Shown here in pieces: positions 1 to 64,000 of a stretch of 64,000 nucleotides of DNA; the first letter of the stretch is position 1, and each line of letters opens with the position of its first letter. The notes under the pieces are model-generated. The model worked only from the letters and a program-made list of their open reading frames with translations. It had not been told where the DNA came from and searched no databases. Location of the stretch: assembly GCA_030390025.1 (NCBI GenBank), contig CM059431.1:97466001-97530000 (forward strand), read 5' to 3'. The position numbers were made by a program, and so were the translations under genes. Origin of the DNA: Squalus acanthias (lineage: Eukaryota).

Positions 1-2236
1 CGAGGGCCGTGTCGACCACGGTAGAGGGGAATCCTCGGTTGAGGAAAAAGGAAGACATGTCGGAAGCACTGGTATGGAAGGTGGCATCATCAGAGCAGAT
101 GCGGCGGAGACGGAGAAACTGGGAGAATGGAATAGAGTCCTTACAGGAGGCGGGGTGGGAGGAAGTGTAGTCCAGGTAGCTGTGGGAGTCGGTGGGCTTG
201 TAGTGAATGTTAGTCAATAACCTATCCCCAGAGATGGAGATGGAGAAGTCGAGGAAGGGAAGAGAAGAGTCGGAGATGGACCATGTGAAGGTGAGGGAAG
301 GGTGGAAATTGGAAGCATAGTGAATGAAATGTTCTAGTTCAGGGCGAGAGCAGGAGACGGCACCGATACAGTCATCAATGTACCGGAAAAAGAGGTGAGG
401 GAGGGGACCCGAGTAGGACTGGAACAAAGAGTGTTCCACATATCCCACGAAAAGGCAGGCATAGCTAGGACCCATGCGGGTACCCATAGCAACACCTTTA
501 ATTTGGAGGAAATGGGTAGAGTCAAAGGAGAAGTTGTTCAATGTGAGAACAAGTTCAGCCAGGCGGAGGAGGGTGGTGGTGGATGGGGACTGGTTGGGCC
601 TCTGTTCAAGGAAGAAGCGGAGCGCCCTCAGGCCATCCTGGTGGGGAATGGAGGTGTAGAGGGATTGTACGTCCATAGTGAAGAGGAGACGGTTGGGGCC
701 GGGAAACTGGAAACTGTTAAAATGGCGGAGGGCATCGGAAGAGTCGCGGATGTAGGTGGGAAGAGACTGGACAAGGGGAGAAAAAATAGAGTCGAGATAG
801 GAAGAGATAAGTTCCGTGGGGCAAGAACAGGCTGAAACGATGGGTCTACCGGGGCAGTCCTGTTTGTGGATCTTGGGAAGGAGGTAGAAGCGGGCTGTGC
901 GGGGTTGGGGAACTATGAGGTTGGCGGCCGTGGGGGGAAGATCTCCAGAGGAGATGAGGTCAGTGACAGTCTTGGACACGGTGGCTTGATGTTCGGTAGT
1001 GGGGTCATGGTCCAGGTGGAGGTAGGAGGAGGTGTCAGAGAGTTGGCGTTCAACTTCCGCTAGGTAGAGGTCGGTTCGCCAAACAACAACAGCGCCACCC
1101 TTGTCAGCAGGTTTAATGACAATGTCAGGGTTGGATCGGAGAGAATGGAGTGCTGCAAGTTCAGAGGGAGGTAGGTTGGAGTGAGTGAGGGGAGCAGAGA
1201 AATTGAGCTGGCCGATGTCACGGCGGCAGTTAGCAATGAAAAGATCAAGAGAGGGTAAGAGGCCAGAGGGAGGGGTCCAGGTGGAACGAGAATTCTGAAA
1301 GCGGGAGAAAGGGTCAGCCGTGCGGGGGGAAGACTCCTGGCCAGAGAAGTGGGCACGGAGACGGAGGCGGCGGAAAAAGAGCTCAGCATCGTGCCGAGCT
1401 CGAAATTCATTGAGATGGGGGCGTAAGGGGATGAAGCTCAGGCCTTTGCTGAGGACTGATCGTTCGGAGTCAGAGAGGGGAAGGTCAGAGGGGATAGTGA
1501 AAACGCGGCAGGGGGTGAGATTGGGAGAAGGGGGGTCAGAGGAAAGTGAAGGGGAAGAAGGTTCCGGAGGGGCTTTAGTGTCCAAGAGTTGTTGAAGCTT
1601 GCGATCCTTGACATCGGAAAGGAAGAAGAAAAGTTTTTTGTTGAAGCGTCGGATGAGTCTAAGGATGAAATGGAACTGTGGACCCGGACAGCTTTGAGAT
1701 AGAGTGCGTCGGTGCTGCTGAAGAGAGATGTCGAGAGTGTTCATGTGGCGCCGCATGGCATTGAGCGTGGATCTCAAGATGCGGCGAGAGCAGTAGTTCG
1801 AGGAACGATGAATATCTTGGAGATATTTGTAATCCTGGGTGGATCCGAAACACGAAGGGTGGAAGTTTAGTTGGAATCCACGTGGGATAAGTCGGAACCG
1901 GAGACAGTTGCTGAGGAAAGTAATGTGGCTGTGAAACCGAGTCTTGGCAGATACCTGATCAAACACGAGAAGGGAAACTGAAATCAATGAAGATGAACAA
2001 GGTTGAAGAGCCAAACGGAAATCCCGTCGAAGAGAAGAGCAGAACTTCTTCAAGGTAGGCATTCCAAGAAGAGAGGTGGCAGTGAACCAAACACTAATAC
2101 GATAGCAAAATACTGCAGATGCTGGAAATCCGAAATAACAACAGAAAACGCTGGAAAAACTCAGCAGGCCAGGCAGCATCCGTGGAGAGAGAAAGAGAGT
2201 TGACGTTTCAGGTCGATGACCTTTCATCAGAACTGG
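1..2236 (-). mobile_element. Penelope-like retroelement, 5' two-thirds (pLTR, N-terminal domain, RT); continues beyond the window start; frame disrupted
   Basis: Minus strand from ATG at 2062 reads MPTLKKFC...HITFLSNCLRFRLIPRGFQL, the PLE N-terminal motif. LQIKGVAMGT lies near 480-510 and FRYIDD near 371-389. The pLTR with a hammerhead core is at 2100-2236. Confidence 0.9.
2198..2234 (-). ncRNA. Minimal type I hammerhead ribozyme in the Penelope pLTR
   Basis: Minus strand reads AGTT-CTGATGA-A-AGGTC(ATC)GACCT-GAAAC-GTC-AACT. This gives the CUGANGA and GAAA boxes, stem II AGGTC/GACCT, stem I AGTT/AACT and a palindromic minimal stem III. Confidence 0.8.
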
Positions 2237-3001
2237 GATTAAAGTTAACTACCTTAACGAGCCCACCAGAATTAAACAAAGCACTGGGAAGATTTGGCGG
2301 GCAAATAAGGAACAATCGAAGAGTATAACTTGAGACCTGTGCTGGAACAAGCCAGAGTTCTACAGAGGAGAGTTCCACAGAGATGAGACTGCAGAGACGA
2401 GACTGGCAGTTTTGCAGCCTAGCAGTTTAAAACAAGCTGTTCAAGTCACACAGACAGGCCACAAGCAGGACAGCTGAAGCACAGGAGTTCTCCAGTACAC
2501 AGTTCAACAGAAACAAGACCGTTCAACAAAGAAAGCCAGCAGCGCCAGAAACAGACCGACACGCAAGAAACCAGAGCAATGGTTCCAGTGACCATCAAAC
2601 ACCTCGAGGCACAAGGGCCTTATGAAACTTTTTACTTAAAAGGACTTTAAACCATATCTCAACTGTCAAAGGATTCATTTGGTGAGCCTTATCCCTGGTC
2701 CTCAAGAGTCTAACTTAGCTAGTAAAGTGGGGTTGGGAGGGGTGAGGTATTGTTCTACTGTCATTTCCCTCGTTTGTACCGAAGTTAAGATTGACATGTT
2801 ATGTTTCATCTCTGTTAAATAAACATTGGTTTTCCTCGCACCAATCCACGGGTCTGTTCGTTTGTCCTTATCGCCGCTCGATAAGTCCTGGGCTCAGAAC
2901 TAGGAAGGGGATAGCGATTCGCAACCGCACAGCGGGCAGGACAGTCCAGGAAAACATAACTGGCTGACCTACAAATAAGCCCGAGACAAAAACCCCTTAC
3001 A
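2237..3001 (+). mobile_element. LTR-like segment (5'-truncated by the Penelope element) that cuts off env of element A
   Basis: Non-coding, TATA-like sequence near 2323, AATAAA near 2818, ends in CCTTACA. It does not resemble the LTR of element A. Confidence 0.5.
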
Positions 3002-4794
3002 AGTGATAAACTGGGATGGGAGTTTCTCTCTTCGGAACTATGGGAAAGTATAAGACTAATCCCAACATAGTCAAGTTTGATCCTGATTTACATTCATGTC
3101 TTACAGGGTAGACTTGTATTAGCCCCCTGAATTCACACGTGGTGATATTACTATGATATTTGACCAGAGCATTTAGATACCGATCCTCTATCCAAGAGGG
3201 AATTTTACCTTCTTCAACCAATCTTAAATTCTCTCGTGCTTGTTCTACTAACCAGGATCCGTACATTATGCACACGTCGTTCTGTGCTGCCTCGGTAGAA
3301 GCATTTCTATCTTCTCTGAATATTGCATTTATTGTTGTGGTGAGAGATTCCAATTGTGTAACTACATCTTGTAAATGTACTTCATGATTTGATCTTCACT
3401 AAGTTCTCGATCCTGATTAGTATTTGTTTCTTGTAAAATTTTCTTGAGCTGTGCTCTCGTATCTTTAATTTGTTTATCCAAAGCGGCTAAATCTAAGCTA
3501 CTTACAAGTGATGTTCCTGTATTAAAGACGGTTGCTGCATCATTTACTAAGCTTCACCTCCCTCTACCATGAGTTTCTCTCCCCTTCGGGTTCCCATAGA
3601 TCTGGTCCTCGTGACAAGACCCATAACTATTACCATTTCTAGCCCAGAAATCATCAACAACTTGTTGCAACAGGTTTCCAAACAAGAGGGTGGTTTTTGG
3701 CTTACAAAATTCCGGTAACCCCATATTTGTTAAATTTATTATGACAGGCACTACCTCGTGATGGATCTTATGGTACAGGATCGTGCGTGTAGGAATAACG
3801 ACTAAACCGTTAGTCGGTCCCTCAGTATGGGTAGGGCAGGGGCTGTCTGGAGAGTGGAGGTTTTCAGGGACACTATCTTTGGGTTTAATTTGTACCTTCA
3901 GTCCTTGTGGATATATGGTATTGATACATTTATTTTCGTATACTGTCTCACATACATATATCCCCGCATCCTTTTGCCAAAAATTTCTCCAACAGAAAAT
4001 TTACATAAGAACATCAGACGTAGGAGCAGGTGTTGGTCATTTGGCCCCTCGAGCCTGCTCTGCCATTCAACAAGATCATGGCTGATCTGATCTTGGCCTC
4101 AACTCCACTTCCCAGCCCGCTTCCCATAACCCTTGACTCCCTTACCTTTCAAAAATCTGTCTATCTCCACCTTGAATATATTCAATGACCCAGCCTCCAC
4201 AGCTCTCTGGGGAAGAGAATTCCAAAGATTCACGACCCTCTGAGAGAAGAAATTCCTCCTCATTTCCGATATAAAAGGGTGTCCCCTTATTCTGAAATTA
4301 TGCCTCCTAGTTCTAGATTCCCCCACGAGGGGAAACATCCTCTCTGCATCTACCCTGTCAAGCCCCTCCAGAATCTTATATGTTTCAATAAGATCCCATC
4401 TCATTTGTTTCATTTCTCTCATGTAAGTGACCACCCCGGTTGTATTAAAATTAGTTTGTGTTTTATTGCTCACATCCTTTCTTAGGAATGTCTTATTGTT
4501 CGATTCACATTCGAGACAGAATCCATTATCTTCTTTCACATATATTACAGTAGCCTGTATGGACCCATTATAACATGCGTTGGCTTCCTCATCTGAAGTC
4601 TGATTACTGTTGGTACTGGTGTCGTGTTGATTCGTGCTCCATCCTCCATCTTTACTGATTATGTGAATTCTTTCGGATGGACCCTCTGTCCCACCCCTTT
4701 GAGTTATTGGACTGGGACCTATGTCGAATCCTTGACTGCAGATTACTACAGTGAATAGCTCAACCACTACTATCAACGACCACCACTTCTTCAT
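3002..4794 (-). pseudogene. env: env of element A: signal peptide, Ig-like segment, furin site, fusion-peptide-like segment and heptad region; interrupted and 3'-truncated
   Basis: Starts MKKWWSLIVVVELFTVVICSQG. RGR*SLVNDAATVFNTGTSLVSSLDL has a TGA that is plausibly CGA by CpG decay. CIMYGSWLVEQARENL...IPSWI aligns with env of element B. Confidence 0.85.
4003..4402 (-). mobile_element. CR1 LINE 3' fragment inserted in env A
   Basis: Encodes MRWDLIETYKIL...FFSQRVVNLWNSLP plus the CR1 3' tail. Flanked by ATTT at 3999-4002 and 4403-4406. Confidence 0.9.
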
Positions 4795-7700
4795 TGCACC
4801 TGCGGTACCGGAGTCTCTTCAGCTTCCTCTTCTTCTTCATCGAGGATCCAAGGCGTACTTCTGACCATGCACATGATGGTCCCAGTCTTCTTAGGCTGCT
4901 TCACCTGTGCTTCTGTAGGTCTAAGCTTCATTTGGTTAATATGAAACCATTTGACTTTTTTAGGCAATTGAACTGCATACACCATAGGACTTGCTTTATC
5001 TACTATACTGTACGGTCCCTTATACAGAGGTTCAAAAACTCCTGCTCTGGCGTAGTTTCTTACCATCACTCGGTCTCTGATGTCCCACTCCTGTGGTTTG
5101 GACGGAATCAACAGGAGCTTTAGATCTTGCCAATTTCAGGTGGCAGCATCCAAGTGAAGCTTTATCAGGGTTTCCCATAAATCTTTCAGGAACTTATCCC
5201 TGGTTACTTCCTTGATTTGCTTTTCGGTGAGACTGGGAAATAACAGATGGGCAGGGATCCGCATAGGTCTCCCTGTCACCAATTCATGTGGAGAATATCC
5301 CGTTTCCTTCGATTCCTTACTCCGGATTCCCATGAGGACCAGGGGAAGCACTTCATCCCATTTAGCATGCTGCTCATTCACTTCTTTTCTAAGGGCTAGT
5401 TTCAAGGTGCGGTTCATCCTCTCTACAATCCCAGATGACTGTGGGTTATGGGCCACAAGCCATTTCCTTTCAATTCCCAACATCTTCAGAGTGGCCTGCA
5501 TTACCTTCCCCGTGAAATGGCTTCCCTGATCTGATTCGACCACCTTCAGTAGTCCCCATCTGGAGAATACTTCCCTGACTAATGTTTTTGCTGTTCCCAA
5601 GGCTGTTGCTGATCTACAAGGGAAGGCCTCCACCCACTTGGTGAAATTGTCTACCAGGACTAAACAATATTTATTTCCCTTCTTGGTGGAGGGTAAGGGT
5701 CTGATAAAATCTATCTGACCGCACTGCCACGGCCCTTCAACACGCCGTGTGTGTCCCAGAGGAGCCTTTCTCTTGTGTGGATCCGGGTTGTTAGCGGCGC
5801 ATATTAGACATCTCTTACAAAAGCTCTCCCCATCCTCTCTGAGGTGCGGCCACCATCCCACTTCGTCTATTCTTTTCCAAGTGGTCTTGGGTCCTGGGTG
5901 TCCTGCCCCTGGGCCTCCATGCGCTAACTGAATAAACTCCTCCTGATACCCTTCCGGCACTATCCACTTGTCTTCTTTAAACAGCATTCCCTCCTTAATT
6001 TCTACCTCTCTGGCTCTGTACGGTCCTTCTACCTCTGACCCTTCCTCTTTCTTTTTTATGACTGCCTTCAGTAGCACATCTTTCAACTGAATAGTTTTAA
6101 GGTCGGGAGGGAGAGGCCCTGTATTTGAGGTATGAGTTGTGACATTCACTATCCCCGATTGATACGGGTTCCAGAAAACTCCTTTCTCTGCACCCTTCCT
6201 GGCCAATTCATCGGCCTTCTGATTACCCTCCCATCGAGTTTGCGTTTTTGAATGGGCTTTTACCTTATGGATGTAATAGGCGTGGCCTGTATCCTATACG
6301 GACGCTAAAATGGTGGCTAACATAGGAGCCGTGGTTAAGGGTTTTCTGTCTGCTGATGTGAACCCCCTTCTCGCTCAGATGGCTCGATGCTCAGTACAAG
6401 AATTACAGATGAACATCGACTCGGAACAGACGGTATACGGAGGGAGAAACTCAACAGGATGCGTGACCACATAGGTCACTGCGGCCAGTTCCGCCTGCTG
6501 GGCACTCAGTGGTGGGAAGGGATATTGCTACTTCAGTTCTCCTCGGTGGATCAGAAAGCCCGCAGCCCGTTTTCCGTTTTCCCCCCTCTACAAAGCTGGA
6601 GCCGTCGACATAAATATCTCGTCCCTCTGGATGGATCCCTGCTCTAAATCCTCCCTCAGTTTCCCAGACACCCTCTATAGTACACGTGTGGGGCTCTCCC
6701 GGGTAGTCGAGGTTAACCGTCAGCTTTGGATGAGTTATTCTTTTTGCCTCGATGCCCCTCTCTTGTAATAACAAAGTCCATCTCGCTATCCCAGCACTAG
6801 ATACCGTCCCTTCTTTGATTCTTCCGCCCAGCAGCAAGCGGATCGGAGTGTGGTGGGTCAGTAACACGAGAGCCTGGGTGCTGGTAAACACCGAAAAATG
6901 CTTCACCGCCCAGAAAGTCGGCAGCAGGTGGCGTTCGCAGCGGGAGAAACCCTTTTCCGCCCCTGGGTGCGATGCCACTGGTCGCAAGGGGCTGTTCGGT
7001 TCCTGCAAAAGGACTGCACTTAAACTGGCACCAGTGGCTGCGGCTTCCGAATAGAAGCCCTTGTTAGGGTCCACTGCTCCCAGAGCTGGGGTGGTCTGTA
7101 AGTCCATTTTCCGTTTAACAAACACCTCTTTGCACTTATCGTCCCATCCCCACTTCACTCCTTTCCTCAATAATCTCAGCAGGGGAGCCACAGTCGCAGC
7201 GTACTCATCTATGAACTCTCGACAGTATCCTGTCAGTCCCAAGAATGATCTGAGGGCTGCCTTTGAACTGCCTTTCTCTTTGCTTCATCTATTGCTCGCT
7301 CCCCAGGTCGAATAGTTAGTCCCAAGAACTGAACCTCCTTCTGTGCCTTCTTAGGATTTACTTTAAAGCCTGCTGTTCGGAGTAGCTCCAATAACTCCCC
7401 GTGCTCCTTCTCGCTCTCAGAGAGCAACAGCAAATCGTTTATGTACTGTATCAGTCGATCTGGATGACTGAAGTCCCGTAGACAATTCGCTATGCTCTGG
7501 TGGAAGATTGAGGGGCTATTATGGAACCCTTGTGGGAGACAGCTCCATGTGTATTGCTGTCCCTTAAAGGTGAAGGTGAATTTGTACTGATCCTCTGGAT
7601 GCAGAGGAATTGACCAGAAACCATTTGAAATGTCTAAAACTGTGAATACCCTGGCAGACCTCAGGGTGTTGCTAGTCAGATCCCCCACTGCAGCCACAGT

Positions 7701-9397
7701 AGGTGCACAAGCAGGGATATTCTTGTCCAGGACTCTATAGCCAATGGTCATTCGCCATGAACCGCCCGGTTTCCTAACCGGCCAAATAGGTGAATTCACA
7801 TCTGTAGCCAAGGGTCTCAAGACTCCCCGATCCAGCAAAGATGTCACCGCCTTTTCCAAGTCCCTCTCTGCCTCCTTTGGGAAGGTATATTGTTTCTGAG
7901 GTCGGGACATAGGCTCTCCTCCTATTCTAACCTGCACTCCCGTCACCCGTCCACAATCATGCTTATGAGTGGCGAAAGCTTCCCTGTTCTCTTCCACTAT
8001 CCGCCTATAACTTTCTGGGGTTCTACTCTTCAAAGTCCGCAGGTCATAGGGTCCCGCTGAGGTTGCCACCCACGCCTCTCCATGGTGAGGTGGGATAACC
8101 AATATTTCATCAGTTTTGTCCACTCCACCCCACAAACAGTTATTGTGCATATCTACAACTATATCGTGTGCCAGTAGCCAATCTGATCCCACTACTACCA
8201 TTCCTGGTTGATCCCAACGCATTAAAATACACGTCCACTTGGTTTGCAGTGACCCGACCTTAAATTTTAAGGGGGAGAAATTCAGTATCGCCCCATTTGG
8301 GGCGCAATTATCGGCCGGGTGAAAAGATTAGCGCCTGGCGCTAATTATCGCCACTGACTGGAAACTTCACTTTTAACGCCCCGGGAGGTGATTGGAGCGC
8401 TAAATCAGGCGCTGCACACCTGTCTTAAGGCGCAAAGGCCGAGGAGTGAGGCGCTAACTCAGAGCGCTGGCGAAGCTCATGTAATGTCAGTCAGCAATGG
8501 AACACACACACAATGGCACGGGCCAGTTCTTAAAGGGGATGGATAATCTTGCTTTCCATCCACATCCTGCTCATTGCAGCCTTGAATCTCGGCCTGGAGA
8601 GACCTGCACATCAAATCTGCTGGAAAGAACAATGGAGAGTACCAGGCAAAGAGCTCAGAGTGCAGCCCCCACAGTCTCTTCTAAATCGATACAAGGAATG
8701 GCAAATCAAAATGAACCTGCAAAGTGCTGCTCAGTACCCAAAACTCCTTCACACAACGTTGAATCTCTCCAGAAGTCTCTCTGACTCTCTCTCAGAATGC
8801 ATAGTTCAAAAATGGCACCAACAATAAAAGGCAGGAAGCGGTCACCTTTAAATAGCGCTCCCCCTTTCCCTTCATGACTGCAGAACGCTCCCCTCAACCT
8901 GTCGTTGCTAGCGTCAGGCGGTAAGGCAGGGGGCGCCACTCAATTTCCGCTCCGGGGCGTTACCGAGGCGTTGCGCACTCGACTGACGTCATGATCTGCC
9001 GGCGCAGGAGATCGTGGCGGTAGTGTTTAGCGCCGCCGCAAAATGTCTAGTTAATTTCGCGAGCGGTGCAAACTTCGCCGCGCCTGGGCGCTAGATGCTT
9101 TGCGCCCCATTAGCGCCCTCTTAAGGCGCTAACGGGAGGCGCAACCAACTGAATTTTTCCCCCTAAGGGTTTGGATACTGCCCCAGCCACTGATTTGCCT
9201 GAAAATCCTTTAAGTACATATAGTTTTCCGGTAGACCATGGGGAAGTGTTGGGAGCAACTGAGTTGACTACTGTACTTGAAGCTCCAGTATCTATTAAGT
9301 AATCCCCTTTCTTCCCCTCTACAACTACATTTACACATGGTCTATTGTACTCGTCGTACCGGAGTGGACACAGGTACTCGGGCTGGGCGCGGCCCCA
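4791..9397 (-). pseudogene. pol: pro-pol of element A (protease, RT, tether RNase H, RNase H, integrase), frameshifted
   Basis: Protease LIDTGASSTV; RT LPQGFHNSPSIF and YIND; tether CERHLL..FWAVKHF; second RNase H IYVDGS...KVKAH...GNQKADELA. Integrase shows H..H..CxxC, IDFI, SDQGSHF, PQSSGIVERMN and GPY. Confidence 0.92.
8271..9163. mobile_element. Non-autonomous PIF/Harbinger-type DNA transposon (MITE) inserted in the protease of element A
   Basis: TIRs GGGGGAGAAATTCAG / CTGAATTTTTCCCCC with a TAA target duplication. Removing it restores the protease frame SKPLKFKVGSL. Confidence 0.88.
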
Positions 9398-11053
9398 TCA
9401 CGCTTGTTCATTGAGCGGCCCCTCACAAGTGGACCTTGCCTTCCTGGTGGGCCTTTTGTTCTTTCATAAATTTGGCTACACATTCCACTAGTTCCTTATA
9501 ACTAGGGCCACTTGGCTCGGAGATGTTCACCCGTTTACTTCCTCCTTCTCGCTCCCTTTTAGGCCTCCTACATTCTCTTACAAAATGGCCCCTTCCTCTA
9601 CAATTATGACAAACCCTTTCATTCATCCCCAGGGCAGGCTTGAAGGGTTTACCCTCCTGCTGCCATTTCCTGGGGGTTCCCCCTTTCATTTCGCACACCT
9701 TCCCTTTGGGCTGACCCACTTCCCGCTTCTCATCTTGACAGGACTCGAATAACCTAGTCATTTTCCGTAACACCTTCTCCTCAGTGTGCTCATCATTGGG
9801 ATCGGACCAGTTTTCCATATGAGCCCTTATATCAGACAAACTATGGCCAGTCAGGGTCCTTAACCGATGATTCAATCCCTTTCCTTCTCATTTTTCTCTC
9901 AGGATCTCTCCCCCTCAGGTTTCATTGTACACTACCCAGAGTCCATCAGCAAACTGCCTCGGCCATTCTTTCGGGCCTTGGGTGGTCAATTCTATCTTTT
10001 GAAAAGGATTTCCTACTTCGGCCCCCAATAATTTCCGTAATTCGCCCACCAATTCCCTCCAGTCTGATTTGCCATTCCTATGGGCCTTCGGGAGTCCCCC
10101 ATAAACGTCAGGTTCTAACGTGAACAATAACAGTCTTTTCTTTTCTTCCTTACTGCAATTTGCCATCGAGGCATGTTGCTCTACTATCATTAGATGGTTT
10201 TCTATCTCTCCTCCCCTACTCAATTTTCCTATTTCCTTCGCTAAACTTTTAAGATCGGTTAGGGAGTACTCCTGATGGTACTGCCTTTCTTCCTCCAGAC
10301 CTCCGTCCCCGGCTGTGTCATACTTATACTTAGTGGTACGGAGGGACACATTCTCCCATCCTCCCTTTCCGTGGTTGCATACGCCAGGGGTCTCCAATGT
10401 TCCCCAGGCGGTCCATAGTCTAACTCCTCTTCCTCATCGCTTACACACTCCAGTGCCATCGCACAGACTATCCCCTTTTTGGCAGACAGTTTCCCCTCTA
10501 ATTCCTTAATTCTTCTTTCACATTCTACATGACTTTCTTTCCCCTTCTTTTCTAGAGCAGACTGGTGGGCCACTCTCACTGCTGCTTTCAAGTCCTCATT
10601 CTGCCTTTCGGCCTTGTCTGCTCTCTCCTTTTGTCTGGACACTTCCTGTTCCCATCTATCACTCAGCTTCTGCCCTTCTAGGTATAGAATTTCAGTGAGC
10701 TGCCGCTCCCTTTCACGCTCCCAGTTTTCTCTTTCCTCACTCAGTTCTTTTAACAATCTGTCGACCACCGCCTCCCGATCGCTAGCCCTTGCATTGTTTT
10801 CCTCGATCTTTTTCCTTAACCGGATCTTTTCACATTCATAATTTTTAAATTGTCTCTGGTATGCCATGAGCCAGACAGCTTTTAGTAAACCAAAGCAGCA
10901 GGTAGTACCCTGCGGCCACTGTTCAGCTTCACAGACTGGATCTTCCCCGTCTACGATCACCCGAACCCAACCTTCTTTCAAAAGTAGCTTCCCTGCTATA
11001 TACTTAGTTATTAGTTCATCCATAGCTTTCTTCTTTGGATTTGGGTGTTTCAT
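9398..11053 (-). pseudogene. gag: gag of element A (three frame-shifted pieces)
   Basis: ORFs 10259-11053 (long coiled coil), 9915-10397 (capsid-like) and 9423-9875 (zinc knuckle CHNCRGRGHFVREC), lying between the PBS and protease. Confidence 0.85.
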
Positions 11054-11074
11054 CTTATTTTCCCTTTACGCAGG

Positions 11075-11091
11075 TCCTACCGCGGTCGCCA
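11075..11091 (-). promoter_or_regulatory. Primer-binding site of element A (tRNA uncertain; partial resemblance to tRNA-Arg or tRNA-Ser 3' ends)
   Basis: TGGCGACCGCGGTAGGA begins 1 nt after the LTR end GGCTTACA. Confidence 0.7.
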
Positions 11092-11092
11092 T

Positions 11093-11912
11093 TGTAAGCC
11101 TCGCTGTCCTATTCTCAGGCTTGTAGTTCGGTTTGACCCGTGAATTACAAGGGGAATAATTAATGAATCACCCAAAAGCTCTTGTTAAATAAGGTCGTTT
11201 ATTAAAGGAAAAGAAGTGAGAAAACAAAACAAAAAACGCTTATAGATTGAAATGGCAATACAATGCCCTTCCTAGCCTACCTGGCAATACAATGCCCTTC
11301 TTACTCTACTCTTAGCAATAAAGATGCTCTAGCAATACAATGCCCAAATATGTTTTTAAGTAAATGGTCGTACAATCACCCCGAAGTGGCCAGCTCCTGT
11401 TGATTGCAGCTCTCCTCTCGGCTCCCTTCTTGTTGGCTGTAGCTCTTCTTCCGACCACCCCCGACTGCAGTAACGAAGTTACCTTAACAGCTTCTTTTAT
11501 ATATTTTCCTTTCAATGGTGGACAGGATGTTACATCGCCAAGGCCTCATTGACCTATCGATGATAGCCTTAGATCATGATAGCCAATAATATGTTGCAGT
11601 TTTTGTTTAAACTTAAAGTTAAAGCCAGCATGTGAAGACCACAGTAACAGTTAATTGGCTGGATAGCTCACGCAAATCTCAACCGTCTAGCTGGCAAACT
11701 TTCTGATCAGGATTATTTAGTGAAGAGGCCCACCAAATTCTGTGTTATCTCATCAAGGCCTAATCCTTCATTGTTTACCCAGACGTCTCCTTTAGCTACA
11801 CTTTGTTCCTTATTGATAGCATGTCTGGTTTCACTGCTTTGCTACAGCTCTTGCAAGTTTTAATGTCCAGCTTGAAAATTGTGTCAAAAGAAAAAGGCTT
11901 CTCTTCCTTACA
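11093..11912 (-). repeat. 5' LTR of element A
   Basis: Inverted termini TGTAAG/CTTACA, minus-strand TATA near 11497 and AATAAA near 11200, directly abutting the PBS. Confidence 0.78.
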
Positions 11913-12489
11913 GGTCCACCAGCTGCCACATGCTCCAGCTGCAACACAACACCTGTCCTGCCATCTCTATTGTATTTTATTTAACTAATTAGGTTTTCAA
12001 GTTTTGAAATACTCAATTGTCTATTAATAGTTTTTAATCTAGGTAATAACCTTGTTTAATTTATTACAGTTAGTTATATGCTTTAGGTCTTTACTGTAAC
12101 TTAGCACACAGTCCTAATTTAACCCTAGTTGTTTATATTTTTTTAATGTATCAAGCAGCACCTCTTACCCCCACCTCACTGAATTCCCGAGATTAGTAGT
12201 CTGTAGAAGCAGGACTCCATAGAACTGGACTCCGTGCTACTTACCACCGTGCGTTAGCAAAAGTCTCTTTTATTTTATACCAGCAGAAATTCCAAAGCCC
12301 TGAGTCAGCCCCTGCTGACAGTAATTACCAGGTAGCCCGTTCTAGCTAGCCACCTCATTAACTGTGCAACTGCCACTAGCAGGCAGCTTGTTTACCGCTG
12401 TGAAAGAAACTACAGGTTAAGGTTAAAGTTAAGTTAAATGCCAAATATTAACTGCAAAACTTTACTAAATTTTAGAAAGAGATCAACTC
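11913..12489 (-). mobile_element. 5' UTR and ORF1 start of an older CR1 into which element A inserted
   Basis: From ATG at 11964 the minus strand reads MAGQVLCCSWSMWQLVD, homologous to CR1 ORF1 MAGQPSPVLCSSCSMWE at 16042. Confidence 0.6.
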
Positions 12490-15103
12490 TTAAAATTCCC
12501 TCAACCTCTCCTCGTATGTCCACCCCCTCATCCCCGGAATTAACCGAGTGAACCTTCTTTGTACTGCCTCGAGAGCAAGTATGTCTTTTCTTAAGTATGG
12601 ACACCAAAACTGTATGCAGTACTCCAGGTGCGGTCTCACCAATACTCTATACAACTGCAGCAATACCTCCCTGTTTTTATAATCTATCCCCCTAGCAATA
12701 AAAGCCAACATTCCATTGGCTTTCTTGATCACCTGCTGCACCTGCATACTAACTTTTTGATTTTCTTGCACCAAGACCCCCAGATCCCTTTGTACTGCAG
12801 TACTTTCCAGTTTCTCGCCATTAAGATAATAACTTGCTCTCTGATTTTTCCTGCCAAAGTGCATAACCTCACATTTTCCAATACTGTATTGCATCTGCCA
12901 AATCTCTGCCCACTCACCCAGCCTGTCTATATCCCCTTGTAGGTTTTTTATGTCCTCCTCACTCTCTACTTTCCCTCCCATCTTTGTATCATCTGCAAAC
13001 TTTGATATGTTACACTCGGTCCCCTCCTCCAAATCGTTAATATAGATTGTAAAGAGTTGGGGACCCAGCACCGACCCCTGCGGAACACCACTGGCTACTG
13101 GTTGCCAGTCCGAGAATGAACCATTTATCCCAACTCTCTGCTTCCTGTTAGATAACCAATCCTCCACCCATGCCAGAATATTACCCCCAATCCAGTGATT
13201 TTTTATCTTGAGTAATAATCTTTTATGTGACACCTTGTCGAATGCCTTCTGGAAGTCTAAATACACTATGTCCACTGGTTCCCCTTTATCCACCCTGTAC
13301 ATTATATCCTCAAAGAACTCGAGCAAATTTGTTAGACATGACTTCCCCTTCATAAAGCCATGCTGACTTTGTCCTATTAAATTATGTTTATCTAAATGTT
13401 CCGTTACTGTCTCCTTAATAATAGACTCCAAAATTTTACCCACCACAGATGTTAGGCTAACTGGTCTATAATTTCCAGCCTTCTGCCTACAACCCTTTTT
13501 AAATAAGGGTGTTACATTAGCAGTTTTCCAATCTGCCGGGACCTTTGCTGAGTTCAGGGAGTTTTGGAAAATTATTACCAAAGCATCCACAATTCCTACT
13601 GCCACTTCCCTCAAGACACTAGGATGTAAGCCATCAGGTCCAGGGGATTTATCCGCCTTGAGTCCCATTATTTTACTGAGTACCAATTCCTTAGTGATTT
13701 TAATCGTATTTAGCTCCTCCCCCACTAGAGCCCCCTGTTTGTCCAGTGTTGGGATATTCTTAGTGTCCTCTACCGTAAAGACTGAAACAAAATATTTGTT
13801 CAGCATTTTTGCCATCTCCATGTTTCCCACCATTAATTTCCCGGTCTCATCCTCTAAGGGACCTACGTTTGCCTTAACCACCCTTTTTCTTTTTATATAA
13901 CTATAGAAACTCTTGCTATCTGTTTTTATATTTTTTGCTAATTTATTTTCATAGTCTATTTTCCCTTTCTTAATCAATCCTTTAGTTACTTTTTGTTGTC
14001 TTTTGAAGACTTCCCAATCTTCTATCCTCCCACTAACTTTGGATACCTTATATGTCCTTGTTTTTAGTTGGATACTTTCTTTAATTTCTTTACTTAACCA
14101 TGGATGGCTGTCATTTCTTTTACACCCTTTTTTCCTCAGTGGAATATATTTATTTTGAAAGTTGTAAAATAACTCCTTGAATGAACACCACTGCTCATGT
14201 ACCGTCTTAACCTTTAATCTATTTTCCCAGTCCACTTTAATCAATTCTGCTCTCATGCCATCATAGTCTCCTTTATTCAAGCTCAGTATGCTTGTATGAG
14301 AACCAACCTTCTCACCCTCTAATTGGATATGGAATTCAACCATGTTATGGTCACTCATTCCAAGGGGATCCTTAACTAGGACATTATTAATTAATCCAGA
14401 CTCATTACACAGTACCAGGTCCAAGGTTGCTTGCCCCCTTGTAGGATCAGTTACATACTGCTCAAGAAATCCATCCCTAAGACACTCAATAAACTCTTCC
14501 TCAAGGCTGCCCTGCCCAATTTGATTTGTCCAGTTAATATGATAGTTAAAATCCCCCATAATTATAGCTGTTCCCTTATTACATGCCCCAACTATTTCCT
14601 GATTAATACTTCTTCCAACAGAGTTGCAACTATTAGGAGACCTATATACTACGCCCACCAGTGTTTTTTTCCCCTTATTATTCCTTATCTCTACCCAAAC
14701 TGTTTCATTATCCTGATCTTTTGACCCAATATCATTTCTCTGTATTACAGTGATTCCTTCCTTTATTAACATAGCCACCTCCCCCCCCTCCCCTTCCTTC
14801 CTGCCTGTCCTTCCTGATTGTTAAATACCCTGGCATATTTAATTCCCAGACGTTGTCACCCTGCAGCCATGTTTCTGTAATGGCCACAAGATCATATCCA
14901 TACATAGTTATTTGTGCCGTTAACTCATCAATTTTGTTACGAATGCTACGTGCATTCAGATAAAGAACGTTCAAATGTGTTTTGCGACACTTACTTCCTG
15001 CTTTTTCCTTATTTAACACTTTACCTTTTACTCCATACCTTCTGTCCCTTCCTGACATGCTTTCCTCTGTCTCCCTGCTCAGGTTCCCAACCCCCTGCCA
15101 CAT
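12490..15103 (-). pseudogene. CR1 ORF2 (APE endonuclease and RT), one frameshift near 14780
   Basis: [44 protein letters not shown] and FADD; 762 aa remain open. Confidence 0.93.
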
Positions 15104-16042
15104 TAGTTTAAATCCTCCCCAACAGCACTAGCAAACACTCCCCCTAGGACAGCGGTCCCAGCCCTGCCCAGGTGCAGACCGTCCGGTTTGTACTGGTCCC
15201 ACCTCCCCCAGAACCGGTTCCAATGTCCCAGGAATTTGAATCCCTCCCCCTTGCACCATTCCTCTAGCCACGTAGTCATTTGAAATATCCTCCTATTTCT
15301 ACTCTGACTAGCACGTGGCACTGGTAGCAATCCTGAGATTACTACCTTTGAGGTCCTATTTTTTAATTTACCTCCTAACTCCCTATATTCTGCTTTTAGG
15401 ACCTCATCCCCTTTTTTACCTATATCGTTGGTGCCTATGTGCACCACGACAGCTGGCTGTTCGCCCTCCCCCTCCAAAATGTTCTGTAGCCGCTCCGAGA
15501 CGTCCTTGACCCTTGCACCAGGGAGGCAACACACCATCCTGGAGTCTCGGTTGCGGCCGCAGAAACGCCTACCTATTCCCCTTACAATTGAGTCCCCTAT
15601 CACTATAGCTCTTCCACTCTTTTTCCTCCCAGCCTGTGCAGCAGAGCCGCCCATGGTGCCAGGAAGTTGGCTGCTGCTGCCTTCCCCTAAGTCATCCCCC
15701 CCAACAGTATCCAAAGCGGTATATCTGTTTGAGAGGGGGATGGCCACAGGGGACCCCTGCACTACCTGCCTGCACCTCCTACTCTACCTGGTGGTCACCC
15801 ATTCCCTGTACACCCTTCACCTGCGGTGTGACCAACTCACTAAACGTGCTATCCACGAGGTTCTCAGCATCGCGAGTGCTCCAATATGCATCCAGCCGCA
15901 GCTCCAGCGCCGCAATGCAGGCTGTCAGTAGCTGCAGCTGGATACACGTCCCGCACACATGGTCGTCAGGGACACCGGAAGGGTCCCTGATTTCCCACAT
16001 AGAGCAGGAGGAGCACAACACGGGGCTGGGCTGTCCTGCCAT
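15103..16042 (-). pseudogene. CR1 ORF1 (zinc finger/leucine zipper plus SGNH esterase), frameshift near 15770
   Basis: CSSC...CGTC followed by a heptad segment; GDS, GTND and DGLH esterase blocks. Confidence 0.9.
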
Positions 16043-16327
16043 GACTTACCCTTTAATTAATTGAACTTTAATTAAATCAAATCAATACCACCAATTTCAC
16101 TCAATTAAATGAATTACTCAAGGGCCCTTGGTTACTAGCACTAGAAATTATAATCACAAAATTAAGATCTTCGAAACTTTATAAACTATGAACCTTAACT
16201 ATCAAACTATAAAGTAGTATAAATACTAACCTGCCGTACTCACCCAATCAGCCGCTCCCTCCAGCCCACGTCACGTTTTGAATCGTAACGTGGCTCTGGA
16301 ACGCTGCCGCCGGTCTGAGATTGGTAA

Positions 16328-16679
16328 ACCTCTGCAAACAAAAGCCCGCGAAAGTGAGTTTAGATACTCACCGGGCCTCGGCTCTCTCCGCCCCCGACAC
16401 CAGCCTCTGTAAACAAAAGCCCGCGAAAGTGAGTTTAGATACTCACCGGGCCTCGGCTCTCTCTGCTCCCGACAGCAGCCTCTGCAAACAAAAGCCCGCG
16501 AAAGTGAGTTTAGATACTCACCGGGCCTCGGCTCTCTCCGCCCCCGACACCAGCCTCTGTAAACAAAAGCCCGCGAAAGTGAGTTTAGATACTCACCGGG
16601 CCTCGGCTCTCTCTGCTCCCGACAGCAGCCTCTGCAAACAAAAGCCCGCGAAAGTGAGTTTAGATACTCACTGGGCCTC
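16328..16679. repeat. 75-bp tandem repeat (about 4.7 units, alternating A/B variants) in the CR1 5' UTR
   Basis: AAAGCCCGCG recurs at 16341, 16416, 16491, 16566 and 16641. Confidence 0.95.
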
Positions 16680-16749
16680 CTGATATACACTCACCCCCTT
16701 TAGGTTAGAGGAGGTGGAAGGGTGTTGTGCGACTTCTCACATTGGAAGA

Positions 16750-17620
16750 TTAATACCAGTGCATCCACTGTCTCTGCAGCTACCTCTTTTAAAACCCTAG
16801 GATGCAGGTCGTCAGGTCCAGGGGATTTGTCGCCAATTTGTCCCATTAATTTCTCCAGTACTATGGGCTGGATTTTCATTGACCCGTGGAGGTGGGTTTG
16901 GAGGCGTGTGGGGGGTTAAAATTGTGAAAACTGGCAGGCGGGCAGAAGCCCGCCTCAATCCCGCCTCCATGCAATTTTCATTAAATCGTGTCTGCTGGTC
17001 CCGACTCCATCCCGCCTCTTAGAGGTGGGATAGGCTGTTAAGGCCCTTAACAAGCACTAAATTGCCTCTATAATGCCATTTTGAAAGGCCTTTGTGATTT
17101 TAACCCTTTTTCTCGTGAAGCACGCCTGTTAAACCTGACGGCAGCATATTTTGATGACTGACTGACTGTACATGGATGCATATATGGATGGATGGGGAGG
17201 AGACATATCTGGGAGTGGTGGTGTAAAAATATCTGGGAGCAGACTTAGGGCTGCTGCTCATTTTGCATCCAGGTCCTCTCACAGCAAAGGCCAGGCAGTC
17301 TCTGACCTTCAATGCAGCAGCAATGATGACATCATCAGAGGCGACTTTCAGACTGAAAACACTAATTGGGTCATGGGTTCCCACATGCTGGACCTCAATT
17401 GCCCAATTAGGTGAAAATTGTATCAATCTCCCACATCCAATTGCAGTCGGGTGGATAACATGGAAAGTGGATGACACGACCCCAACCCGCCCCAGTATCA
17501 AAATCCAGTCCAAAGTCTTTACTTTTACTGATTTCTTTAAGTTCCTCATTCTCTCTAGACCCTTGGTTCCCCATTATTTCCAGAATGTTTTTGTCTCTTC
17601 TACCATGAAGACAGATACAA
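16750..17620 (-). mobile_element. Old CR1 ORF2 fragment split by a MITE
   Basis: 16750-16864 and 17512-17620 match the CR1 DKSPGPD region seen at 25100-25320. Confidence 0.7.
16865..17511. mobile_element. Harbinger-type MITE
   Basis: Termini GGGCTGGATTTT / AAAATCCAGTCC; TSD not clear. Confidence 0.7.
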
Positions 17621-17621
17621 T

Positions 17622-17894
17622 GGGCTGGATTTTGATACTGGGGCGGGTTGGGGTCATGTCATCCACTTTTCGTGTTATCCACCCGCCTCAATTGGATGTG
17701 GGAGATTGATGCAATTTTCACCTAATTGGGCAATTGAGTTCCAGCATGTGGGAACCCATGAACCAATTAGTGTTTTCAGTCTGAAAGTCGCCTCTGATGA
17801 TGTCATCATTGCTGCTGCATTGAAGTCAATTTCAAAGGTGGAATGACGGCAAAGGCTGCCAGTTCGTTCTGATCCCAACTGCAAATCCTGGGCC
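17622..17894. mobile_element. Short Harbinger-type MITE, an inverted copy of the right end of 16865-17511
   Basis: Starts GGGCTGGATTTTG and ends CCTGGGCC. 17622-17825 is the reverse complement of about 17307-17511. Confidence 0.7.
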
Positions 17895-17956
17895 ATTACG
17901 TTTAATTAAAATGATCATTTATTATTTTTACACTTCAAGCCGTCACATTCCAGTAG

Positions 17957-19457
17957 TGTACAACTCACTCGCAGCTTGGGTGTGCACGGTGTTGGGTTTG
18001 GCCGGTGCCAACATCAATGGGTGCATGTGCCTCAAGGATTTTTGGACTTTTAAAATGGAGACGCACGTGGGCTGCGTTTTAAAAATGGAGTTTGGACTTT
18101 TGGACTTTAAAAGGGACTGCCTGTTGGTTTCTGTGAAGATAGCAGGATTTGTCTGTCTTTTGGGTTGTCATGGGACCTGTCTCAACGCTGACGTCATGAA
18201 AGGCCTTTTCATATTCGAACTTGTGTGATTTGGGGAAAACCACCTTTTGTCCATGGAGCCAGGATGGCTGGATGGACAATGAGGTTTGCAGGCCAAAAGT
18301 AACACCTCTGGACTCTTTCAATGAAGGAGCAGTCAAGAACTTAACAAACAGTTAGCAATTCGAGAACTGCTCATCTACAGTAATGGCCTACCATTGTTTT
18401 CTTCAAGATAACCAATTCAGGACAAAGACAGCACCAGGAAGGCCAACTAGCATCTCTGCGACCATGGTAACCAGGAATCGCCAAGCAAGTTTTGTGTATT
18501 GCAGGGGGTATAAACATGCTGAACTTTGGGGATGCAGGGCTTGCTTGCTTTCCCTCTACCATCTGGGACGGGGGTTCTCCGCGTAACTACGTGTCCGTCA
18601 ACTCTCCAGGAATGCCCGAAGTGAGCGCCTCGCCGTACCGCCTGAACGTAACTCTCCAGGCCTCATCGCATGCCTCTGTTAGGCACGGTTTTGTCTCTGG
18701 AGTCGAACGGAGCCGGGACCGCATGAATCAACGACAAGGGCTGGTAATTATATCCAGCATACACCTTTAGAAATCCCCAGGACTGCCTGCGTGTTTTGCT
18801 GCTGAGGAACTGCAAGTGTCCAAGACGCAGGCTAACACGGGTGTGTGTGTGAGGAGGCTTCCAAGTGTGGGTTCTGACCAAACCGGGAGAGGGGTTTAGT
18901 TAGAAGGGTTTTTCCATTATCTAGGCTTAGATTCTGGGAAGGGGTTGGTTCGGCATAACCAACAGGGTGGGTATTTTAGTCTAAGATTATAAGCTAGTGT
19001 CCATGGTCACCTACTCGTTCCGCCGTAAGTGAAAGGAGTAGGGATTGTCGTTTTTGTGAGTGTAATAAAAGGAATCGATCTTTGACCAACCTGAACCGTT
19101 TTGTTTTGTCTGAGTCAATTATAATCTATCCATAGTAACTCCTTGGGTCCGAACTTGGGGGTTGTGGGGCTTGTGGTTCGCGGTATAATTCGGAAGACCA
19201 ACCGGGTGGCATCCGGTCACGGCCGGGTTACACAGTAATCCCGCTGGGGACGCTGCGCATCGGGCATAGGAGAAGACCTATCTGGCCTTGGTCTCTCTCT
19301 CTGTGTGGGATTACCCGCTAATCGACGGGCTGGGCAGGGACTATTGGCAAAAGCTCCTGCCGTCCAAGGGAAACAACCCAAACCGGGGAGTTTTTGTGGC
19401 ACGGGTCGACTCAAGGGAGAGTCATAGAAACACGGGGCTCACAAAAACACCCTACAA
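17957..19457 (+). mobile_element. Probable solo LTR (about 1.5 kb)
   Basis: Starts TGTA and ends near CCCTACAAC, with TATAAA near 18508 and AATAAA near 19064. No recognisable coding content; TSD ambiguous. Confidence 0.5.
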
Positions 19458-19469
19458 CGGGTAGTTATT

Positions 19470-19586
19470 ACATAGAAACATAGAAACTAGGAGCAGGAGT
19501 AGGCCATTCGGCCCGTCGAGCCTGCTCCACCATTCAATACGATCATGGCTGATCATCCAAATCCAGTACCCTGTCCCTGCTTTCTC
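19470..19586 (-). mobile_element. CR1 3' tail
   Basis: (ACATAGAA)n followed by GGAGCAGGAGTAGGCCATTCGGCCC. Confidence 0.8.
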
Positions 19587-19910
19587 ACACAGAATCCCCA
19601 TCGAGCCTGCACCGACACATATCCCACCCTATCCCCGTAACCCCACGTATTTAATTCCCCCTAACATATCCCATCCTATCCCTGTAACCCCACATATTTA
19701 ATCCCCCCCTAACACTAAGGGTCAATTTATCATAGCCAAATCAACCTAACCCGCACATTTTTGGACTGTGGGAGGAAACCGGAGCACCCGGAGGAAACCC
19801 ACGCAGACACGGGGAGAATGTGCAAACTCCACACAGACAGTCACCCAAGGCCAGATTCGAACCCGGGTCCCTGGCGCTGTGAGTCACCAGTGCTAACCAC
19901 TATGCCACCG
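19587..19910 (-). mobile_element. HE1-like V-SINE
   Basis: tRNA-derived head (CGGTGGCATAGTGGTTAGCAC ... GGTTCGAATC on minus) and V-domain GTGTGGAGTTTGCACATTCTCCCCGTGTCTGCGTGGGTTTCCTCCGGGTGCTCCGG. Confidence 0.88.
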
Positions 19911-20139
19911 TATTGCCAGCAGTGATGCGATTGGACGAAATGTTAACCCTAATCCTAGTCCACTCCCACTCCACTCTGCACAGTTTTAAGAGCCAGTAAC
20001 CTGGTTATTTTGGCTTACAACAGCTGGCTGAGGAATTTGATAAAATGGTCGTACAACAGCATCACTCCCACCCCTGGCAGTGCTCGAACATTTGGCTTCT
20101 CCAACATTGTTTACAAACACTAGGCAGCGCCTATTTTTC

Positions 20140-20522
20140 CCACTCATTCTCAGGATGTGGCTGTCGCTGGCAAGGCCGGCATTTATTGCCCATCCCTAGT
20201 TGCCCTGAAACGGTGATGGTGGACCTTCTTCTTAAACTGCTGTAGCAGTTTTGTACAATTGAGTGACTCGCTGGGCCACTTCAGAGGGTGGTTAAGAGTC
20301 AACCATGTTGGTGTGGGACTGGAGTCACATATAGGCCCAGACCGGGTAAGGACGGCAGGTTTCCTTCCCTAAAGGACATTCGTGAACCAGTTGGGTTTTT
20401 ATGACGATCCGACAGCTTCACAATCACTGAGACCAGCTTTTTATTTCCAGAATTTTAAAACTGTATTCAAACTCACGTTCTGTAGATTATTAGTCCAGTA
20501 ACAGAAGCACTACACTACCGTA
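20140..20522 (-). mobile_element. tRNA-headed SINE-like repeat sharing its 3' tail with the second LINE family
   Basis: Same body as 42055-42372, 51413-51700 and 53272-53675; tail GGGATGGGCAATAAATGCCGGCCTTGCCAGCGAC. Confidence 0.7.
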
Positions 20523-20674
20523 CACTTATACAAATATCGCTGGCAATAAAATGTTGATCCGAAGGAAAAACTATTCATCTCCTGAGCTGACATAACAACA
20601 GCCACTACACTTCAAACTGAATTCAACGCTGCCAGCCCTAGTTAGCTACAGGGCGTTAAGAGTCAACCACACTG

Positions 20675-21575
20675 TCTGTCCTGTTCTTGTAGCCAAGGTG
20701 TTGATGTGACTGGTTCAGGTAAATTTCTGGTCAATGGTGTCCCCCAAGATGTTGATGGTGGGGGACTCGGCGATGGGGGTGCCATTGAAGATCAAGGGAG
20801 TTGTCTGGGCTGTGTCTTGTTGGAGATCGTCATTACCTGGCATTTATGTCCCACTCTAGGCTGACACTCCAGTGCAGTGCTGAGGGAGTGCTGCACTGTC
20901 GGAGGTGCCGTCTTTCGGATGAGACGTTAAACCGAGGCCCCGTCTGCCCTCTCAGGTGGATGTAAAAGATCCCAAGGCACTATTTCGAAGAAGAGCAGGG
21001 GAGTTCTCTCCGATGTCCTGGCCAATATTTATCCCTCAATCCACATAACAAAAACAGATTACCTGGTCATTATCACATTGCTGTTTGTGGGAGCTTGCTG
21101 TGCGCAAATTGGCTGCCGAGTTTCCTACATTACAACAGTGACTGCACTCCAAAAGTACTTCATTGGCTGTAAAGCGTTTTGAGACGTCCGGTGTTCATGA
21201 AAGGCGCTATAGAAATGCAAGACTTTCTTTCTTTCATTGTATGTGGCACAAATGTTACCTGCCATTTGCCAGCCCAAGCCTGGCTGTCATCCAGGTTGTG
21301 CTGTAGACTGGCACGGGCTGATTCATTATTGGAGCTGAACACTGGAATCATCAGTGAACAGCCTGACTCTTCACCTTGTGGCAGAGGATAGGTCATTGAT
21401 GAATTTGATTGAGCCAAGGATGCTTCTCTGAGGAGCTCCTGCAGCATTGTCCTGGGGCTGCAATAATTGGCCTCCAATAATCACAACCATGTTGCTTTGT
21501 GTTAAGTATGGATCCAGCCTCTGGTGGGTTTTCCCAGTGACTCCCGTTGAACTCAGTTTGGGTTAAATGTTGCAC
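20675..21575 (-). mobile_element. CR1/L2-group LINE RT fragment (second family), split by a DeuSINE
   Basis: QAWAGKWQVTFVPH; homologous to 35940-36470. Confidence 0.75.
20856..21236 (+). mobile_element. SacSINE1-like DeuSINE (headless)
   Basis: GTCTTTCGGATGAGACGTTAAACCGAGGCCCCGTCTGCCC...GTAAAAGATCCC...GAAGAAGAGCAGGG Deu-domain-like core and a CTTT tail. Confidence 0.8.
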
Positions 21576-21669
21576 TAATGATTAGCTAAGAAATAAGCCC
21601 ATTTCAGAAACAAAGGAGAGAGCTGAATTAGGGCCATTTCAGCATGAGTAGGATGTTCTGCTGGTGCTG

Positions 21670-22080
21670 TGACCAACCAACACCACCACCACCAACCAAC
21701 CAACCCCCCTGACCTCCCCAACCAAACCCTCCCCCCAACCAACACCCCCACCTCCCCAACCAAACCCTCCCCCCAACCAACCCCCTCCCCTGAACCAACC
21801 CCCTCCCCTGAACCAACCCCCTCCCCTGAACCAACCCCCTCCCCTGAACCAACCCCCTCCCCTGAACCAACCCCCTCCCCTGAACCAACCCCCTCCCCTG
21901 AACCAACCCCCTCCCCTGAACCAACCCCCTCCCCTGAACCAACCCCCTCCCCTGAACCAACCCCCTCCCCTGAACCAACCCCCTCCCCTGAACCAACCCC
22001 CTCCCCTGAACCAACTCCCTCCCCCTGAACCAACCCCCTCCCCCCAACCAACCCCCTACCCCACCCCAAACCAACCCCAT
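21670..22080. repeat. 18-bp C-rich minisatellite (CCCCTCCCCTGAACCAAC)n with degenerate flanks
   Basis: About 14 near-perfect units over 21781-22040. Confidence 0.95.
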
Positions 22081-22295
22081 CAAAAACTGAGTAACTGGTC
22101 ATTCATCTTTTCACTATTTAAGAAACGTTTTGTGTGCAAACTGGCTGCTGCATTTGCTTACAGCAGAGACTGCTCCTTAAAAGTAATCTATTGATTTCAA
22201 GGTTATATGGGACACCCTAATATTGTGATTTTCTGCGATAATTATTTTAATAAAATACAATGCTTGTATTTCTATGGTGCTTCTCACTAGGGGTT

Positions 22296-25200
22296 ACTCA
22301 CAGAATCATAGAAATTTACGACACAGAAGGAGGCCATTTGGCCCATCGTGTCTGTACCGGTCAAAAAAGAGCCATCCAGCCTAATCCCACTTTCCAGCTC
22401 TTGGTCCGTAGCCTTGCAGGTTACAACACTTTTATCCAAGCATATCCAAGTACTTTTTAAATGCGGTGAGGGTTAGTCATAGAGTTATACAGCACGGATA
22501 GAGGCCCTTCGGCCCATCGTGTCCGCGCCGGCCATCAAGCCCTGTCTAATCTAATCCCATATTCCAGCATTTGGTCCGTAGCCTTGTATGCTATGGCATT
22601 TCAAGTGCTCATCCAAATGCTTCTTGAATGTTGTGAGGGTTCCTGCCTCCACAACCCTTTCAGGCAGTGAGTTCCAGACTCCAACCACCCTCTGGGTGAA
22701 AAAGTTCTTTCTCAAATCCCTTCTAAACCTCCCGCCCTTTACCTTGAATCTATGACCCCTTGTTATAGACCCCTCTACTAAGGAAAAAAGCTCCTTAGTA
22801 TCCATCCTATCTATGCCCCTCATAATTTTGTACACCTCAATCATGTCCCCCCTCAGTCTCCTCTGCTCCAAGGAAAACAAACCCAATCTGCCCAGTCTCT
22901 CTTCATAGCTGAAGCACTCCAGCCCGGGTAACATTCTGGTGAATCTCCTCTGCACCCTCTCCAAAGCGATCACATCCTTCCTGTAGTGTGGCGACCAGAA
23001 CTGCACACAGTATTCCAGATGTGGCCTAACCAGTGTTTTATACAGCTCCATCATAACCTCCTTGCTCTTATATTCTATGCCTCAGCTAATGAATGCAAGT
23101 ATCCCATATGCCTTTTTTACCACCTTATCCACCTGTTCCGTCGCCTTCAGGGATCTGTGTACTTGCACACCAAGATCCCTCTGACCCTCCGTCTTGCCTA
23201 GGGTCTTACCATTCATTGTGTATTCCCTTGCCTTGTTAGTCCCTCCAAAGTGCATCACCTCGCACTTTTCCGGATTAAATTCCATTTGCCACTGTTCCGC
23301 CCATCTGACCAACCCATCTATATCGTCCTGCAGACTGAGGCTACCCTCCTCGCTATTTACCACCCTACCAATTTTTGTATCATCCGCGAACATACTGATC
23401 ATACCTCTTACATTCATATCCAAGTCGTTAATGTAGACCACAAACAGCAAGGGACCCAGCACCGATCCCTGTGGTACCCCACTGGCCACAGGCTTCCAGT
23501 CACAAAAACAACCTTTGACCACCACCCTCTGCCTTCTGCCACTGAGCCAGTTTTGTATCCAATGTGCCAAGGCACCCTGGATTCCATGGGCTCTTACCTT
23601 CTTGACCAGTCTCCTGTGCGGGACTTTATCGAAGGCCTTACTGAAATCCATGTATACCACATCCACTGCGTTACCCTCATCCACACACCTAGTCACCCCC
23701 TCAAAAAATTCAATCAAATTAGTCAGACATGATCTTCCCTTGACAAAGCCATGTTGGCTAACCCTGATTAATCCTTGCCTCTCCAAGTGGAGACTGATTT
23801 TGTCCCTCAGAATTTTTTCCAATAATTTTCCTACCACTGATGTTAGGCTCACTGGCCTGTAGTTCCCCGGTTTTTCCCTACTCCCTTTCTTGAATAATGG
23901 TACTACATTAGCGGTTCTGCCTCTACCACCCTTTCAGGAAGTGAGTTCCAGACCCCTACCACCCTCTGGGTGAAAAAGGTTCTCCTCAACTCCCCTCTGA
24001 TCCTTCTACCAATTACCTTAAATCTATGCCCCCTGGTTATTAACCACTCTCCAAAGGGAAATAGGTCCTTCCTATCCACTCCATCTAGGCCCCTCATAAT
24101 TTTATACACCTCAATCAAGTCTCCCCTCAACCTTCTCTGTTCCAAAGAAAACAACCCCTATATCATTGCAGTAAAACGTCTTTACTCTTATACTCAAATC
24201 CTCTTGTAATAAAGGCAAACATATCATTTGCTTTCCTAATTGCTTGCTGCATTGCTGTGCCTGCATGTTAACTTTCAGTGATTCGTGTACAAGGACACCC
24301 AGGTCCTTTTGAACACCAATATTTTCCAATCTTTCGCCATTTAAAAAATACTCTGCTTTTCTATTTTTCCTACCAAAGTGGATAACTTCACATTTCTCCG
24401 CATTATATTACATTTGCCATGTTCTTGCCCACTCACTTAGCCTGTCTATATCCCCTTGAAGCCTCTTTGCATCCTCCTCACAACTTACATTCCCACCTAA
24501 CTTTGTATCATCAGCAAACTTGGATATATTACATTTGGTCCCCTCATCCAAATCATTGATACAGATTGTGAATAGCTGAGGCCCAAGCACTGATCCTTGC
24601 GGTACCCCACTAGTTACAGCCTGCCAACCCGAAAATGACCCGTTTATTCCTACTCTCTGTTTTCTGTCCGTTAACCAATCCTCAATTCATGCTAGTATAT
24701 TACCCCCAATCCCATGAGCCCTAATTTTGTTTAATAACCTCTTGTGTGGCACCTTATCGAATGCCTTCTGAAAATCCAAATACACCACATCCACTGGTTC
24801 CCCTCATCTATTCTGCTAGTTACAACCTCAAAAAACTCTAACAGATTCATCAAACATGATTTCCCTTTCATAAATCCGTGTTGACTCTGCCCAATCCTAT
24901 TATTATTTTCTAAGTGCCCTGTTACCACATCCTTAATAATAGATTCTAGCATTTTCCCTACTACTGATGTCAGGCTAACTGGTCTGTAGTTCCCCATTTT
25001 CTCTCTCCCTCCTTTCTTAAATAGTGGGGTTACATTTGCTACCTTCCAATCTGCGGGAACCGTTCTAGAATCATTGGAATTTTGGAAAATGACAACCAAT
25101 GCAGCCACTATCTCTATAGCCACCTCTTTTAAAACCCTAGGATGTAGGCCATCAGGTCCAGGGGATTTATCAGCTTTCAGTCCAATTAATTTCTCCAGTA

Positions 25201-26150
25201 CTATTTTTTTACTAATACTAATTTCTTTCAGTTCCTCATTCTTGCTAGACCCTTGGTTCACCACTATTTCCGGGAGGTTTATTGCGTCTTCTTCCGTGAA
25301 GACAGACACAAAGTATTTGTTTAATTTCTCTGCCATTTCCTTATTCCCCATTATCATTTCTCCTGTCTCAGCCTATAAGGGACCCACGTTTACTTTAGCT
25401 AATCTTTTCCTTTTTGCATACCTATAGAAGCTTTTACAGTCTGTTTTTATGTCTCTTGCTAGTTTACTCTCATATTCTATTTTCCCTTTCTTTATCAATT
25501 TTTTGGTCCTCCTTTGCTGGAAAGGAATAAAGGAAAGTATCCCATATGCCTTGTTAACTGCCTTATCTATCTGTCCTGCTACCTTCAGGGATCTGTGGAC
25601 ATGCACTCCAAGGTCCTTCTGTTCCTCTACACTTCTCAGTATCCTACCAGATATTGTGTTTTCCCTTGCCTGGTTAGACCTCCCCAAATGCATTACCTCA
25701 CACTTCTCTGGATTGAATTCCATTTGCCACTTTTCTGCCCACCTGACCAGTCCATTGATATCTTCCTGCAGTCTACAGCTTTCTTCCTCACTATCAACCA
25801 CACGGCCAATTTTTGTATCATCTGCAAATTGCTTAATCATGCCCTCTACATTTGGCTAAATCATTGATATATACACCACAAAAAGCAAGGGACCTAGTAC
25901 TGAGCCCTGCGGAACCCCACTGGAACAGCCTTCCAGTCAGAAAAACACTCGTCCATCATTACCCCTTGCTTCCTGCCACTGAGCTAATTTTGGATCCAAC
26001 TTGCCACTTTCCCTTGGATCTCATGGGCTCTTACTTTTCTGACCAGTCTGCCATGTAGGACCTTGTCAAAAGCCTTGCTAAAATCCATGTAGACAACATC
26101 ACACACTCTTCCTTCATCGACCCTCCTTGTTACCTCCTCAAAAAATTCAG
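22296..26150 (-). mobile_element. Stack of at least five 5'-truncated or fragmentary CR1 copies (about 22296-22470, 22477-23902, 23903-24158, 24160-25520, 25525-26150)
   Basis: Repeated CR1 RT and C-terminal motifs (QHGF, DF.KAFDKV, FADD, FFTQRVV.VWNSLP) and ATAGA-type tails. Confidence 0.9.
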
Positions 26151-26337
26151 TTACTGTTTGACATGCAGTGACTGTTGTTAAGTTTTTGAAAGCATCCCCT
26201 GCACAAGTGCATCAGTCTTGCAAGTATGATGGTGGCTGCATCTATGGAAACAAAGATTCCAGCAAATCTGGTGCATTGATATAAAAGACACCTCCACAGT
26301 TTCATGGTCATCTGCGGTTAGAAACCCATTAAATATT

Positions 26338-27104
26338 GGCCCAGAAATTAAACATCGATGGTTGCCGCAGGGGTAAGGATTCCCCGCGATATCGCACTCC
26401 GCGCCTACCTTTTTGTTTCGGGCCCACACGAACTTCAGTTTCAGGGCCTCTCCCTGTTGCCGGCGTGCAGTACTTGCATGTCCCAGAGGCGCAATTAGTT
26501 CGTGCGAGCTCTGGGATCACGTGGGCCAGTTAGAGCCAATGGCAGCACACCATCTTTCATTCATAATTTTGACAGCAAGGGCTGTCAAAGCTATGAATAC
26601 TACAAGCCCCCAAAAGAACAGCTAAACAAACCTCAATTAAATTTTTTTTAAAAACATCACATTAATAAAATAACTATAGTTAAATAAATTAACCACTTTA
26701 AACAAAAAATTACATTTTTGAAAAAATTTAAATTCTTTTTAAAAGTTATAAAAATAAACTTACCTTTCTTTAAAGTCTCTAAAAAAGATAAACCTGTTGA
26801 AAAAATTTAAAATAACACTTAATTAACTACTTACCTTGTTAAAAGGGGGTCCTACGCCTGCTTTCTTTATGTGTAAAATCTTCACCACTTACCTGCGCGT
26901 TCAAACCTGAAAAAAAAACTAAGTGCACTGCGTGCGCACAGCCTGCAGCGCGCACGCGGTTCACTTAGGAACCGCCCCCTTTGCAATACACGAAGTGCCG
27001 GTTTCCCGCGCATGCGCAGTGCATGCAGGAAACCGGCAATTCGGGACCTAATACGCGAGAGTACACAGTGCGTACTCTCCCGCATTAGGTCTAATTTTCG
27101 GGCC
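26338..27104. mobile_element. Harbinger-type MITE
   Basis: TIRs GGCCCAGAAATTA / TAATTTTCGGGCC with an ATT TSD. Related, in reverse orientation, to 39737-40469 and 50349-51089. Confidence 0.82.
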
Positions 27105-27470
27105 ATTACCTTGAGATTCATAGGGACATTAAGGCTGCACAGAAAGCCCAACCCACTCACACACTGGGCTATCGAGTCGAAGTTTCAGCTTCAACATCAC
27201 AAACTCCACCAGTCCTACAAGCTCTGAAGTGAAAACAAAAGGAAAGTGTATTCCCCCTTGAGCTTATGATGTTTTTAATGTTGGGAAAACCCTGCCAGGA
27301 TCTATAAAGACATTTCACCTAAATACGAATGGGTTGTGCCCAACCCATTCACCTGTCTTTTCAGGTTCCAGATCTTGACCAACCTGCTCTTTCCAGCATT
27401 CCCTGAATGCCTTGTGAGCCTTGGGTGTGGTCAGTCACACTGAGGAAGAACAATCCCCAATCACTAACAC

Positions 27471-27646
27471 AAAAGCAAAATACTGCAGATGCTGGAAATC
27501 TGAAATAAAACAGAAAGTGCTGGAAGTACTCAGCAGGTCAGGCAGCATCTGTAGAGAGAGAAACAGAGTTAACGCTTCAGGTCGATGACCTTTCATCAGA
27601 TGCTGCCTGACCTGCTGAGTATTTTCAGCACTTTCTGTTGTTATTT
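27471..27646. mobile_element. Penelope pLTR remnant: inverted repeat enclosing a damaged hammerhead (27567-27600, minus)
   Basis: 27503-27551 is the reverse complement of 27597-27646. The core reads CTGATGA-A-AGGTCATCGACCT-GAAGC. Confidence 0.8.
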
Positions 27647-28455
27647 ACGTCTCATTTGCTCACGTTTTTGTAGAAACAAATATTCAATTCTAACTGAGAA
27701 ATATCTGCAACACAGATACATTGAGCCCAGAAAAATGGGGCATTTCAAAATTTACAGTGCTTGCAATTGGTTAAAACACTGGATAATCCCAGAATGTGCA
27801 GCAATTGACGTCTACCTTGCCCAAAAATGCTCGTAGCCCTGCCCTGCACTAGGTTCCACTCGCCCATCATCCCCCTCCTCACTGACCAACATTGGCTCCC
27901 GATCCCCAAACACATTCAATATTTTTTTTTTCATTTGTTTTTATCGGATGTGAGCGTCGCTGGCAAGGCCGGCATTTATTGCCCATCCCTAATTGCCCTT
28001 GAGAAGGTGGTGGTGAGCCGCCTTCTTGAACCGCTGCAGTCCGTGTGGTGAAAGTGCTCCCACAGTGCTGTTAGGGAGGGAGTTCCAGGATTTGGACCCA
28101 GTGACGATGAAGGATCGGCGATATACTTTTAAGTCAGGATGGTGTGTGACTTGGAGGGGAACTTGGAGGTGGTGGTGTTCCCATGCACTTGCTGACTTGT
28201 CCTTCTAGGTGGTAGAGGTCGCGGGTTTGGGCGGTGCTGCCGAAGAAGCCTTGGCAAGTTGCTGCAGTGCATCTTGTAGATGGTACACACTGCAGCCACA
28301 GTACGCCAGTGGTGGAGGGAGTGGATGTTTAAGGTGGTGGATGGGGTGCCAATGAAGCGGGCTGCTTTGTCCTGGATAGTGTCGAGCTTCTTGAGTGTTG
28401 TTGGAGCTGCACTCATCCAGGCAAGTGGAGAGTATTCCATCACACTCCTGACTTG

Positions 28456-29678
28456 TGTTGTGGGATTTCTCTCTGCCCCAAAGCAGATGGAGACGAGCGT
28501 GTCCTGGTTCCCAGTGATCTTTATTCAAGCTCGTGCAGGGAGAGGCCCTCTCAGTCTGGGCTGAGATGGGAGACGAATTTTTACATTCGAGCAGTTGGCT
28601 TATATACAATCTTACATCTTGTTTCCTTCACATCTTCGGGACTTGGCCAATTAATTGTCCAAGTCATGTACACTTAATCACATCTCCACAAAACACATCG
28701 GGGAAGAAATTCGGTTGCTTTGCGCCTCACGTTAGTGCCCTCTTGGGCGCTAACGGGGCGCAAAGCAACTAGCGCCCGGGCGCGGCGCCGCCAATGCCTC
28801 CCGTGAAATTCAGCGGGAGATTAGCGGTGGCGGTAACCGTCAGCACCCCATGGTGCTGCGCCACAGGCAATGACGTCATCGCCGTGCACAGCTCCCCGCT
28901 CGCGCCCCGGCCGCAATCTTCGGTAGTGCCCCCTGACTTACCACCGGACGCTATGTCCAACGGTGTCAGATGGGCCTACCTGCGGCCGGGGCAGCGTAAT
29001 TAAAGGCGAGGTGCCGGGCGGCCATTTTTGTTGCTGGCTGCTTGCCAGCACCTGCCTCCGTTGCCGTCCCTGACCTCCTGAGCACCCCCCCCCCCACCCC
29101 CGGCGGAGTGCCAGCTGTGCTCCATGAGCCCAGCACTTCTCCTGAGTGCCGAGCTCTTTTGCCGGCACTCCGATCCCCGGTGGCCCAGCTGGGCCCCGGG
29201 TCGCACTGCGCAAGGCCCCTCCCCTTTAAGAAGGGGAGGAAGGCCTGCAGTACCGCGGCGCAATGTGCACCCTAAGAGGGAGGCGGGGCGCTTCCAGTAG
29301 CGCCCCACTTCCCTCTTGGGGCGCTACCGATGAATTTCGGCCGCGGGGCGCTAATTTTTTTGCGACGCTAAAAGTAGCGCCCCAGCGAAGTTAGCGCCCC
29401 AGAGGGGGCGCGACTCAATTTTTCCCCCATCTTGTTTATCTCATTTGCCCTGTTTCCACATCTGCCATTGTTCTATCCAATTTACGTACACTTAACCACA
29501 TCTTCGCAAATCACATCTTGGCGGCCCATTGTTCAATGTATGGCCTCCTTGCCTTCTTTTACTCCCCCAATCATCGTGTAATATGCTTTTTCCAACTGTC
29601 CTTGTTCTGCCAGACTTCTCCTTTATTACATCAGCCAGCTAGTCAGTTAAGCCGCTAATCTAACTTTTAATTCCTTCA
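28456..29678 (-). repeat. 3' LTR of element B (contains a MITE)
   Basis: Matches 35369-35858 once 28700-29431 is removed. Confidence 0.95.
28700..29428. mobile_element. Harbinger-type MITE in the 3' LTR of element B
   Basis: Termini GGGGAAGAAATT / AATTTTTCCCCC with an ATC TSD. The empty site CACATCTTG is visible in the other LTR. Confidence 0.9.
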
Positions 29679-29690
29679 GTCCCCCTTTTT
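29679..29690 (-). promoter_or_regulatory. Polypurine tract of element B
   Basis: AAAAAGGGGGAC immediately precedes the 3' LTR start TGAAGG. Confidence 0.85.
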
Positions 29691-29879
29691 GGCCTTTGGT
29701 GATAGCCCAAGATGGCCAACTAACTTCACCTGCCCATGCTCCTCACCACATCACTGCTGGCCAGGCAGGTGGTTGGATTCGCACGGGTGTGGCTACTTAA
29801 ACTACCTCTTACATTCCCTGCTTCTCTACCAATCTATACTGTGTTTTAACAACAGTTTTAGCAATGGTTCGGTTACGGC

Positions 29880-32800
29880 GTCATTTACATCGAGTACAAT
29901 ATTCAAACATAAGTATGGTGACAATTAGCAACTGCACCACCACCAATACATGAGATGTAATTCTGATCCAGGGGTGAATGTCCACCCTAATACCCCAGTC
30001 CCAAAGTGTCTGCCAGCATGAGGCATCTTCCAGCTTGGCCTCCACATCCTTCCCCAGTTGTTTGACCTCCTGCTCAATTCGGTGATACTGCTTAATTATC
30101 GCCCCGGCCTCTTTCCTCAGTTCCAGTAGGTGTTCTGGTAGTTTCGGGATGTCATTCCCCTCAGGGAGTACATTATTCGAGCATGCTGTCCTTTAGGTCC
30201 TCAGTTGGACTCGCCCGTTCCTCGTGGGATGACCATCGGTAGGTTATGGTTGCATGTCCGATCGTTGTTGGGGCCTGGGGGCAGAAGCAGAAACTTGAGC
30301 TGGTCACTGGGCACCGGATGTTACCATACTGGTATTGGGATTCACTGGTGGTCACACAGTATTCTCCTTTTCCCCGGTGTGCTGCTTGCATTGACTCATG
30401 GTGGGCACTGGAAATTTCAAGGGTACAATTTAGGGTGGTGTTGAAGCCGTGAAAGGATATTTACTAGTCCTAGCCCCTTTAGGGCTACCCCGGATCAGGC
30501 GTATATCTCAGACGTTCACTTTCAACTAAAGTTTGAGGTAGCCGAATCCTAAAGACTCTTAATTGGGTCTGAAGGTCCGGGCTATCTCTTCCTAAAGCAA
30601 AGGAACAACCCGAGAATGTTACCGTCCTCCAGATAGTGCTTCTAATAAGTTTAGCTAGACTGTAACATCCCGGATATTATGAGGGTTCGGAAACCTCCCT
30701 CAGAATTCTGTAACTCTTCACCAAAGAGTGTACAGAGATTTAGTTTGCGAGTTTTTGATACAGAAGACTTATGTGAGACAATTCTAAAAATATATAGAGA
30801 TTTATTAAAGAACCGACATGCAATTTACAGTTGGTGAATCAGTCAATCGCAACATTAACAATTCTAAAAAGAGAAAAAATACCATCTTATTATTAACAGG
30901 GAATCTTACTTTTAAATCTTAACTTCGCTACAGTATTACTGTTCTTAAAGTTTTCTATACAGGATATCCATCAATATCAAATACCTTTGATCCCCGAGGT
31001 ACAAAGAGTGGTAGACCACAGAGCTGCCTCTGTAGCCAAGAATCGCTTTGCTCGATTAAAGCGAGTCTGATATCCCATTTGAAACTTCAATATTTATACC
31101 CTTTTCCAGTGGTATTTCCTTTAAAGTTTCTGCTGATGCAAGTTAATTATCCCTATTCATCTTTCTGCCGACCTCTGCAATTCTTAATGCTACATCAGCC
31201 AGAATCTTGTCTCATCTCCAGGTGTTCTAGGGTCACCATATAAAACGGTGTGAAAGGCAGGCGTTCCTTATTTTGTCATCTTTACAAGGGCAGATGTTCC
31301 TTATCTTATGTGCCATATTTACGAAGTTTAAATTAGAACACCTTATCCAGGGTGAACCATTGTTTTTGTTCCCAAAGGTCAGCCTGTCAGAGCCGTGCAC
31401 CTTCAGTTTCAATAAGGTTATTTATTCAGGGTCAACAACTGTCTTATCTCAATAGCCAGAATTCTTTCATAGCTATTTCATAGTTAGGTTTCTAAATTTC
31501 CAAACCCAGTTTGTCATGTTTTAATAAGGCCAGAATTCTTTCATAAGATAGTGTGTTTTTCTGAATAGGTTATATGGCTTATTCCTTCACAGCTTCACAT
31601 GGCTCCTGGCCCTGTCCCCACAGGATGTGGGCAGACTACGTTACTCCCCCTTTCTCTGCATCTCTCTAACAAGATCCCCGTCAAGAAGGAACCTTTCTGG
31701 GTTGCATAAGTGGGTGCGTGGTGGTACCTGAGCCAATTGCCATCTCTTATGATCCTGACATTCTCTACCTCGTAGAGGGGCTTGGATACCCTTTTCTGCA
31801 GACTGGGTATAGCTATCAGCCTCAGGTGAGTGGTAACACAATGTGTAGTTGTCGGGTAGACCTTTATAAGTCCTCGTAGGGTGCACAAAGAGCAACTGCC
31901 GCTCTCTGGCGCCCAGTCTTGCAGTGCGCTATCCATAATCCAATCCGGCACATCTCTATTGTGGAGCTGTGCTAGATTATGTCGCACCTCCCCCACTAGC
32001 CATGCCCCATAGGCCACGCACATTCGTTCCCTAGAGGCCTGATTGGTTACGTTATGCAGGGTGGCGGTGACGTGGTTAACTGTATGGGCATGGCTTTTCC
32101 AAAACTTGCACTTACTCTAATAGGGTTTTAGCCAAGTCTTTTCCAGTCTGTCCCTGATGTCCCTCCAAATTATTTGCCTTTAACATGAGGTCCCTTAGTT
32201 TGGATGTTAAATGATTCACCTTGCTATCGATTTCTGCTATATCCAGGGAATTAACTGTGGATGCCCCTGCACTGTAAGCAGTGGCTATGTCATTTACCAG
32301 GTTCCTCTTGCGGCGAGATAGGCTCGACCGCACGCGTCCCCCAGAGGCCCGGAGGGCATCAGTAACTATCATGTCGAGGAGCCGATGGTAAAACGACCTT
32401 GTACGCCATTCGCAACATTTGGGTAACCCCATCTGGCTAATATTGAGGACAACCAAACCTATCTCATGGTGTACATTCTCAAATAAGCACCTATCAGAAT
32501 CTCGGATCACGAGCCCCCCTTTGGGTCCCGAGCTATGCTGCGGACACCTCAAGGGTTCCTCCGTAGTCAAAGTGGTGGGCTTCAGGGCTCCTGTTACTGG
32601 GGTGGTCGGTGTGGTGGTGGGAGTATCCCGGGGGTTCAGCTTCCAACACCAATCATCAGAGTTGGTGCACTTGGAGGTTGGGCATAGTTCCCACCCTCCT
32701 TCTTCCTGCTGGGGTACCCCGGACATCTGAGTGAAATCTCTCCCACATCTTACTTGCATAGTTTCTCCCTGTACGCATGTTAATGTATCATCACTCTTCT

Positions 32801-33080
32801 TCCCGAAGCATACCGTGCTCATGTTTGTCCATTTAACAGCCATCCCCGTGTTACCCCTATCCCCTGTATCACCTGGCTTCTTGTCAAATATGCTTACACC
32901 CGTTAACCCGGAGCTACAATTTAAATACACTGTTTTATCAACTGTGACAGTTAACACCACACGTTCCCGATCGCAACTGATGTCGCTTGAGTTCTTGTAA
33001 TACAGGCCTCGTTGCTCCCTTCGGTCGACTGATGTGGCTCCTTCTGTGGTTGCCGTGGCCAGGCATATCAGTAAGGTCAT
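29880..33080 (-). pseudogene. env: env of element B, split by a solo LTR
   Basis: Signal-like start MTLLICLATATTEG, a Thr/Pro-rich stalk, RRKR/NLVNDIATAYSAGASTVNSLDI, a heptad region, and Cys-rich NVVCP...GFN...NC...YCVTT...FCFCP. A TM-like HVLVVVQLLIVTILMF lies near 29900-29955. Confidence 0.88.
30449..31591 (-). mobile_element. Probable solo LTR inserted in env B
   Basis: Interrupts env between ..EPC and GFN.., with inverted termini GTGAA/TTCAC, minus-strand AATAAA near 30800 and TATA near 31095. TSD unclear. Confidence 0.65.
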
Positions 33081-33179
33081 CCGTATTTGAGTCCTGTAGA
33101 GGGAGATAAACAGTGGACGCCGGTCGTCACCGGTTTAGTCCTTATTATTTACTGTGCTTTCGAATTTCTTAAGTTGCAT

Positions 33180-34310
33180 CTAGTGTTTCCACCGACCTTT
33201 TCCTTTCATATTTACGCATGCGCAAGTGTCGCTGGTCATTAGGACCTCGTAGGGTCCCTGCCAGCGAGGTGCCCATCCTGGTCTGGCGGATAAGACTCTT
33301 ACCATCACCCTGTCCCCTACTACGGGTAAATTTTGTTCTTCCTCCGTTTCCTCCAATTCCATATCCCTGACTATTTGTTGGTCCCTGAATTCCTGTCTCA
33401 GATCATGCAGTTGTTTGCATAGTTCCTTAATAAACCGCCTAATCCTGTCCTGGGCTGGTCCGACGTCTTCACTACCCGTGATCGTGCCCTCGGGCAGTCT
33501 CATGGCCCGCCCAGTCATTAGTTCAAACGGGGTTAGTCTGGCTGTGCGATTGGGCATAGCCCTCAGCCTCATTAGGATGCTCGGTAGTAGGTCCGCCCAT
33601 CCCCTGCCGGTCTCGGCAATGGCCTTTGCGAGTGACGCCTTTAAGGTTCTATTCATTCTCTCTACCATTCCCGAGCTCTGTGGGTGGTATGGTATGTGAA
33701 ACCTCTGTTTTACTCCTAATAGGGCGCGTGTCTGCTTGATGACTTTGGCAGTGAAGTGTGTTCCCTGATCTGAGTCTATTTGCAGTGGCACCCCCCATCG
33801 GGGTACTATTTCCTCAGGGAAAACCTTTGCGATGGTGGTAGCAGAGCAATCCCTTGTGGCGAATGAGGATACGACTGAAACAGAGAAGGAAGGGTGGAAA
33901 AGGAAAGGGGCAGACAAGGATGAGCATGGGATTTGGGAAAAGGAGGGACGAGTAGTAGCCCCTGAATGCTCCCGGGTCTCCATCTCCACAGCCCCCTTTG
34001 CTGCCTCGTCTGCCCACTAATTTCCCCTTTGGATACCATCCTGGACTTTCTGGTGTGCCTTGACCTTTATTACTGATGCCTGTCTGGGCCGCCTCGACCA
34101 ATTCCCTTACTGTCTCCTCGTGTTGTATATGTCCCCCACCAGAGGTTATATCTCCCCGTCTGCTCCAGGCGACCATGTGATCGTGGACCACCCCAAAAGC
34201 GTATCTGCTCTCTGTGTAGATATTCGTGGTCTGGCCTTTAGCTAATTTCAGGGCTTCAGTGAGGGCCGTTAATTTGGCAACCTGTGCGGAAAGTCCCCCT
34301 GGGAGCCTCC
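33180..34310 (-). pseudogene. pol: pol remnant of element B (RNase H C-terminal part and integrase core/C-terminus)
   Basis: LSAQVAKLTALTEALKLAKGQTTNIYTESRYAFGVVHD; IDSDQGTHF; YHPQSSGMVERMN; RWQGPY. Confidence 0.9.
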
Positions 34311-35096
34311 TCTTTACCAATCGCTTAAAACGGTTGTATCTTCCTAGCTGATTCAATCCCCGTGCATCCTTCCAATTTCCACTAAGGATTAAGTTGGGCA
34401 TCCCTAGCCAGGTTTGCCGGGGTACCTTGGACTTTACGAGGATGTGTATATCTTCCGGGTGAAGTGAGTGTACATCTATCATCTCCTCGAACTTATTCCA
34501 AAAGTCGGTGTTTGCATGGTTTGTTTTAGGGGTCGGGAGGTCCCTCGTCATCATCTGTTTCTCGGCTGGGGTGAACGGGACATATCGTACTGTAGTCTGA
34601 GCCTGCCCATTCCCACTTGTCTAATCTCCGTCGTAATAGGGGCCATGGTCATTTCGCCCTTCGTCCTGGTTTCGGGCAGTAGCGGGGCCGATGGTCCCAC
34701 TGCGTCATATTTAGGTGGGGGCTCCCAACCCCCGTCATCATCCTGTCTGTCATAATCTGCGGCTTCCTTCTCTAATTCTCCCCAGTCAACGTCGTCATTA
34801 TCGTCTGTCGCTCTAAACCTTGGTCCCAGTGCCCACACCGCACTGACCTTAACCTTTTCCTTTTCTATATAACTTTGTCCATGTTCACTGAGTCCTAAGT
34901 ATCTACTAATAATTATAAGTATTCCCTTCTCTTCGTTACCCTTATACTGGGCGCCCCACCATTCCCTTTGCCTGTCCAGACTATCGTTCGGACTCCAGCC
35001 TTTCTTTTTCATTTTCTCGATTAGTTTGTTATTTTTTCCTGCTATAAATTTGGTTATGGACCCTTCCGGTCCCCAATCTTCCCCTCCTGTGGCCAT
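34311..35096 (-). pseudogene. gag: gag N-terminal half of element B
   Basis: First ORF after the PBS and leader; contains PPKY and PSAP; fused by deletion to RNase H. Confidence 0.75.
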
Positions 35097-35346
35097 TTTT
35101 TTTTATTCCTCTGGCCTGCGCAAACGGTAACTCGGACCTTCCTGCTACAACGCGGTTCTGGTTACCTACGGCGGCTCGCGGTTCTACTGCGCAGAGATCA
35201 CTCCAGTACCCGCTAGTCTCCTGTTCTGATTCCCTACAGTCTCACGTCCAGCCTTCTGGGATTCCACACCTAACTATGGGTGGTAATATAAAGTACTCAC
35301 CCGACCTGCGGTCCCATTATGATTGGTCGTTCGACTGCGTCCTTGG

Positions 35347-35365
35347 AATCCTGACGACTTCGCCA
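35347..35365 (-). promoter_or_regulatory. Primer-binding site of element B, tRNA-Ser-like
   Basis: TGGCGAAGTCGTCAGGATT versus the complement of the vertebrate tRNA-Ser 3' end as I recall it, TGGCGTAGTCGGCAGGATT (17/19); 3 nt from the LTR. Confidence 0.85.
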
Positions 35366-35368
35366 AGT

Positions 35369-35858
35369 TGTTGTTGGATTTCTCTCTGCCCAAAGCAGAT
35401 GGAGACGAGCGTGTACTGGTTCCAAGCAATCTTTATTCAAGCTCGTGCAGGGAGAGGCCCTCTCAGTCTGAGCTGAGACGGGAGTCTAATTTTTACATTC
35501 GAGCAGTTGGCTTATATACAATCTTACATCTTGTTTCCTTCACATCTTCGGGACTTGGCCAATTAATTGTCCAAGTCACGTACACTTAATCACATCTCCA
35601 CAAAACACATCTTGTTTATCTCATTTGCCCTGTTTCCACATCTGCCATTGTTCTATCCAATTTACGTACACTTAACCTCATCTTCGCACATCACATCTTG
35701 GCGGCCCATTGTTCAATGTATGGCCTCTTTGCCTTCTTTTACTCCCCCAATCATCGTGTAATATGCTTTTACCAACAGTCTTTGTTCTGCCAGACTTCTC
35801 CTTTATTACATCAGCCAACTCGTCAGTTAAGCCGCTAATCTAACTTTTAACCCCTTCA
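35369..35858 (-). repeat. 5' LTR of element B
   Basis: TGAAGG...ACAACA on minus, AATAAA present, duplicated at 28456-29678. Confidence 0.95.
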
Positions 35859-37184
35859 CTTGTGCCTTGTAGATGGTGGAAAGGCTTTGGGGAGTCAGGA
35901 GGTGAGACACTCGCCGCAGAATACCCAGCCTCTGACCTGCTCTTGTTGCCATAGTATTTATGTGGCTGATTCAGTTAAGTTTCTGGTCAATGGTGACCCC
36001 CAGGATGTGGATGGTGGGGTATTCGGCGATGGTAATAGTGTTGAATGTCAAGGGGCGGTGGTTAGACTCTCACTTGTTGGAGACAGTCATTGCCTGGCAC
36101 TTGTGTGGCGCGAATGTTACCTGCCACTTATCAGCCCAAGCCTGAATGTCGCCCAGGTCTTGTTGCATGCAGGCATGGACTGCTTCATTATCTGAGGAGT
36201 TGTGAATGGCGCTGAACACTGTGCAGTCATCAGCGAACATCCCCATTTCTGACCTTATGTTGGAGGGAAGGTCATTGATGAAGCAGCTGAAGATGGTTGG
36301 GCCTAGGACACTGCCCTGAGGAACTCCTGCAGCGATGTCCAGGGGCTGTGATGATTGACCTTCAACCACTACAACCATCTTCCTTTGTGCTAGGTATGAC
36401 TCCAGCCAGTGGAGCGTTTTCCCCCCGATTCCCATTGACTTCAGTTTTACTAGGGCTCCTTCATGCCACACTCAGTCAAATGCTGCCTTGATGTCAAGGG
36501 CAGTCACTCTCACCTCACCTCTGGAATTCAGCTCCTTTGTCCATGTTTGGACCAAGGCTGTAATGAGGTCGGGAGGTTGGCGGAACCCAAACTGGGCATC
36601 ACTGAGCAGGTTATTGGTGAGTAAGTGCTGCTTGATAGCAGTGTCGATGACACCTTCCATCACTTTGCTGATGATTGAGAGTAGACTGATGGGGCGGTAA
36701 TTGGCCAGGTTGGATTTGTCCTGCTTTTTGTGGACAGGACATACCTGGGCAGTTTTCCACATTGTCGGATAGATGTCAGTGTTGTAGCTGTACTGGAACA
36801 GCTTGGCTAGAGGCGTGGCTAGTTCTGGAGCACAAGTCTTCAGCACGACAGCCGGGATGTTGTTGGGACCCATAGCCTTTGCTGTATCCAGTGTGCTCAG
36901 CCGTTTCTTGATATCACGCTATAGTGCTTGTGGTGTGTTGTGTGCAGGCAATGTTGTTGCTTATGGGGTGTTAAAATCCCCATCCTCATCTACACCTTCC
37001 CCCCAGCTCATGTCTTCACACAACTTTATCTCTGCAACCGCCCCAGGCTGTGTATCCTCTCCCATGCCCATCAGTCTTCTGACACTGGCCTTTTGTGCAT
37101 TCCCCTCCTCCCTTCGTCTCAACATTGAGGGGACTTTCAAAGAGAGAAGTAAGAAGGTGGAGGGGTTGAGGGTCAAAGTTCCAA

Positions 37185-37625
37185 AAGGTAAAGCCAATTG
37201 GATTCATCGCTCTGCCACTGATGGTGAAGGGAGGGATTAACAGGAGACCAGTGTCGGGAGCAAAGTGAGCAGATCAAGGTTAGCGAGGTAGGGAACTGTC
37301 GGAGTTGTAAACAAGGAGGAGGATTTTGAATTTGGTGCATTGGGTAACAGGGGGTTAGCAAGGACAGGGATGATGGGCAAGTGGGATTTAGTGCAAGATG
37401 GAATGTGGGCAACAGAGTTTTGAATGAGTTGGGAGTTTCGGAAGGACGAAGCCAGCAAGGAGCGTTTTGGAAAAACAGTAAGTATAAGAAATATGGACAG
37501 GAGGCTCTGTGGTGGTGGAGAAAGGTCAGACTGGAAGTGGGTGATGTAGAGGTGGAAGGAGGCAGCCTTGGTGTTGGAACGTTTGTGGCGTTTGAAGTTG
37601 GAAGTTAAGTAGGACATTGAGGTTG
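37185..37625 (-). mobile_element. L2 LINE ORF2 C-terminal fragment
   Basis: QLIQNSVAHI..CTKSHLPIIPVLA motif. Confidence 0.7.
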
Positions 37626-38354
37626 TGTTCGACCTATCTTGCCCCCTGTGAGTACAAGTCCATCGGCTCTACAACATGTAGCTGACTGTTAGTGGCTTAT
37701 ATAAGTCTTTGTCCTTTACAATCCCGGGCAGCTGAGTGTTTAGCTGAGTCACCAATTCCCACTGCTACAGCCTCAGCCGGAAGAGCACTTTCACAGCATG
37801 CATATGAGTTAGCTGGGCCTCAACATGCACAAGGGCTACTTTAAAGCACAGTCGGAAATCTAGCTGAGTAACACCCCATAAACAACAACATTGCCTGCAC
37901 TCCACACACCACAAGCACTGACGAGAATCACTTAACATATATGTTGCAGTCTATCATTCTCAAAATGTGCCATGAAAGATCATTCTTGACCCTGAATGCG
38001 TCTTGAAGTGAACACAGGGAATAATTTAATCTGGAGTGCATTCTGAGAAAGGACCCATTGCTGCCAGGTTTCCACCCCATGATGACTGCACTGTGGTCTC
38101 CATGGCGATATGGGACTTGCTGATGCTGCCAGGAGCTCTTTATAATATGCTAAAGTGAGGAGAATCCCATTGGTGAGCCCAGAACACATTGCCCCAAGGG
38201 TAAGTAAAGAGTTAAAAGACATGTGGCTAATGCCAGTGGAGGTGTTTTGGAGCCAAGAGCCTGATGAGACCTGGAGGTTCCCAATGGGCATTCCATACTG
38301 GAGGAGAAAGGAAAGAGAAAGTCTTGGATTTCTCCAGCACCTTTCCCCATCACC

Positions 38355-38767
38355 GGTCATCCCAAAGCGCTTTACAGCCAATGAAGCACTTTTTTTGACA
38401 TGTAGTCACTGTTGTAATGTAGGAAATGCGCACAGCAAGCTCCCACAAACAGCAATGTGATAATGACTGGATAATATGTTTTAGTGATGCTGACTGAGGG
38501 ATAAATATTGGCCCAGCGCACCGGGGATAACTCCCCTGCTCTTCTTCAAAATAGTGCCGTGAGATCTTTTACGTCCACTTGAAAGAGCAGACGAGGCCTC
38601 AGTTTAACATCTCATCCGAAAGACGGCACCTCCGACAGTGCAGCGCTCCCTCAGCACTGCACTGGAGTGTCAGCCTAGATTTATGTGCTCAAGTCTCTGG
38701 AGTGGGACTGAACCCACAGCCTTCTGACTCAGAGGTGAGAGTGCAACCCACTGAACCTCGGCTGACA
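38355..38767 (-). mobile_element. SacSINE1-like DeuSINE with tRNA head
   Basis: Reverse complement of the 20856 family plus head GTCAGCCGAGGTTCAGTGGGT...GAGTCAGAAGG. Confidence 0.82.
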
Positions 38768-38769
38768 CA

Positions 38770-39025
38770 TAAGAAAAGGACGAGGAGGAGGGAAGGAGAG
38801 TGAGGCAACATTTGAGGAGGATGTGCCCTATAATATATCAACCCTATTTCAAGGAATGTACAGGCTACACAGATCTTGAGAAGAGTTCTGTGTGGGAAGA
38901 GCGTGCTTCACCAAAGAGGCTATAGGAGAGCTGTGCCAACTTCTGCATGAAGACCTGCTGCCAAAGATATCTGCCCAGGCAGATCTGCCTCATTTTAGGC
39001 AGCCACAGGGGATCTGTGTAATAAT
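38770..39025 (+). pseudogene. Harbinger (HARBI1-like) transposase N-terminal remnant
   Basis: Arg-rich start, FTKEAIGELCQLLHEDLLP, and QAATGDLCN in another frame, resembling the Harbinger helix-turn-helix region. Confidence 0.6.
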
Positions 39026-39055
39026 ACCCAGACATAACTCATCAGGTCATCTTTC

Positions 39056-39420
39056 AACAACAACAACAACTTGTATTTATATAGCGCCTTTAACGTAGTA
39101 AAACGTCCCAAGGTGCTTCACGGGAGTGTTATAAGACAAGAAATTTGACACCAAGCCATATAAGGAGAAATTAGGGCAGGTGACCAAAAGCTTGGTCAAA
39201 GAGGTCGGTTTTAAGGAGCGTTTTAAAGGAGGAAAAAGAGGAGAGAGAGGCGGAGGGGTTTAGGGAGGGAATTCCAGAGCTTAGGGCCCAGGCAACTGAA
39301 GGCACGGCCACCAATGGTGGAGCGATTATAATCAGGGATCCTCAAGAGGACAGAATTAGAGGAGCACAGATATCTCGGAGGGTTGTGGGGCTGGAGGAGA
39401 TTAAAGAGATAGGAAGGGGA
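39056..39420 (-). mobile_element. L2 LINE 3' end
   Basis: (CAA)n tail and TTTATATAGCGCCTTTAACGTAGTAAAACGTCCC terminus. Confidence 0.8.
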
Positions 39421-39736
39421 GAGCAGGAGAGTGTATTCAGTTTGGCAGGCATGTCAGACAGTATGATAAAACCATTATATATGGGATGGCAAATTGGCTT
39501 TTGCCCGTGCTGGATTTCTTTTAACTTATGATAGTTCCATATAGCTAGGATCATCATATAAGGAGTTAAATGTGTCACACAAGGTTTCCTGGGGGGCTGT
39601 GAGAAATGGGAAGATCCCAAGGGTCAGTTAGCTGAATTAATGATAAACATCTCAGGCCATCAATAAAAATTCATTTTCCCCATTTAATGTTGGTGGAATA
39701 GTGAGTCCAGATTAATTAAATCAGGAAAGGTATATT

Positions 39737-40469
39737 GGGCCGGATATTCCGATCCCTATGGGTGGGTACGCGCTGTGTACTCACCCGTAGGGACATCGGA
39801 AATGCCGGTTTCAGGCATACACAGCGCATGCGCTGGAAACCGGCATTTCCGATCTGTCAAGAATGGTCTTGACAGATCCTCCGGCTGCCCTCTGCGGGCG
39901 GATAGTTCTGCTTTTTGGAGACCCTCCGCCCGCAGAAAACACTTACAATTCTTGCGCCTGGAAAATGCAGGCATGTAAGGCCTGCTTTTACCAGGATAAG
40001 AGTTGAAAAAAGTTTTTTTTAAATTTCCACTGATTTATCATTTAAAAAAAGGTAAGTTTATTTTTAGCCCCGTAAAAAGCTTTAATTATCTTTTTCAAAA
40101 ATTTAAAGTTTTGTTTAAAATAGTTAATTTATTTGTACTTTCAAGTCATTTTAAAAATGTGATGTTTTTTTAATGTATTTAAAGTTTTACTATGTTTTGG
40201 GGGTGATCTCCATTCATATGTTTGACAGGTCTTCCTATCAAATGTATGAAGGGAGATTCCCTTCTCTGATTGGCTCCCCATGGCCCACGTGATCCCAGGG
40301 ACGCTGCGAACTACCTGTGCCCCTGGGATACGTGGGCCCTGCACACTGGCAGTTTGGAGAGGCCCAGCACCGGAATTGTGCACCTCCCGGAAGCCCTCAG
40401 GTAAGGGCGCAGATTTTTCCAGATCGCAGCCCTCCGCCCGCGGAGGCCTGCGATCGGAATATCTGGGCC
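39737..40469. mobile_element. Harbinger-type MITE
   Basis: TIRs GGGCCGGATATTCCGATC / GATCGGAATATCTGGGCC with an ATT TSD; near-copy at 50349-51089. Confidence 0.9.
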
Positions 40470-40829
40470 ATTGTCGACATGGATTTCTAAGGGTAGGGAG
40501 TTTCTCTCTCTCGCACACTATACTGTGAATTTAGCAGATAGCATAACAAAGGCTGTCTCTATTTTAAAATTCTGAGGCAGCTTACCTGCCAAGGTTTAAG
40601 CTAAAGAAGGCCCATGTTTAGAGAGAAAGGATAAACTTATCATAACCAGAAGACTCCAAAAGCCCACAGCTGTTCCAGTTGCACCCACCCTAACCCGGGC
40701 CGGACTCTGCCAGGGCCCAGATACACTGACCGCCCAACCTCCCTCCCTATCCCCAGACCAGCTGATACTGTAAATGGTTCCCTCTCCTCAGTGGGACAGT
40801 TTCCCCTTCCTTTCAAAACATATGTCAAC

Positions 40830-41310
40830 ACCCCCTCCTCAAAAAACCCAGCCTCGACTCCATCCCATCTCCAACCTCACTTCCCTCTCCAAAGTCCTGG
40901 AACGTGCTGTTCCCTGTAAATCCGTGCCCATCTTTCCCGCAACATCAACAACCTCCCCAATCAGGTTGCCGTCCCTGCCGCAGCACTGAAACGGCCCTTA
41001 TCAAAGTCACAAATGACAGCCTATGTGACTGTGAGCGTGGTAAACTATCCCTCCTCATCCTTCCCGCCAGTCCACAGCCTTTGACACGGTTGACCACACC
41101 ATCCTCCTCCAATGCCTCTGTATTATTGTCCAGCTGGGTGGGACTGCCCTCACCTAGTACCATTCTTATCTATCCAGTTGTAGCCAGAGGATCACCTCCA
41201 ATGGCTTCTCTTTCCAACCCCACACCATTACCTCTAGAATCCCCCAAGGATCTATCCTCGGTCCCTCCTCTTCCTCATCTACATGCAGTCCCTCGCCGAC
41301 ATCATCCGAA
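40830..41310 (+). mobile_element. L2 LINE RT fragment
   Basis: QSGCRPCRSTETALIKVTND followed by AFDTVDH. Confidence 0.8.
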
Positions 41311-41349
41311 GATATGGAGAGCAGAGGGGTTTAGGGAGAGGATGTTAGC

Positions 41350-42372
41350 TTTTTTTTAATTCATTCCTGGGATGTGGGTGTCGCTGGCAAGACCAGCATT
41401 TATTGCCCATCCCTAATTGCCCTTGAGAAGGTGGTGGTGAGCTGCCTTCTTGAACTGCTGCAGTCCGTGTGGTGATGGTACTTCCACAGTGCTGTTAGGG
41501 AGGGAATTCCAGGATTTTGACCCAGCGACGATTAAGGAACGGCGATATACTTCCAAGTCAGGATTGTGTGTAATTTGGAGGTGGTGGTGTTTCCATGCGC
41601 CTGCTGCCCTTGTCCTTCTAGGTGGTAGAGGTCGCGAGTTTGGGAGGTGTTGCCGAAGAAGCCTTCGCGAGTTGTTGCAGTACATCTTGTAGATGGTGCA
41701 CACTGCAGCCACAGTGTGCTGGTGGTGGAGGGAGTGAATGTTTAAGGTGGTGGATGGGGTGCCAAACGGGCTGCTTTGTCCTGGATGGTGTCAAGCTTCT
41801 TGAGTGTTGTTGGAGCTGCACTCATCCACAAAATTATTCCATCACACTCCTTACTTGTGCCAAGGTAAGGCTTTGGGGAGTCAGAAGGTGAGACACTTGC
41901 TGCAGAATACAAGTCCCCAGATGTTGGTGAGGAGGGCTTTGTAGGGTCGACTGGGCTGGGTGTGCCATTGTCGTGTCCGTAGCCGGTGCCGAGGTTGATG
42001 CCGGATAGTCCGTCTAGTTTTATTCTTATTATTGTTTTCTCGTAGCGGTTTGGGTGGCTTGCTCGGCCATTTCAGAGAGCAGTTTAGAGTCAACCACATT
42101 GCTGTGGGTCTGGAGTTACATATAGGCCAGACCGGGTAAGGACGGCAGATTTCCTTCCCTAAAGGACATTAGGGAACCAGATGGGTTTTTACGACAATCT
42201 GATAGTTTCATGGTTACCATTACTGACACTAGCTTTTTATTCCAGATTTATTTAATTTAATTAACTGAATTTAAATTCCCCAGCTGCCGTGGCAGGATTT
42301 GAACTCACATCTCCCACGGATTATTAGTCCAGGCCTCTGGATTACTAGTACAGTAACATAACCACTATGCTG
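41350..42372 (-). mobile_element. Second-family LINE 3' fragments plus adjoining SINE-like repeat
   Basis: 41350-41910 matches 27930-28455; 42055-42372 matches 20270-20522. Confidence 0.78.
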
Positions 42373-43489
42373 CTGTTCCCCTTGATGCTTTCATTGGTAA
42401 CCAGCAACATCACTAGAGGTAGATGAGCCAGGTATATAAAGGACTAAGAAAGCGTACATACAGCAAGCGAACAGGAGTCAAGTGAATTGCCTACCTAATG
42501 CTTTGGTGAATGGAGGTGTTAAATGTCAAGGTTATTTTCAAGTTTGCATTACGTTATTGTTGGGAGCTGTACAAAGAGTAGGATGTAAGAACATATATAT
42601 ATGGTTTTCTACAAGGTTTGCTATACCATTGCTACAGAACACCATAGAATGCATCTATTAGGGGCACAATTAATATCAGGTTCCATGCTTCTTGTGTTAG
42701 TTTGTCACTGACTCACTGGCTTAGTATTGAACCCGAGCTGGCCGTGAGCCAGACATCTATGCTGAGAATTGCATGCATTTAGCTTGCCATAAAATCACTC
42801 AGGTATCAGATTCAACTTGTTTGCATTTTAACTTGAAAACAAAATAAAAACCGAATGATGTTATAAACCCGTGTGGATTTCACCAACTGATTTGACATCT
42901 TTTGCCCTTCGAACTGTCTCAGTCGTTTTTGTCCTCAGGCGCTGATATTCTGTTATTTTTGGCGCTCTGATCAATGTATTTGCACCATACTCCTGCCATT
43001 CTATCTTAACAAGGCCGTTGACCCATTTGTTCTGGTTAATAACTCTGATAAAACAGCACACACAGCAACTTGACATGACTGCATTACAAGTGGATTAAAA
43101 ACAGAGAGAGAGGGATTTCAGTTGCGATCTCTGCCCAGAGTGTGCACCATTCCCTGGCTTCTACCACACGTGTCCTCCATCTGTTTGCTCAGAGCTACAG
43201 GAAAGTAGTACAAGATGTCCTGGCCCTACGACCCTGCACCCCCTCCCCAGGGATAGACTAGCTCCCCTGTAATGACGCAGATTTTCAAAGATAAAGGGGG
43301 GGGCATCGATAATACAGCGCTCAGAAACCTCCACGGAGACACTCTTCCAATTTCTCAAATGACCAGTCCATCCTGACCCTCACTGTTTTGGCAAAACATT
43401 TTGCCTCTGCTCCGTGTCTACCTCTGACGGCACCAAGGAGACTGTGACCACTGCACAATATGTTACTTCTTCCCATGAATAGTGCCACT

Positions 43490-43960
43490 AACTTAGGAAC
43501 ACAGGAACAGGAGGAGGCCCTTCAGCCCCTCAAGCCTGTTCCGCCATTCACTGAGATCATGGCTGATCTGTATCTTAACTCCAGCCACCCACCTTGTTTC
43601 CGTAACCCTTACCACCCTTACCCAACAAAAATCTATCGACCTCACTCGAGATTTTCAGTTGATTCCCAGCCTCAACAGCTTTATGGGGGAGAGAGTTCCA
43701 AATTTCCACTGCCCTCTGAGTGAAGAAGTGCTTCCTGACATCACCCCTGAACGGCCCTGGCTCTAATTTTAAGGTTATGCCCCCTTGTTCTGGACTCCCC
43801 CCACCAGAGGAAATAGTTTCTCTCTCTCTCCCCCATCAACTCCTTTAATCATCTTAAACACCTCGATCAGATCACCCCTTAATCTTCTACACTCGAGGGA
43901 ATACAAGCCCAGTCTGTGCAACCTGTCCTCGGAATTTAACCCTTTTAGCCCCAGTATCAT
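43490..43960 (-). mobile_element. CR1 3' fragment
   Basis: LGLYSLECRRLRGDLIEVFK plus the 3' tail. Confidence 0.85.
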
Positions 43961-44411
43961 ACTGTCAACTAATCCAGGTATCAATTAACCCAGAGAAAGG
44001 GCAGCTTTCCCTGTGTGTCACCCACCAGAGCTCCATATTTATATCCACAGAAAGTATGGAGCCTTTCACAATAGGAAATGGAATCTGCCATGCACAGAGA
44101 CCCCTGTAAATAATACATCTACACTAATGAATCGAGTAATTGAGCCACATACAAGTCTATATCACACAGCTCTGTAACAAGAGCCCATAGGAAGGGTCAC
44201 AATGAGGTTACCTTCTTGTGGGCGAGCATGACATGCTGTCAGACCAGGAGAGGGTCAGCCACTTACCTTAGGGGTAAGGATGGAGAAGTTGTTTGCATTT
44301 CCCACTATTTCAAAGCAAAGCCGTGTCCACCGCTGCCAGGTTTCCCCAGAGCTCAATGACTTCCACCTGGAGACCTGAGGGGAGCAGCATGGCCGAGGTA
44401 CAGAGTCTTAC

Positions 44412-44755
44412 TTCACAGAATCAGAGAATCTCACAGCACAGAAGGAGGCCATTCGGCCCATCGTGCCTGTGCCGGCTCTTTGAACGATCTCTCCAATAAG
44501 TCCCACTCCCCCTGCTCTTTCCCCACAGCCCGGCAAATTTCTCCCCTTCAACTGAATCTGCTTCCACCGCCCTTTCAGGCAGCGCATTCCAGATCACAAC
44601 AACTCGCTGAGTAAAAAATATCTCCTCATCTCCCCTCTGGCTCTTTTGCTAATCATCTTCAATCTGTGTCCTCTGGTTACCCACCCTCCTGCCACTGGAA
44701 ACAGTTTCTCTTTAGTTACTCTATCGAAACCCCTCATAATTTTGAACTCCTCTAA
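44412..44755 (-). mobile_element. CR1 3' fragment
   Basis: ACAGCACAGAAGGAGGCCATTCGGCCCATCG tail. Confidence 0.8.
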
Positions 44756-45744
44756 AACGCTTCATTAAAAAAAAACTAAATAAAAAATAACTCAGAGATT
44801 TTTATCAAAACACAGGCTCAAAGAACTATTCCCTCTGTGACCATGTCTAAGGTTTCAGGAAACAGAGGGGGCAGATTCTGCTTTTAGATTTTCCCATTCC
44901 ATCCCTCACAGAAGTACAGTTACTTTTTTCGCCATCAACAAATTATGAACGGCTGAATCATTTTATTGGTAAGTGGAATTAGTTCATGTGGACTCTCGCA
45001 TACGCTAAACATTCTGAGATTGAGTCAGCCCGACAGTAACCCCGGAGCAATGACAAATATTTGATTCTTTCGCTTTCCTGCCTTCTTGCTGGTGGTGAGG
45101 TGACATCCCATCGCCCTTGTGTCCTGTTGTGTAACCTTCGGCCCGCGGAGCACACACAGAACTCGGAGCCCAGTGACAGCAGCCTACTCCCATCCTCAAT
45201 CTACATAATCACCTGTCACACTGTCAAACCAATCGCTGACTTTTTCCACCCCATTTCAGTAAAATGATCAAAACACCATAAGAAACCTCTTTCTCTGTGA
45301 TGGGAAAAGAAATCACGGCTGAAAATTTAAAATTCACACTTTATCCGCACACTTCTGTAAACTAACAAGCAAATTACACCTGGAATGACCTCAGCACCAG
45401 AGTAATGATTTCTGTAGCATGGGGGAGGGGGGGGGGGGATTATCACACGCTTCTCTGTATTTTGAATAAACATTATTAAACACAGCTTTTGCACAAAATC
45501 CTTCCCTTGGCCGCCTTAGCTCGGCAGCAGTGCCCCAGATCCGGAATACGATCAGCATATGTTGGCCGAGCCATTGTTTTACACTGACCTGTATAATAAG
45601 TGTCACATCCGCAACATTACACAGCAAACCTCTGCTAATGCCGCTCTCTCCCATACAGCTGCTCATGTGCTCGCGTCACTAGAGTTTATTTAATACGATA
45701 AGTAACAATGAATGTGTTTCTGATATTTAAAAAATCGATAGCTG

Positions 45745-45900
45745 ATTGAAAATGGATAAATACTTTTGAGGGGGGAGAATTTGGCAGGGCTCTGGGGAAA
45801 GAGCAGGAGAGTGGGGCTAATTGGATAAATCTACCAAAGCGCCAGCACAGGCACGATGGGCCGAATGGCCTCCTTCTGTGCTGTGTCATTCTATGATTTA
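45745..45900 (+). mobile_element. CR1 3' tail
   Basis: GATGGGCCGAATGGCCTCCTTCTGTGCTG...ATTCTATGATT. Confidence 0.8.
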
Positions 45901-46154
45901 GTGTTTAGTTCACATCTTTACCTGAGTTAAATCTATCTGTCGGTGGAAAGGCACAGCAGAAAGATTTATTAAACCGTATTTATGTGTTCGGATTATAAAC
46001 TTTAAATAAAAATCAAACTTTACCGAACGTAGAAAATGGTTCCGCGTGAATAAGCAGGAGCTGACACTGAATCCACCCAGTTGGGACAAAGCCCCCTGTC
46101 CTGCTCCATCAGCCCACCCACTGCAGCGCCCCAAAGGCAGCAACATGGCCCGCC

Positions 46155-46170
46155 GCTGCCATCTGCTGGC
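46155..46170 (-). promoter_or_regulatory. CTCF-like motif
   Basis: Minus strand GCCAGCAGATGGCAGC matches the CTCF core, within a GC-rich non-repeat patch. Confidence 0.4.
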
Positions 46171-46626
46171 TGCAGCGTGCAGTGGAGACAGGACTGGGCC
46201 AGGCTGGCCGAGGGCATGTTCCTGGCAGCTTATTCCAAACCTGCTTCTGTATTTCCACATTTACTGCGTCACATAATTCCATTCTGATTTTAATCGGAAT
46301 TGGCATGCTGGCATTTTCGGTTTTTGACAGTGTCCCGAAGGAATCAAATAATAGTCTGTGTAATCAGTGCTCACCTCAGGGACAGACAGTGCCCTGTGTG
46401 TAAGGTTCAGGAAACTGCCGCTTATTGTCAGAAACACTGAGGGAGAGACCCTGAAAACCAGGATAATACAAAATGTACAAGGCGGCTCATGAGAATCAGA
46501 GAAGGCTGCCAGTTTCCAGAGCAGAGAAAGCAATAATACAATGAATATAATTGACTGGACTGCTTCCTTGTGGAATAGGCAAGAAGAGACAGCACAAGTT
46601 GGGAAAGGGTTTCTGTCCTTTAGAGT

Positions 46627-47126
46627 GAGGCAAAAATTGGGCGCTACCTTCGCTGGGGCGCTAAAATTAGCGAAAAAGTTAGCACCCCCGCGGCCGATTT
46701 TCCCAGGTAGCGCCCCGAGAGCTGGGCCACCAGGGATCGGGAGTGCCGGCAAACGAGTCCGGCACTCAAGAGGAGTGCCGGCTCACGGACCCCGCGGGGG
46801 GGGCAACGGGGGCAGGTGCTGGCAGGCGGCCAGCAACAAAAATGGCCGCCCGCCACCTCCCCTTTTACTAGCGCCGCCCCGGCCGCAGGTAGGCCCCCTG
46901 CCCCCAGCGGACATAGCGTCCGGCGGTAAGTCGGGGAGCGACACCCAATATTACAGCCAGGGCGCGAACGGGGCACTGCGAGCGCCGCACGGCACTAACG
47001 GTTAGCGCCACCGCTAACCCGCTAAATTCCACGGGAGGCGTTAGCGGCGCTACGCCCAGGCGCTAGTTGATTTACACCCCGTTATAGGGCGCTAACAGGA
47101 GGTGCAAATCAACCGAGTTTAGCCCC
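46627..47126. mobile_element. Harbinger-type MITE related (reversed) to 28700-29428
   Basis: The right end reverse-complements to GGGGCTAAACTCGGTTGATTTGCACC, similar to the 28700 start. Shared internal CAGCAACAAAAATGGCCGCCCG. Confidence 0.75.
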
Positions 47127-48390
47127 TAAGTGTGTCCGCTTCCACCACTTCCGTCGGCAGCGAGTTTCAGGTCCTCACCACTCACTGCGTAAAAAAGTTT
47201 TTCCTCACATCCCCCCCTGTATCTCTTGCCCAAAACCTGAAATCTGTGTCCACTAGTCCTTGTACCATCAACTAGTGGGAACAGCCTTTCCCCGTCTAGC
47301 CTATCCAAACCCGTCATAATCTTGTACACCTCTATCAAATCACCCCTCAACCTCCTTTGCTCTAATGAAAACAAATCCAGCTTCTCCAACCTGTTATTGT
47401 AGCTAAGATCCCCCATCCCCGGAACCATTCTGGTAAATCTCCTCTGCACCCTCTCAAGGGCCTTCACATCCTTCCTAAAGTGTGGTGACCAGAACTGGAC
47501 GCAATACTCCAGTTGTGGCCTAACCAGCGCTTTATAAAGGTTCAGCATAACTTCTCTACTTTTGTACTGAATACCTCTACTTATGAAGCCCAAGGTCCCA
47601 TATGCTTTGCTAACCACTCTCTCAATATGTCCTGCCACCTTCAGGGACCTATGCACATTAACTCCCAGGTCCCTCTGTCCCTGCACACTCTTTAAAACTG
47701 TGCCATTAAGTGTATATTGCCTCTCCCTGTTCCTTCTGCCAAAATGCATCACCTCACACTTCTCTGTATTAAATTCCATCTGCCACTTGTCTGCCCATTC
47801 TGCTAGCCTTTCTATGTCCTGTTGCAGTTGATTGGTATCATCCTCACTGTTGGCCACACCCCCAAGTTTGATGTCATCGACAAATTTAGAAATTCTACTC
47901 CGTATTCCAATATCCAGGTCATTTATATTAATTTAGACTAGTAATAAAAACAGCAGAGCACTCCCAGCATCCATCACACTCTCAAATAGGGAAACATAGA
48001 AGATAGGAGCAGGAGTAGGCCATTCGGCCCCTCGAGCCTGTTCTGCCATTTAATGAGATCATGGCTGATCATCCAAATTCAGTACCCAGTCCCTGCTTTC
48101 TCCCCATATCCCTTGATCCCTTTAGCCTTAAGAAATATATCTAACTCCTTCTTGAATATATTTAATGAATTGGCCTCAACTGCCTTCTGTGGTAGAGAAT
48201 TCCACAGGTTCACCACTCGGTGAAGAAATTCCTCCTCTCTGTCCTAAATGGCTTACCCCTTATCCTTAGACTGTGACCCCTGGTTCTGGACTCCCCCGCC
48301 ATCGGGAACATCCTTCCTGCATCTAGTCTGTCTAGTCCTGTTAGAATTTTATAAGTTTCCATGAGATCCCCTCTCATTCTTCTAAACTCT
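47127..48390 (-). mobile_element. Two CR1 3' fragments (47127-47925, 47990-48390)
   Basis: WQMEFNTEKC, RPQLEYCVQFW and a 3' tail. Confidence 0.88.
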
Positions 48391-49009
48391 CATTTATATA
48401 GTAGTATTTTATATATATTAAAGATACGCTTGTGTATATATTATATATAAAATATTTATATATGTAAATATATATATGTACAAAAGCTAGTATACAAAAA
48501 TGACCTTTTAATTCATAAACCCACATGTATCTGACCTAATTAATCTCAAACTAATAAATCAGCATAAAGATAGGCAACTGGTGTCAATTTTTCAGAGTTT
48601 TAATCAGAGGATGTTCAGGTTGCACACAAACCCTTCACTGAGAGGGTTGCTAACTAACGGTGACAGAAGTTAGAGACACACTACAGCTGTTATTCTAATG
48701 ACAGGTCTGTCAGGCCCTGTACAAGAGAAGACAGAAACACACAAGTACACAGCTTGTGTACATCATAGCACAGGCACAGGAACCTGATGCCAAACAGGTA
48801 TATCTACAAGTATATGTGTTCCAGAGAAGACGCTGATTATAATTCAAGAAGCAGAAGAGATTTCAGGTGAACAACACATGCAGCGTTGCTTTGATAAAGG
48901 TTGGGAATCTATGATGCCTATGTGCTGCCTGTTACAGCCAATAGGAGTGAAAGAGAGAGTGAAAGAGACAGAACAAAAGATAGAAAGAAAGAGAGCGAGA
49001 AAGAGAGAA

Positions 49010-49302
49010 AGAGCTTGCATTTCTATATTACCTTTCACGACCTCAGGACGTCCCAAAGTGCTTCACAGCCAATGAAGTAGTTTTGAAGTGTAGTCACTGT
49101 TGTAATGTAGGAAACATGGTAGCAAATTTCCACACAGCAAGATCCCACAAACAGCAATGAGATAAATGACATAACATTCTGTTTCAGTGGTTGAAACCGG
49201 GGAGAACTCCCCTGCTCTTCTTCGAATAGTACCTTGTGATTTTTTATGTCCACCTGAGAAGGCAGACAGGGACTCGGTTTAATGTCTCATCCGAAAGACG
49301 GC
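49010..49302 (-). mobile_element. SacSINE1-like DeuSINE body running into a minisatellite
   Basis: Reverse complement of the 20856 family. Confidence 0.8.
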
Positions 49303-49828
49303 ACCTCTGACAGTGCAGCACTCCCTCAGTACTGCCCCTCCGACAGTGCAGCGCTCCCTCAATACTGCCCCTCCGACAGTGCAGCACACTCTCAGTACTG
49401 CCCCTCCGACAGTGCAGTTCTCCCTCAGAACTGCCCCTCTGACAGTGCTGCGCTCCCTCAGTACTGCTCCTCCGACAGTGCAGCACTCCCTTAGTACTGC
49501 CCCTCCGACAGTGCAGCACTCCCTCAGTACTGCCCCTCCAACAGTGCAGCGCTCCCTCAGTACTGCCCCTCCGACAGTGCAGCACTCCCTCAGTACTGCT
49601 CCTCCGACAGTGCAGCACTCCCTCAGTACTGCTCCTCCGACAGTGCAGCACTCCCTCAGTACTGCTCCTCCGACAGTGCAGCACTCCCTCAGTACTGCTC
49701 CTCTGACAGTGCAGCGCTCCCTCAGTACTGCCCCTCCGACAGTGCAGCGCTCCCTCAGTACTGCCCCTCCGACAGTGCAGCACTCCCTCAGTACTGCCCC
49801 TCCAACAGTGCAGCACTGCCTCAGTATT
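49303..49828. repeat. 33-bp minisatellite derived from the DeuSINE (about 16 units)
   Basis: Unit CCTCCGACAGTGCAGCACTCCCTCAGTACTGCC, giving 11-aa periodicity in the ORF track. Confidence 0.95.
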
Positions 49829-50348
49829 GGGATTAGGAAATGAGTTTTTGATATATAACAGATAGATATAAAATTAAATCACCAGGTTCCAGTCTGTATT
49901 ACTACAAAGCTCTGGGTGCAGATTGGGGTTTTATCCCACAAACTGTAACAATGTTCTGACTTGCCCAGTTTTCCCCAAGATTCCTCCAGATTCTGGATCT
50001 GGTTCTGCAGGAAAAACATTGTGATCACAAATGCCACATCTGCTAGAAGCTGCAATTTGCCGGCAGGATAATAGACGCCCCATGAGATTATCAAGACATA
50101 ACGCAAGTTAAAAAAAAGAAAGATGATCGAAGAGCGGTGGGGGTGGGGGGAGTGAAATCAAACGCACGGGGTGGAACTAAGGAGAAATCAAAAGCCCGAA
50201 AAAAACATGGACACATGGAGAATTTTTCCAACTGATTTGAGGCGGAGAATCATGTCACTGGGGAAACAAGAGATGAAGCTTTAAGTCACGGCCTCTCTCT
50301 CTCTCTCTCGCGCCGATTCTCAGTGCTGTTCACCAGGTCAAAGACTCA

Positions 50349-51089
50349 GGGCCGGATATTCCGATCCCTACGGGTGAGTACGCGCTGTGTACCCACCCGT
50401 AGGGACATCGGAAATGCCGGTTTCAGGCACACCAAGCGCATGCGCTGAAAACTGGCATTTCCGATCTGTCAAGAATGGTCTTGACAGATCCTCCGGCTGC
50501 CCGGGAGAAGGGCCTCTGCGGGTGGAGAGTTCCGCTTTTTGGAGACCCTCCGCCCGCAGAAAACACTTACAATTCTTGCGCCTGATAAAAGCAGGCATAA
50601 GGCCTGCTTTTACCAGGATAAGAGTAGAAAAAAGTTTTTTTTTTAAATGTTTTCACTGATTTATCATTTAAAAATACTTTAAAAAAAGGCAAATTTATTT
50701 TTAGCCCCGTAAAATACTTTAATTATTTTTTTCAAAAACTTTAATTTTTGTTTAAAATACTTAATTTATTGTAATTTCAAGTCATTTTAAAAATGTGATT
50801 TTTTTAATTTATGTTTTTTCATTGATCTCCATTCATATATTTGACAGGTCTTCCTGTCAAATGTATGAAGGGAGATTCCCTTCTGTGATTGGCTCTCCAT
50901 GGCCCACATGATCCCAGGGACGCTGCGAACTACCTGCGCCCCTGAGATACGTGGGCCCTGCGCACTTGCAGTTTGGAGAGGCCCAGGAGTAGAAGCGTGT
51001 GCGTCCCGGGAGCCCTCAGGTAAGGGCGTAGATTTTTCCAGATCGCAGGCCTCCGCCCGCGGGAGGCCTGTGATCAGAAAATACGGGCC
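50349..51089. mobile_element. Harbinger-type MITE
   Basis: Same TIR and body as 39737-40469, with a TCA TSD. Confidence 0.9.
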
Positions 51090-51842
51090 TCAGTGTCTTA
51101 TCTCCTTGCCCGACGCTCCTCCCTCCCTCCGGGGTCCCCCTCCGCACACTGTGTCCAAACACCAACCACCAACGCTGCCTCACGCATGGACCAGCTTTCT
51201 CTCTCTCCGCACTTCACCCAAAACCTGTGCAAACGCAGAGACCACGGCTCTGATTCACTCTCGTTGGATGACATCCCTTGATTGACCAGGCATCTCGGCC
51301 GCCACTTGTCCTGACTCCGATTCTGATCGGTCTATCATCACGTCAATCTTTTTATCTACACATTTTTGGCGGACCCCCGAAACCTTCTCGCAGATCCTCC
51401 AGTTTGAGAACCACTGGTGTAGTGGCTGTAACTGGACTAACAATCCAGAGAACATGATTTCAAATCCCAACAAGGCAGTTGCAAAATTTGAAATCAGTTA
51501 AAAAATTAAAAAGTGGGAAAAAATCTGGAAATAAAAAGCTGGTCTCGATAAAAGTGACCACGAAGCTGTCAGATTGTCGTAAAAACCCAACTGGTTCACG
51601 AATGTCCTTTAGGGAAGGAAACCTGCCGTCCTTACCCGGTCTGGGCCTATATGTGACTCCAGTCCCACACCAGTGTGGTTGACTCTTAACTGCCCTCTGA
51701 GGTACGGTAGCATCGCAGTTATGTTGCTTGACTAGTAATCCAGAGAAAAGCAAAATACTGCGGATGCTGGAAATCTGAAATAAAAACAGAAAATGCTGGA
51801 AATACTCAGCAGGTCAGGCAGCATCTGTGGAGAGAGAAACAG

Positions 51843-51879
51843 AGTTAATGTTTCAGGTCGATGACCCTTCGTCAGAACT
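51843..51879 (-). ncRNA. Hammerhead ribozyme motif (inverted pLTR copy)
   Basis: AGTT-CTGACGA-A-GGGTCATCGACCT-GAAACATT-AACT. Confidence 0.7.
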
Positions 51880-53167
51880 GGAAAAAGCTGGAGATGGAAC
51901 AGGTTTTTAAGCAAGTGTAGGGGCACCTTCACATGGTCCATCTCCGACTCTTCCCTTCCCTTCCTCGACTTCTCTGTCTCCATCTCTGGGGATAGGCTAT
52001 TGACAAACATTCACTATAAGCCCACTGACTCCCACAGCTACCTGGACTACACTTCCTCCCACCCCGCTTCCTGTAAGGACTCTATTCCATTCTCCCAGTT
52101 TCTCCGTCTCCGCCGCAACTGCTCTGACGGTGCCACCTTCCATACTAGTGCTTCCGACATGTCTTCCTTTTTCCTCAACCGAGGATTCCCCTCTACTGTG
52201 GTTGACACGGCCCTTGACTGTGTCCGTTCTATTTCCCGCACTTCTGCTCTCACCCCTCCCCCTCCCTCCCGGAACCACGATAGAGTTCCCCTTGTCCTCA
52301 CCTTTCACCCCACCAGCCTCCACATTCAACAGATCATCCTCCGCCATTTCTGCCACCTCCAGCGTGATCCCACCACCAAACACATCTTCCCCTCACCTCC
52401 CCTTTCAGCATTCTGAAGGGACTGCTCCCTCCGCGACACCCTGGTCCACTCCTCTATCACCCCCAACACCTCTTCCCCTTCGCCCGGCACCTTCCCGTGC
52501 AAGCGCAGGAGATGCAACACATGTCCTTTTACCTCCTCCCTTCCCACTGTCCAGGGCCCCAAACACTCCTTCCAGGTGAAACAGCGATTTACTTGTACTT
52601 CTTGCAATTTAGCATACTGTATTCGCTGCTCACGATGCGGTCTCCTCTACATTGGGGAGACCAAACGCAGATTGGGTGACCACTTTGCGGAACACCTCCG
52701 TTCAGCCAGTAAGGGTCGCCTGTCACTTTAATTCTCCGCTCCACTCCCACTCTGACCTCTCTGTCCTCGGCCTCTTACACTGTTCCAATGAAGCTCAACG
52801 TAAGCTCGAGGAACAGCATCTCATCTTTCGATTAGGCACTTTATAGCCTTCTGGACTCAACATCGAGTTCAATAATTTCAGACCATAACCTCTGCCCCTA
52901 TCTTTTTTTCCATTTTTTATTTCTCTCTCTCACATGGCAGCTGTCTTTCATTCTGCCATCGCCATTTACACTTCATCTAGAGCCATCTTTTGTTTCTTAA
53001 CTTGTCCCATTACCATCTCCTTTGGCCTTGCACCATCATCTCTTTTGTCTCTTAATCTCTCCTGCCTTCCATCCTATCACAGACCTTCCCTTTTGTTCTT
53101 TCCTCCCCTCCCCCCTTTCCCTGCCCCTACACTTGCTTAAAAACCTGTTCCATCTTCAGCTTTTTCC

Positions 53168-53204
53168 AGTTCTGACGAAGGGTCATCGACCTGAAATGTT
53201 AACT
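53168..53204 (+). ncRNA. Hammerhead ribozyme motif (3' pLTR)
   Basis: AGTT-CTGACGA-A-GGGTCATCGACCT-GAAATGTT-AACT. Confidence 0.7.
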
Positions 53205-54361
53205 CTGTTTCTCTCTCCACAGATGCTGCCGGACCTGCTGAGTATTTCCAGCATTTTCTGTTTTTATTTAATAATCCAGAGACCTGAGTTCAAATCCCAC
53301 CACAGCAGCTGGGGAATTTAAATTCAGTTAATTAAATAAATCTGGAACAAAAAGCTAGTATCAGTAATGGTGACCATGAAACTATCAGATTGTCGTAAAA
53401 ACCCATCTGGTTCACTAATGTCCTTTAGGGAAGGAAATCTGCCGTCCTTACCCGGTCTGGCCTATATGTGACTCCAGGCCCACAGCAATGTGGTTGACTC
53501 TTAACTGCCCTCTGAAATGGCCAAGCGAGACACTCAGTTGTATCAAACCACTACAAAGAAGTATCACGGACTGCAGCGGTTCAAGAAGGCGGCTCACCAC
53601 CACCTTCCCAAGGCAACTAGGGATGAGCAATAAATGCCGGCCTTGCCAGCGACGGCCACATCCCAGAAATTAATTAAAAACAGACATTGAAACAAAGGCC
53701 ATCAAGAAAACTGTTTAGTTACAAAACATTTTGGAAGAGGAAATGTTAAAAATGTTTGTCATGAGAACTCCCACTGTAAGTTGAAAGTGAGTGAGCTGTA
53801 GATCTTAATGAGCTTAGTCAAATCCAGGGTTACCGTAATTAGGAATGAGTAACTGATAGTCAATATATTGATAAGTCATTCAGAAAAGTACGAGCACTCC
53901 AACACAATAGTCCCAATTATCAGATGGATACGAGAAGCATTATTGATTCAGTGTCTTCTTACCTTCCTCTCAGTGCTGCTGGTGGCTAATTCACCTTTCT
54001 GTATCGACACTGCAGTAATAACAAGGGAAGGATTTGTCCAAAATTACTAATTCACTCTGAGTGAAATAAGTGCCTGTCACTGGATGGAAAAAAGAATGGG
54101 GCCAATTTTATAGTTTTTCCGATATCACAAAATTCCACCTGCTTGGTGAGATCATCACCAATGTGTTTCTTTAACAATGCAACACAAACATTTTGTTTTA
54201 ACATGTGTGAGAAGCACAAATTCTCTCTGTCCAGAATCACTTTCATTTGTTTATTCAAATCTCCCAGGCTCCGCACCCCGTTTAACAGGGGGGACGATTT
54301 TCAACTGGCCCACCACCCAGGGAGGGGGTGAGGAGAGGGAGCCTTTGGTCTATATATCTTA

Positions 54362-57300
54362 ATACCTTCGGTTAACAAAAAGTTATCAATCTCCGACTTA
54401 AAATTAACAATTGATCAATTGCCGTTTGCAGAAGAGAGTTCCAAACTTCTACCACCCTTTGTGTGTAGAAGTGTTTCCTAGTTTCACTCCTGAAAGGTCT
54501 GGCTCTAATTTTTAGAATATGCCCCCTAGTCCTAGAATCCCCAACCAGCGGAAATAGTTTCTCTCTATCTACCCTATCTGTTCCCCTTAATATCTTGAAA
54601 ACTTCAATCAGATCACCCCTTAAATTCCAGGGAATACAACCCTAGTTTGTGTAATCTCTCCTTGTGATTTAACCCTTGAAGTCCGGGTATCATTCTGGGA
54701 AACCTACGCTGCACTCTCTCCAAGGCCAATATATCCTTCCTAAGCTGTGGTACCATGAACTGCTCACAGTACTCCAGGTGTGGTCTAACCAGGGCTTTGT
54801 ACAGCTGCAGCATAACTTCTACCCCCTTGTATTCTAGTCCTCTAGATATAAAGGCCAGCATTCCATTAGCCTTTTTGATTATTTTCTGTGTCTGACATTT
54901 TAATGATCGATGTACCTGTACCGTCAAGTCTCTTTGGACATCCGCTGCTTCTAGCCTTTCACCATTTAGAAAGTACCCTGTTCTATCCTTTTTAGGTCCA
55001 AAGTCGATGACCTCACATTTACCTACATTGAAATCCATTTGCCACAGTTTTGCCCATTCACTTAATCTATTACTATCTCTTTGTAATTTTATGCTTCCAT
55101 CTACACTGCCTACAAAGCTGCCTAACTTTGTGTCATCTGCAAACTTGGATAATGTGGCTTTCTATCCCATCATAGAATCATAGCATGGTTACAGCACAGA
55201 AGAAGGCCATTTGGCCCATCGAGCCCGTGCCAGCTCTCTGCAAGAGCACTGCAGCTAGTCCCACTACCCTGCCCTTTCCCCATAGCCCAGCAAATTTCTT
55301 TCCTTCAGATACTTATCCAATTCCCTTTTGAAAGCCGTGATTGAATCTGCCTCCACCACCCTCTCAGGCAGTGCATTCCAGATCCTAACCACTCGCTGCG
55401 TAAAACAGTTTTTTCTTACATTGCCTTTGGTTCTTTTGCCAATCACCTTAAATCTGTGACCTCTGGTTCTCGACTCTTCTGCCAATGGGAACAGTTTCCC
55501 TCTATCTACTCTGTCCAGACCCCTCATGATTTTGAACACCTCTATCAAATCTCCTCTCAATCTTCTCTGCTCCAAGGAGAACAACCCCAGCTTCTCCAGT
55601 CTATCAACGTAACTGAAGTCCCTCATTCCTGGAATCATTCTCATAAATCTTTTCTGCACCCTCTCTAAGGCCTTCACATCTTTCCTAAAGTGTGGTGCCC
55701 AGAATTGGACACAGTACTCCAGTTGGGGCCGAACCAGTGTTTTATACAGGTTCATCATAATTTCAACACTTTTGTGCTCTATACCTCTATTTATGAAGCC
55801 CAGGATCCCGTAAGCCTTTTTATCTGCTTTCTCAATCTGCCCTGCCACCTTCAATGATTTGTGCACACATTCCCCCATATCTGTTCTTGCACCCCCTTCA
55901 GGAATGTACCCTTTAGTTTATATTTCCTCTCCTCATTCTTTCTACCAAAATGTATCACTTCACACTTTTCTGCGTTAAATTTAATCTGCCACGTGTCCGC
56001 CCATTTCAACATCTAAGTCGTTAATAAATAGAGTGAATAGTTACATAGAAACATAGAAACATAGAAAATAGGTACAAGAGTAGACCATTCGGTCCTTCGA
56101 GCCTGCACCGCCATTCAATGCGTTCATGGCTGAACATGCTACCTCAGTACCCCATTCCTGCTTTCTCGCCATACCCCTTGATCCCCCTAGTTGTGAGTGT
56201 TATATCTAACTCCATTTTGAATATATTTAGCGAACTGGCCTCAACAACCTTCTGTGGAAGAGAATTCCATAGATTCACCACTCTCTGGGTGAAGAAGTTC
56301 CTCCTCAGCTCAGTCCTAAATGGCTTCCCCTTAATCCTTAGACTGTGACCCCTGGTTCTAGTTTTCCCTACCATTGGGAACATTCTGCCCGCATCTAATT
56401 TGTCTAAACCAGTCAGGATTTTAAATGTCTCTATAAGATCCCCCCTCATTCTTCTGAACTCCAGAGGATACAAGTTCAGTTGACCCAATCTTTCTTGATA
56501 TGTCAGTCCGGCCATCCCACGAATCAATCTAGTGAACCTTCGCTGCACTCCCTCAATAGCAAGAATGTCCTTCCTTAAGTTAGGAGACCAAAACTGCGCA
56601 CAATACTCCAGGTGTGGCCTCACCAAGGCCCTGTACAACTGCAGCATCACCTCCCTACTCCTGTACTCAAATCCCCTTACTATGAAGGCCATCATTCCGT
56701 TTGCTTTCTTGACTGCCTGCTGCACTTGCATTCCCACCTTCAATGACTGATGTACCATGATGCCCAGGTCTCGTTGCACCTCCCCTTTCCCTAATCTGCC
56801 ACCATTCAGGTAATAGTCCGCCTCTCTATTTTTACCACCAAAGTGGATAACCTCACATTTATCCACATTGTACTTCATCTGCCATACATTTGCCCATTCA
56901 CCCAACCTGTCCAAGTCACTCTGTAGCCTCCTAGCATCCTCCTCATTGTTCACACTGCCTCCCAATTTAGTGTCATCCGCAAATTTGGAGATATTACATT
57001 TAATCCCTTCGTCCAAATCATTAATATATAATGTAAACAGCTGGGGTCCCAGCACCGAACCCTGCGGTACCCCGCTGGTCACTGCCTGCCATTCTGAAAA
57101 GTACCCATTTACTCCTACTCTTTGTTTCCTGTGTGCCAACCAGTTCTCAATCCACGTCAACACATTACCCCCAATCCCATGTGCTTTAACTTTGCTCACC
57201 AATCTCTTGTGTGGAACCTTGTCGAAGGCCTTCTGAAAGTCCAAATACACCACATCTACTGGTTCCCCCCTGTCCACCCTATTGGAAACATCCTCAAAAA

Positions 57301-58010
57301 ATTCCAGAAGATTTGTCAAGCATGATTTCCCTTTCACAAATCCATGCTGACTTGGACCTATCATGTCGCCACTTTCCAAATGGTCTGTTATGACATCTTT
57401 AATAATTGCTTCCATCATTTTACCCACAACCGATGTCAGGCTGACCGGTCTATAATTCCCTGCTTTCTCCCTCCCTCCTTTTTTAAAAAGAGGGGTTACA
57501 TTGGCCACCCTCCACTCCATCGGAACTGATCCAGAGTCTAAGGAATGTTGGAAAATGATCGTCAATGCATCCACTATTTCCAAGGCCACCTCCTTAAGTA
57601 CTCTGGGATGCAGACCATCAGGCCCCGGGGATTTTTCAGCCTTCAGTCCCATCAATTTTCCCAATACCTTTTCCCGACTAATAAGGATTTCCCTCAGCTC
57701 CTCCCTCTTACCAGATCCTCTGACCCCTTTTATTTCCGGCAGGTTGTGTGTGTCCTCCACAGTAAACACCGAACCAAAGTACTTGTTCAATTGATCTGCC
57801 ATTTCCTTGTTCCCCATTACGACTTCCCCTGTTTCCGACTGCAGGGGACCTACGTTTGTTTTTACTAACCTCTTTCTTTTTACATATTTATAGAAGCTTT
57901 TGCTGTCCATTTTAATGTTCTCTGCAAGCTTCCTTTCATATTTTATTTTCCCTGCCCTAATCAAACCCTTCGTCCTCCTCTGCTGAGTTTTGAAGTTCTC
58001 CCAGTCCCCA
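54362..58010 (-). mobile_element. Three tandem 5'-truncated CR1 copies (54362-55170, 55171-56012, 56042-58010)
   Basis: CR1 RT and C-terminal ORFs including an open 635-aa frame; (ACATAGAA)n tail at 56043. Confidence 0.92.
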
Positions 58011-58091
58011 ACACAGATTCCTGTGAGACACCACTTGTCACATTCTGCCAATTTCCCTCCTCTCCATCTCTACTGCAATTACTACAGCGCC

Positions 58092-60629
58092 TCTGAGTCA
58101 GAAGGTTGTGGGTTCAAGTCCCACTCCAGAAACTTGAGCACAAAAATCTAGGCTGGCACTCCAGTGCAGTGCTGAGGGAGCGCTGCACTGTCGGAGGTGC
58201 CATCTTTCGGATGAGACGTTAAACCGAGGCCCCGTCTGCTCTCTAAGATCGCATGGATGAACTACAGAATTTGTTCATCCCTGATTGGCATAAAAATAAA
58301 ACAAAAAAGGTGACTCAACCGTGGCTAACAAGGGAAATTAGGGATAGCATAAGATCCAAGGAGAGGACATATAATTTGGCCAGAAAAAGCAGCAAACCTG
58401 AGGATTGGGAGCAGTTTAGGATTCAACAAAGGAGGACAAAGGGATTAATTAAGAGGGGGGAAATAGATTATGAGAGTAAGCTTGCAGGGAACATAAAAAC
58501 TGACTGTAAAAGCTTCTATAGATATGTGAAGAGAAAAAGATTGGTGAAGTCAAGCGTAGGTCCCTTGCAGTCAGAATCAGGGGAATTTATAATGGGGAAC
58601 AAAGAAATGGTAGACCAATTAAATACATACTTTGGTTCTGTCTTCACAAAGGAGGACTCAAGTAACCTCCCAGAGATGTCGGGGAACATAGGGTCTAATG
58701 AGTGGGAGGAATTGAATTAAATCAGTATTTGTAGGGAAATGGTGTCAGGGAAATTGACGGGATTGAAGGCCGATAAATCCCCAGGGCCTGATAATCTACA
58801 TCCTAGGGTACTTAAGGAAGTGGCCCTAGAAATAGTAGATGCATTGCTGGTCATCTTCCAAAATTCTATAGACTCTGGAACAGTTCCCATGGATTGGAGG
58901 ATAGCTAATGTAACCCCACTATTTAAAAAAGGTGGTAGAGAGAAAACGGGGAAGTCTGACATTGGTAGTGGGGAAAATGCTAGAGTCCATTATAAAAGAT
59001 GTAATAGCAGAGCACTTGGAAAACAGTGACAGGATCGGACAAAGTCAACATGGATTTACAAAAGGTAAACCATGCCTGACTAATCTACTGGAATTTTTTG
59101 AGGATGTAACTGGTAGAATAGATAAGGGAGAACCAGTGGATGTGGTGTATTTGGACTTTCAGAAGGCTTTCGATAAGGTCCCGCATAAGAGATTAGCATG
59201 CAAAGTTAAAGCACATGGGATTGGGGGTAAGGTACTGTCTTGGATAGAGAACTGGTTGGCAGACAGGAAGCAAAGAGTTGGAATAAACGGGTCTTTTTCC
59301 GAGTGGCAGGCAGTGACTAGTGGGGTACTGCAGGGATCAGTGCTAGGACCCCAGCTATTCACAATATATATAAATGATCTAGACGAGGGAACTAGATGTA
59401 ATATCTCCAAGTTTGCAGATGACACAAAGCTGGGTGGGCGTGTGTGCTGTGAGGAGGATGCAGAGAAACTCCAGTATGATTTGGACAGGTTGGGTGATTG
59501 GGCAGATGCATGGCAAATGCAGTATAATGTGGATAAATGCAAGGTTATCCACTTCGGTGGCAAAAACAGGAAGACAGATTATTATCTGAACGGCAATAGA
59601 TTGGGAAAAGGGGAAGTGCAACGAGACCTGGGTGTCCTTGTGCACCAGTCGCTGAAGGTAAGCATGCAGGTGCAGCAGGCGGTTAAGAAGGCAAATGATA
59701 TGTTGGCCTTCATAGCGAGAGGATTCGAGTACAGGAGCAAGATGTCTGTTGTACAGGGCCTTGGTGAGACCACACCTTGAGTATTGTGTGCAGTTTTGGT
59801 CACCTTATCTGAGGAAGGATGTTCTTGCCATGGAGAGAGTGCAACGAAGATTCACCAGACTGATACCTGGGATGGCAGGAATGATGTATGAGGAGAGATT
59901 GGGTCGATTAGGCTTATATTTGCTGGAGTTTAGAAGAATGAGAGGGGATCTCATTGAAACTTATAAAATTCTAACAGGTCTAGACAGACTAGATGCAGGA
60001 AGGATGTTCCCAATGGCGGGGGAGTCCAGAACCAGGGGTCACAGTCTAAGGATAAGGGGTAAACCATTTAGGACTGAGATGAGGAGGAATTTCTTCACCC
60101 AGAGAGTGGTGAACCTGTGGAATTCTCTACCACACAAGGCAGTTGAGGCCAATTCATTAAATAAATTCAAGAAGGAGTTAGATATATTTCTTAAGGCTAA
60201 AGGGATCAAGGGATATGGGGAGAAAGCAGGGACAGGTTACTGAATTTGGATGATCAGCCATGATCTCATTAAATGGCGGAACAGGCTCGAGGGGCCGAAT
60301 GGCCTACTCCTGCTCCTATCTTCTATGTTTCTATGTTTCTATGACGTAAAAGATCCCATGGCACTATTTTGAAGAAGAGCAGGGGAGTTCTCCCCGGTGT
60401 CCTGGCCAATATTTATCCCTCAACCAACATCATAAAAACAGATTATCTGGTCATTATCACATTGCTGTTTGTGGGAGCTTGCTGTGTGCAGATTGGCTGC
60501 CGCGTTTCCTACATTACAACAGTGACTACACTTCAAAAGTACTTCATTGGCTGTAAAGCGCTTTGGGACATCCTGAAGTTGTGAAAGGCGCTATAGAAAT
60601 GCAAGTCTTTCTTTCTTTTTCTTTCTTTC
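58092..60629 (+). mobile_element. SacSINE1-like DeuSINE split by a CR1 (58092-58245 and 60344-60629)
   Basis: The halves rejoin at CCCCGTCTGCTCTC.../ACGTAAAAGATCCC. Confidence 0.82.
58246..60343 (+). mobile_element. 5'-truncated CR1
   Basis: Four frame-shifted ORF2 pieces and a (TTCTATGT)n tail. Confidence 0.93.
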
Positions 60630-60663
60630 AGTACTAGTGCATTAGGATACTTTGTACAGTAAC

Positions 60664-61063
60664 ATACGAACAATGACGGACAGGTAAAGACCCTCTGGTC
60701 AATCGAACCTGTCCCCCACAATCGCGACACCTTGCGCATCACAACATCTCCCCACCCCACCCCAAACTGTGTGATCTCCTGGGAGAGGCAAAAGAAGATA
60801 AAAAAAAACCCCGGGCCAATTTGGGGAAAAAATCTGTGAAATTCCTCTCCGACCCATCTAGGCGATGGAAACTAGTCCAGGATATCACTCTGGCCCTGAA
60901 TTCCCTGCAGTACTCACCTTCTGTAAGAGGTGATCTCCGCCCCAGCCAGAAACAGGTCCAGCTCTCGCTTGAAGGATTTCAGCGAATCGGCATCCACCGC
61001 ACGAGTCGGCAGCCTGTGCCAGAGGTCCACGATTCTCTGGGAGAAGAACCATCTCAAGGGGAG
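60664..61063 (-). mobile_element. Divergent CR1 3' end with long 3' UTR
   Basis: RWFFSQRIVDLWHRLPTRAVDADSLKSFKRELDLFL on minus, flanked by a 34-bp direct repeat. Confidence 0.78.
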
Positions 61064-61334
61064 AGTACTAGTACATTAGGATACTTTGTACAGTAACCCA
61101 AGGACAATACAGAGAAATAAATAGAAGTTACAGCACGGAAAAAGCTCATTCAGCCCCAGCAGTCTGTGCTAACGTTTACCCTCCACATGTTCAAATCACA
61201 TTTACCCGCCCTGACCCCATATTCCTTCAACCTTTTTCCTTCCTCCCCTCTCCAATCTAATCTCGAATGTTGACGCAGTTTCTGCCTCAGCCACTGACCC
61301 AGGGAGTGAATTCCACAGCCTCACTACTCTAGTG

Positions 61335-61745
61335 CAACATCATCCACAGACACGGGGCAGGCTCCTACACATGCACACTGACCACGCCCAGCTCTACCTC
61401 TCCACCACCTCTCTCCACTGCCTCAGTTGTCCGACATCCAGTCCTGGATGAGCTCCAATTTCCTCCAGCTAAACACTGGGGAGGCCAAAGCCATTGTCAT
61501 CGGTCCCCGCCACAAACTCCGTGCTCTCGCCAATGACTCCATCCCCCTCACCAGCCTCTGCCTCAGACTGAACCAGAGTGTTTGCAATCTCGCCGTCCTA
61601 TTCAACCCGAGCTCTCTGCCAGTACCTTTGGTCACCCCCCCAACATCAGCTTTGTTGGCTCCATGTCCATTTACTTTTTTGATTACACATTTACAAAGTA
61701 CTTTGGGATGTTTTCCTACATTAAAGGTGCTATATAAATGTTATT
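61335..61745 (+). mobile_element. L2 LINE fragments
   Basis: SDIQSWMSSNFLQLNTG and an L2-type 3' terminus. Confidence 0.75.
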
Positions 61746-63799
61746 CCATAACCCTGCGTAGAATATCAGTGCATTCGGGTACTTGATACAGTAACCCATG
61801 GAGCACATTAGTATAGTAGAATACGAGAGTATTTGCATGGTTTATACCAGGAGGGAATACTGGTGCCTTAAGATTATTTAACCCTCAGACACTCTATTGT
61901 ATCTGCCTTGTTAAAAATGTTCTGATCTCAGTGTGTAACATGCAGTGTGTAAATAGAGAATGGCCATTCATCAGCGAGTGAATGAGCTCCCTAGAAGGAA
62001 ATAAATTCTACTTTCAGCAGCCTAAAGTGCCCAAGTTTTCCAAGTTAACTTGCATTGTGTTTTGGAGGGGGTGGGCTTCAGCTGTTCCATTGCAGAGCTC
62101 GAATGAGAGTCTGTAGCTTATCTTCAGAATGAAGCGATTCTTGAATCTGAAGTCTAATATTTTGGAAATGCTGTTTTGCTTTCTGTAAGTGGCAGTTTCC
62201 TGGGCTGAGGGTGAACGGGGCGATTTAATACAGAATAAAAGAGAAGGGGCAGGTTGTGTAAATAGGGAGGGTGAAAAACATTACTACTTGATGGTGAATG
62301 TATCTGGCCAGACTCTTTCTCCCTTTCTGTGCTTTACTCTAATTCAGAAGGCTGCACACAGCAAGTGCTGTACCACCCACAAGTGGATCTGTTCTACAGG
62401 CCCCAGCAGGTATCTATGAAAGGGGCTGAGTTTCATTGTGATGCCATTCTACAGCTCATTCATTGCTAACACATCACTGACCCACCCTGTGAATGAGATG
62501 ACTAATTAACAATTCCTAAACACGGTATTGTTACACTATCAATTGTATCACAAACTCAGCAAAACCCAACCCCTAATAATTGAGATCACCATTGAAGCGC
62601 GATGCTGGCCATTTGTACAGTTTTATGTATCTTGCACTAATCACTAAAGTCAGATAAAGCAGAAGGTTAATGGTGAGGTCAGAATCTGTCCCTATGTAAA
62701 ATCTGATAAGGGCGCAGCACATTATTGTTCTATATTCCTATCTCCTGGTCAAGACTAGGCAGTGGAGCAAGTCAATCTTAGCAGCCTTTGTAATACATCT
62801 CCCGGTGTAAAATATAAATGGTTCCTTTCACTGCCTATTCACATTTAAGTAAAGATGTAGTGGGGCCTTAGAATGTCCTGCTACAGCACACAGCTTCGCT
62901 TTTGTGCACCTGTCACTCCGAACACCAGATTTACGATGTCCAATTATAACTGTGGCCAGTTCAGCCTCTGCAATTACTCTCCAAGTTCGTTCTGATGGGG
63001 CTTGAATAGGTTATTCACGAGTTTGATTGTATATCTGAAACATTACACAAGCTGGCTGTATTTTTTCTGCTGTCTCCCTTTGTTTCAGGGTCAGTGCTTA
63101 AGATGTGAGTAACTCGCACTGCAACAGCTCACCAGATTGCAAAAAGTTTCCTCTCAAGCAGTTCTCCTGAGATGCTGCTGTTACTCGGGTGACGTTCCTG
63201 GAGGTAATATTACCGCCCAGTTCCATTACTTTGAAGCATTTTCTATAAAGGATTGAACACACAACTCTCAGCCTACTTAATTAATTCATCACTAAAAACA
63301 TTGTCATTCCAATTGTAATTCCTGGTCCTAGGGAACAAGCAGAGGTGGGATGTCCCTATCAGCAGCAGGCAGGGATTGTGTGTGGGTTTATCCCTGGAGT
63401 GATAAATCTGCAATATTAAGAGCTCTGTGATTTCCCCTATCACAGAAAGCCAGTAATGGGTGGGGTGAGGGTGACTATCAGAGCTCCGAGAAAGGAAGCA
63501 TCAGTTGGCAACCCCTGTTGCCCACCTCCTACTCTTTCTGAGCCTGTGCATTAGAGATAAAGCAATAAAAACCTGTCCTGCCCTTACCACTGCCAGAAAG
63601 AGCCAGCTTCCTGTCATACCAGTTGACGGACATGTAGCCCTCCCAAGTGTGGAGTGAGAGTCTCTGCTTCGTATCCCTGTCCGCAATTTCACTAAAAATA
63701 GCAAATGGGCAAAAATAGAACCCAAAAACCCCAATCAGTCAATGCTTACATATTTCAGTATTTTGCTGTTGGCTCAATAGCAGTAAACAGGACTCCAGG

Positions 63800-64000
63800 T
63801 GTCAGCCGTGGCTCAGTGGGTAGTACCCTCACCTCCGAGTTAGGAAAAGCATGGGTTCAAGTCCCACTCCAGAGACTTGAGCACATAATCCAGGCTGACA
63901 CTCCCACTGCAGTACTGAGGGAGCGCCGCACTGTCGGAGGGGCAGTACTGAGGGAGCGCCGCACTGTCTGAGAGGCAGTACTGAGGGCGCGCCGCACTGT
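63800..64000 (+). mobile_element. SacSINE1-like head running into the 33-bp minisatellite
   Basis: GTCAGCCGTGGCTCAGTGGGTAG head, then repeated GCAGTACTGAGGGAGCGCCGCACTGTC. Confidence 0.85.

Follow-up and report, generated by a model that had tools for sequence, protein, structure and literature searches.

The window analysed here, 64,000 nucleotides of Squalus acanthias DNA (GCA_030390025.1, contig CM059431.1, positions 97,466,001 to 97,530,000), holds two envelope genes, both on the minus strand (env A, 4794-3000; env B, 33080-29884), and raises the question of which kind of fusion protein they encoded and which kind of retrovirus carried them. An earlier note had seen in them two distinct proviruses sharing one fusion-protein-like envelope family, which it assigned to a shark branch of the lokiretrovirus (loki) envelopes. 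The window probably contains two endogenous retroviruses of canonical type, elements A and B, which integrated independently and have long been dead, and whose envelopes are two branches of one unnamed, F-like and Ig-headed family. The range given in that note, 3002-33080, does reach from where env A ends to the env B start codon, but it is not one feature, the DNA between both genes being mostly unrelated LINE and repeat sequence.

Regarding the likeness of both genes, all twelve motif strings that had been quoted for their aligned blocks are present, all on the minus strand. A tblastn comparison of the env B frames with the whole window matched env A and nothing else, with E 5.1e-21 (139 aa, 31% identity) and 1.2e-14 (87 aa, 32% identity), confirming a single family; as judged from these alignments, the likeness is far beyond chance. 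Likewise, an HMM built solely on six database proteins matches seven window env pieces in colinear order, with E from 4e-35 to 4.5e-10. The two proviruses are nevertheless distinct: identity amounts to 39% between the integrases (153 aa) and to 30% between the envelopes (252 aligned positions). The cleavage block is also as previously described, with RRKR (32315-32304) preceding NLVND in env B and RGR followed by a TGA stop (3554-3556) in the same place in env A, whose F2-like piece thus ends in a degenerate site. The long post-furin part reported for env B runs through 32303-29884, about 424 codons without the 1146-bp insert, with 16 cysteines in the three later pieces.

Both env copies are dead. 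Env A is broken by a LINE tail, a stop codon, a frame change and the loss of its 3' half, as it breaks off at 3000 and profile positions 384-654 are missing, while env B is broken by two frame changes and the 1146-bp repeat, so neither copy could mediate fusion. The first piece of env B comprises, in order, the signal peptide, the Ig-like domain, a Thr/Pro-rich linker, the F2-like block (from 32546), RRKR, the fusion peptide (from 32303) and the start of HRA; its second piece is the region aligning with F0 residues from about 257 on. Contigs joining across the repeat were found, one in X1 and one in X8.

Table 1. Features of elements A and B in the window, with the basis of each assignment.
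Feature	Position	Strand	Basis
Element A gag, three reading-frame pieces	9423-11065 (10259-11065, 9915-10433, 9423-9887)	-	ORFs
Element A protease, N-terminal half, DTG active-site motif	9110-9397	-	Pfam RVP PF00077, 21.4 bits vs cut-off 20.7; ORF
Element A pol	5136-8327	-	RT 7233-8327; tether + RNase H 6451-7284; RNase H end + integrase 5136-6293
Env A start: signal peptide + first half of Ig-like domain	4406-4794	-	Translation; aligned with relatives' Ig B-strand cysteine column
LINE 3'-tail fragment inside env A	4001-4405	-	blastn 70-74% to four other window LINE tails; tblastn of ORF residues 124-238
Env A second half of Ig-like domain + F2-like block	3557-4000	-	HMM E 6.3e-24, profile positions 90-192
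Env A fusion-peptide + HRA piece	3553-3365	-	HMM E 4.5e-10, profile positions 202-255
Env A Cys-containing core, after frame change	3395-3000	-	HMM E 9e-27, profile positions 259-383
Env A motifs	CPTHTEGP 3838-3815, HHEVVPVI 3763-3740, SLVNDAAT 3553-3530, CIMYGSW 3272-3252, IPSWI 3203-3189, CEFRGLI 3137-3117	-	
Element B 5' LTR, TG...CA	35369-35858	-	blastn 95.5% + 96.0% to two 3' LTR halves; ends read
Primer-binding-site-like 18-mer	35348-35365	-	Three bases after 5' LTR; unique in window
Element B gag-pol remnant	33180-35102	-	gag fragment 34551-35102; RNase H 33814-34620; integrase 33180-34016
Env B piece 1	32115-33080	-	HMM E 4.2e-35, profile positions 23-253; translation
Env B piece 2, other frame: HRA end + Cys-rich core (domain III/I-like)	31598-32116	-	HMM E 1.3e-34, positions 269-433
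Very high-copy repeat inside env B, 1146 bp	30450-31595	-	Word depth ~1e5 vs ~1e3 in flanks, three runs
Env B piece 3: domain II-like Cys cluster	30460-30176	-	HMM E 4.9e-21, positions 442-509
Env B piece 4, after frame change: HRB, 19-residue membrane anchor, short tail	30192-29884 (stop 29881-29883)	-	HMM E 6.7e-12, positions 533-615; translation
Env B motifs	CPQHSSGP 32546-32523, HHEIGLVV 32471-32448, NLVNDIAT 32303-32280, CVAYGAW 32020-32000, VPDWI 31951-31937, CTLRGLI 31885-31865	-	
Element B polypurine tract + 3' LTR	28456-29690	-	Tract 29690-29679; LTR halves 29678-29428 + 28699-28456

A HMMER search of 1.84 billion proteins with a short profile of 133 positions yielded 16 relatives at E<=1e-3, and it returned no viral F, no loki Env and no protein of a loki host (teleost or lamprey). 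Hosts were looked up for ten of them, nine being unnamed proteins of sharks or skates and one of a frog. Three relatives are intact, with 723-754 aa, and one more intact shark member was found besides the 16. Members, of 720-750 residues when intact, share a layout that opens with a signal or leader peptide and an Ig V-like domain, in some cases with a Thr/Pro-rich linker behind it; next comes an F2-like block (about 90 residues, two conserved cysteines). This half is followed by an R-x-K/R-R furin site, the fusion peptide, a long HRA, a core (about 250 residues, ten conserved cysteines), HRB, a membrane anchor and a short tail. In the member P0009, whose dimensions agree with those of F, the furin site occupies residues 271-274 and the anchor 688-706; between them lie HRA-like heptads (291-360) and HRB-like heptads (593-654). 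The frog member, P0013, has an N-terminal membrane segment and then a furin-like site.

The N-terminal domain is Ig V-like at the level of sequence, as profile A8 had 46 matches in the PDB at E<=1, 44 of them Ig-superfamily domains by name (best 6.8e-5), and P0013 alone had 50 matches at E<=10, every one of them named as an antibody heavy chain (best 0.0049). For env A and env B, the assignment comes by alignment with the relatives only, the Cys-Trp-Cys columns of the domain including both window copies; their Ig-like domains taken alone had no Pfam match. This domain was absent from the account in the earlier note.

Concerning the fusion machinery, paramyxovirus F0 was the best match among all solved-structure sequences, and neither a retroviral TM nor a baculovirus F was matched. 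Profile A6 had seven matches at E<=10, six of them paramyxovirus F0 or fusion glycoprotein (best 0.079), and profile A7 had six, the best three being F0 (0.0092, 0.0092 and 0.015), values that are borderline and come from profiles of only 12-19 sequences, the window's own pieces included. A7 positions 320-539 are colinear with F residues 257-472 (domains I-II and HRB), and in a sub-threshold first stretch of the A6 and A7 alignments with F0 the pre-cleavage cysteine, cleavage site, fusion peptide and HRA are aligned in order. Moreover, the F landmark order, from a short N-terminal subunit with cysteine to the anchor, was found in P0009, P0017, P0013 and the mapped window pieces. Because F0 comes first and colinear in these profile searches without any retroviral TM, an envelope built like paramyxovirus F is supported, at a borderline sequence level. 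The shark branch of F-like envelopes proposed earlier stands as to the shared family, its not being gamma-type and the F0 top match, but the F match is borderline and Pfam PF00523 (Fusion_gly) was not reached by six window pieces (E<=10), 14 relatives (E<=1) or four long members (E<=0.001).

Compared to the paramyxovirus and pneumovirus F proteins (PF00523; 6mjz, 8v5k, 1ztm), the only solved proteins found by the A6 and A7 family profiles, the window family has in common the small N-terminal subunit with cysteine, furin cleavage, fusion peptide, long HRA, beta-rich Cys core, HRB, anchor, short tail and a post-cleavage length of about 450 residues. It differs in having an Ig V-like domain ahead of the F2-like block and a retrovirus as the carrier of its gene. 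With this domain in place, attachment is probably built in, unlike the separate HN, H or G proteins.

The carriers have features of canonical retroviruses. Element A possesses a gag with one CX2CX4HX4C zinc knuckle (Pfam zf-CCHC, E 3.3e-4), an RVP-type protease, an RT, a tether with a second RNase H, and an integrase, its pol matching RVT_1 (1.2e-26), RT_RNaseH_2 (3.6e-10), Integrase_H2C2 (4.5e-15) and rve (1.9e-14). Its RT reads LPQGF, as in the foamy and gamma-type RTs of printed alignments, its polymerase-site box QY(V/I)xDLLL resembles that of gamma-type RTs, and the catalytic YxDD box reads YIND. The closest solved relatives are the foamy virus PR-RT (5e-40) and PFV integrase (6e-30), and the RT scores 141 bits with foamy virus, 126 with gamma-type and 92 with Ty3 RT; given this last score, and with tether and second RNase H present, element A does not look like a Ty3/Gypsy element. 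The pol assignment is based on motifs, bit scores and by-eye identity counts. Element B retains LTRs of the TG..CA type and a polypurine tract, and its target site is duplicated over 4 bp, with CAAG adjoining the 5' LTR at 35859-35862 and the 3' LTR at 28455-28452, and this combination indicates a real integration. Its LTRs diverge at 20 of 490 positions (K2P 0.042), the 3' one being interrupted at 28700-29427 by some 730 bp of inserted DNA. Its remnant matches Pfam RNase_H (1.5e-7) and rve (4.4e-7) and PFV integrase (6e-15), no protease or RT being left between the gag fragment and RNase H/integrase (33180-35102), and a short gag motif is common to both elements. The dual RNase H, seen as RT_RNaseH_2 plus a weak RNase_H (0.0064, below cut-off) in A and as RNase_H in B, was found in lokiretroviruses (PMC7947760) and is also common to canonical retroviruses.

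The family could instead be a separate class I fusion protein, whose likeness to F and loki Env came by convergence or chance in coiled-coil and Cys-rich sequence. E values of 0.009-0.08 are not decisive, the members had no Pfam match at all (TLV_coat and Foamy_virus_ENV included), heptad repeats and furin sites also occur in unrelated class I proteins, and several class I families score alike in a language-model search, which gave only leads below 0.9 of mixed kind (Fusion_gly, Baculo_F, Hemagglutinin, TLV_coat). This reading is nonetheless quite unlikely, as the score comes from the beta-rich domain I/II region and not from the coiled coil, F0 is on top for three differently composed profiles (1ztm in the third case), the order and spacing of all landmarks agree with F, and no other class I family appeared at E<=10. 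In another reading, both elements would be lokiretroviruses or their shark sister group, the loki Env being likewise a retroelement-borne F-like envelope with an RXKR site (Wang and Han 2020, PMC7947760). A by-eye comparison with the loki Env consensus proteins as published shows colinear motifs over the whole ectodomain, namely a GIVL-type strand following the signal peptide, the furin site, an NS-hydrophobic run after the fusion peptide, GRIPxYL, LPII..IYK, WVCPS and CGLQP, the CGLQP of the frog member being present twice in the loki supplement. The dual RNase H of A agrees as well, and by-eye integrase identity to one loki consensus is about 49% for A (71/146) and 48% for B (58/121), higher than between A and B, while A is 33% identical to PFV integrase (47/142). 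Against this, PFGY is the reading of all 19 loki RTs in the consulted part of the published alignment, whereas element A has LPQGF at that motif; its Gag also has a zinc knuckle, and the consulted passages of four loki Gag consensus proteins show no such motif. Furthermore, the loki authors found lokiretroviruses in none of six cartilaginous-fish genomes searched (PMC7947760); three of these species hold the Ig-headed family. In loki Env, the F2-like strand follows the signal peptide directly, without an Ig-like domain, PF00523 is reached at 2.2e-7 (PMC7947760), unlike in the window family, and HMMER does not link the two. A lokiretroviral identity of element A is thus not upheld, and a shark branch of loki Env is considered unlikely.

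Foamy-like endogenous retroviruses (FLERVs) offer a further reading, in which the Ig-headed protein is the Env of a shark-frog FLERV lineage without detected env, as the gene was undetected in Callorhinchus and Xenopus FLERVs (PMC5512871). Foamy virus proteins are the best solved relatives of the A RT and both integrases, although the RT lead over gamma-type is small and the PDB holds no competing gamma/epsilon integrase core; the host range of sharks and one frog fits that pairing, and element B has a 4-bp target duplication. Foamy virus Env itself combines an F-like fusion core (class Ib of its authors) with a membrane-spanning leader at the N-terminus and two furin sites (Fernandez et al. 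2024, PMC11468914), a layout that recurs in P0013. However, its receptor-binding domain lies inside the N-terminal subunit, whereas the extra domain of the window family is at the N-terminus, and HMMER finds no sequence similarity between them at E<=10. The carriers also differ in Gag and LTR hallmarks, since A Gag has a Cys-His box that foamy viruses and fish foamy-like ERVs lack (PMC5210030), and the polypurine-tract/LTR junction of B lacks GGGTG, said to be common to all foamy and foamy-like elements (PMC5210030). With only about 200 bases from the env B stop to the LTR there is no room for accessory genes, the A protease matches RVP, and Pfam foamy Env and protease families are unmatched; this reading is unlikely. 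The gamma-type Env, marked by Pfam TLV_coat, CX6CC and an immunosuppressive domain, is likewise a furin-cleaved class I retroviral glycoprotein, and the RT motifs of the carriers resemble gamma/epsilon-type RTs; it was rejected, as CX6CC is missing from eight window env pieces, in agreement with the earlier note, and from six long family members, TLV_coat is unmatched, and the post-cleavage subunit of the window family is more than twice as long. The by-eye integrase identities lean to loki or gamma/epsilon-type elements, neither having a solved full-length representative for comparison.

For the F-like, Ig-headed envelope preferred here, a mode of action can be proposed by analogy with paramyxovirus F and foamy virus Env. 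An intact precursor would trimerise and be cut by furin, and the Ig-like head would bind a cell-surface partner; then, HRA would extend and the fusion peptide insert, and HRB would fold back into a six-helix bundle, merging the membranes.

As to its origin, a tentative and rather doubtful proposal is that this Env belongs to a deep-branching lineage of canonical (gamma/epsilon-like) retroviruses, not described so far, in cartilaginous fishes and amphibians, with a head perhaps captured from a host and at least one member kept as a host gene. Shark ERVs of an epsilonretrovirus-like kind are on record (PMC4422223), and an F-type Env is already known in lokiretroviruses (PMC7947760) and foamy viruses (PMC11468914). 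If true, the lineage would be a third deep retroviral branch with such an Env, and one ancient F-type Env at the retrovirus root, later replaced in most orthoretroviruses, would then be favoured over the independent acquisitions preferred in PMC9040795. The head may be an Ig V domain captured from a host. In addition, selection appears to have preserved at least one member intact as a host gene, because P0009 and P0017, from two shark orders, share 86% identity along 734 residues without a gap.

Elements A and B, two endogenous proviruses on the minus strand of the window, carry broken copies of one envelope (Env) family, as seen by tblastn across the whole 64-kb window, where the env B frames matched only env A (E 5.1e-21, 31% over 139 aa, and 1.2e-14, 32% over 87 aa); the two genes share 30% identity over 252 aligned positions. 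This agrees with the envelope similarity proposed by the earlier note from the sequence alone, whose quoted motif strings were all found in the window on the minus strand, and whose end coordinate is the env B start codon. The furin-type cleavage site described there also stands, as RRKR lies immediately N-terminal to the NLVND block in env B, with the corresponding place in env A taken by a degenerate site and a TGA stop, and the CX6CC motif, reported as missing, is absent from all eight env pieces and from all six long relatives. An HMM of six database members, containing no window sequence, matches the seven window env pieces (7/7) in colinear order, and the positions covered indicate that env B is full in coverage yet broken, and that env A is without its 3' half.

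Features of the two proviruses and of neighbouring repeats (E values from the HMM of six database members)
Feature	Window positions	Profile positions	E value	Remark
Element A	~11065 to 3000			minus strand
Env A	ATG at 4794, extends down to 3000			minus strand
Env A, piece 1		90-192	6.3e-24	
Env A, piece 2		202-255	4.5e-10	
Env A, piece 3		259-383	9e-27	
Env A, insert	~4001-4405			LINE 3' tail
Env A, in-frame TGA	3554-3556			
Env A, frame change	near 3400			
Env A, missing part	past 3000			
Element B, LTR	35369-35858			
Element B, 3' LTR	29428-29678 and 28456-28699			two halves, split by ~730 bp insert
Env B	ATG at 33080, stop at 29881-29883			minus strand
Env B, piece 1		23-253	4.2e-35	
Env B, piece 2		269-433	1.3e-34	
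Env B, piece 3		442-509	4.9e-21	
Env B, piece 4		533-615	6.7e-12	
Env B, two frame changes	near 32115 and near 30190			
Env B, insert	30450-31595			1146 bp
Insert in element B and stretch of element A that share a repeat	28700-29427 and 8909-9172			shared repeat inverted
Sequence similar to the 28700-29427 insert	46720-47120			
Edge retroelement, open frame	2-2248			minus strand
Edge retroelement, related pieces	51865-52416 and 51749-51881			
LINE	12490-15783			minus strand
LINE fragments	22551-26150, 47126-47932, 54613-60243			
Tandem array	49199-49924			period 33 bases
Tandem array	21672-22103			period 18 bases
Tandem array	16254-16703			period 75 bases

Word-indexed protein searches with env B gave no matches. 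A HMMER profile of 133 positions, covering the F2, fusion-peptide and HRA region in A and B (HRA and HRB being the heptad repeats of the paramyxovirus fusion glycoprotein, F), was then run against 1.84 billion representative proteins and yielded 16 proteins at E<=1e-3, seven of them at E<=1e-10. Among the ten looked up, nine, named "uncharacterized" or "hypothetical", come from cartilaginous fishes, one each from Chiloscyllium punctatum, C. plagiosum, Mustelus asterias, Heterodontus francisci and Rhinoraja longicauda and two each from Scyliorhinus torazame and Pristiophorus japonicus, and the tenth belongs to the frog Pelodytes ibericus. A separate search added a further intact S. torazame member, P0017 (754 aa), which appears to be complete, as do P0009 (739 aa) and the frog protein P0013 (723 aa). 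No member of the family matched a Pfam model, and viral contigs scanned with the RT of element A, P0009 and P0013 held no relative. In the FastTree phylogeny of 14 rows, from which the short rows P0007, P0008, P0011, P0012 and P0015 were left out, env A groups with P0010/P0001/P0003 (support 0.76) and env B with P0005/P0004/P0014/P0002/P0006 (0.93); of the other two branches, one joins the frog protein with P0009/P0017 and one consists of P0016.

P0009 from Chiloscyllium punctatum and P0017 from Scyliorhinus torazame, sharks of different orders, are identical at 630 of 734 positions with no gap, and both are intact ORFs, a similarity pointing to selection on a domesticated env gene or else to recent spread between species. 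In the sawshark protein P0003, modelled as "protein Niban 1-like", the first ~250 residues belong to the family (profile positions 114-294) and the rest is unrelated; the annotation has probably joined an ERV fragment to a host gene.

Regarding the fold of this envelope, profiles of the family were compared with the whole PDB (177,635 distinct sequences). At E<=10, profile A6 (19 rows) had seven matches, six of which are paramyxovirus "Fusion glycoprotein F0" (best 0.079), the seventh being a chance match (1.9), and profile A7 (12 rows) gave six, headed by three F0 entries (E 0.0092, 0.0092 and 0.015). Positions 320-539 of A7 align with F residues 257-472, from the beta-rich core through HRB, and a sub-threshold first stretch places the pre-cleavage cysteine, cleavage site, fusion peptide and HRA in order with F. 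The post-fusion F chain 1ztm is also found among the matches of the head profile A8 (E 0.55). The proportions of the family are F-like, as the block before the cleavage site spans ~90 residues and the subunit after it ~450. Along P0009, the furin site (271-274) is followed by two stretches rich in heptads (291-360 and 593-654) and by the anchor (688-706), with two conserved cysteines before the cleavage site and ten after it. Retroviral TM, filovirus GP2, haemagglutinin, spike and foamy virus Env are all missing from the family-profile matches in the PDB, and a gamma-type Env is rejected owing to the absent CX6CC and the long TM. The PDB phmmer search with env B alone returned only a chance match, and language-model searches gave only leads scoring below 0.9, or none. 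The F-likeness advanced in the earlier note holds in the profile comparison, F0 being on top with no retroviral TM, at E values that are borderline (best 0.0092), and the family can be described as F-like at that borderline level.

Ahead of this core lies another domain. When the frog protein P0013 was searched alone against the PDB, its 50 matches at E<=10 were all antibody heavy-chain variable domains by name (best 0.0049). Profile A8, made of the members having the shared N-terminal domain, gave 46 matches at E<=1, of which 44 are Ig-superfamily domains by name, including a single-chain Fv (6.8e-5), the CRTAM V domain (1e-3), shark IgNAR, JAM-A, CD8 and VEGFR2. In the alignment, the columns of the B-strand Cys, the C-strand Trp and the F-strand G-x-x-x-C are present in both window copies, and the N-terminal domain of env A and env B is thus predicted to be Ig-like through alignment with their relatives; Pfam gave no Ig match for either window copy. 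The LINE tail splits this domain in env A, and a Thr/Pro-rich linker follows it in env B. The clade of P0005, P0002, P0004 and P0014 apparently has a different, Cys-rich N-terminal domain in its place, a difference that, if real, would amount to an exchange of heads while the fusion core was conserved.

If the family works like F and foamy virus Env (Fernandez et al., PMC11468914), the precursor would form a trimer and be cut by furin, the Ig-like head would then bind a surface molecule, HRA would extend with insertion of the fusion peptide, and HRB would zip back to give a six-helix bundle. The same authors consider F a minimal scaffold, to which receptor-binding modules are added N-terminally, as in the coronavirus spike, or between the subunits, as in foamy virus, and the family would be a retroviral case of the N-terminal arrangement. 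The frog member has an N-terminal membrane segment (25-43), REKR at 62-65 and the main RSKR site at 269-272; its membrane segment and REKR resemble the foamy-type leader layout of that paper.

The earlier note had also placed both envelopes in a shark branch of the lokiretrovirus (loki) Env family, and this claim is not supported in that form. The printed loki Env consensus proteins (PMC7947760) are colinear with the family by eye, sharing the G-I-V-L strand (directly after the signal peptide in loki), the furin site and the N-S-hydrophobic run past the fusion peptide, as well as GRIPxYL, LPII..IYK, WVCPS and CGLQP, the last being exact in the frog protein and occurring twice in the loki supplement. 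Against the claim, HMMER gave no link between the family and loki Env, the ten proteins looked up including none from a teleost or lamprey, and these printed loki proteins, unlike the family, have no Ig-like head. The family strings GRYC, IPPL and WWD are absent from the examined portion of the loki supplement text, as is the primer-binding-site-like 18-mer of element B. Loki Env matches PF00523, the Pfam Fusion_gly model, at 2.2e-7 according to the same paper, which reports loki elements in none of six cartilaginous-fish genomes (one of Carcharhiniformes, three of Orectolobiformes, one of Rajiformes and one of Chimaeriformes); the family is present in three of the species so screened. We infer a sister or cousin relationship of the two envelopes within an F-like superfamily.

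The carriers were also compared with known groups. Among solved proteins, the RT of element A scores 141 bits with the foamy virus PR-RT, 126 with a gamma-type RT and 92 with Ty3, and both integrases are closest to PFV integrase, in a solved set without a gamma- or epsilon-type integrase core. A Ty3/Gypsy assignment of element A is rejected by these bit scores and by the dual RNase H. In the printed alignments, this RT shows LPQGF.NSP and resembles the gamma-type RT 8wus in the polymerase box and the preceding stretch; LPQGF occurs in foamy RT as well, whereas PFGY takes its place in all 19 loki RTs in the examined part of the published alignment (PMC7947760). The foamy hallmarks taken from PMC5210030 are a Gag without a Cys-His box, GGGTG at the polypurine-tract/LTR junction and accessory genes; unlike these, the Gag of element A has a Cys-His box, the junction of element B is without GGGTG and there is no space for accessory genes past env. 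Identities counted by eye, with loki sequences as printed, do not point in a single direction: the RT of A is ~37% identical to a loki RT and ~38% to foamy virus RT, and its integrase ~49% (71/146) to a loki consensus and 33% (47/142) to PFV integrase, the integrase of B reaching ~48% (58/121) with the loki consensus. Judged by its motifs, element A is a canonical-type retrovirus. That it is epsilon-like is a guess, prompted by the shark ERVs of epsilon kind reported in PMC4422223.

The two proviruses are distinct and distantly related, their integrases being 39% identical over 153 aa, and a single composite element over 3002-33080 is discarded, as ~17 kb of LINEs and repeats lies between them. 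The gag of element A is broken into three frame pieces and encodes a single zinc knuckle (zf-CCHC, E 3.3e-4). The element also has part of a protease, carrying a DTG motif (RVP, 21.4 bits), an RT (RVT_1, E 1.2e-26), a tether (RT_RNaseH_2, E 3.6e-10) followed by the RNase H end, and an integrase (Integrase_H2C2, E 4.5e-15; rve, E 1.9e-14). Its LTR was looked for in the window and not found; gag has a LINE upstream of it and env breaks off at another RT-bearing element, so the ends of element A may be beyond the window. All that remains of the coding part of element B is a fragment of gag plus RNase H, integrase and env, between LTRs that start with TG and end with CA, with a polypurine tract before the 3' LTR and CAAG at both flanks. 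Between the two LTRs, 20 of 490 positions are different (K2P 0.042); a mammal-like rate converts this to roughly 10 My, and the rate assumed by Han for the elephant shark (PMC4422223), ten times slower, to about 95 My.

The origin of retroviral env genes is still debated. Vertebrate reverse-transcribing viruses with an F-type entry protein have been described for lokiretroviruses, from sequence in 2020 (PMC7947760), and for foamy viruses, from structure in 2024 (PMC11468914), so an F-like Env in such viruses is already known. To these precedents, the family adds carriers whose Gag, protease and RT motifs resemble those of ordinary retroviruses, a host class, the cartilaginous fishes, from which loki elements were reported absent in the screen of PMC7947760, and a module order, with an Ig-like head ahead of a minimal F core, paralleling coronavirus spikes as discussed in PMC11468914. 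Shark ERV surveys had found no detectable Env domain (PMC10699275; PMC5512871). The family, its Ig-like head, its hosts and its association with canonical-type pol and Gag appear to be new; no published description of the family was found in the literature, and work on a cartilaginous-fish foamy virus (J Virol 2023) and on foamy virus spread (J Virol 2021) may bear on novelty. In addition, shark and frog proteins so far labelled "uncharacterized" gain a name, and the intact ones among them are suited to expression and structure solution.

For the large insert of env B, contigs of four public sequencing runs were compared with the gene. The word depth is ~1e5 on the insert and ~1e3 on the flanking env, being ~100-fold above the provirus in three runs, and a contig spans env B straight across the insert site in each of two runs, indicating that this env B copy was hit by a repeat of very high abundance and that insert-free copies exist. 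No ORF, clear terminal repeats or Rfam match was found in the insert, and Rfam and tRNA scans of the region gave no matches. Single-letter length differences among env B copies occur close to both frame breaks. No RNA run is listed as containing env B, and the cover of the gene is thin in one run guessed to be RNA, which has no bearing on expression.

Other repeats surround the proviruses. The insert in the 3' LTR of element B and a segment between gag and pol of element A have in common a ~260 bp repeat (71%), which is another dispersed repeat present in both. Beside the broken end of env A lies a different retroelement, whose 749-aa open frame extends past the edge of the window, matches RVT_1 weakly (1.7e-5) and contains a YIDD box. 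The LINE at 12490-15783 encodes an apurinic-type endonuclease and RT, with a GDSL-lipase/esterase domain in an upstream ORF; fragments are many, and at least eight diverged LINE copies or tails occupy much of the window, the insert in env A being one such tail. All three tandem arrays give rise to long spurious ORFs on both strands.

Follow-up and report, generated by a model that had tools for sequence, protein, structure and literature searches.

Paramyxoviruses possess, in addition to the fusion protein F, a separate attachment protein (HN/H/G). Ig-like receptor-binding heads of retroviral envelopes are known for the gamma type only. In the gamma-type Env, the N-terminal receptor-binding domain is described as IgV-like in modified form, and one canonical IgV head in this type derives from host SIRP genes (bioRxiv 10.1101/2024.03.17.585361, here and below cited from a part of that preprint). 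In the RBD-C of MLV, FeLV and HERV-Pb1, an N-terminal Ig-V-like domain is followed by a Pro-rich linker and a conserved C-terminal part contacting the fusion subunit; this head lacks the canonical B-F disulfide, has expanded loops and is exchangeable between lineages (bioRxiv 10.1101/2024.03.17.585361). The SIRP-like head occurs in the alpha-like gamma-type Env of ERVs from the rhinoceros, pocket mouse, pangolin and rabbit as a canonical N-terminal IgV domain with the B-F and an extra disulfide (bioRxiv 10.1101/2024.03.17.585361), and the same partial source reports that its sequence clearly resembles that of host SIRP and that the residues contacting the ligand are conserved. A different organization is seen in the F-type Env of lokiretroviruses and others (errantivirus/gypsy, baculovirus F), with a signal peptide, an R-x-K-R site, a coiled coil and a TM anchor (PMC7947760, in part). 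Similarity to PF00523 is reported for lokiretroviruses at 2.2e-7, and four conserved domains with no Ig-like head are described for errantivirus F, both in partial sources. The sections covered of three descriptions of F-type Env (PMC7947760, PMC9040795, PMC13524379) make no mention of an Ig-like head, and those of PMC7947760 none of sharks or cartilaginous fishes. Our literature search found no description of an Ig-like head on a long, non-gamma-type Env; the statement of an earlier sequence-only reading of the present locus, that its arrangement had no description, is nevertheless too strong in view of the Ig-like N-terminal heads described for the gamma-type Env (bioRxiv 10.1101/2024.03.17.585361, in part).

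The locus lies in a 64,000-nucleotide stretch of the Squalus acanthias genome, henceforth the window. It belongs to a retrovirus-like element, element A, with Pfam matches to zf-CCHC, RVP, RVT_1 (1.2e-26), RT_RNaseH, Integrase_H2C2 and rve; the closest chains to its RT in a PDB sequence search are the foamy-virus RT (5e-40) and the MLV RT (3.6e-35). A repeat search within the window recovered neither an LTR pair nor direct repeats for the element, whose 3' end is lost, and scanning the window with Rfam and for tRNAs gave no match. The envelope gene (env A) starts from the ATG at 4794 on the minus strand and falls into two pieces, one of 130 codons ending at 4405 and one of 148 codons open from 4000 (Table 1). 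On sequence grounds, env A is a member of an envelope gene family of elasmobranch endogenous retroviruses. With the second piece, which holds the second half of the domain discussed below, as the query, an exhaustive phmmer search recovered eight proteins at E<=0.001, six of them env relatives from sharks and skates; P0009-P0013 came from further searches by profile and by region. The top phmmer match, P0001 (6e-24), was rejected as an artefact, being a tandem-repeat protein of 1325 residues with 20 matched stretches. None of the 38 candidates from a word-index search of the second piece against longer proteins scored, and none of the pattern matches from metagenome scans (102 for P0012 and 50 for P0010) was confirmed. 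In the whale-shark model P0013, the Ig-like domain is joined to pol fragments that have 33-42% identity to the pol of element A.

The two pieces of env A are separated by a LINE insert. The sequence-only reading had proposed that excising an insert at 4003-4402, which it called a CR1, with one ATTT copy restores a continuous frame, and the continuity of the frame was borne out: the break falls on codon boundaries on both sides, and an empty site is present in contigs. The window contains five further copies of the insert, with 70.6-81.6% identity. The reading frame of the insert corresponds to the last 97 residues of the ORF that lies behind the reverse-transcriptase ORF in another copy (RVT_1 ORF at 58914-60240), and the insert is therefore the 5'-truncated 3' end of a LINE. 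We compared the locus with the contigs of four public runs (X1, X2, X15 and X18), interpreting only the contig-covered parts, where the depth is 10^5-10^7 for the insert versus 5-500 for env. A joint from 3998 to 4403, skipping 404 letters with four letters fitting both sides, was found in one, one and two contigs of runs X1, X2 and X15, respectively; its shorter side measures 28, 28 and 69 letters, so that only the X15 joint is solid. The joint was not found among the contigs of X18, where a contig of 947 letters covers both sides and has 15 letters in place of 4003-4421. Since contigs of three of the four runs omit exactly 404 letters, insertion-free copies exist. The in-frame stop near the end of the surface part is replaced by another letter in every contig overlying that place in the four runs. 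The fusion part shows a frame change near 3381-3383, and tblastn gave no match in it to the final ~280 residues of a full-length relative. With the LINE insertion, the in-frame stop, the frame change and the missing C-terminal third, this copy of env A is non-functional.

Table 1. Features of element A and its envelope gene in the window
Feature	Coordinates	Strand	Basis or remarks
Element A (retrovirus-like)	2997..11065	-	gag with zinc knuckle, protease, RT, RNase H, integrase, env
Env start and hydrophobic N-terminus, signal-peptide-like (~residues 1-21)	4732..4794	-	ATG; Kyte-Doolittle
Segment between signal peptide and Ig-like domain (residues 22-70)	4585..4731	-	Translation; N-x-S/T sequon at residue 64
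Ig-like domain, first half (residues 71-130)	4405..4584	-	Cys 74; C-L-E-C 93-96 (B strand); four N-glycan sequons; hmmalign
ATTT, target-site duplication copy	4403..4406	.	Flanks LINE insert
LINE 3' end, 5'-truncated (C-terminal coding part and short 3' UTR)	4003..4402 (400 bp)	-	Same orientation as env
ATTT, other target-site duplication copy	3999..4002	.	Flanks LINE insert
Ig-like domain, second half (E, F, G strands)	3881..4000	-	Cys 3, 17, 25 of piece 2; DAGIYVC 3950-3970
Pro/Ser-rich linker	3839..3880	-	Translation
Env-family conserved block (C-P...G-P-x-N-G-L-V...N-L...L-P..C)	3641..3838	-	Invariant alignment columns
Place of the relatives' R-x-K/R-R cleavage site	3554..3568	-	env A ends in in-frame stop (3554-3556)
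Fusion-subunit start (small-residue segment, heptad-repeat region)	3000..3553	-	tblastn of P0007, P0009, P0004; ORFs

The N-terminal domain interrupted by the LINE is a real and conserved one, and it runs colinearly across the break. A profile of the family domain (~100 residues), built without env A, matches env A read with an X at the break at 24.0 bits in a single stretch spanning the break; none of 1000 shuffles reaches this score (best 11.1). The first half of the domain is in register with the relatives and weakly similar to them (7.6 bits, reached by 4 of 1000 shuffles); the second half has ~40% identity to P0010 and P0003 (12 of 29-30 aligned residues). All six cysteines of env A align in hmmalign with those of P0010, P0012, P0003 and P0002. 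The core pair, Cys 96 in the first and Cys 17 in the second piece, lies 51 residues apart when read colinearly, which fits the ~50-70 residues between the B- and F-strand cysteines of Ig domains, and both columns are also Cys in P0010, P0012, P0003, P0002 and P0007. The D-x-G-x-Y-x-C motif is kept in five of the six relatives holding that part (P0010, P0012, P0003, P0002 and P0011), with only its G and C kept in P0007, and no difference within the motif is among those listed from the contigs of the four runs. DAGIYVC alone is not beyond chance, with one occurrence in the six frames of the window versus 0.34 expected (100 shuffles). The C-strand Trp is absent from env A (F-L-R-K) and present in the relatives (W-L-R-K or W-R-W: WWWLRK, IQWRW); judging by these, its lack is a peculiarity of the lineage of this copy. 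The sequence-only reading stands in the following parts: it had placed a hidden Ig-like domain N-terminally in the surface part, between a signal peptide and a block shared with env B, another envelope; it had correctly located the F-strand motif and a B-strand Cys about 50 residues upstream, had remarked that the C-strand Trp was not evident, and had looked to other copies for both cysteines and the motif.

Support for an Ig fold lies below formal thresholds, but every method that gives a signal at all indicates the Ig superfamily. In Pfam, the best match of P0010 is Ig_3 (E 0.0027, 18.6 bits, residues 80-162 on profile positions 2-74 of 78), which is also the sole match of P0012 (E 0.0085, 17.0 bits) and P0002 (E 0.58, 11.1 bits). 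All three fall below the Ig_3 cut-off of 30 bits; P0010 and P0012, being 67-68% identical, are not independent witnesses. P0003, P0007, P0013 and both pieces of env A have no Pfam Ig match even at E<=10, and Tmpp129 (0.06), the sole Pfam family matched by the pieces of env A and env B, was dismissed as a chance match. Against PDB sequences the family-domain profile matches 95 chains at E<=10, with the best matches being OPCML (0.001), basigin (0.0036) and CD8 alpha (0.0045). The second half of the env A domain has just two PDB matches, neither significant, to antibody light-chain V domains over the F-to-G strand (E 0.61 and 1.3), and six of the nine weak PDB matches of P0007 are antibody VH domains (residues 68-145). 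A low-confidence AF2 model of P0010, not of env A itself, has strands over residues 86-165, and in a Foldseek search with it 45 of the 46 matches listed are antibodies or Ig-superfamily proteins by title. A comparison of this model with viral models was discarded as meaningless, with rmsd >20 Å in most rows, because of its low confidence. The LINE break maps just before residue 145 of P0010, between model strands 137-141 and 144-151, and the insert would accordingly be placed by the model between the predicted D and E strands of the Ig-like domain. ESM features of the domain group with V-set/I-set clusters at 0.93, and the bamboo-shark relative P0007 is named 'Ig-like domain-containing protein' in UniRef.

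Conceivably, the env family has a conserved beta domain, rich in Cys, that merely imitates Ig motifs in another fold. The failure to reach any curated threshold, the low confidence of the P0010 model and the expectation of 0.34 chance motifs per window are all compatible with this, and an antibody-rich PDB favors Foldseek matches of the kind obtained. However, in a representative set clustered at 40%, which removes most of the antibody redundancy, 48 of the 50 matches listed are still V-type Ig domains. Moreover, the Ig_3 alignments extend over almost the full profile and are placed alike in the three relatives, the best 60 of the 95 PDB matches are all Ig-superfamily chains in register from the A' to the F strand, and the UniRef name of P0007 comes from an independent source. 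We hence regard a different fold as very improbable.

The domain had also been called a captured module. In its specific form this would mean that a host gene of the Ig superfamily gave rise to the head in recent times and that the head serves as a ligand mimic, paralleling the SIRP-like IgV head of the alpha-like gamma-type Env. Unlike the modified IgV of MLV-type heads, the shark domain has both the canonical B-F cysteines and the D-x-G-x-Y-x-C motif; the SIRP-like head of host origin is reported to be in this state too (bioRxiv 10.1101/2024.03.17.585361, in part). The best PDB matches of the shark domain are cell-adhesion proteins of the superfamily (IgLON, basigin, JAM, CRTAM). Yet no host protein is close, with a best E of 0.001 for the family profile against PDB chains; a region search with residues 70-190 of P0010 gave only env relatives (3 of 11 candidates). 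The sole host Ig protein from the exhaustive search, the query of which covered the second half of the domain only, is the teleost multi-Ig protein P0006. We discarded P0006 as a donor: its score adds up near-identical repeats worth 5-9 bits each, and it scores -4.2 with the family profile. Further, the domain is common to shark and skate copies at 22-50% identity and is therefore old within the env family. With no host donor found in these searches, 'captured' is not supported as a description, and a recent acquisition appears unlikely.

We favor, with moderate confidence, the reading that these elements constitute an elasmobranch ERV env family with an Ig-like N-terminal receptor-binding head in cis with a class I, putatively F-type fusogen. 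The surface part would comprise, in order, a signal peptide, a short segment, the Ig-like domain, a Pro/Ser-rich linker, the conserved block and a furin-type cleavage site. In env A the N-terminus has a mean Kyte-Doolittle value of 2.2-2.3 in 15-residue windows from residues 4 and 7. The Ig-like domain would be a V/I-set-like module of ~100 residues that has the canonical cysteines of the B and F strands, the D-x-G-x-Y-x-C motif and four more conserved cysteines. At the place matching the env A linker, env B has a longer, Pro/Thr-rich one, and the conserved block of env A is 38% identical to that of env B over 63 residues and 40-46% identical to those of P0010, P0003 and P0007. Between P0010 and P0003, identity is 50% in the domain versus 74% in the block. 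In env B and P0005 the block and the fusion part are present, but the N-terminal module gives no match to the domain profile (1.0 for env B, with 122 of 500 shuffles as good; -0.2 for P0005, with 187 of 500). The four sequons in the first half of the domain also agree with a head module. The domain is distal to the membrane, changes fastest and is specific to lineages, and the fusion machine behind it is conserved; from this we infer that the domain is a receptor-binding head acting in cis with the fusogen, and it probably once bound the host cell.

The arrangement parallels the RBD-C of the gamma-type Env in the order of domain, linker and conserved part, and in the lineage-specific nature of the head. 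It differs in that the shark domain, compared by description, keeps the B-F cysteines, and in that the fusion subunit is ~460 residues long and devoid of C-x6-CC, as opposed to the ~200 residues of the gamma-type TM. From the SIRP-like head it is set apart by the lack of any donor found, by its elasmobranch hosts and by a fusion subunit of another type. A different role for the domain, as an immune decoy or shield or a modulator of host Ig-superfamily signalling, would leave receptor contact to the conserved block or the fusion subunit. The four N-glycan sequons in its first half would suit a shielding surface, and newly acquired heads may initially just enhance cell binding (bioRxiv 10.1101/2024.03.17.585361, in part); position and variability, however, suit a head domain equally well, and we judge such a role to be improbable.

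In the receptor-binding-head reading, the cleavage site would be followed by a long fusion subunit of class I that contains a heptad-repeat region, is rich in Cys in its middle and has a membrane anchor. R-x-K/R-R cleavage-type sites are found at the matching place in seven sequences (P0003, P0004, P0005, P0007, P0008, P0009 and env B), and the full-length P0007, of 739 residues, continues for 464 residues beyond its site, with a hydrophobic 20-mer at ~687. As read from the sequences, the class I layout fits: signal peptide, R-x-K/R-R, heptad repeat, long ectodomain, second repeat and TM anchor. Over positions 225-286, the family profile has coiled-coil chains as its best PDB matches; the full-length profile yielded just coiled-coil and helical noise (best E 0.012), which was set aside. 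The gamma-type hallmark C-x6-CC occurs in none of 17 sequences and pieces, and the sole conserved C-x-x-C is that of the B strand of the Ig-like domain, not of the C-terminal part of SU. The sequence-only reading had spoken of an F-like fusogen. A class I architecture is read from the sequences, and ESM features of P0007 270-739 are closest to an F0 (PF00523) cluster (0.94), followed by Baculo_F/Gypsy clusters (0.93); the F assignment itself, in contrast, finds no match to PF00523 at E<=10 in P0007, P0003 and P0005 or in env B and the pieces of env A, unlike that reported for lokiretroviruses, and no F chain in PDB sequence searches with the family profile and P0007. Architecture and the language-model lead together would suggest a fusogen of the paramyxovirus/baculovirus F type. 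If the fusion machine is indeed like that of paramyxovirus F, attachment in the shark family would be in cis, before the cleavage site. The layout of signal peptide, cleavage site, coiled coil and anchor is that of the F-type Env.

A more far-reaching version, which we advance as a tentative and rather doubtful possibility, is that a lineage of elasmobranch retroviruses combined a paramyxovirus-type F fusogen with its own canonical Ig-superfamily V-like head before the cleavage site, uniting attachment and fusion in one protein. This head would then be one among several unrelated swapped modules, others being carried by env B and a sawshark relative, and its origin would be a host cell-adhesion gene.

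If confirmed, the family would be a second, independent case of an Ig-headed Env, in the oldest jawed vertebrates, with a head that retains cellular Ig hallmarks on a long, probably F-type fusion protein. The family flags annotated shark and skate proteins, named 'uncharacterized' or 'Ig-like domain-containing', as viral envelopes. Confirmation would also bear on how retroelement F-type envelopes find cells without a separate attachment protein, and on how freely class I fusogens exchange head modules.

The envelope gene (env A) of the retrovirus-like element A encodes a domain of about 100 residues near its N-terminus, which is split by a 400-bp repeat bordered on each side by ATTT. The frame of this repeat resembles the C-terminal 97 residues of the ORF that in another copy lies behind a reverse transcriptase ORF (RVT_1, 6.8e-26), which argues that it is a 5'-truncated LINE 3' end, oriented as env A; judging by CR1 C-termini, CR1 is a plausible clade for it. 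Five further copies are found within the window at 70.6-81.6% identity. Both ends of the break fall on codon boundaries, with the first piece running to 4405 and the second starting from 4000. The sequence-only reading held that the env A frame is continuous once the repeat is removed, and natural copies with an empty site in contigs from public sequencing runs confirm this, no mending being needed. The joint (3998 to 4403, with 404 letters skipped and four letters common to both sides) occurs in one contig of run X1, one of X2 and two of X15; it is solid only in X15 because its shorter side measures 28, 28 and 69 letters, respectively. The joint was not found in the contigs of run X18, where a 947-letter contig spans both flanks with 15 letters replacing 4003-4421. 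Contig depth is 10^5-10^7 over the repeat versus 5-500 over env A: a very abundant LINE lies within a low-copy provirus family. In the AlphaFold2 model of the env relative P0010, the insertion point corresponds to the D-E turn, between predicted strands 137-141 and 144-151.

Across all six reading frames of the window there is a single D-x-G-x-Y-x-C motif, that of the domain, against 0.34 occurrences expected; hence, the motif alone proves nothing and the weight rests on the relatives. When 1.84 billion representatives were searched exhaustively by phmmer with the second env A piece, eight proteins came out at E<=0.001, namely six env relatives, a teleost multi-Ig protein (P0006) and P0001, which was rejected as a repeat artefact; P0009-P0013 were added through profile and region searches. 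The named sources are the skate Rhinoraja longicauda, the sawshark Pristiophorus japonicus, the brownbanded bamboo shark Chiloscyllium punctatum and the whale shark. The motif and cysteines, whose conservation had been proposed as a check, are largely kept in the relatives: the motif is present in five of the six relatives covering that part, with the full-length bamboo-shark relative P0007 retaining the G and C only, and the six cysteines of env A share columns with P0010, P0012, P0003 and P0002 (hmmalign, all parts). Four extra cysteines are conserved: a C-L-x-C pair of the B strand, common to env A, these four relatives and P0013, contributes to this number, and the others are located in strand E, ahead of strand A and beyond strand F. 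Against a family-domain profile built without env A, env A with X at the break scores 24.0 bits in a single stretch spanning the break, which none of 1000 shuffles reaches (best 11.1 bits); the first half alone aligns weakly (7.6 bits, equalled by 4 of 1000 shuffles), in the correct register. In the whale-shark model P0013, the domain is joined to pol fragments that resemble element A pol; thus, the viral context recurs. This gene model is a chimera of ERV pol fragments and the env Ig-like domain, and the sawshark 'Niban 1-like' model P0004 is one of an env N-terminal half and other sequence; both are annotation artefacts concealing viral genes.

The fold of the domain is very likely Ig-like. 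The claim of such a domain stands in that it is conserved and all methods with any signal point to Ig, but none reaches its formal threshold. The top Pfam match of P0010 is Ig_3 (E 0.0027, profile positions 2-74 of 78), with 18.6 bits where the cut-off is 30 bits, and Ig_3 is the sole match of P0012 (0.0085) and P0002 (0.58); no Pfam Ig match is seen for P0003, P0007, P0013 or either env A piece. A profile of four relatives and the second half of env A recovered 95 PDB sequences at E<=10; the 60 matches listed all belong to the Ig superfamily, with alignments extending from strand A' to strand F, and are led by OPCML (0.001), basigin (0.0036) and CD8 alpha (0.0045). The second env A piece has two PDB matches only, antibody light-chain V domains that align over strands F-G with E-values of 0.61 and 1.3, and six of the nine weak matches of P0007, which UniRef names 'Ig-like domain-containing protein', are VH domains over residues 68-145. 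AlphaFold2 (P0010, 11 rows) gives a mean pLDDT of 40, with 50-60 in six or seven strands at 86-165; Foldseek finds no match to this model at E<=0.001, and 45 of the 46 matches listed are antibody or IgSF entries, judged by title. By ESM features the domain adjoins V-set/I-set clusters (0.93), as a lead only. Relatives have the canonical C-strand Trp and env A has another residue in its place, in agreement with the sequence-only reading.

The domain is preceded by a hydrophobic N-terminus and a segment of about 50 residues, and followed by a Pro/Ser-rich linker and a block that in env A is 40-46% identical to relatives and 38% to env B, the envelope of the second element. Seven relatives have an R-x-K/R-R site after the block; in P0007 it is followed by 464 residues with a hydrophobic anchor near residue 687. 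The fusion subunit is probably F-like: the ESM clusters closest to P0007 270-739 are paramyxovirus F0 at 0.94, with 198 features in common, and Baculo_F/Gypsy env at 0.93. The claim of an F-like fusogen is thus a lead, since Pfam PF00523 and PDB sequence searches recovered no F protein. The sawshark protein P0005 has the block and fusion part in common with the family, as does env B. The N-terminal modules of P0005 and env B do not match the domain profile (env B score 1.0; 122 of 500 shuffles as good), suggesting that heads look interchangeable within this family. The P0005 head is different and Cys-rich. P0010 and P0003 are 50% identical in the domain and 74% in the block. The domain thus forms a glycosylated tip that varies and is specific to lineages, placed on a class I machine that is conserved; receptor-binding heads have this appearance, and we lean slightly towards the domain being one.

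Env A is disrupted four ways: by the repeat, an in-frame stop, a frame change and a lost C-terminal part, the final ~280 residues of the full-length relative having no counterpart. The stop is private to this copy, every overlying contig of the four runs (1, 2, 4 and 1 contigs) having another letter. Among solved chains, the element A RT is closest to foamy-virus and MLV RT. A direct-repeat search of the window found no LTR pair for element A, which lacks a pair of the sort seen in element B.

Features of elements A and B and of other repeats in the window
Feature	Position	Strand	Remarks
Element A, retrovirus-like		minus	gag with zinc knuckle, retroviral protease, RT, RNase H, integrase (Pfam); env downstream
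env A start (ATG)	4794	minus	
C-L-x-C, B strand	4507-4518		env A residues 93-96
Repeat interrupting env A	4003-4402		
D-x-G-x-Y-x-C	3950-3970		
env A in-frame stop	3554-3556		at cleavage-site place
env A frame change	near 3381-3383		
Open frame, 749 residues	2-2248	minus	runs off window start; weak RVT_1 match (1.7e-5); another retroelement, just beyond truncated env A end
LINE	12493-15783	minus	Exo_endo_phos_2 4.5e-10, RVT_1 1.4e-29; upstream ORF with GDSL-lipase/esterase-like domain (4.9e-13); family other than repeat in env A
Tandem array	16329-16679		75-bp unit, 4.7 copies, 94% matches
env B	31595-33134	minus	block, RRKR site, fusion part in common with env A
Element B LTR-like direct repeats	28456-29678 and 35369-35858		95.5-96% identity, 244 and 251 aligned letters; lower copy interrupted between 28699 and 29428

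The proposal that the domain was captured from a host was not borne out. The teleost protein P0006 was rejected as donor: its E-value of 4e-8 sums ten near-identical stretches (best 5-9 bits) and it scores -4.2 with the family profile. The region search returned env relatives only (3 of 11 candidates) and no host protein, and the best PDB E-value of the domain profile is 0.001. In these searches there is no sign of a recent capture; an old one is conceivable.

The sequence observation is therefore confirmed by natural copies, and its interpretation partly supported. The arrangement had been thought undescribed; however, a gamma-type RBD-C that is a modified IgV domain, and a canonical IgV head derived from host SIRP genes, are described in one preprint (bioRxiv 10.1101/2024.03.17.585361), and therefore an Ig-like head on a retroviral Env is in general already known. 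In other sources, 'immunoglobulin', 'shark', 'cartilaginous' and 'Chondrichthyes' are absent from the available portion of PMC7947760 (lokiretrovirus Env), and 'immunoglobulin' and 'Ig-like' from PMC9040795, from PMC13524379, which describes errantivirus F as four conserved domains, and from the available portion of a preprint on chondrichthyan syncytin-like Env (10.64898/2026.05.06.723177); the word 'immunoglobulin' is absent from PMC4422223, and the words 'Ig-like', 'IgV' and 'SIRP' from PMC13709493. The env A family differs from gamma-type Env in that none of 17 family sequences and pieces has C-x6-CC and the fusion subunit is about twice as long as the gamma-type TM. Within a literature in which subscription articles and preprint supplements are barely covered, what would be new here is a head with canonical Ig hallmarks, in elasmobranch hosts, on a non-gamma, probably F-type fusion subunit.

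Follow-up and report, generated by a model that had tools for sequence, protein, structure and literature searches.

A predicted immunoglobulin-like module before the F2-like segment of paramyxovirus F-type retroviral envelopes in cartilaginous fishes

A retroelement (element A) of Squalus acanthias carries an envelope (env) gene in which an interrupted stretch probably encodes a genuine immunoglobulin-like (Ig-like) beta-sandwich of V/I type, a reading to which we give a probability of roughly 0.6 and in which this sandwich would stand as the N-terminal module of the F2-equivalent surface subunit of a paramyxovirus F-type class I retroviral env. The reading is carried by the predicted fold, by the conservation of the module and by the F-type core of the protein; from its position and by analogy, the domain probably served receptor attachment. 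The window, by which we mean the whole 64,000-nucleotide stretch analysed (GCA_030390025.1, contig CM059431.1, positions 97,466,001 to 97,530,000), holds the gene on its minus strand, where the module, of about 110 residues, follows the signal peptide and precedes the F2-like part of env. The original prediction had seen here a captured Ig-fold module joined to an F-like fusogen; the fold, the position and the fusogen stand, and capture by element A does not. The features concerned are as follows.

5136..11065, minus: gag-pro-pol of the same provirus, with Pfam matches to zf-CCHC, RVP, RVT_1, RT_RNaseH, Integrase_H2C2 and rve
about 2997..4794, minus: env of element A, remnant, with its ATG at 4794-4792
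4729..4794, minus: predicted signal peptide MKKWWSLIVVVELFTVVICSQG, hydrophobic core judged by eye
4403..4593, minus: Ig-like domain, N-terminal half (predicted strands A'-B-C-D), with the upstream Cys, VIYVKEDNGFCLEC and four N-glycosylation sequons
4507..4518, minus: CLEC, a CxxC on predicted strand B, its second Cys at the canonical Ig B-strand position
4003..4402, minus: 5′-truncated LINE of 400 bp (last ~100 codons of ORF2 and the 3′ UTR), in the same orientation as env
3999..4002 and 4403-4406, minus: 4-bp target-site duplication, read as AAAT on the minus and as ATTT on the plus strand
3842..4002, minus: Ig-like domain, C-terminal half (predicted strands E-F-G), IFCWRNFWQKDAGIYVC ... 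GLKVQIKPK
3950..3970, minus: DAGIYVC, the F-strand D-x-G-x-Y-x-C motif, preceded by FCWRNFW
3557..3841, minus: F2-like segment (CPTHTEGPTNGLVVIP...LPEFC...), with a polybasic cleavage site at its end
3000..3553, minus: fusion peptide (SLVNDAATVFNTGTSLV...), HRA and the start of the head, in two frames

The env in the window is a dead gene, as the LINE lies within strand E and three more lesions follow: a stop codon at 3554-3556, a frame change near 3362-3395 and the loss of everything beyond about 3000. The stop codon falls within the cleavage site of the window copy, where the paralogs have one more Arg. When paralogous and related env ORFs are used as tblastn queries, their alignment to the window env ends at 3000, and downstream of this break lies a LINE ORF (2-2248) with RVT_1. 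The provirus lacks its 3′ part, and no LTRs were found among gapless direct repeats over positions 1-16000 of the window. In gag-pro-pol, inspection by eye points to another stretch resembling RNase H (…YVDGSS… / …HSKTQ…GNQKADELA).

The LINE entered at the start of strand E. Read in frame, it gives the C-terminal ORF2 tail that is also seen in an RVT_1-bearing ORF at 56147-58069, and the window holds five further LINE copies with 70-81% identity. It had been proposed that excising 4003-4402 together with one ATTT copy restores a continuous reading frame, and the paralogs bear this out. A blastn search with window positions 3900-4500 gives an empty site in eight of eight paralogous loci at eight different genomic places (L032, L034, L033, L041, L035, L038, L039 and L036); in every one both flanks align, the two aligned parts meet end to end or share 2-4 bases, and bases 4003-4402 are absent. 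All eight run through unbroken as ...REMKQIFCWRNFWQKD[AV]GIYVC.... Since L032 (237-aa open frame, '...TYAREMKQIFCWRNFWQKDVGIYVCETVYKNKCINTIYPQGLKVQIKLKE...') and L034 (284 aa, '...RERKHIFCWRNFWQKDVGIYVCETV...') are naturally uninterrupted copies, the read-through represents the real ancestral state, without anything having been joined. The predicted coordinates all hold, including those of DAGIYVC and CLEC.

At least seven divergent env subfamilies of the genome retain the core of the module, V-x-V-x-E-G-x-x-[IF]-C-x-x-C ... C-W-x-x-[FW]-W ... G-[IV]-Y-x-C. In an alignment of 19 sequences from at least seven subfamilies (A1; 20-37% identity to family A), C27, C67, W68, Y79 and C81 are invariant, while C30, W72 and G77 are kept in at least 90%. 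The A1 profile finds both halves of the interrupted domain, its positions 2-67 matching residues 76-137 of ORF 4102-4818 (E 5.8e-16) and its positions 70-131 matching residues 2-53 of ORF 3557-4000 (E 7.4e-18). The textbook Ig pattern over strands E and F is L-x-I-x-N-V-x-x-x-D-x-G-x-Y-x-C, and the window, with F-C-W-R-N-F-W-Q-K-D-A-G-I-Y-V-C, is in the same register; further upstream, V-x-V-K-E-G-x-x-[IF]-C-L-x-C resembles the v-x-v-x-e-G-x-x-v-t-L-x-C of the Ig pattern. Assignment of VYVKE and L-x-C to strands A' and B had been proposed at first; the strands of the N-terminal half are assigned here on the AF2 model made for paralog L032. Most other copies keep both cysteines and the F-strand motif, a check that the original prediction had asked for: [DENHT]xGxYxC is present on the F strand in 27 of the 31 ORFs that cover strands E-F, its first position varying among subfamilies between D, N and H, and CxxC or CxC in 31 of the 34 that cover strand B.

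Both the B and the F cysteine (L-x-C ... Y-x-C) are conserved among the 19 sequences (C30 in at least 90%, C81 in all), and from this conservation a canonical B-F pair is predicted. A second conserved pair may link the first Cys of the CxxC to the strand-E Cys of 'CW'. The SU of gamma-type envelopes carries a thiol-exchange CxxC motif, and such a function was considered for the CxxC here; a structural role seems more likely, because its cysteines would face opposite sides of a beta strand, each with a conserved partner. The lack of a C-strand Trp, which the original prediction itself counted as a weakness, is real for family A (TFLRKD) and extends to L044, L067 and L012. The worry is partly eased by four subfamilies that do have this Trp; it is seen in subfamilies L010 (VIWFVK), L018/L029/L028 (VWFL) and L074 (RWWLRK) and in the bamboo-shark protein P0012 (IQWRWF).

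Structure prediction points the same way. With A1 as alignment and the intact copy L032 as target, AF2 yields a seven-strand sandwich with a mean pLDDT of 67.1 and a pTM of 0.59, in which 57 of 118 residues have a pLDDT of 70-90 and none reaches 90. Foldseek returns 199 PDB matches to this model at E<=0.001, with Ig V domains on top, and those listed are antibody and TCR V domains, NITR10, CD8alpha and BTLA (TMq 0.49-0.61). The second aligner, VIA-align, places 28 of 48,161 chains at Z>=8, led by BTLA (Z 9.2, rmsd 2.6 Å, 87 residues), a Z of 8-9 being slightly above the level reached by unmatched models; nearly all of the 50 matches listed are IgSF domains. The nearest viral structures are the poxvirus haemagglutinin, herpesvirus vIgFam and adenovirus E3 CR1 (16 matches, E<=0.001), and fusion proteins of RNA viruses or retroviruses are absent from the 50 matches listed. 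The ESM Atlas gives a language-model lead only, in agreement with an Ig-like fold, in that its first match (0.94, 171 shared features) falls in a cluster that is 84% V-set. The predicted Ig-like fold is therefore upheld by motif register, by the AF2 sandwich and by structural neighbours that are Ig domains.

The other expectation, an Ig profile match, was disappointed, as no curated Pfam Ig profile exceeds its threshold for family A copies or their relatives. Closest is the Ig_3 match of P0016, which scores 17 bits where 30 are required (E 0.0085); the others are Ig_3 and V-set for L010 (E 0.023 and 0.079), V-set for P0029 (E 0.045, 14.4 against a cut-off of 26) and Ig_4 for L044 (E 0.34). Two intact family A copies give no Pfam match even at E<=10, the two window halves of the domain give none, and phmmer searches of PDB sequences with L032 and L074 returned nothing useful. 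The UniRef name of the full-length relative P0012, 'Ig-like domain-containing protein', suggests that another profile library recognises an Ig domain. When profile A1 is compared with PDB sequences, all 17 matches are IgSF proteins in the same register (among them JAML, CD79b, DCC, DSCAM, NCAM2, CRTAM, CD8a, ROBO1 and contactin-4), with E values of 0.033-0.96 that are each insignificant.

These sub-threshold profiles would also fit a region that is not an Ig domain at all, in which a Cys-rich viral glycoprotein carries a DxGxYxC-like string by chance and is over-read by the predictor and the fold searches. A pLDDT of 67 for the domain alone, and of less than 50 in the full-length P0012 model, agrees with such a reading, and one and the same DxGxYxC-type cue may lie behind the results of AF2, Foldseek and the language model. 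Across the window's 127,996 six-frame positions there is a single D.G.Y.C string, where composition predicts 0.2, an excess of about fivefold. On its own the motif is weak; it is conservation that gives it weight. A chance string would have to be reconciled with the full A'-to-G register (V-x-V-x-E-G, L-x-C, L-x-I-x-N-like, D/E-x-G-x-Y-x-C and an ELK-type G strand) at 20-37% identity, with the C-strand Trp of four subfamilies, with 17 weak PDB sequence matches that are without exception IgSF, and with two different structural aligners that return almost only Ig domains. We regard it as quite unlikely and favour a genuine Ig-like sandwich.

Downstream of the predicted Ig-like domain, the protein resembles paramyxovirus and pneumovirus F. 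The F2-like segment has 150 scored matches across the genome, and the paralogs show a polybasic site directly before the hydrophobic fusion peptide, GRGRR being followed at once by SLVNDAATVFNTGTSLV. A profile made from the genome's env ORFs, including the window's pieces (A3), matches P0012 at E 1.5e-35, and the AF2 model of this full-length relative has a pLDDT mostly of 83-94 over residues 180-600, with 83-91 in the segment that matches the window's F2-like part and helices (H286-391) that match its fusion peptide/HRA region. The best of the 238 Foldseek matches to this model at E<=0.001 are hPIV3, RSV, NDV, Langya, hMPV and Nipah F, with E values that start at 1.4e-10, and the model has the three-domain head and HRA/HRB architecture of paramyxo/pneumovirus F. 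An F-like fusogen had been predicted, and the P0012 model concurs. The Ig-like domain also lies where the original prediction put it, after the signal peptide and ahead of the block shared with env B, a second env in the window. Sequence profiles do not recover this likeness: PF00523 (Fusion_gly) has no match in seven env ORFs at E<=10 or in 19 relatives at E<=0.1, and profile A2 (the F part) finds no F among PDB sequences, only coiled coils such as paramyxovirus phosphoprotein and designed bundles, so that the likeness to F rests on fold.

Like the F proteins of known structure (hPIV3 F, 1ztm; RSV F, 3rki; NDV F, 3maw), to which residues ~180-600 of P0012 correspond in predicted fold, the shark env starts its core with F2 and the furin site, after which come the fusion peptide, HRA, head, HRB and TM. 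In F, however, F2 directly follows the signal peptide, and paramyxoviruses have a separate attachment protein, whereas the shark env has 130-280 extra residues, with the Ig-like domain, before F2. Intact relatives appear to begin with the signal peptide, about 55 poorly conserved residues and the Ig-like domain, to continue with a short or long Cys-rich linker, the F2-like segment and the furin site, and to end with the fusion peptide, HRA, head domains, HRB and a membrane anchor. As the N-terminal residues 9-178 of the full-length P0012 model have a pLDDT below 50, this model does not place the Ig-like domain on the trimer.

The module is not particular to element A. It is common to at least seven divergent env subfamilies of the genome, at the same place in each (for the L010 subfamily the census comes from the genome match table alone), and it recurs in envs from a skate and from further sharks, the genera being Rhinoraja, Pristiophorus, Chiloscyllium and Scyliorhinus; the env ORFs of the last two are intact and 86% identical. 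A genome search with L044 gave 43 matches and a library of 1.84 billion proteins gave 48, all of them env copies, with no host IgSF gene or protein at E<=1e-3 in either; the search for a host IgSF donor thus returned the envelopes themselves. Protein searches with L074 gave five matches, all from cartilaginous fishes and without an env-relevant Pfam annotation, and those with A4 gave two. Among longer proteins, A1 has no match at E<=1, which is weak evidence. A recent uptake of a host Ig exon by element A, which then fused it to its fusogen, is the form that the capture of the original prediction would take; it would account for the resemblance to host IgSF V/I domains and for env B of the same window, in which profile A1 finds no copy. 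A recent event is nevertheless extremely unlikely given the spread of the domain over subfamilies and genera and the failure of the genome and library searches to reveal a host IgSF gene at E<=1e-3. The module is instead, as judged by sequence comparison, old and common to the env lineage of cartilaginous fishes.

A broader reading makes an IgSF-type V/I domain the ancestral receptor-binding module of the whole vertebrate F-scaffold retroviral env clade, which would take in cartilaginous fishes and perhaps also amphibians and lokiretroviruses in general. Its source would have been a surface protein of a host, and its acquisition would date back hundreds of millions of years. We offer this as a tentative possibility, with the odds against it. 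Profile A1 does not match the N-terminal domains of amphibian envs, so 'family-wide' holds for cartilaginous fishes only, and in the Atlas the N-terminal domain of a Pelodytes env has Ig-clan neighbours at just 0.82-0.84.

As to function, furin cleavage would leave the Ig-like domain tethered to the fusion subunit via F2, exposed and glycosylated on the trimer, where it could provide the receptor attachment that is the job of the separate HN, H or G in paramyxoviruses. The same fold might serve another purpose, as a glycan-covered cap, an immune-evasion or decoy module or a clamp of the prefusion trimer, with attachment left to the F-type core. Pneumovirus F is itself able to attach. Four N-glycosylation sequons within the 62-residue N-terminal half of the domain are in keeping with a cap, its viral structural neighbours are Ig-like proteins with which pox-, herpes- and adenoviruses modulate immunity, and both its loops and the linker differ greatly from one subfamily to another. 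A retrovirus that has just one glycoprotein must nonetheless attach somehow, and class I proteins usually do so through their N-terminal, most variable and exposed module, as gammaretroviruses do. Coronaviruses are a further case (PMC11468914). We consider a cap, decoy or clamp unlikely and receptor attachment the probable role, one comparable to that of the N-terminal modules of the coronavirus spike and the inserted receptor-binding domain (RBD) of foamy-virus Env, which share the scaffold.

Other viral modules differ in fold or setting. The gammaretroviral SU RBD is an N-terminal, receptor-binding beta-sandwich on a retroviral surface subunit, as is proposed for the shark module, but it sits on a gamma-type TM rather than an F-type core and is not known to carry DxGxYxC or a canonical IgSF signature. 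The Ig-like glycoproteins of pox-, herpes- and adenoviruses, structurally the nearest viral neighbours, are stand-alone membrane proteins outside fusion proteins. Foamy virus Env is, like the shark env, a retroviral Env on an F scaffold with its own receptor-binding module, but its RBD, which folds in a way peculiar to it, sits within domain III before the furin site, whereas the shark module is N-terminal and Ig-like; in the modular 'class Ib' scheme, modules can be added to the F scaffold N-terminally (coronavirus spike) or between the subunits (foamy virus) (PMC11468914). Close to the shark element is the lokiretrovirus, a gag-pol-env retroelement of vertebrates with an Env that is akin to paramyxo/pneumovirus F and has a signal peptide, an RXKR-type cleavage site, a fusion peptide, a coiled coil and a membrane anchor (PMC7947760). 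The shark element has an RT_RNaseH match and a possible second RNase H-like region, seen by eye, and a predicted F-type fold (via P0012). In contrast, lokiretrovirus Env matches PF00523 at 2.2e-7, which the shark envs do not, and its published model has sp, fp, cc and tm only (PMC7947760). The main text contains the words immunoglobulin, receptor and N-terminal 0 times, and likewise shark, cartilaginous and Chondrichthyes 0 times (PMC7947760).

In the literature we found no description of an Ig-like domain on an F-type retroviral envelope. The module also suggests that the domain maps in print leave out the N-terminal third of such envelopes. With this element, cartilaginous fishes join the hosts of F-type env retroelements, and interest lies in the env family, the window copy itself being dead. 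How an F-type retroviral fusogen, as in lokiretroviruses and, by fold, foamy viruses, works without a paramyxovirus-like attachment protein is a standing question, to which a conserved Ig-like module before F2, presumably exposed and glycosylated, offers a concrete and testable answer. If the module is indeed an ancestral Ig receptor-binding domain, it would represent a third route to a self-sufficient F scaffold, besides coronavirus S1 and the foamy-virus insert, and would explain entry without an HN, H or G partner.

Element A, a minus-strand provirus of the window, has Pfam matches to zf-CCHC, RVP, RVT_1, RT_RNaseH, Integrase_H2C2 and rve; a gapless repeat search of window positions 1-16000 found no LTR pair. 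Its env carries four breaks and is a dead copy; at the cleavage site it reads GRGR*, versus GRGRR in paralogs, which have a further Arg at the stop position.

Features of the window discussed in the text
2250-11100, minus strand: gag-pro-pol-env provirus (element A)
4794, minus strand: start of element A env, with hydrophobic signal sequence
4507-4518, minus strand: CxxC on predicted strand B, also in paralogs
4003-4402: env lesion 1, 400-bp insert
3554-3556, minus strand: env lesion 2, stop codon within the polybasic cleavage site
near 3362-3395: env lesion 3, frame change
past about 3000: env lesion 4, all further env gone, LINE ORF next
30320-33134, minus strand: env B, with an F2/F1 block common with element A
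19470-19554: further LINE 3′-end copy
43503-43839: further LINE 3′-end copy
47993-48375: further LINE 3′-end copy
56086-56442: further LINE 3′-end copy
59940-60336: further LINE 3′-end copy

The first lesion interrupts the region of interest. By blastn with window 3900-4500, the 400 bases are absent from 8 of 8 paralogs at eight genomic places, where both flanks align and the flank blocks abut or overlap by 2-4 bases. The 4-mer AAAT (minus strand) at 4403-4406 is repeated at 3999-4002. The insert is a LINE 3′ end oriented as env, and its frame is the ORF2 tail MR.DLIET.KIL.GLD..DA.RMFP.VG..RTR.H..., as in the RVT_1 ORF at 56147-58069. The five further copies of this 3′ end in the window are 70-81% identical, one being the tail of that 641-aa ORF. 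The original prediction was exact in the coordinates of the insert, in the frame restored by its excision, and in placing DAGIYVC at 3950-3970. Because intact natural copies read through, with uninterrupted frames of 237 aa in locus L032 (...TYAREMKQIFCWRNFWQKDVGIYVCETVYKNKC...GLKVQIKLKE) and 284 aa in L034, joining the window halves was never needed. On the predicted model, the LINE insertion point would fall at the start of strand E.

The D.G.Y.C motif occurs once in 127,996 six-frame window positions versus 0.2 expected, and alone proves little; the weight comes from conservation. Searching the same genome, we scored at least 150 matches for the C-terminal half of the domain together with the F2 region, and 17 for its N-terminal half; a divergent copy used as query added further subfamilies. 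Across the 19 domains of alignment A1, spanning at least seven subfamilies 20-37% identical to family A (the copies of element A), C27, C67, W68, Y79 and C81 are invariant, and C30, W72 and G77 are kept in at least 90%. Other copies also retain the cysteines and motif on which the prediction relied, with CxxC or CxC in 31 of 34 ORFs covering strand B and [DENHT]xGxYxC in 27 of 31 covering strands E-F. The Ig pattern L-x-I-x-N-V-x-x-x-D-x-G-x-Y-x-C is matched over E-F by F-C-W-R-N-F-W-Q-K-D-A-G-I-Y-V-C, and strands A′-B by V-x-V-K-E-G-x-x-[IF]-C-L-x-C, a register that the proposed A′/B segment VYVKE...L-x-C fits; strand G (...L-K-V-x-I-K-P-K) follows the F-strand motif. Judged from sequence, the register agrees with the Ig pattern end to end. 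The strand-C Trp, missing in family A and on that account earlier counted against the domain, does occur in four other cases, namely the L010 family (VIWFVK), L018/L029/L028 (VWFL), L074 (RWWLRK) and P0012, a full-length bamboo-shark env (IQWRWF). On adjacent strands B and E, the leading Cys of the CxxC and that of 'CW' would point outward from the core, probably forming a second disulfide. Gamma-type retroviral SU carries a CXXC motif, which the strand-B CxxC recalls; here the motif is probably structural, because both of its cysteines have conserved partners of their own.

AlphaFold2, given A1 with intact copy L032 as target, predicted seven strands (residues 14-20, 26-31, 36-41, 55-60, 63-68, 77-83 and 96-102; mean pLDDT 67.1, pTM 0.59). 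Foldseek returned 199 PDB matches to this model at E ≤ 0.001, those listed being V domains of antibodies and T-cell receptors, BTLA, catfish NITR10 and carp CD8alpha. With VIA-align, 28 of 48,161 representative chains reached Z ≥ 8, BTLA scoring highest (Z 9.2, 2.6 Å over 87 residues), and nearly all matches listed were V-, I- or C2-type Ig domains. In the ESM Atlas the domain adjoins an 84% V-set cluster (score 0.94, with 171 features in common), which counts as no more than a lead. Sequence profiles give weaker support than these fold predictions: family A has no Pfam match, four relatives have sub-threshold Pfam Ig matches (Ig_3 0.0085 and 0.023; V-set 0.045, from library relative P0029 with no host assigned, and 0.079; Ig_4 0.34), and the A1 profile matched 17 PDB sequences, 17/17 IgSF, all at E 0.03-1. 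The predicted Ig-like domain is supported by its sequence register, seven-strand model and Ig neighbours; taking all evidence together, we put a real Ig-like fold at roughly 80%, with lines of evidence that are not wholly independent and may all share the same F-strand cue.

The fusogen itself is not detected as F by sequence methods: Pfam gave no PF00523 match in the env sequences, and the PDB-sequence profile search returned coiled coils only and no F protein. A profile built from this genome's env ORFs, window pieces included, picked out 48 of 1.84 billion proteins at E ≤ 0.001, including full-length envs of 673-749 residues from sharks (Chiloscyllium P0012, E 1.5e-35; Mustelus) and frogs (Pelodytes; Mantella, a 16-member cluster; Bombina). 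The AlphaFold2 model of P0012 (pLDDT mostly 83-94 over residues 180-600) best matches F of hPIV3, RSV, NDV, Langya virus, hMPV and Nipah virus, from E 1.4e-10, so the description 'F-like' is right at the fold level. Since residues 9-178 fall below pLDDT 50, this model does not give the Ig-like domain's place on the trimer.

In all env subfamilies examined, env B excepted, the Ig-like domain has the same position, and it also occurs in the envs of one skate and of three more sharks. Env B has no match to the A1 profile; its N-terminal Cys-rich region (…VTVDKTVYLNCSS…DDTLTCVQG…), outside that profile's reach, could be either a degenerate form of the module or another one. The genome search gave 43 matches, all env-like, and no host IgSF gene was found there, in the 1.84-billion library or among longer proteins, the last being weak evidence. 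Capture by element A, as originally proposed, is not supported by this distribution; if host-derived, the module was gained deep in the lineage's history. Frog env N-terminal regions look Ig-like by eye (…VVIEC…LRWIF…LERNITLVQDGMVAC…), and the V-set match at 0.045 (P0029) is the one Pfam hit that bears on this region; the A1 profile does not reach the frog envs, and the Pelodytes domain scores only 0.84 in the Atlas.

F-type env retroelements are very abundant in this genome, where first-look candidates numbered 6375 and 4724, with 150 matches scored. Chiloscyllium punctatum (P0012, 739 aa) and Scyliorhinus torazame (P0067, 754 aa) each have an intact, full-length F-type env ORF; their 86% identity over 99% of length suggests either that two orders of sharks have kept a domesticated env gene or that it spread recently from one order to the other. 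L074 (C3274:319491-322835), a 627-aa open env frame of this genome, is 76% identical to P0001, a protein from the skate Rhinoraja longicauda listed as 'uncharacterized protein'; this is high for such distant hosts. Two Pristiophorus japonicus gene models, P0004 ('Niban 1-like') and P0005 ('zinc finger protein ZFP2-like'), also contain env fragments; in P0005 nine C2H2 fingers precede the Ig-like domain. Both models are probably chimeric annotations.

Vertebrate retroelements with F-type Env are known as lokiretroviruses, whose published Env scheme differs in being drawn without an N-terminal domain and whose main texts, in the portions available, do not mention cartilaginous fishes as hosts (PMC7947760, PMC9040795). 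No description of an Ig-like domain on F-type retroviral Env was found in searches of open-access main texts, nor in the available portions of the errantivirus paper (eLife/bioRxiv), PMC13709493 and the BHIKHARI preprint on zebrafish. One automatic database name, UniRef's 'Ig-like domain-containing protein' for P0012, already flags the domain. The observation is confirmed and the earlier interpretation partly supported.

The env order is signal peptide, Ig-like domain, F2-like segment, furin site, fusion peptide, HRA, head, HRB and anchor. After cleavage, the Ig-like domain would stay on the F2-equivalent surface subunit, exposed and, with four sequons in 62 residues, presumably glycosylated. 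Its most likely job there would be receptor binding, so that a virus with one glycoprotein would have the function for which paramyxoviruses use HN/H/G. The domain could instead serve as a shield, decoy or clamp, and the present data do not separate these roles from attachment. The F scaffold takes receptor-binding modules at its N terminus or between subunits, according to the available portion of the 2024 foamy-virus Env study (PMC11468914); in that scheme, a receptor-binding env of element A's lineage would be an N-terminal case, with an Ig-like module. The significance lies with this env family, and none with the dead copy in the window.
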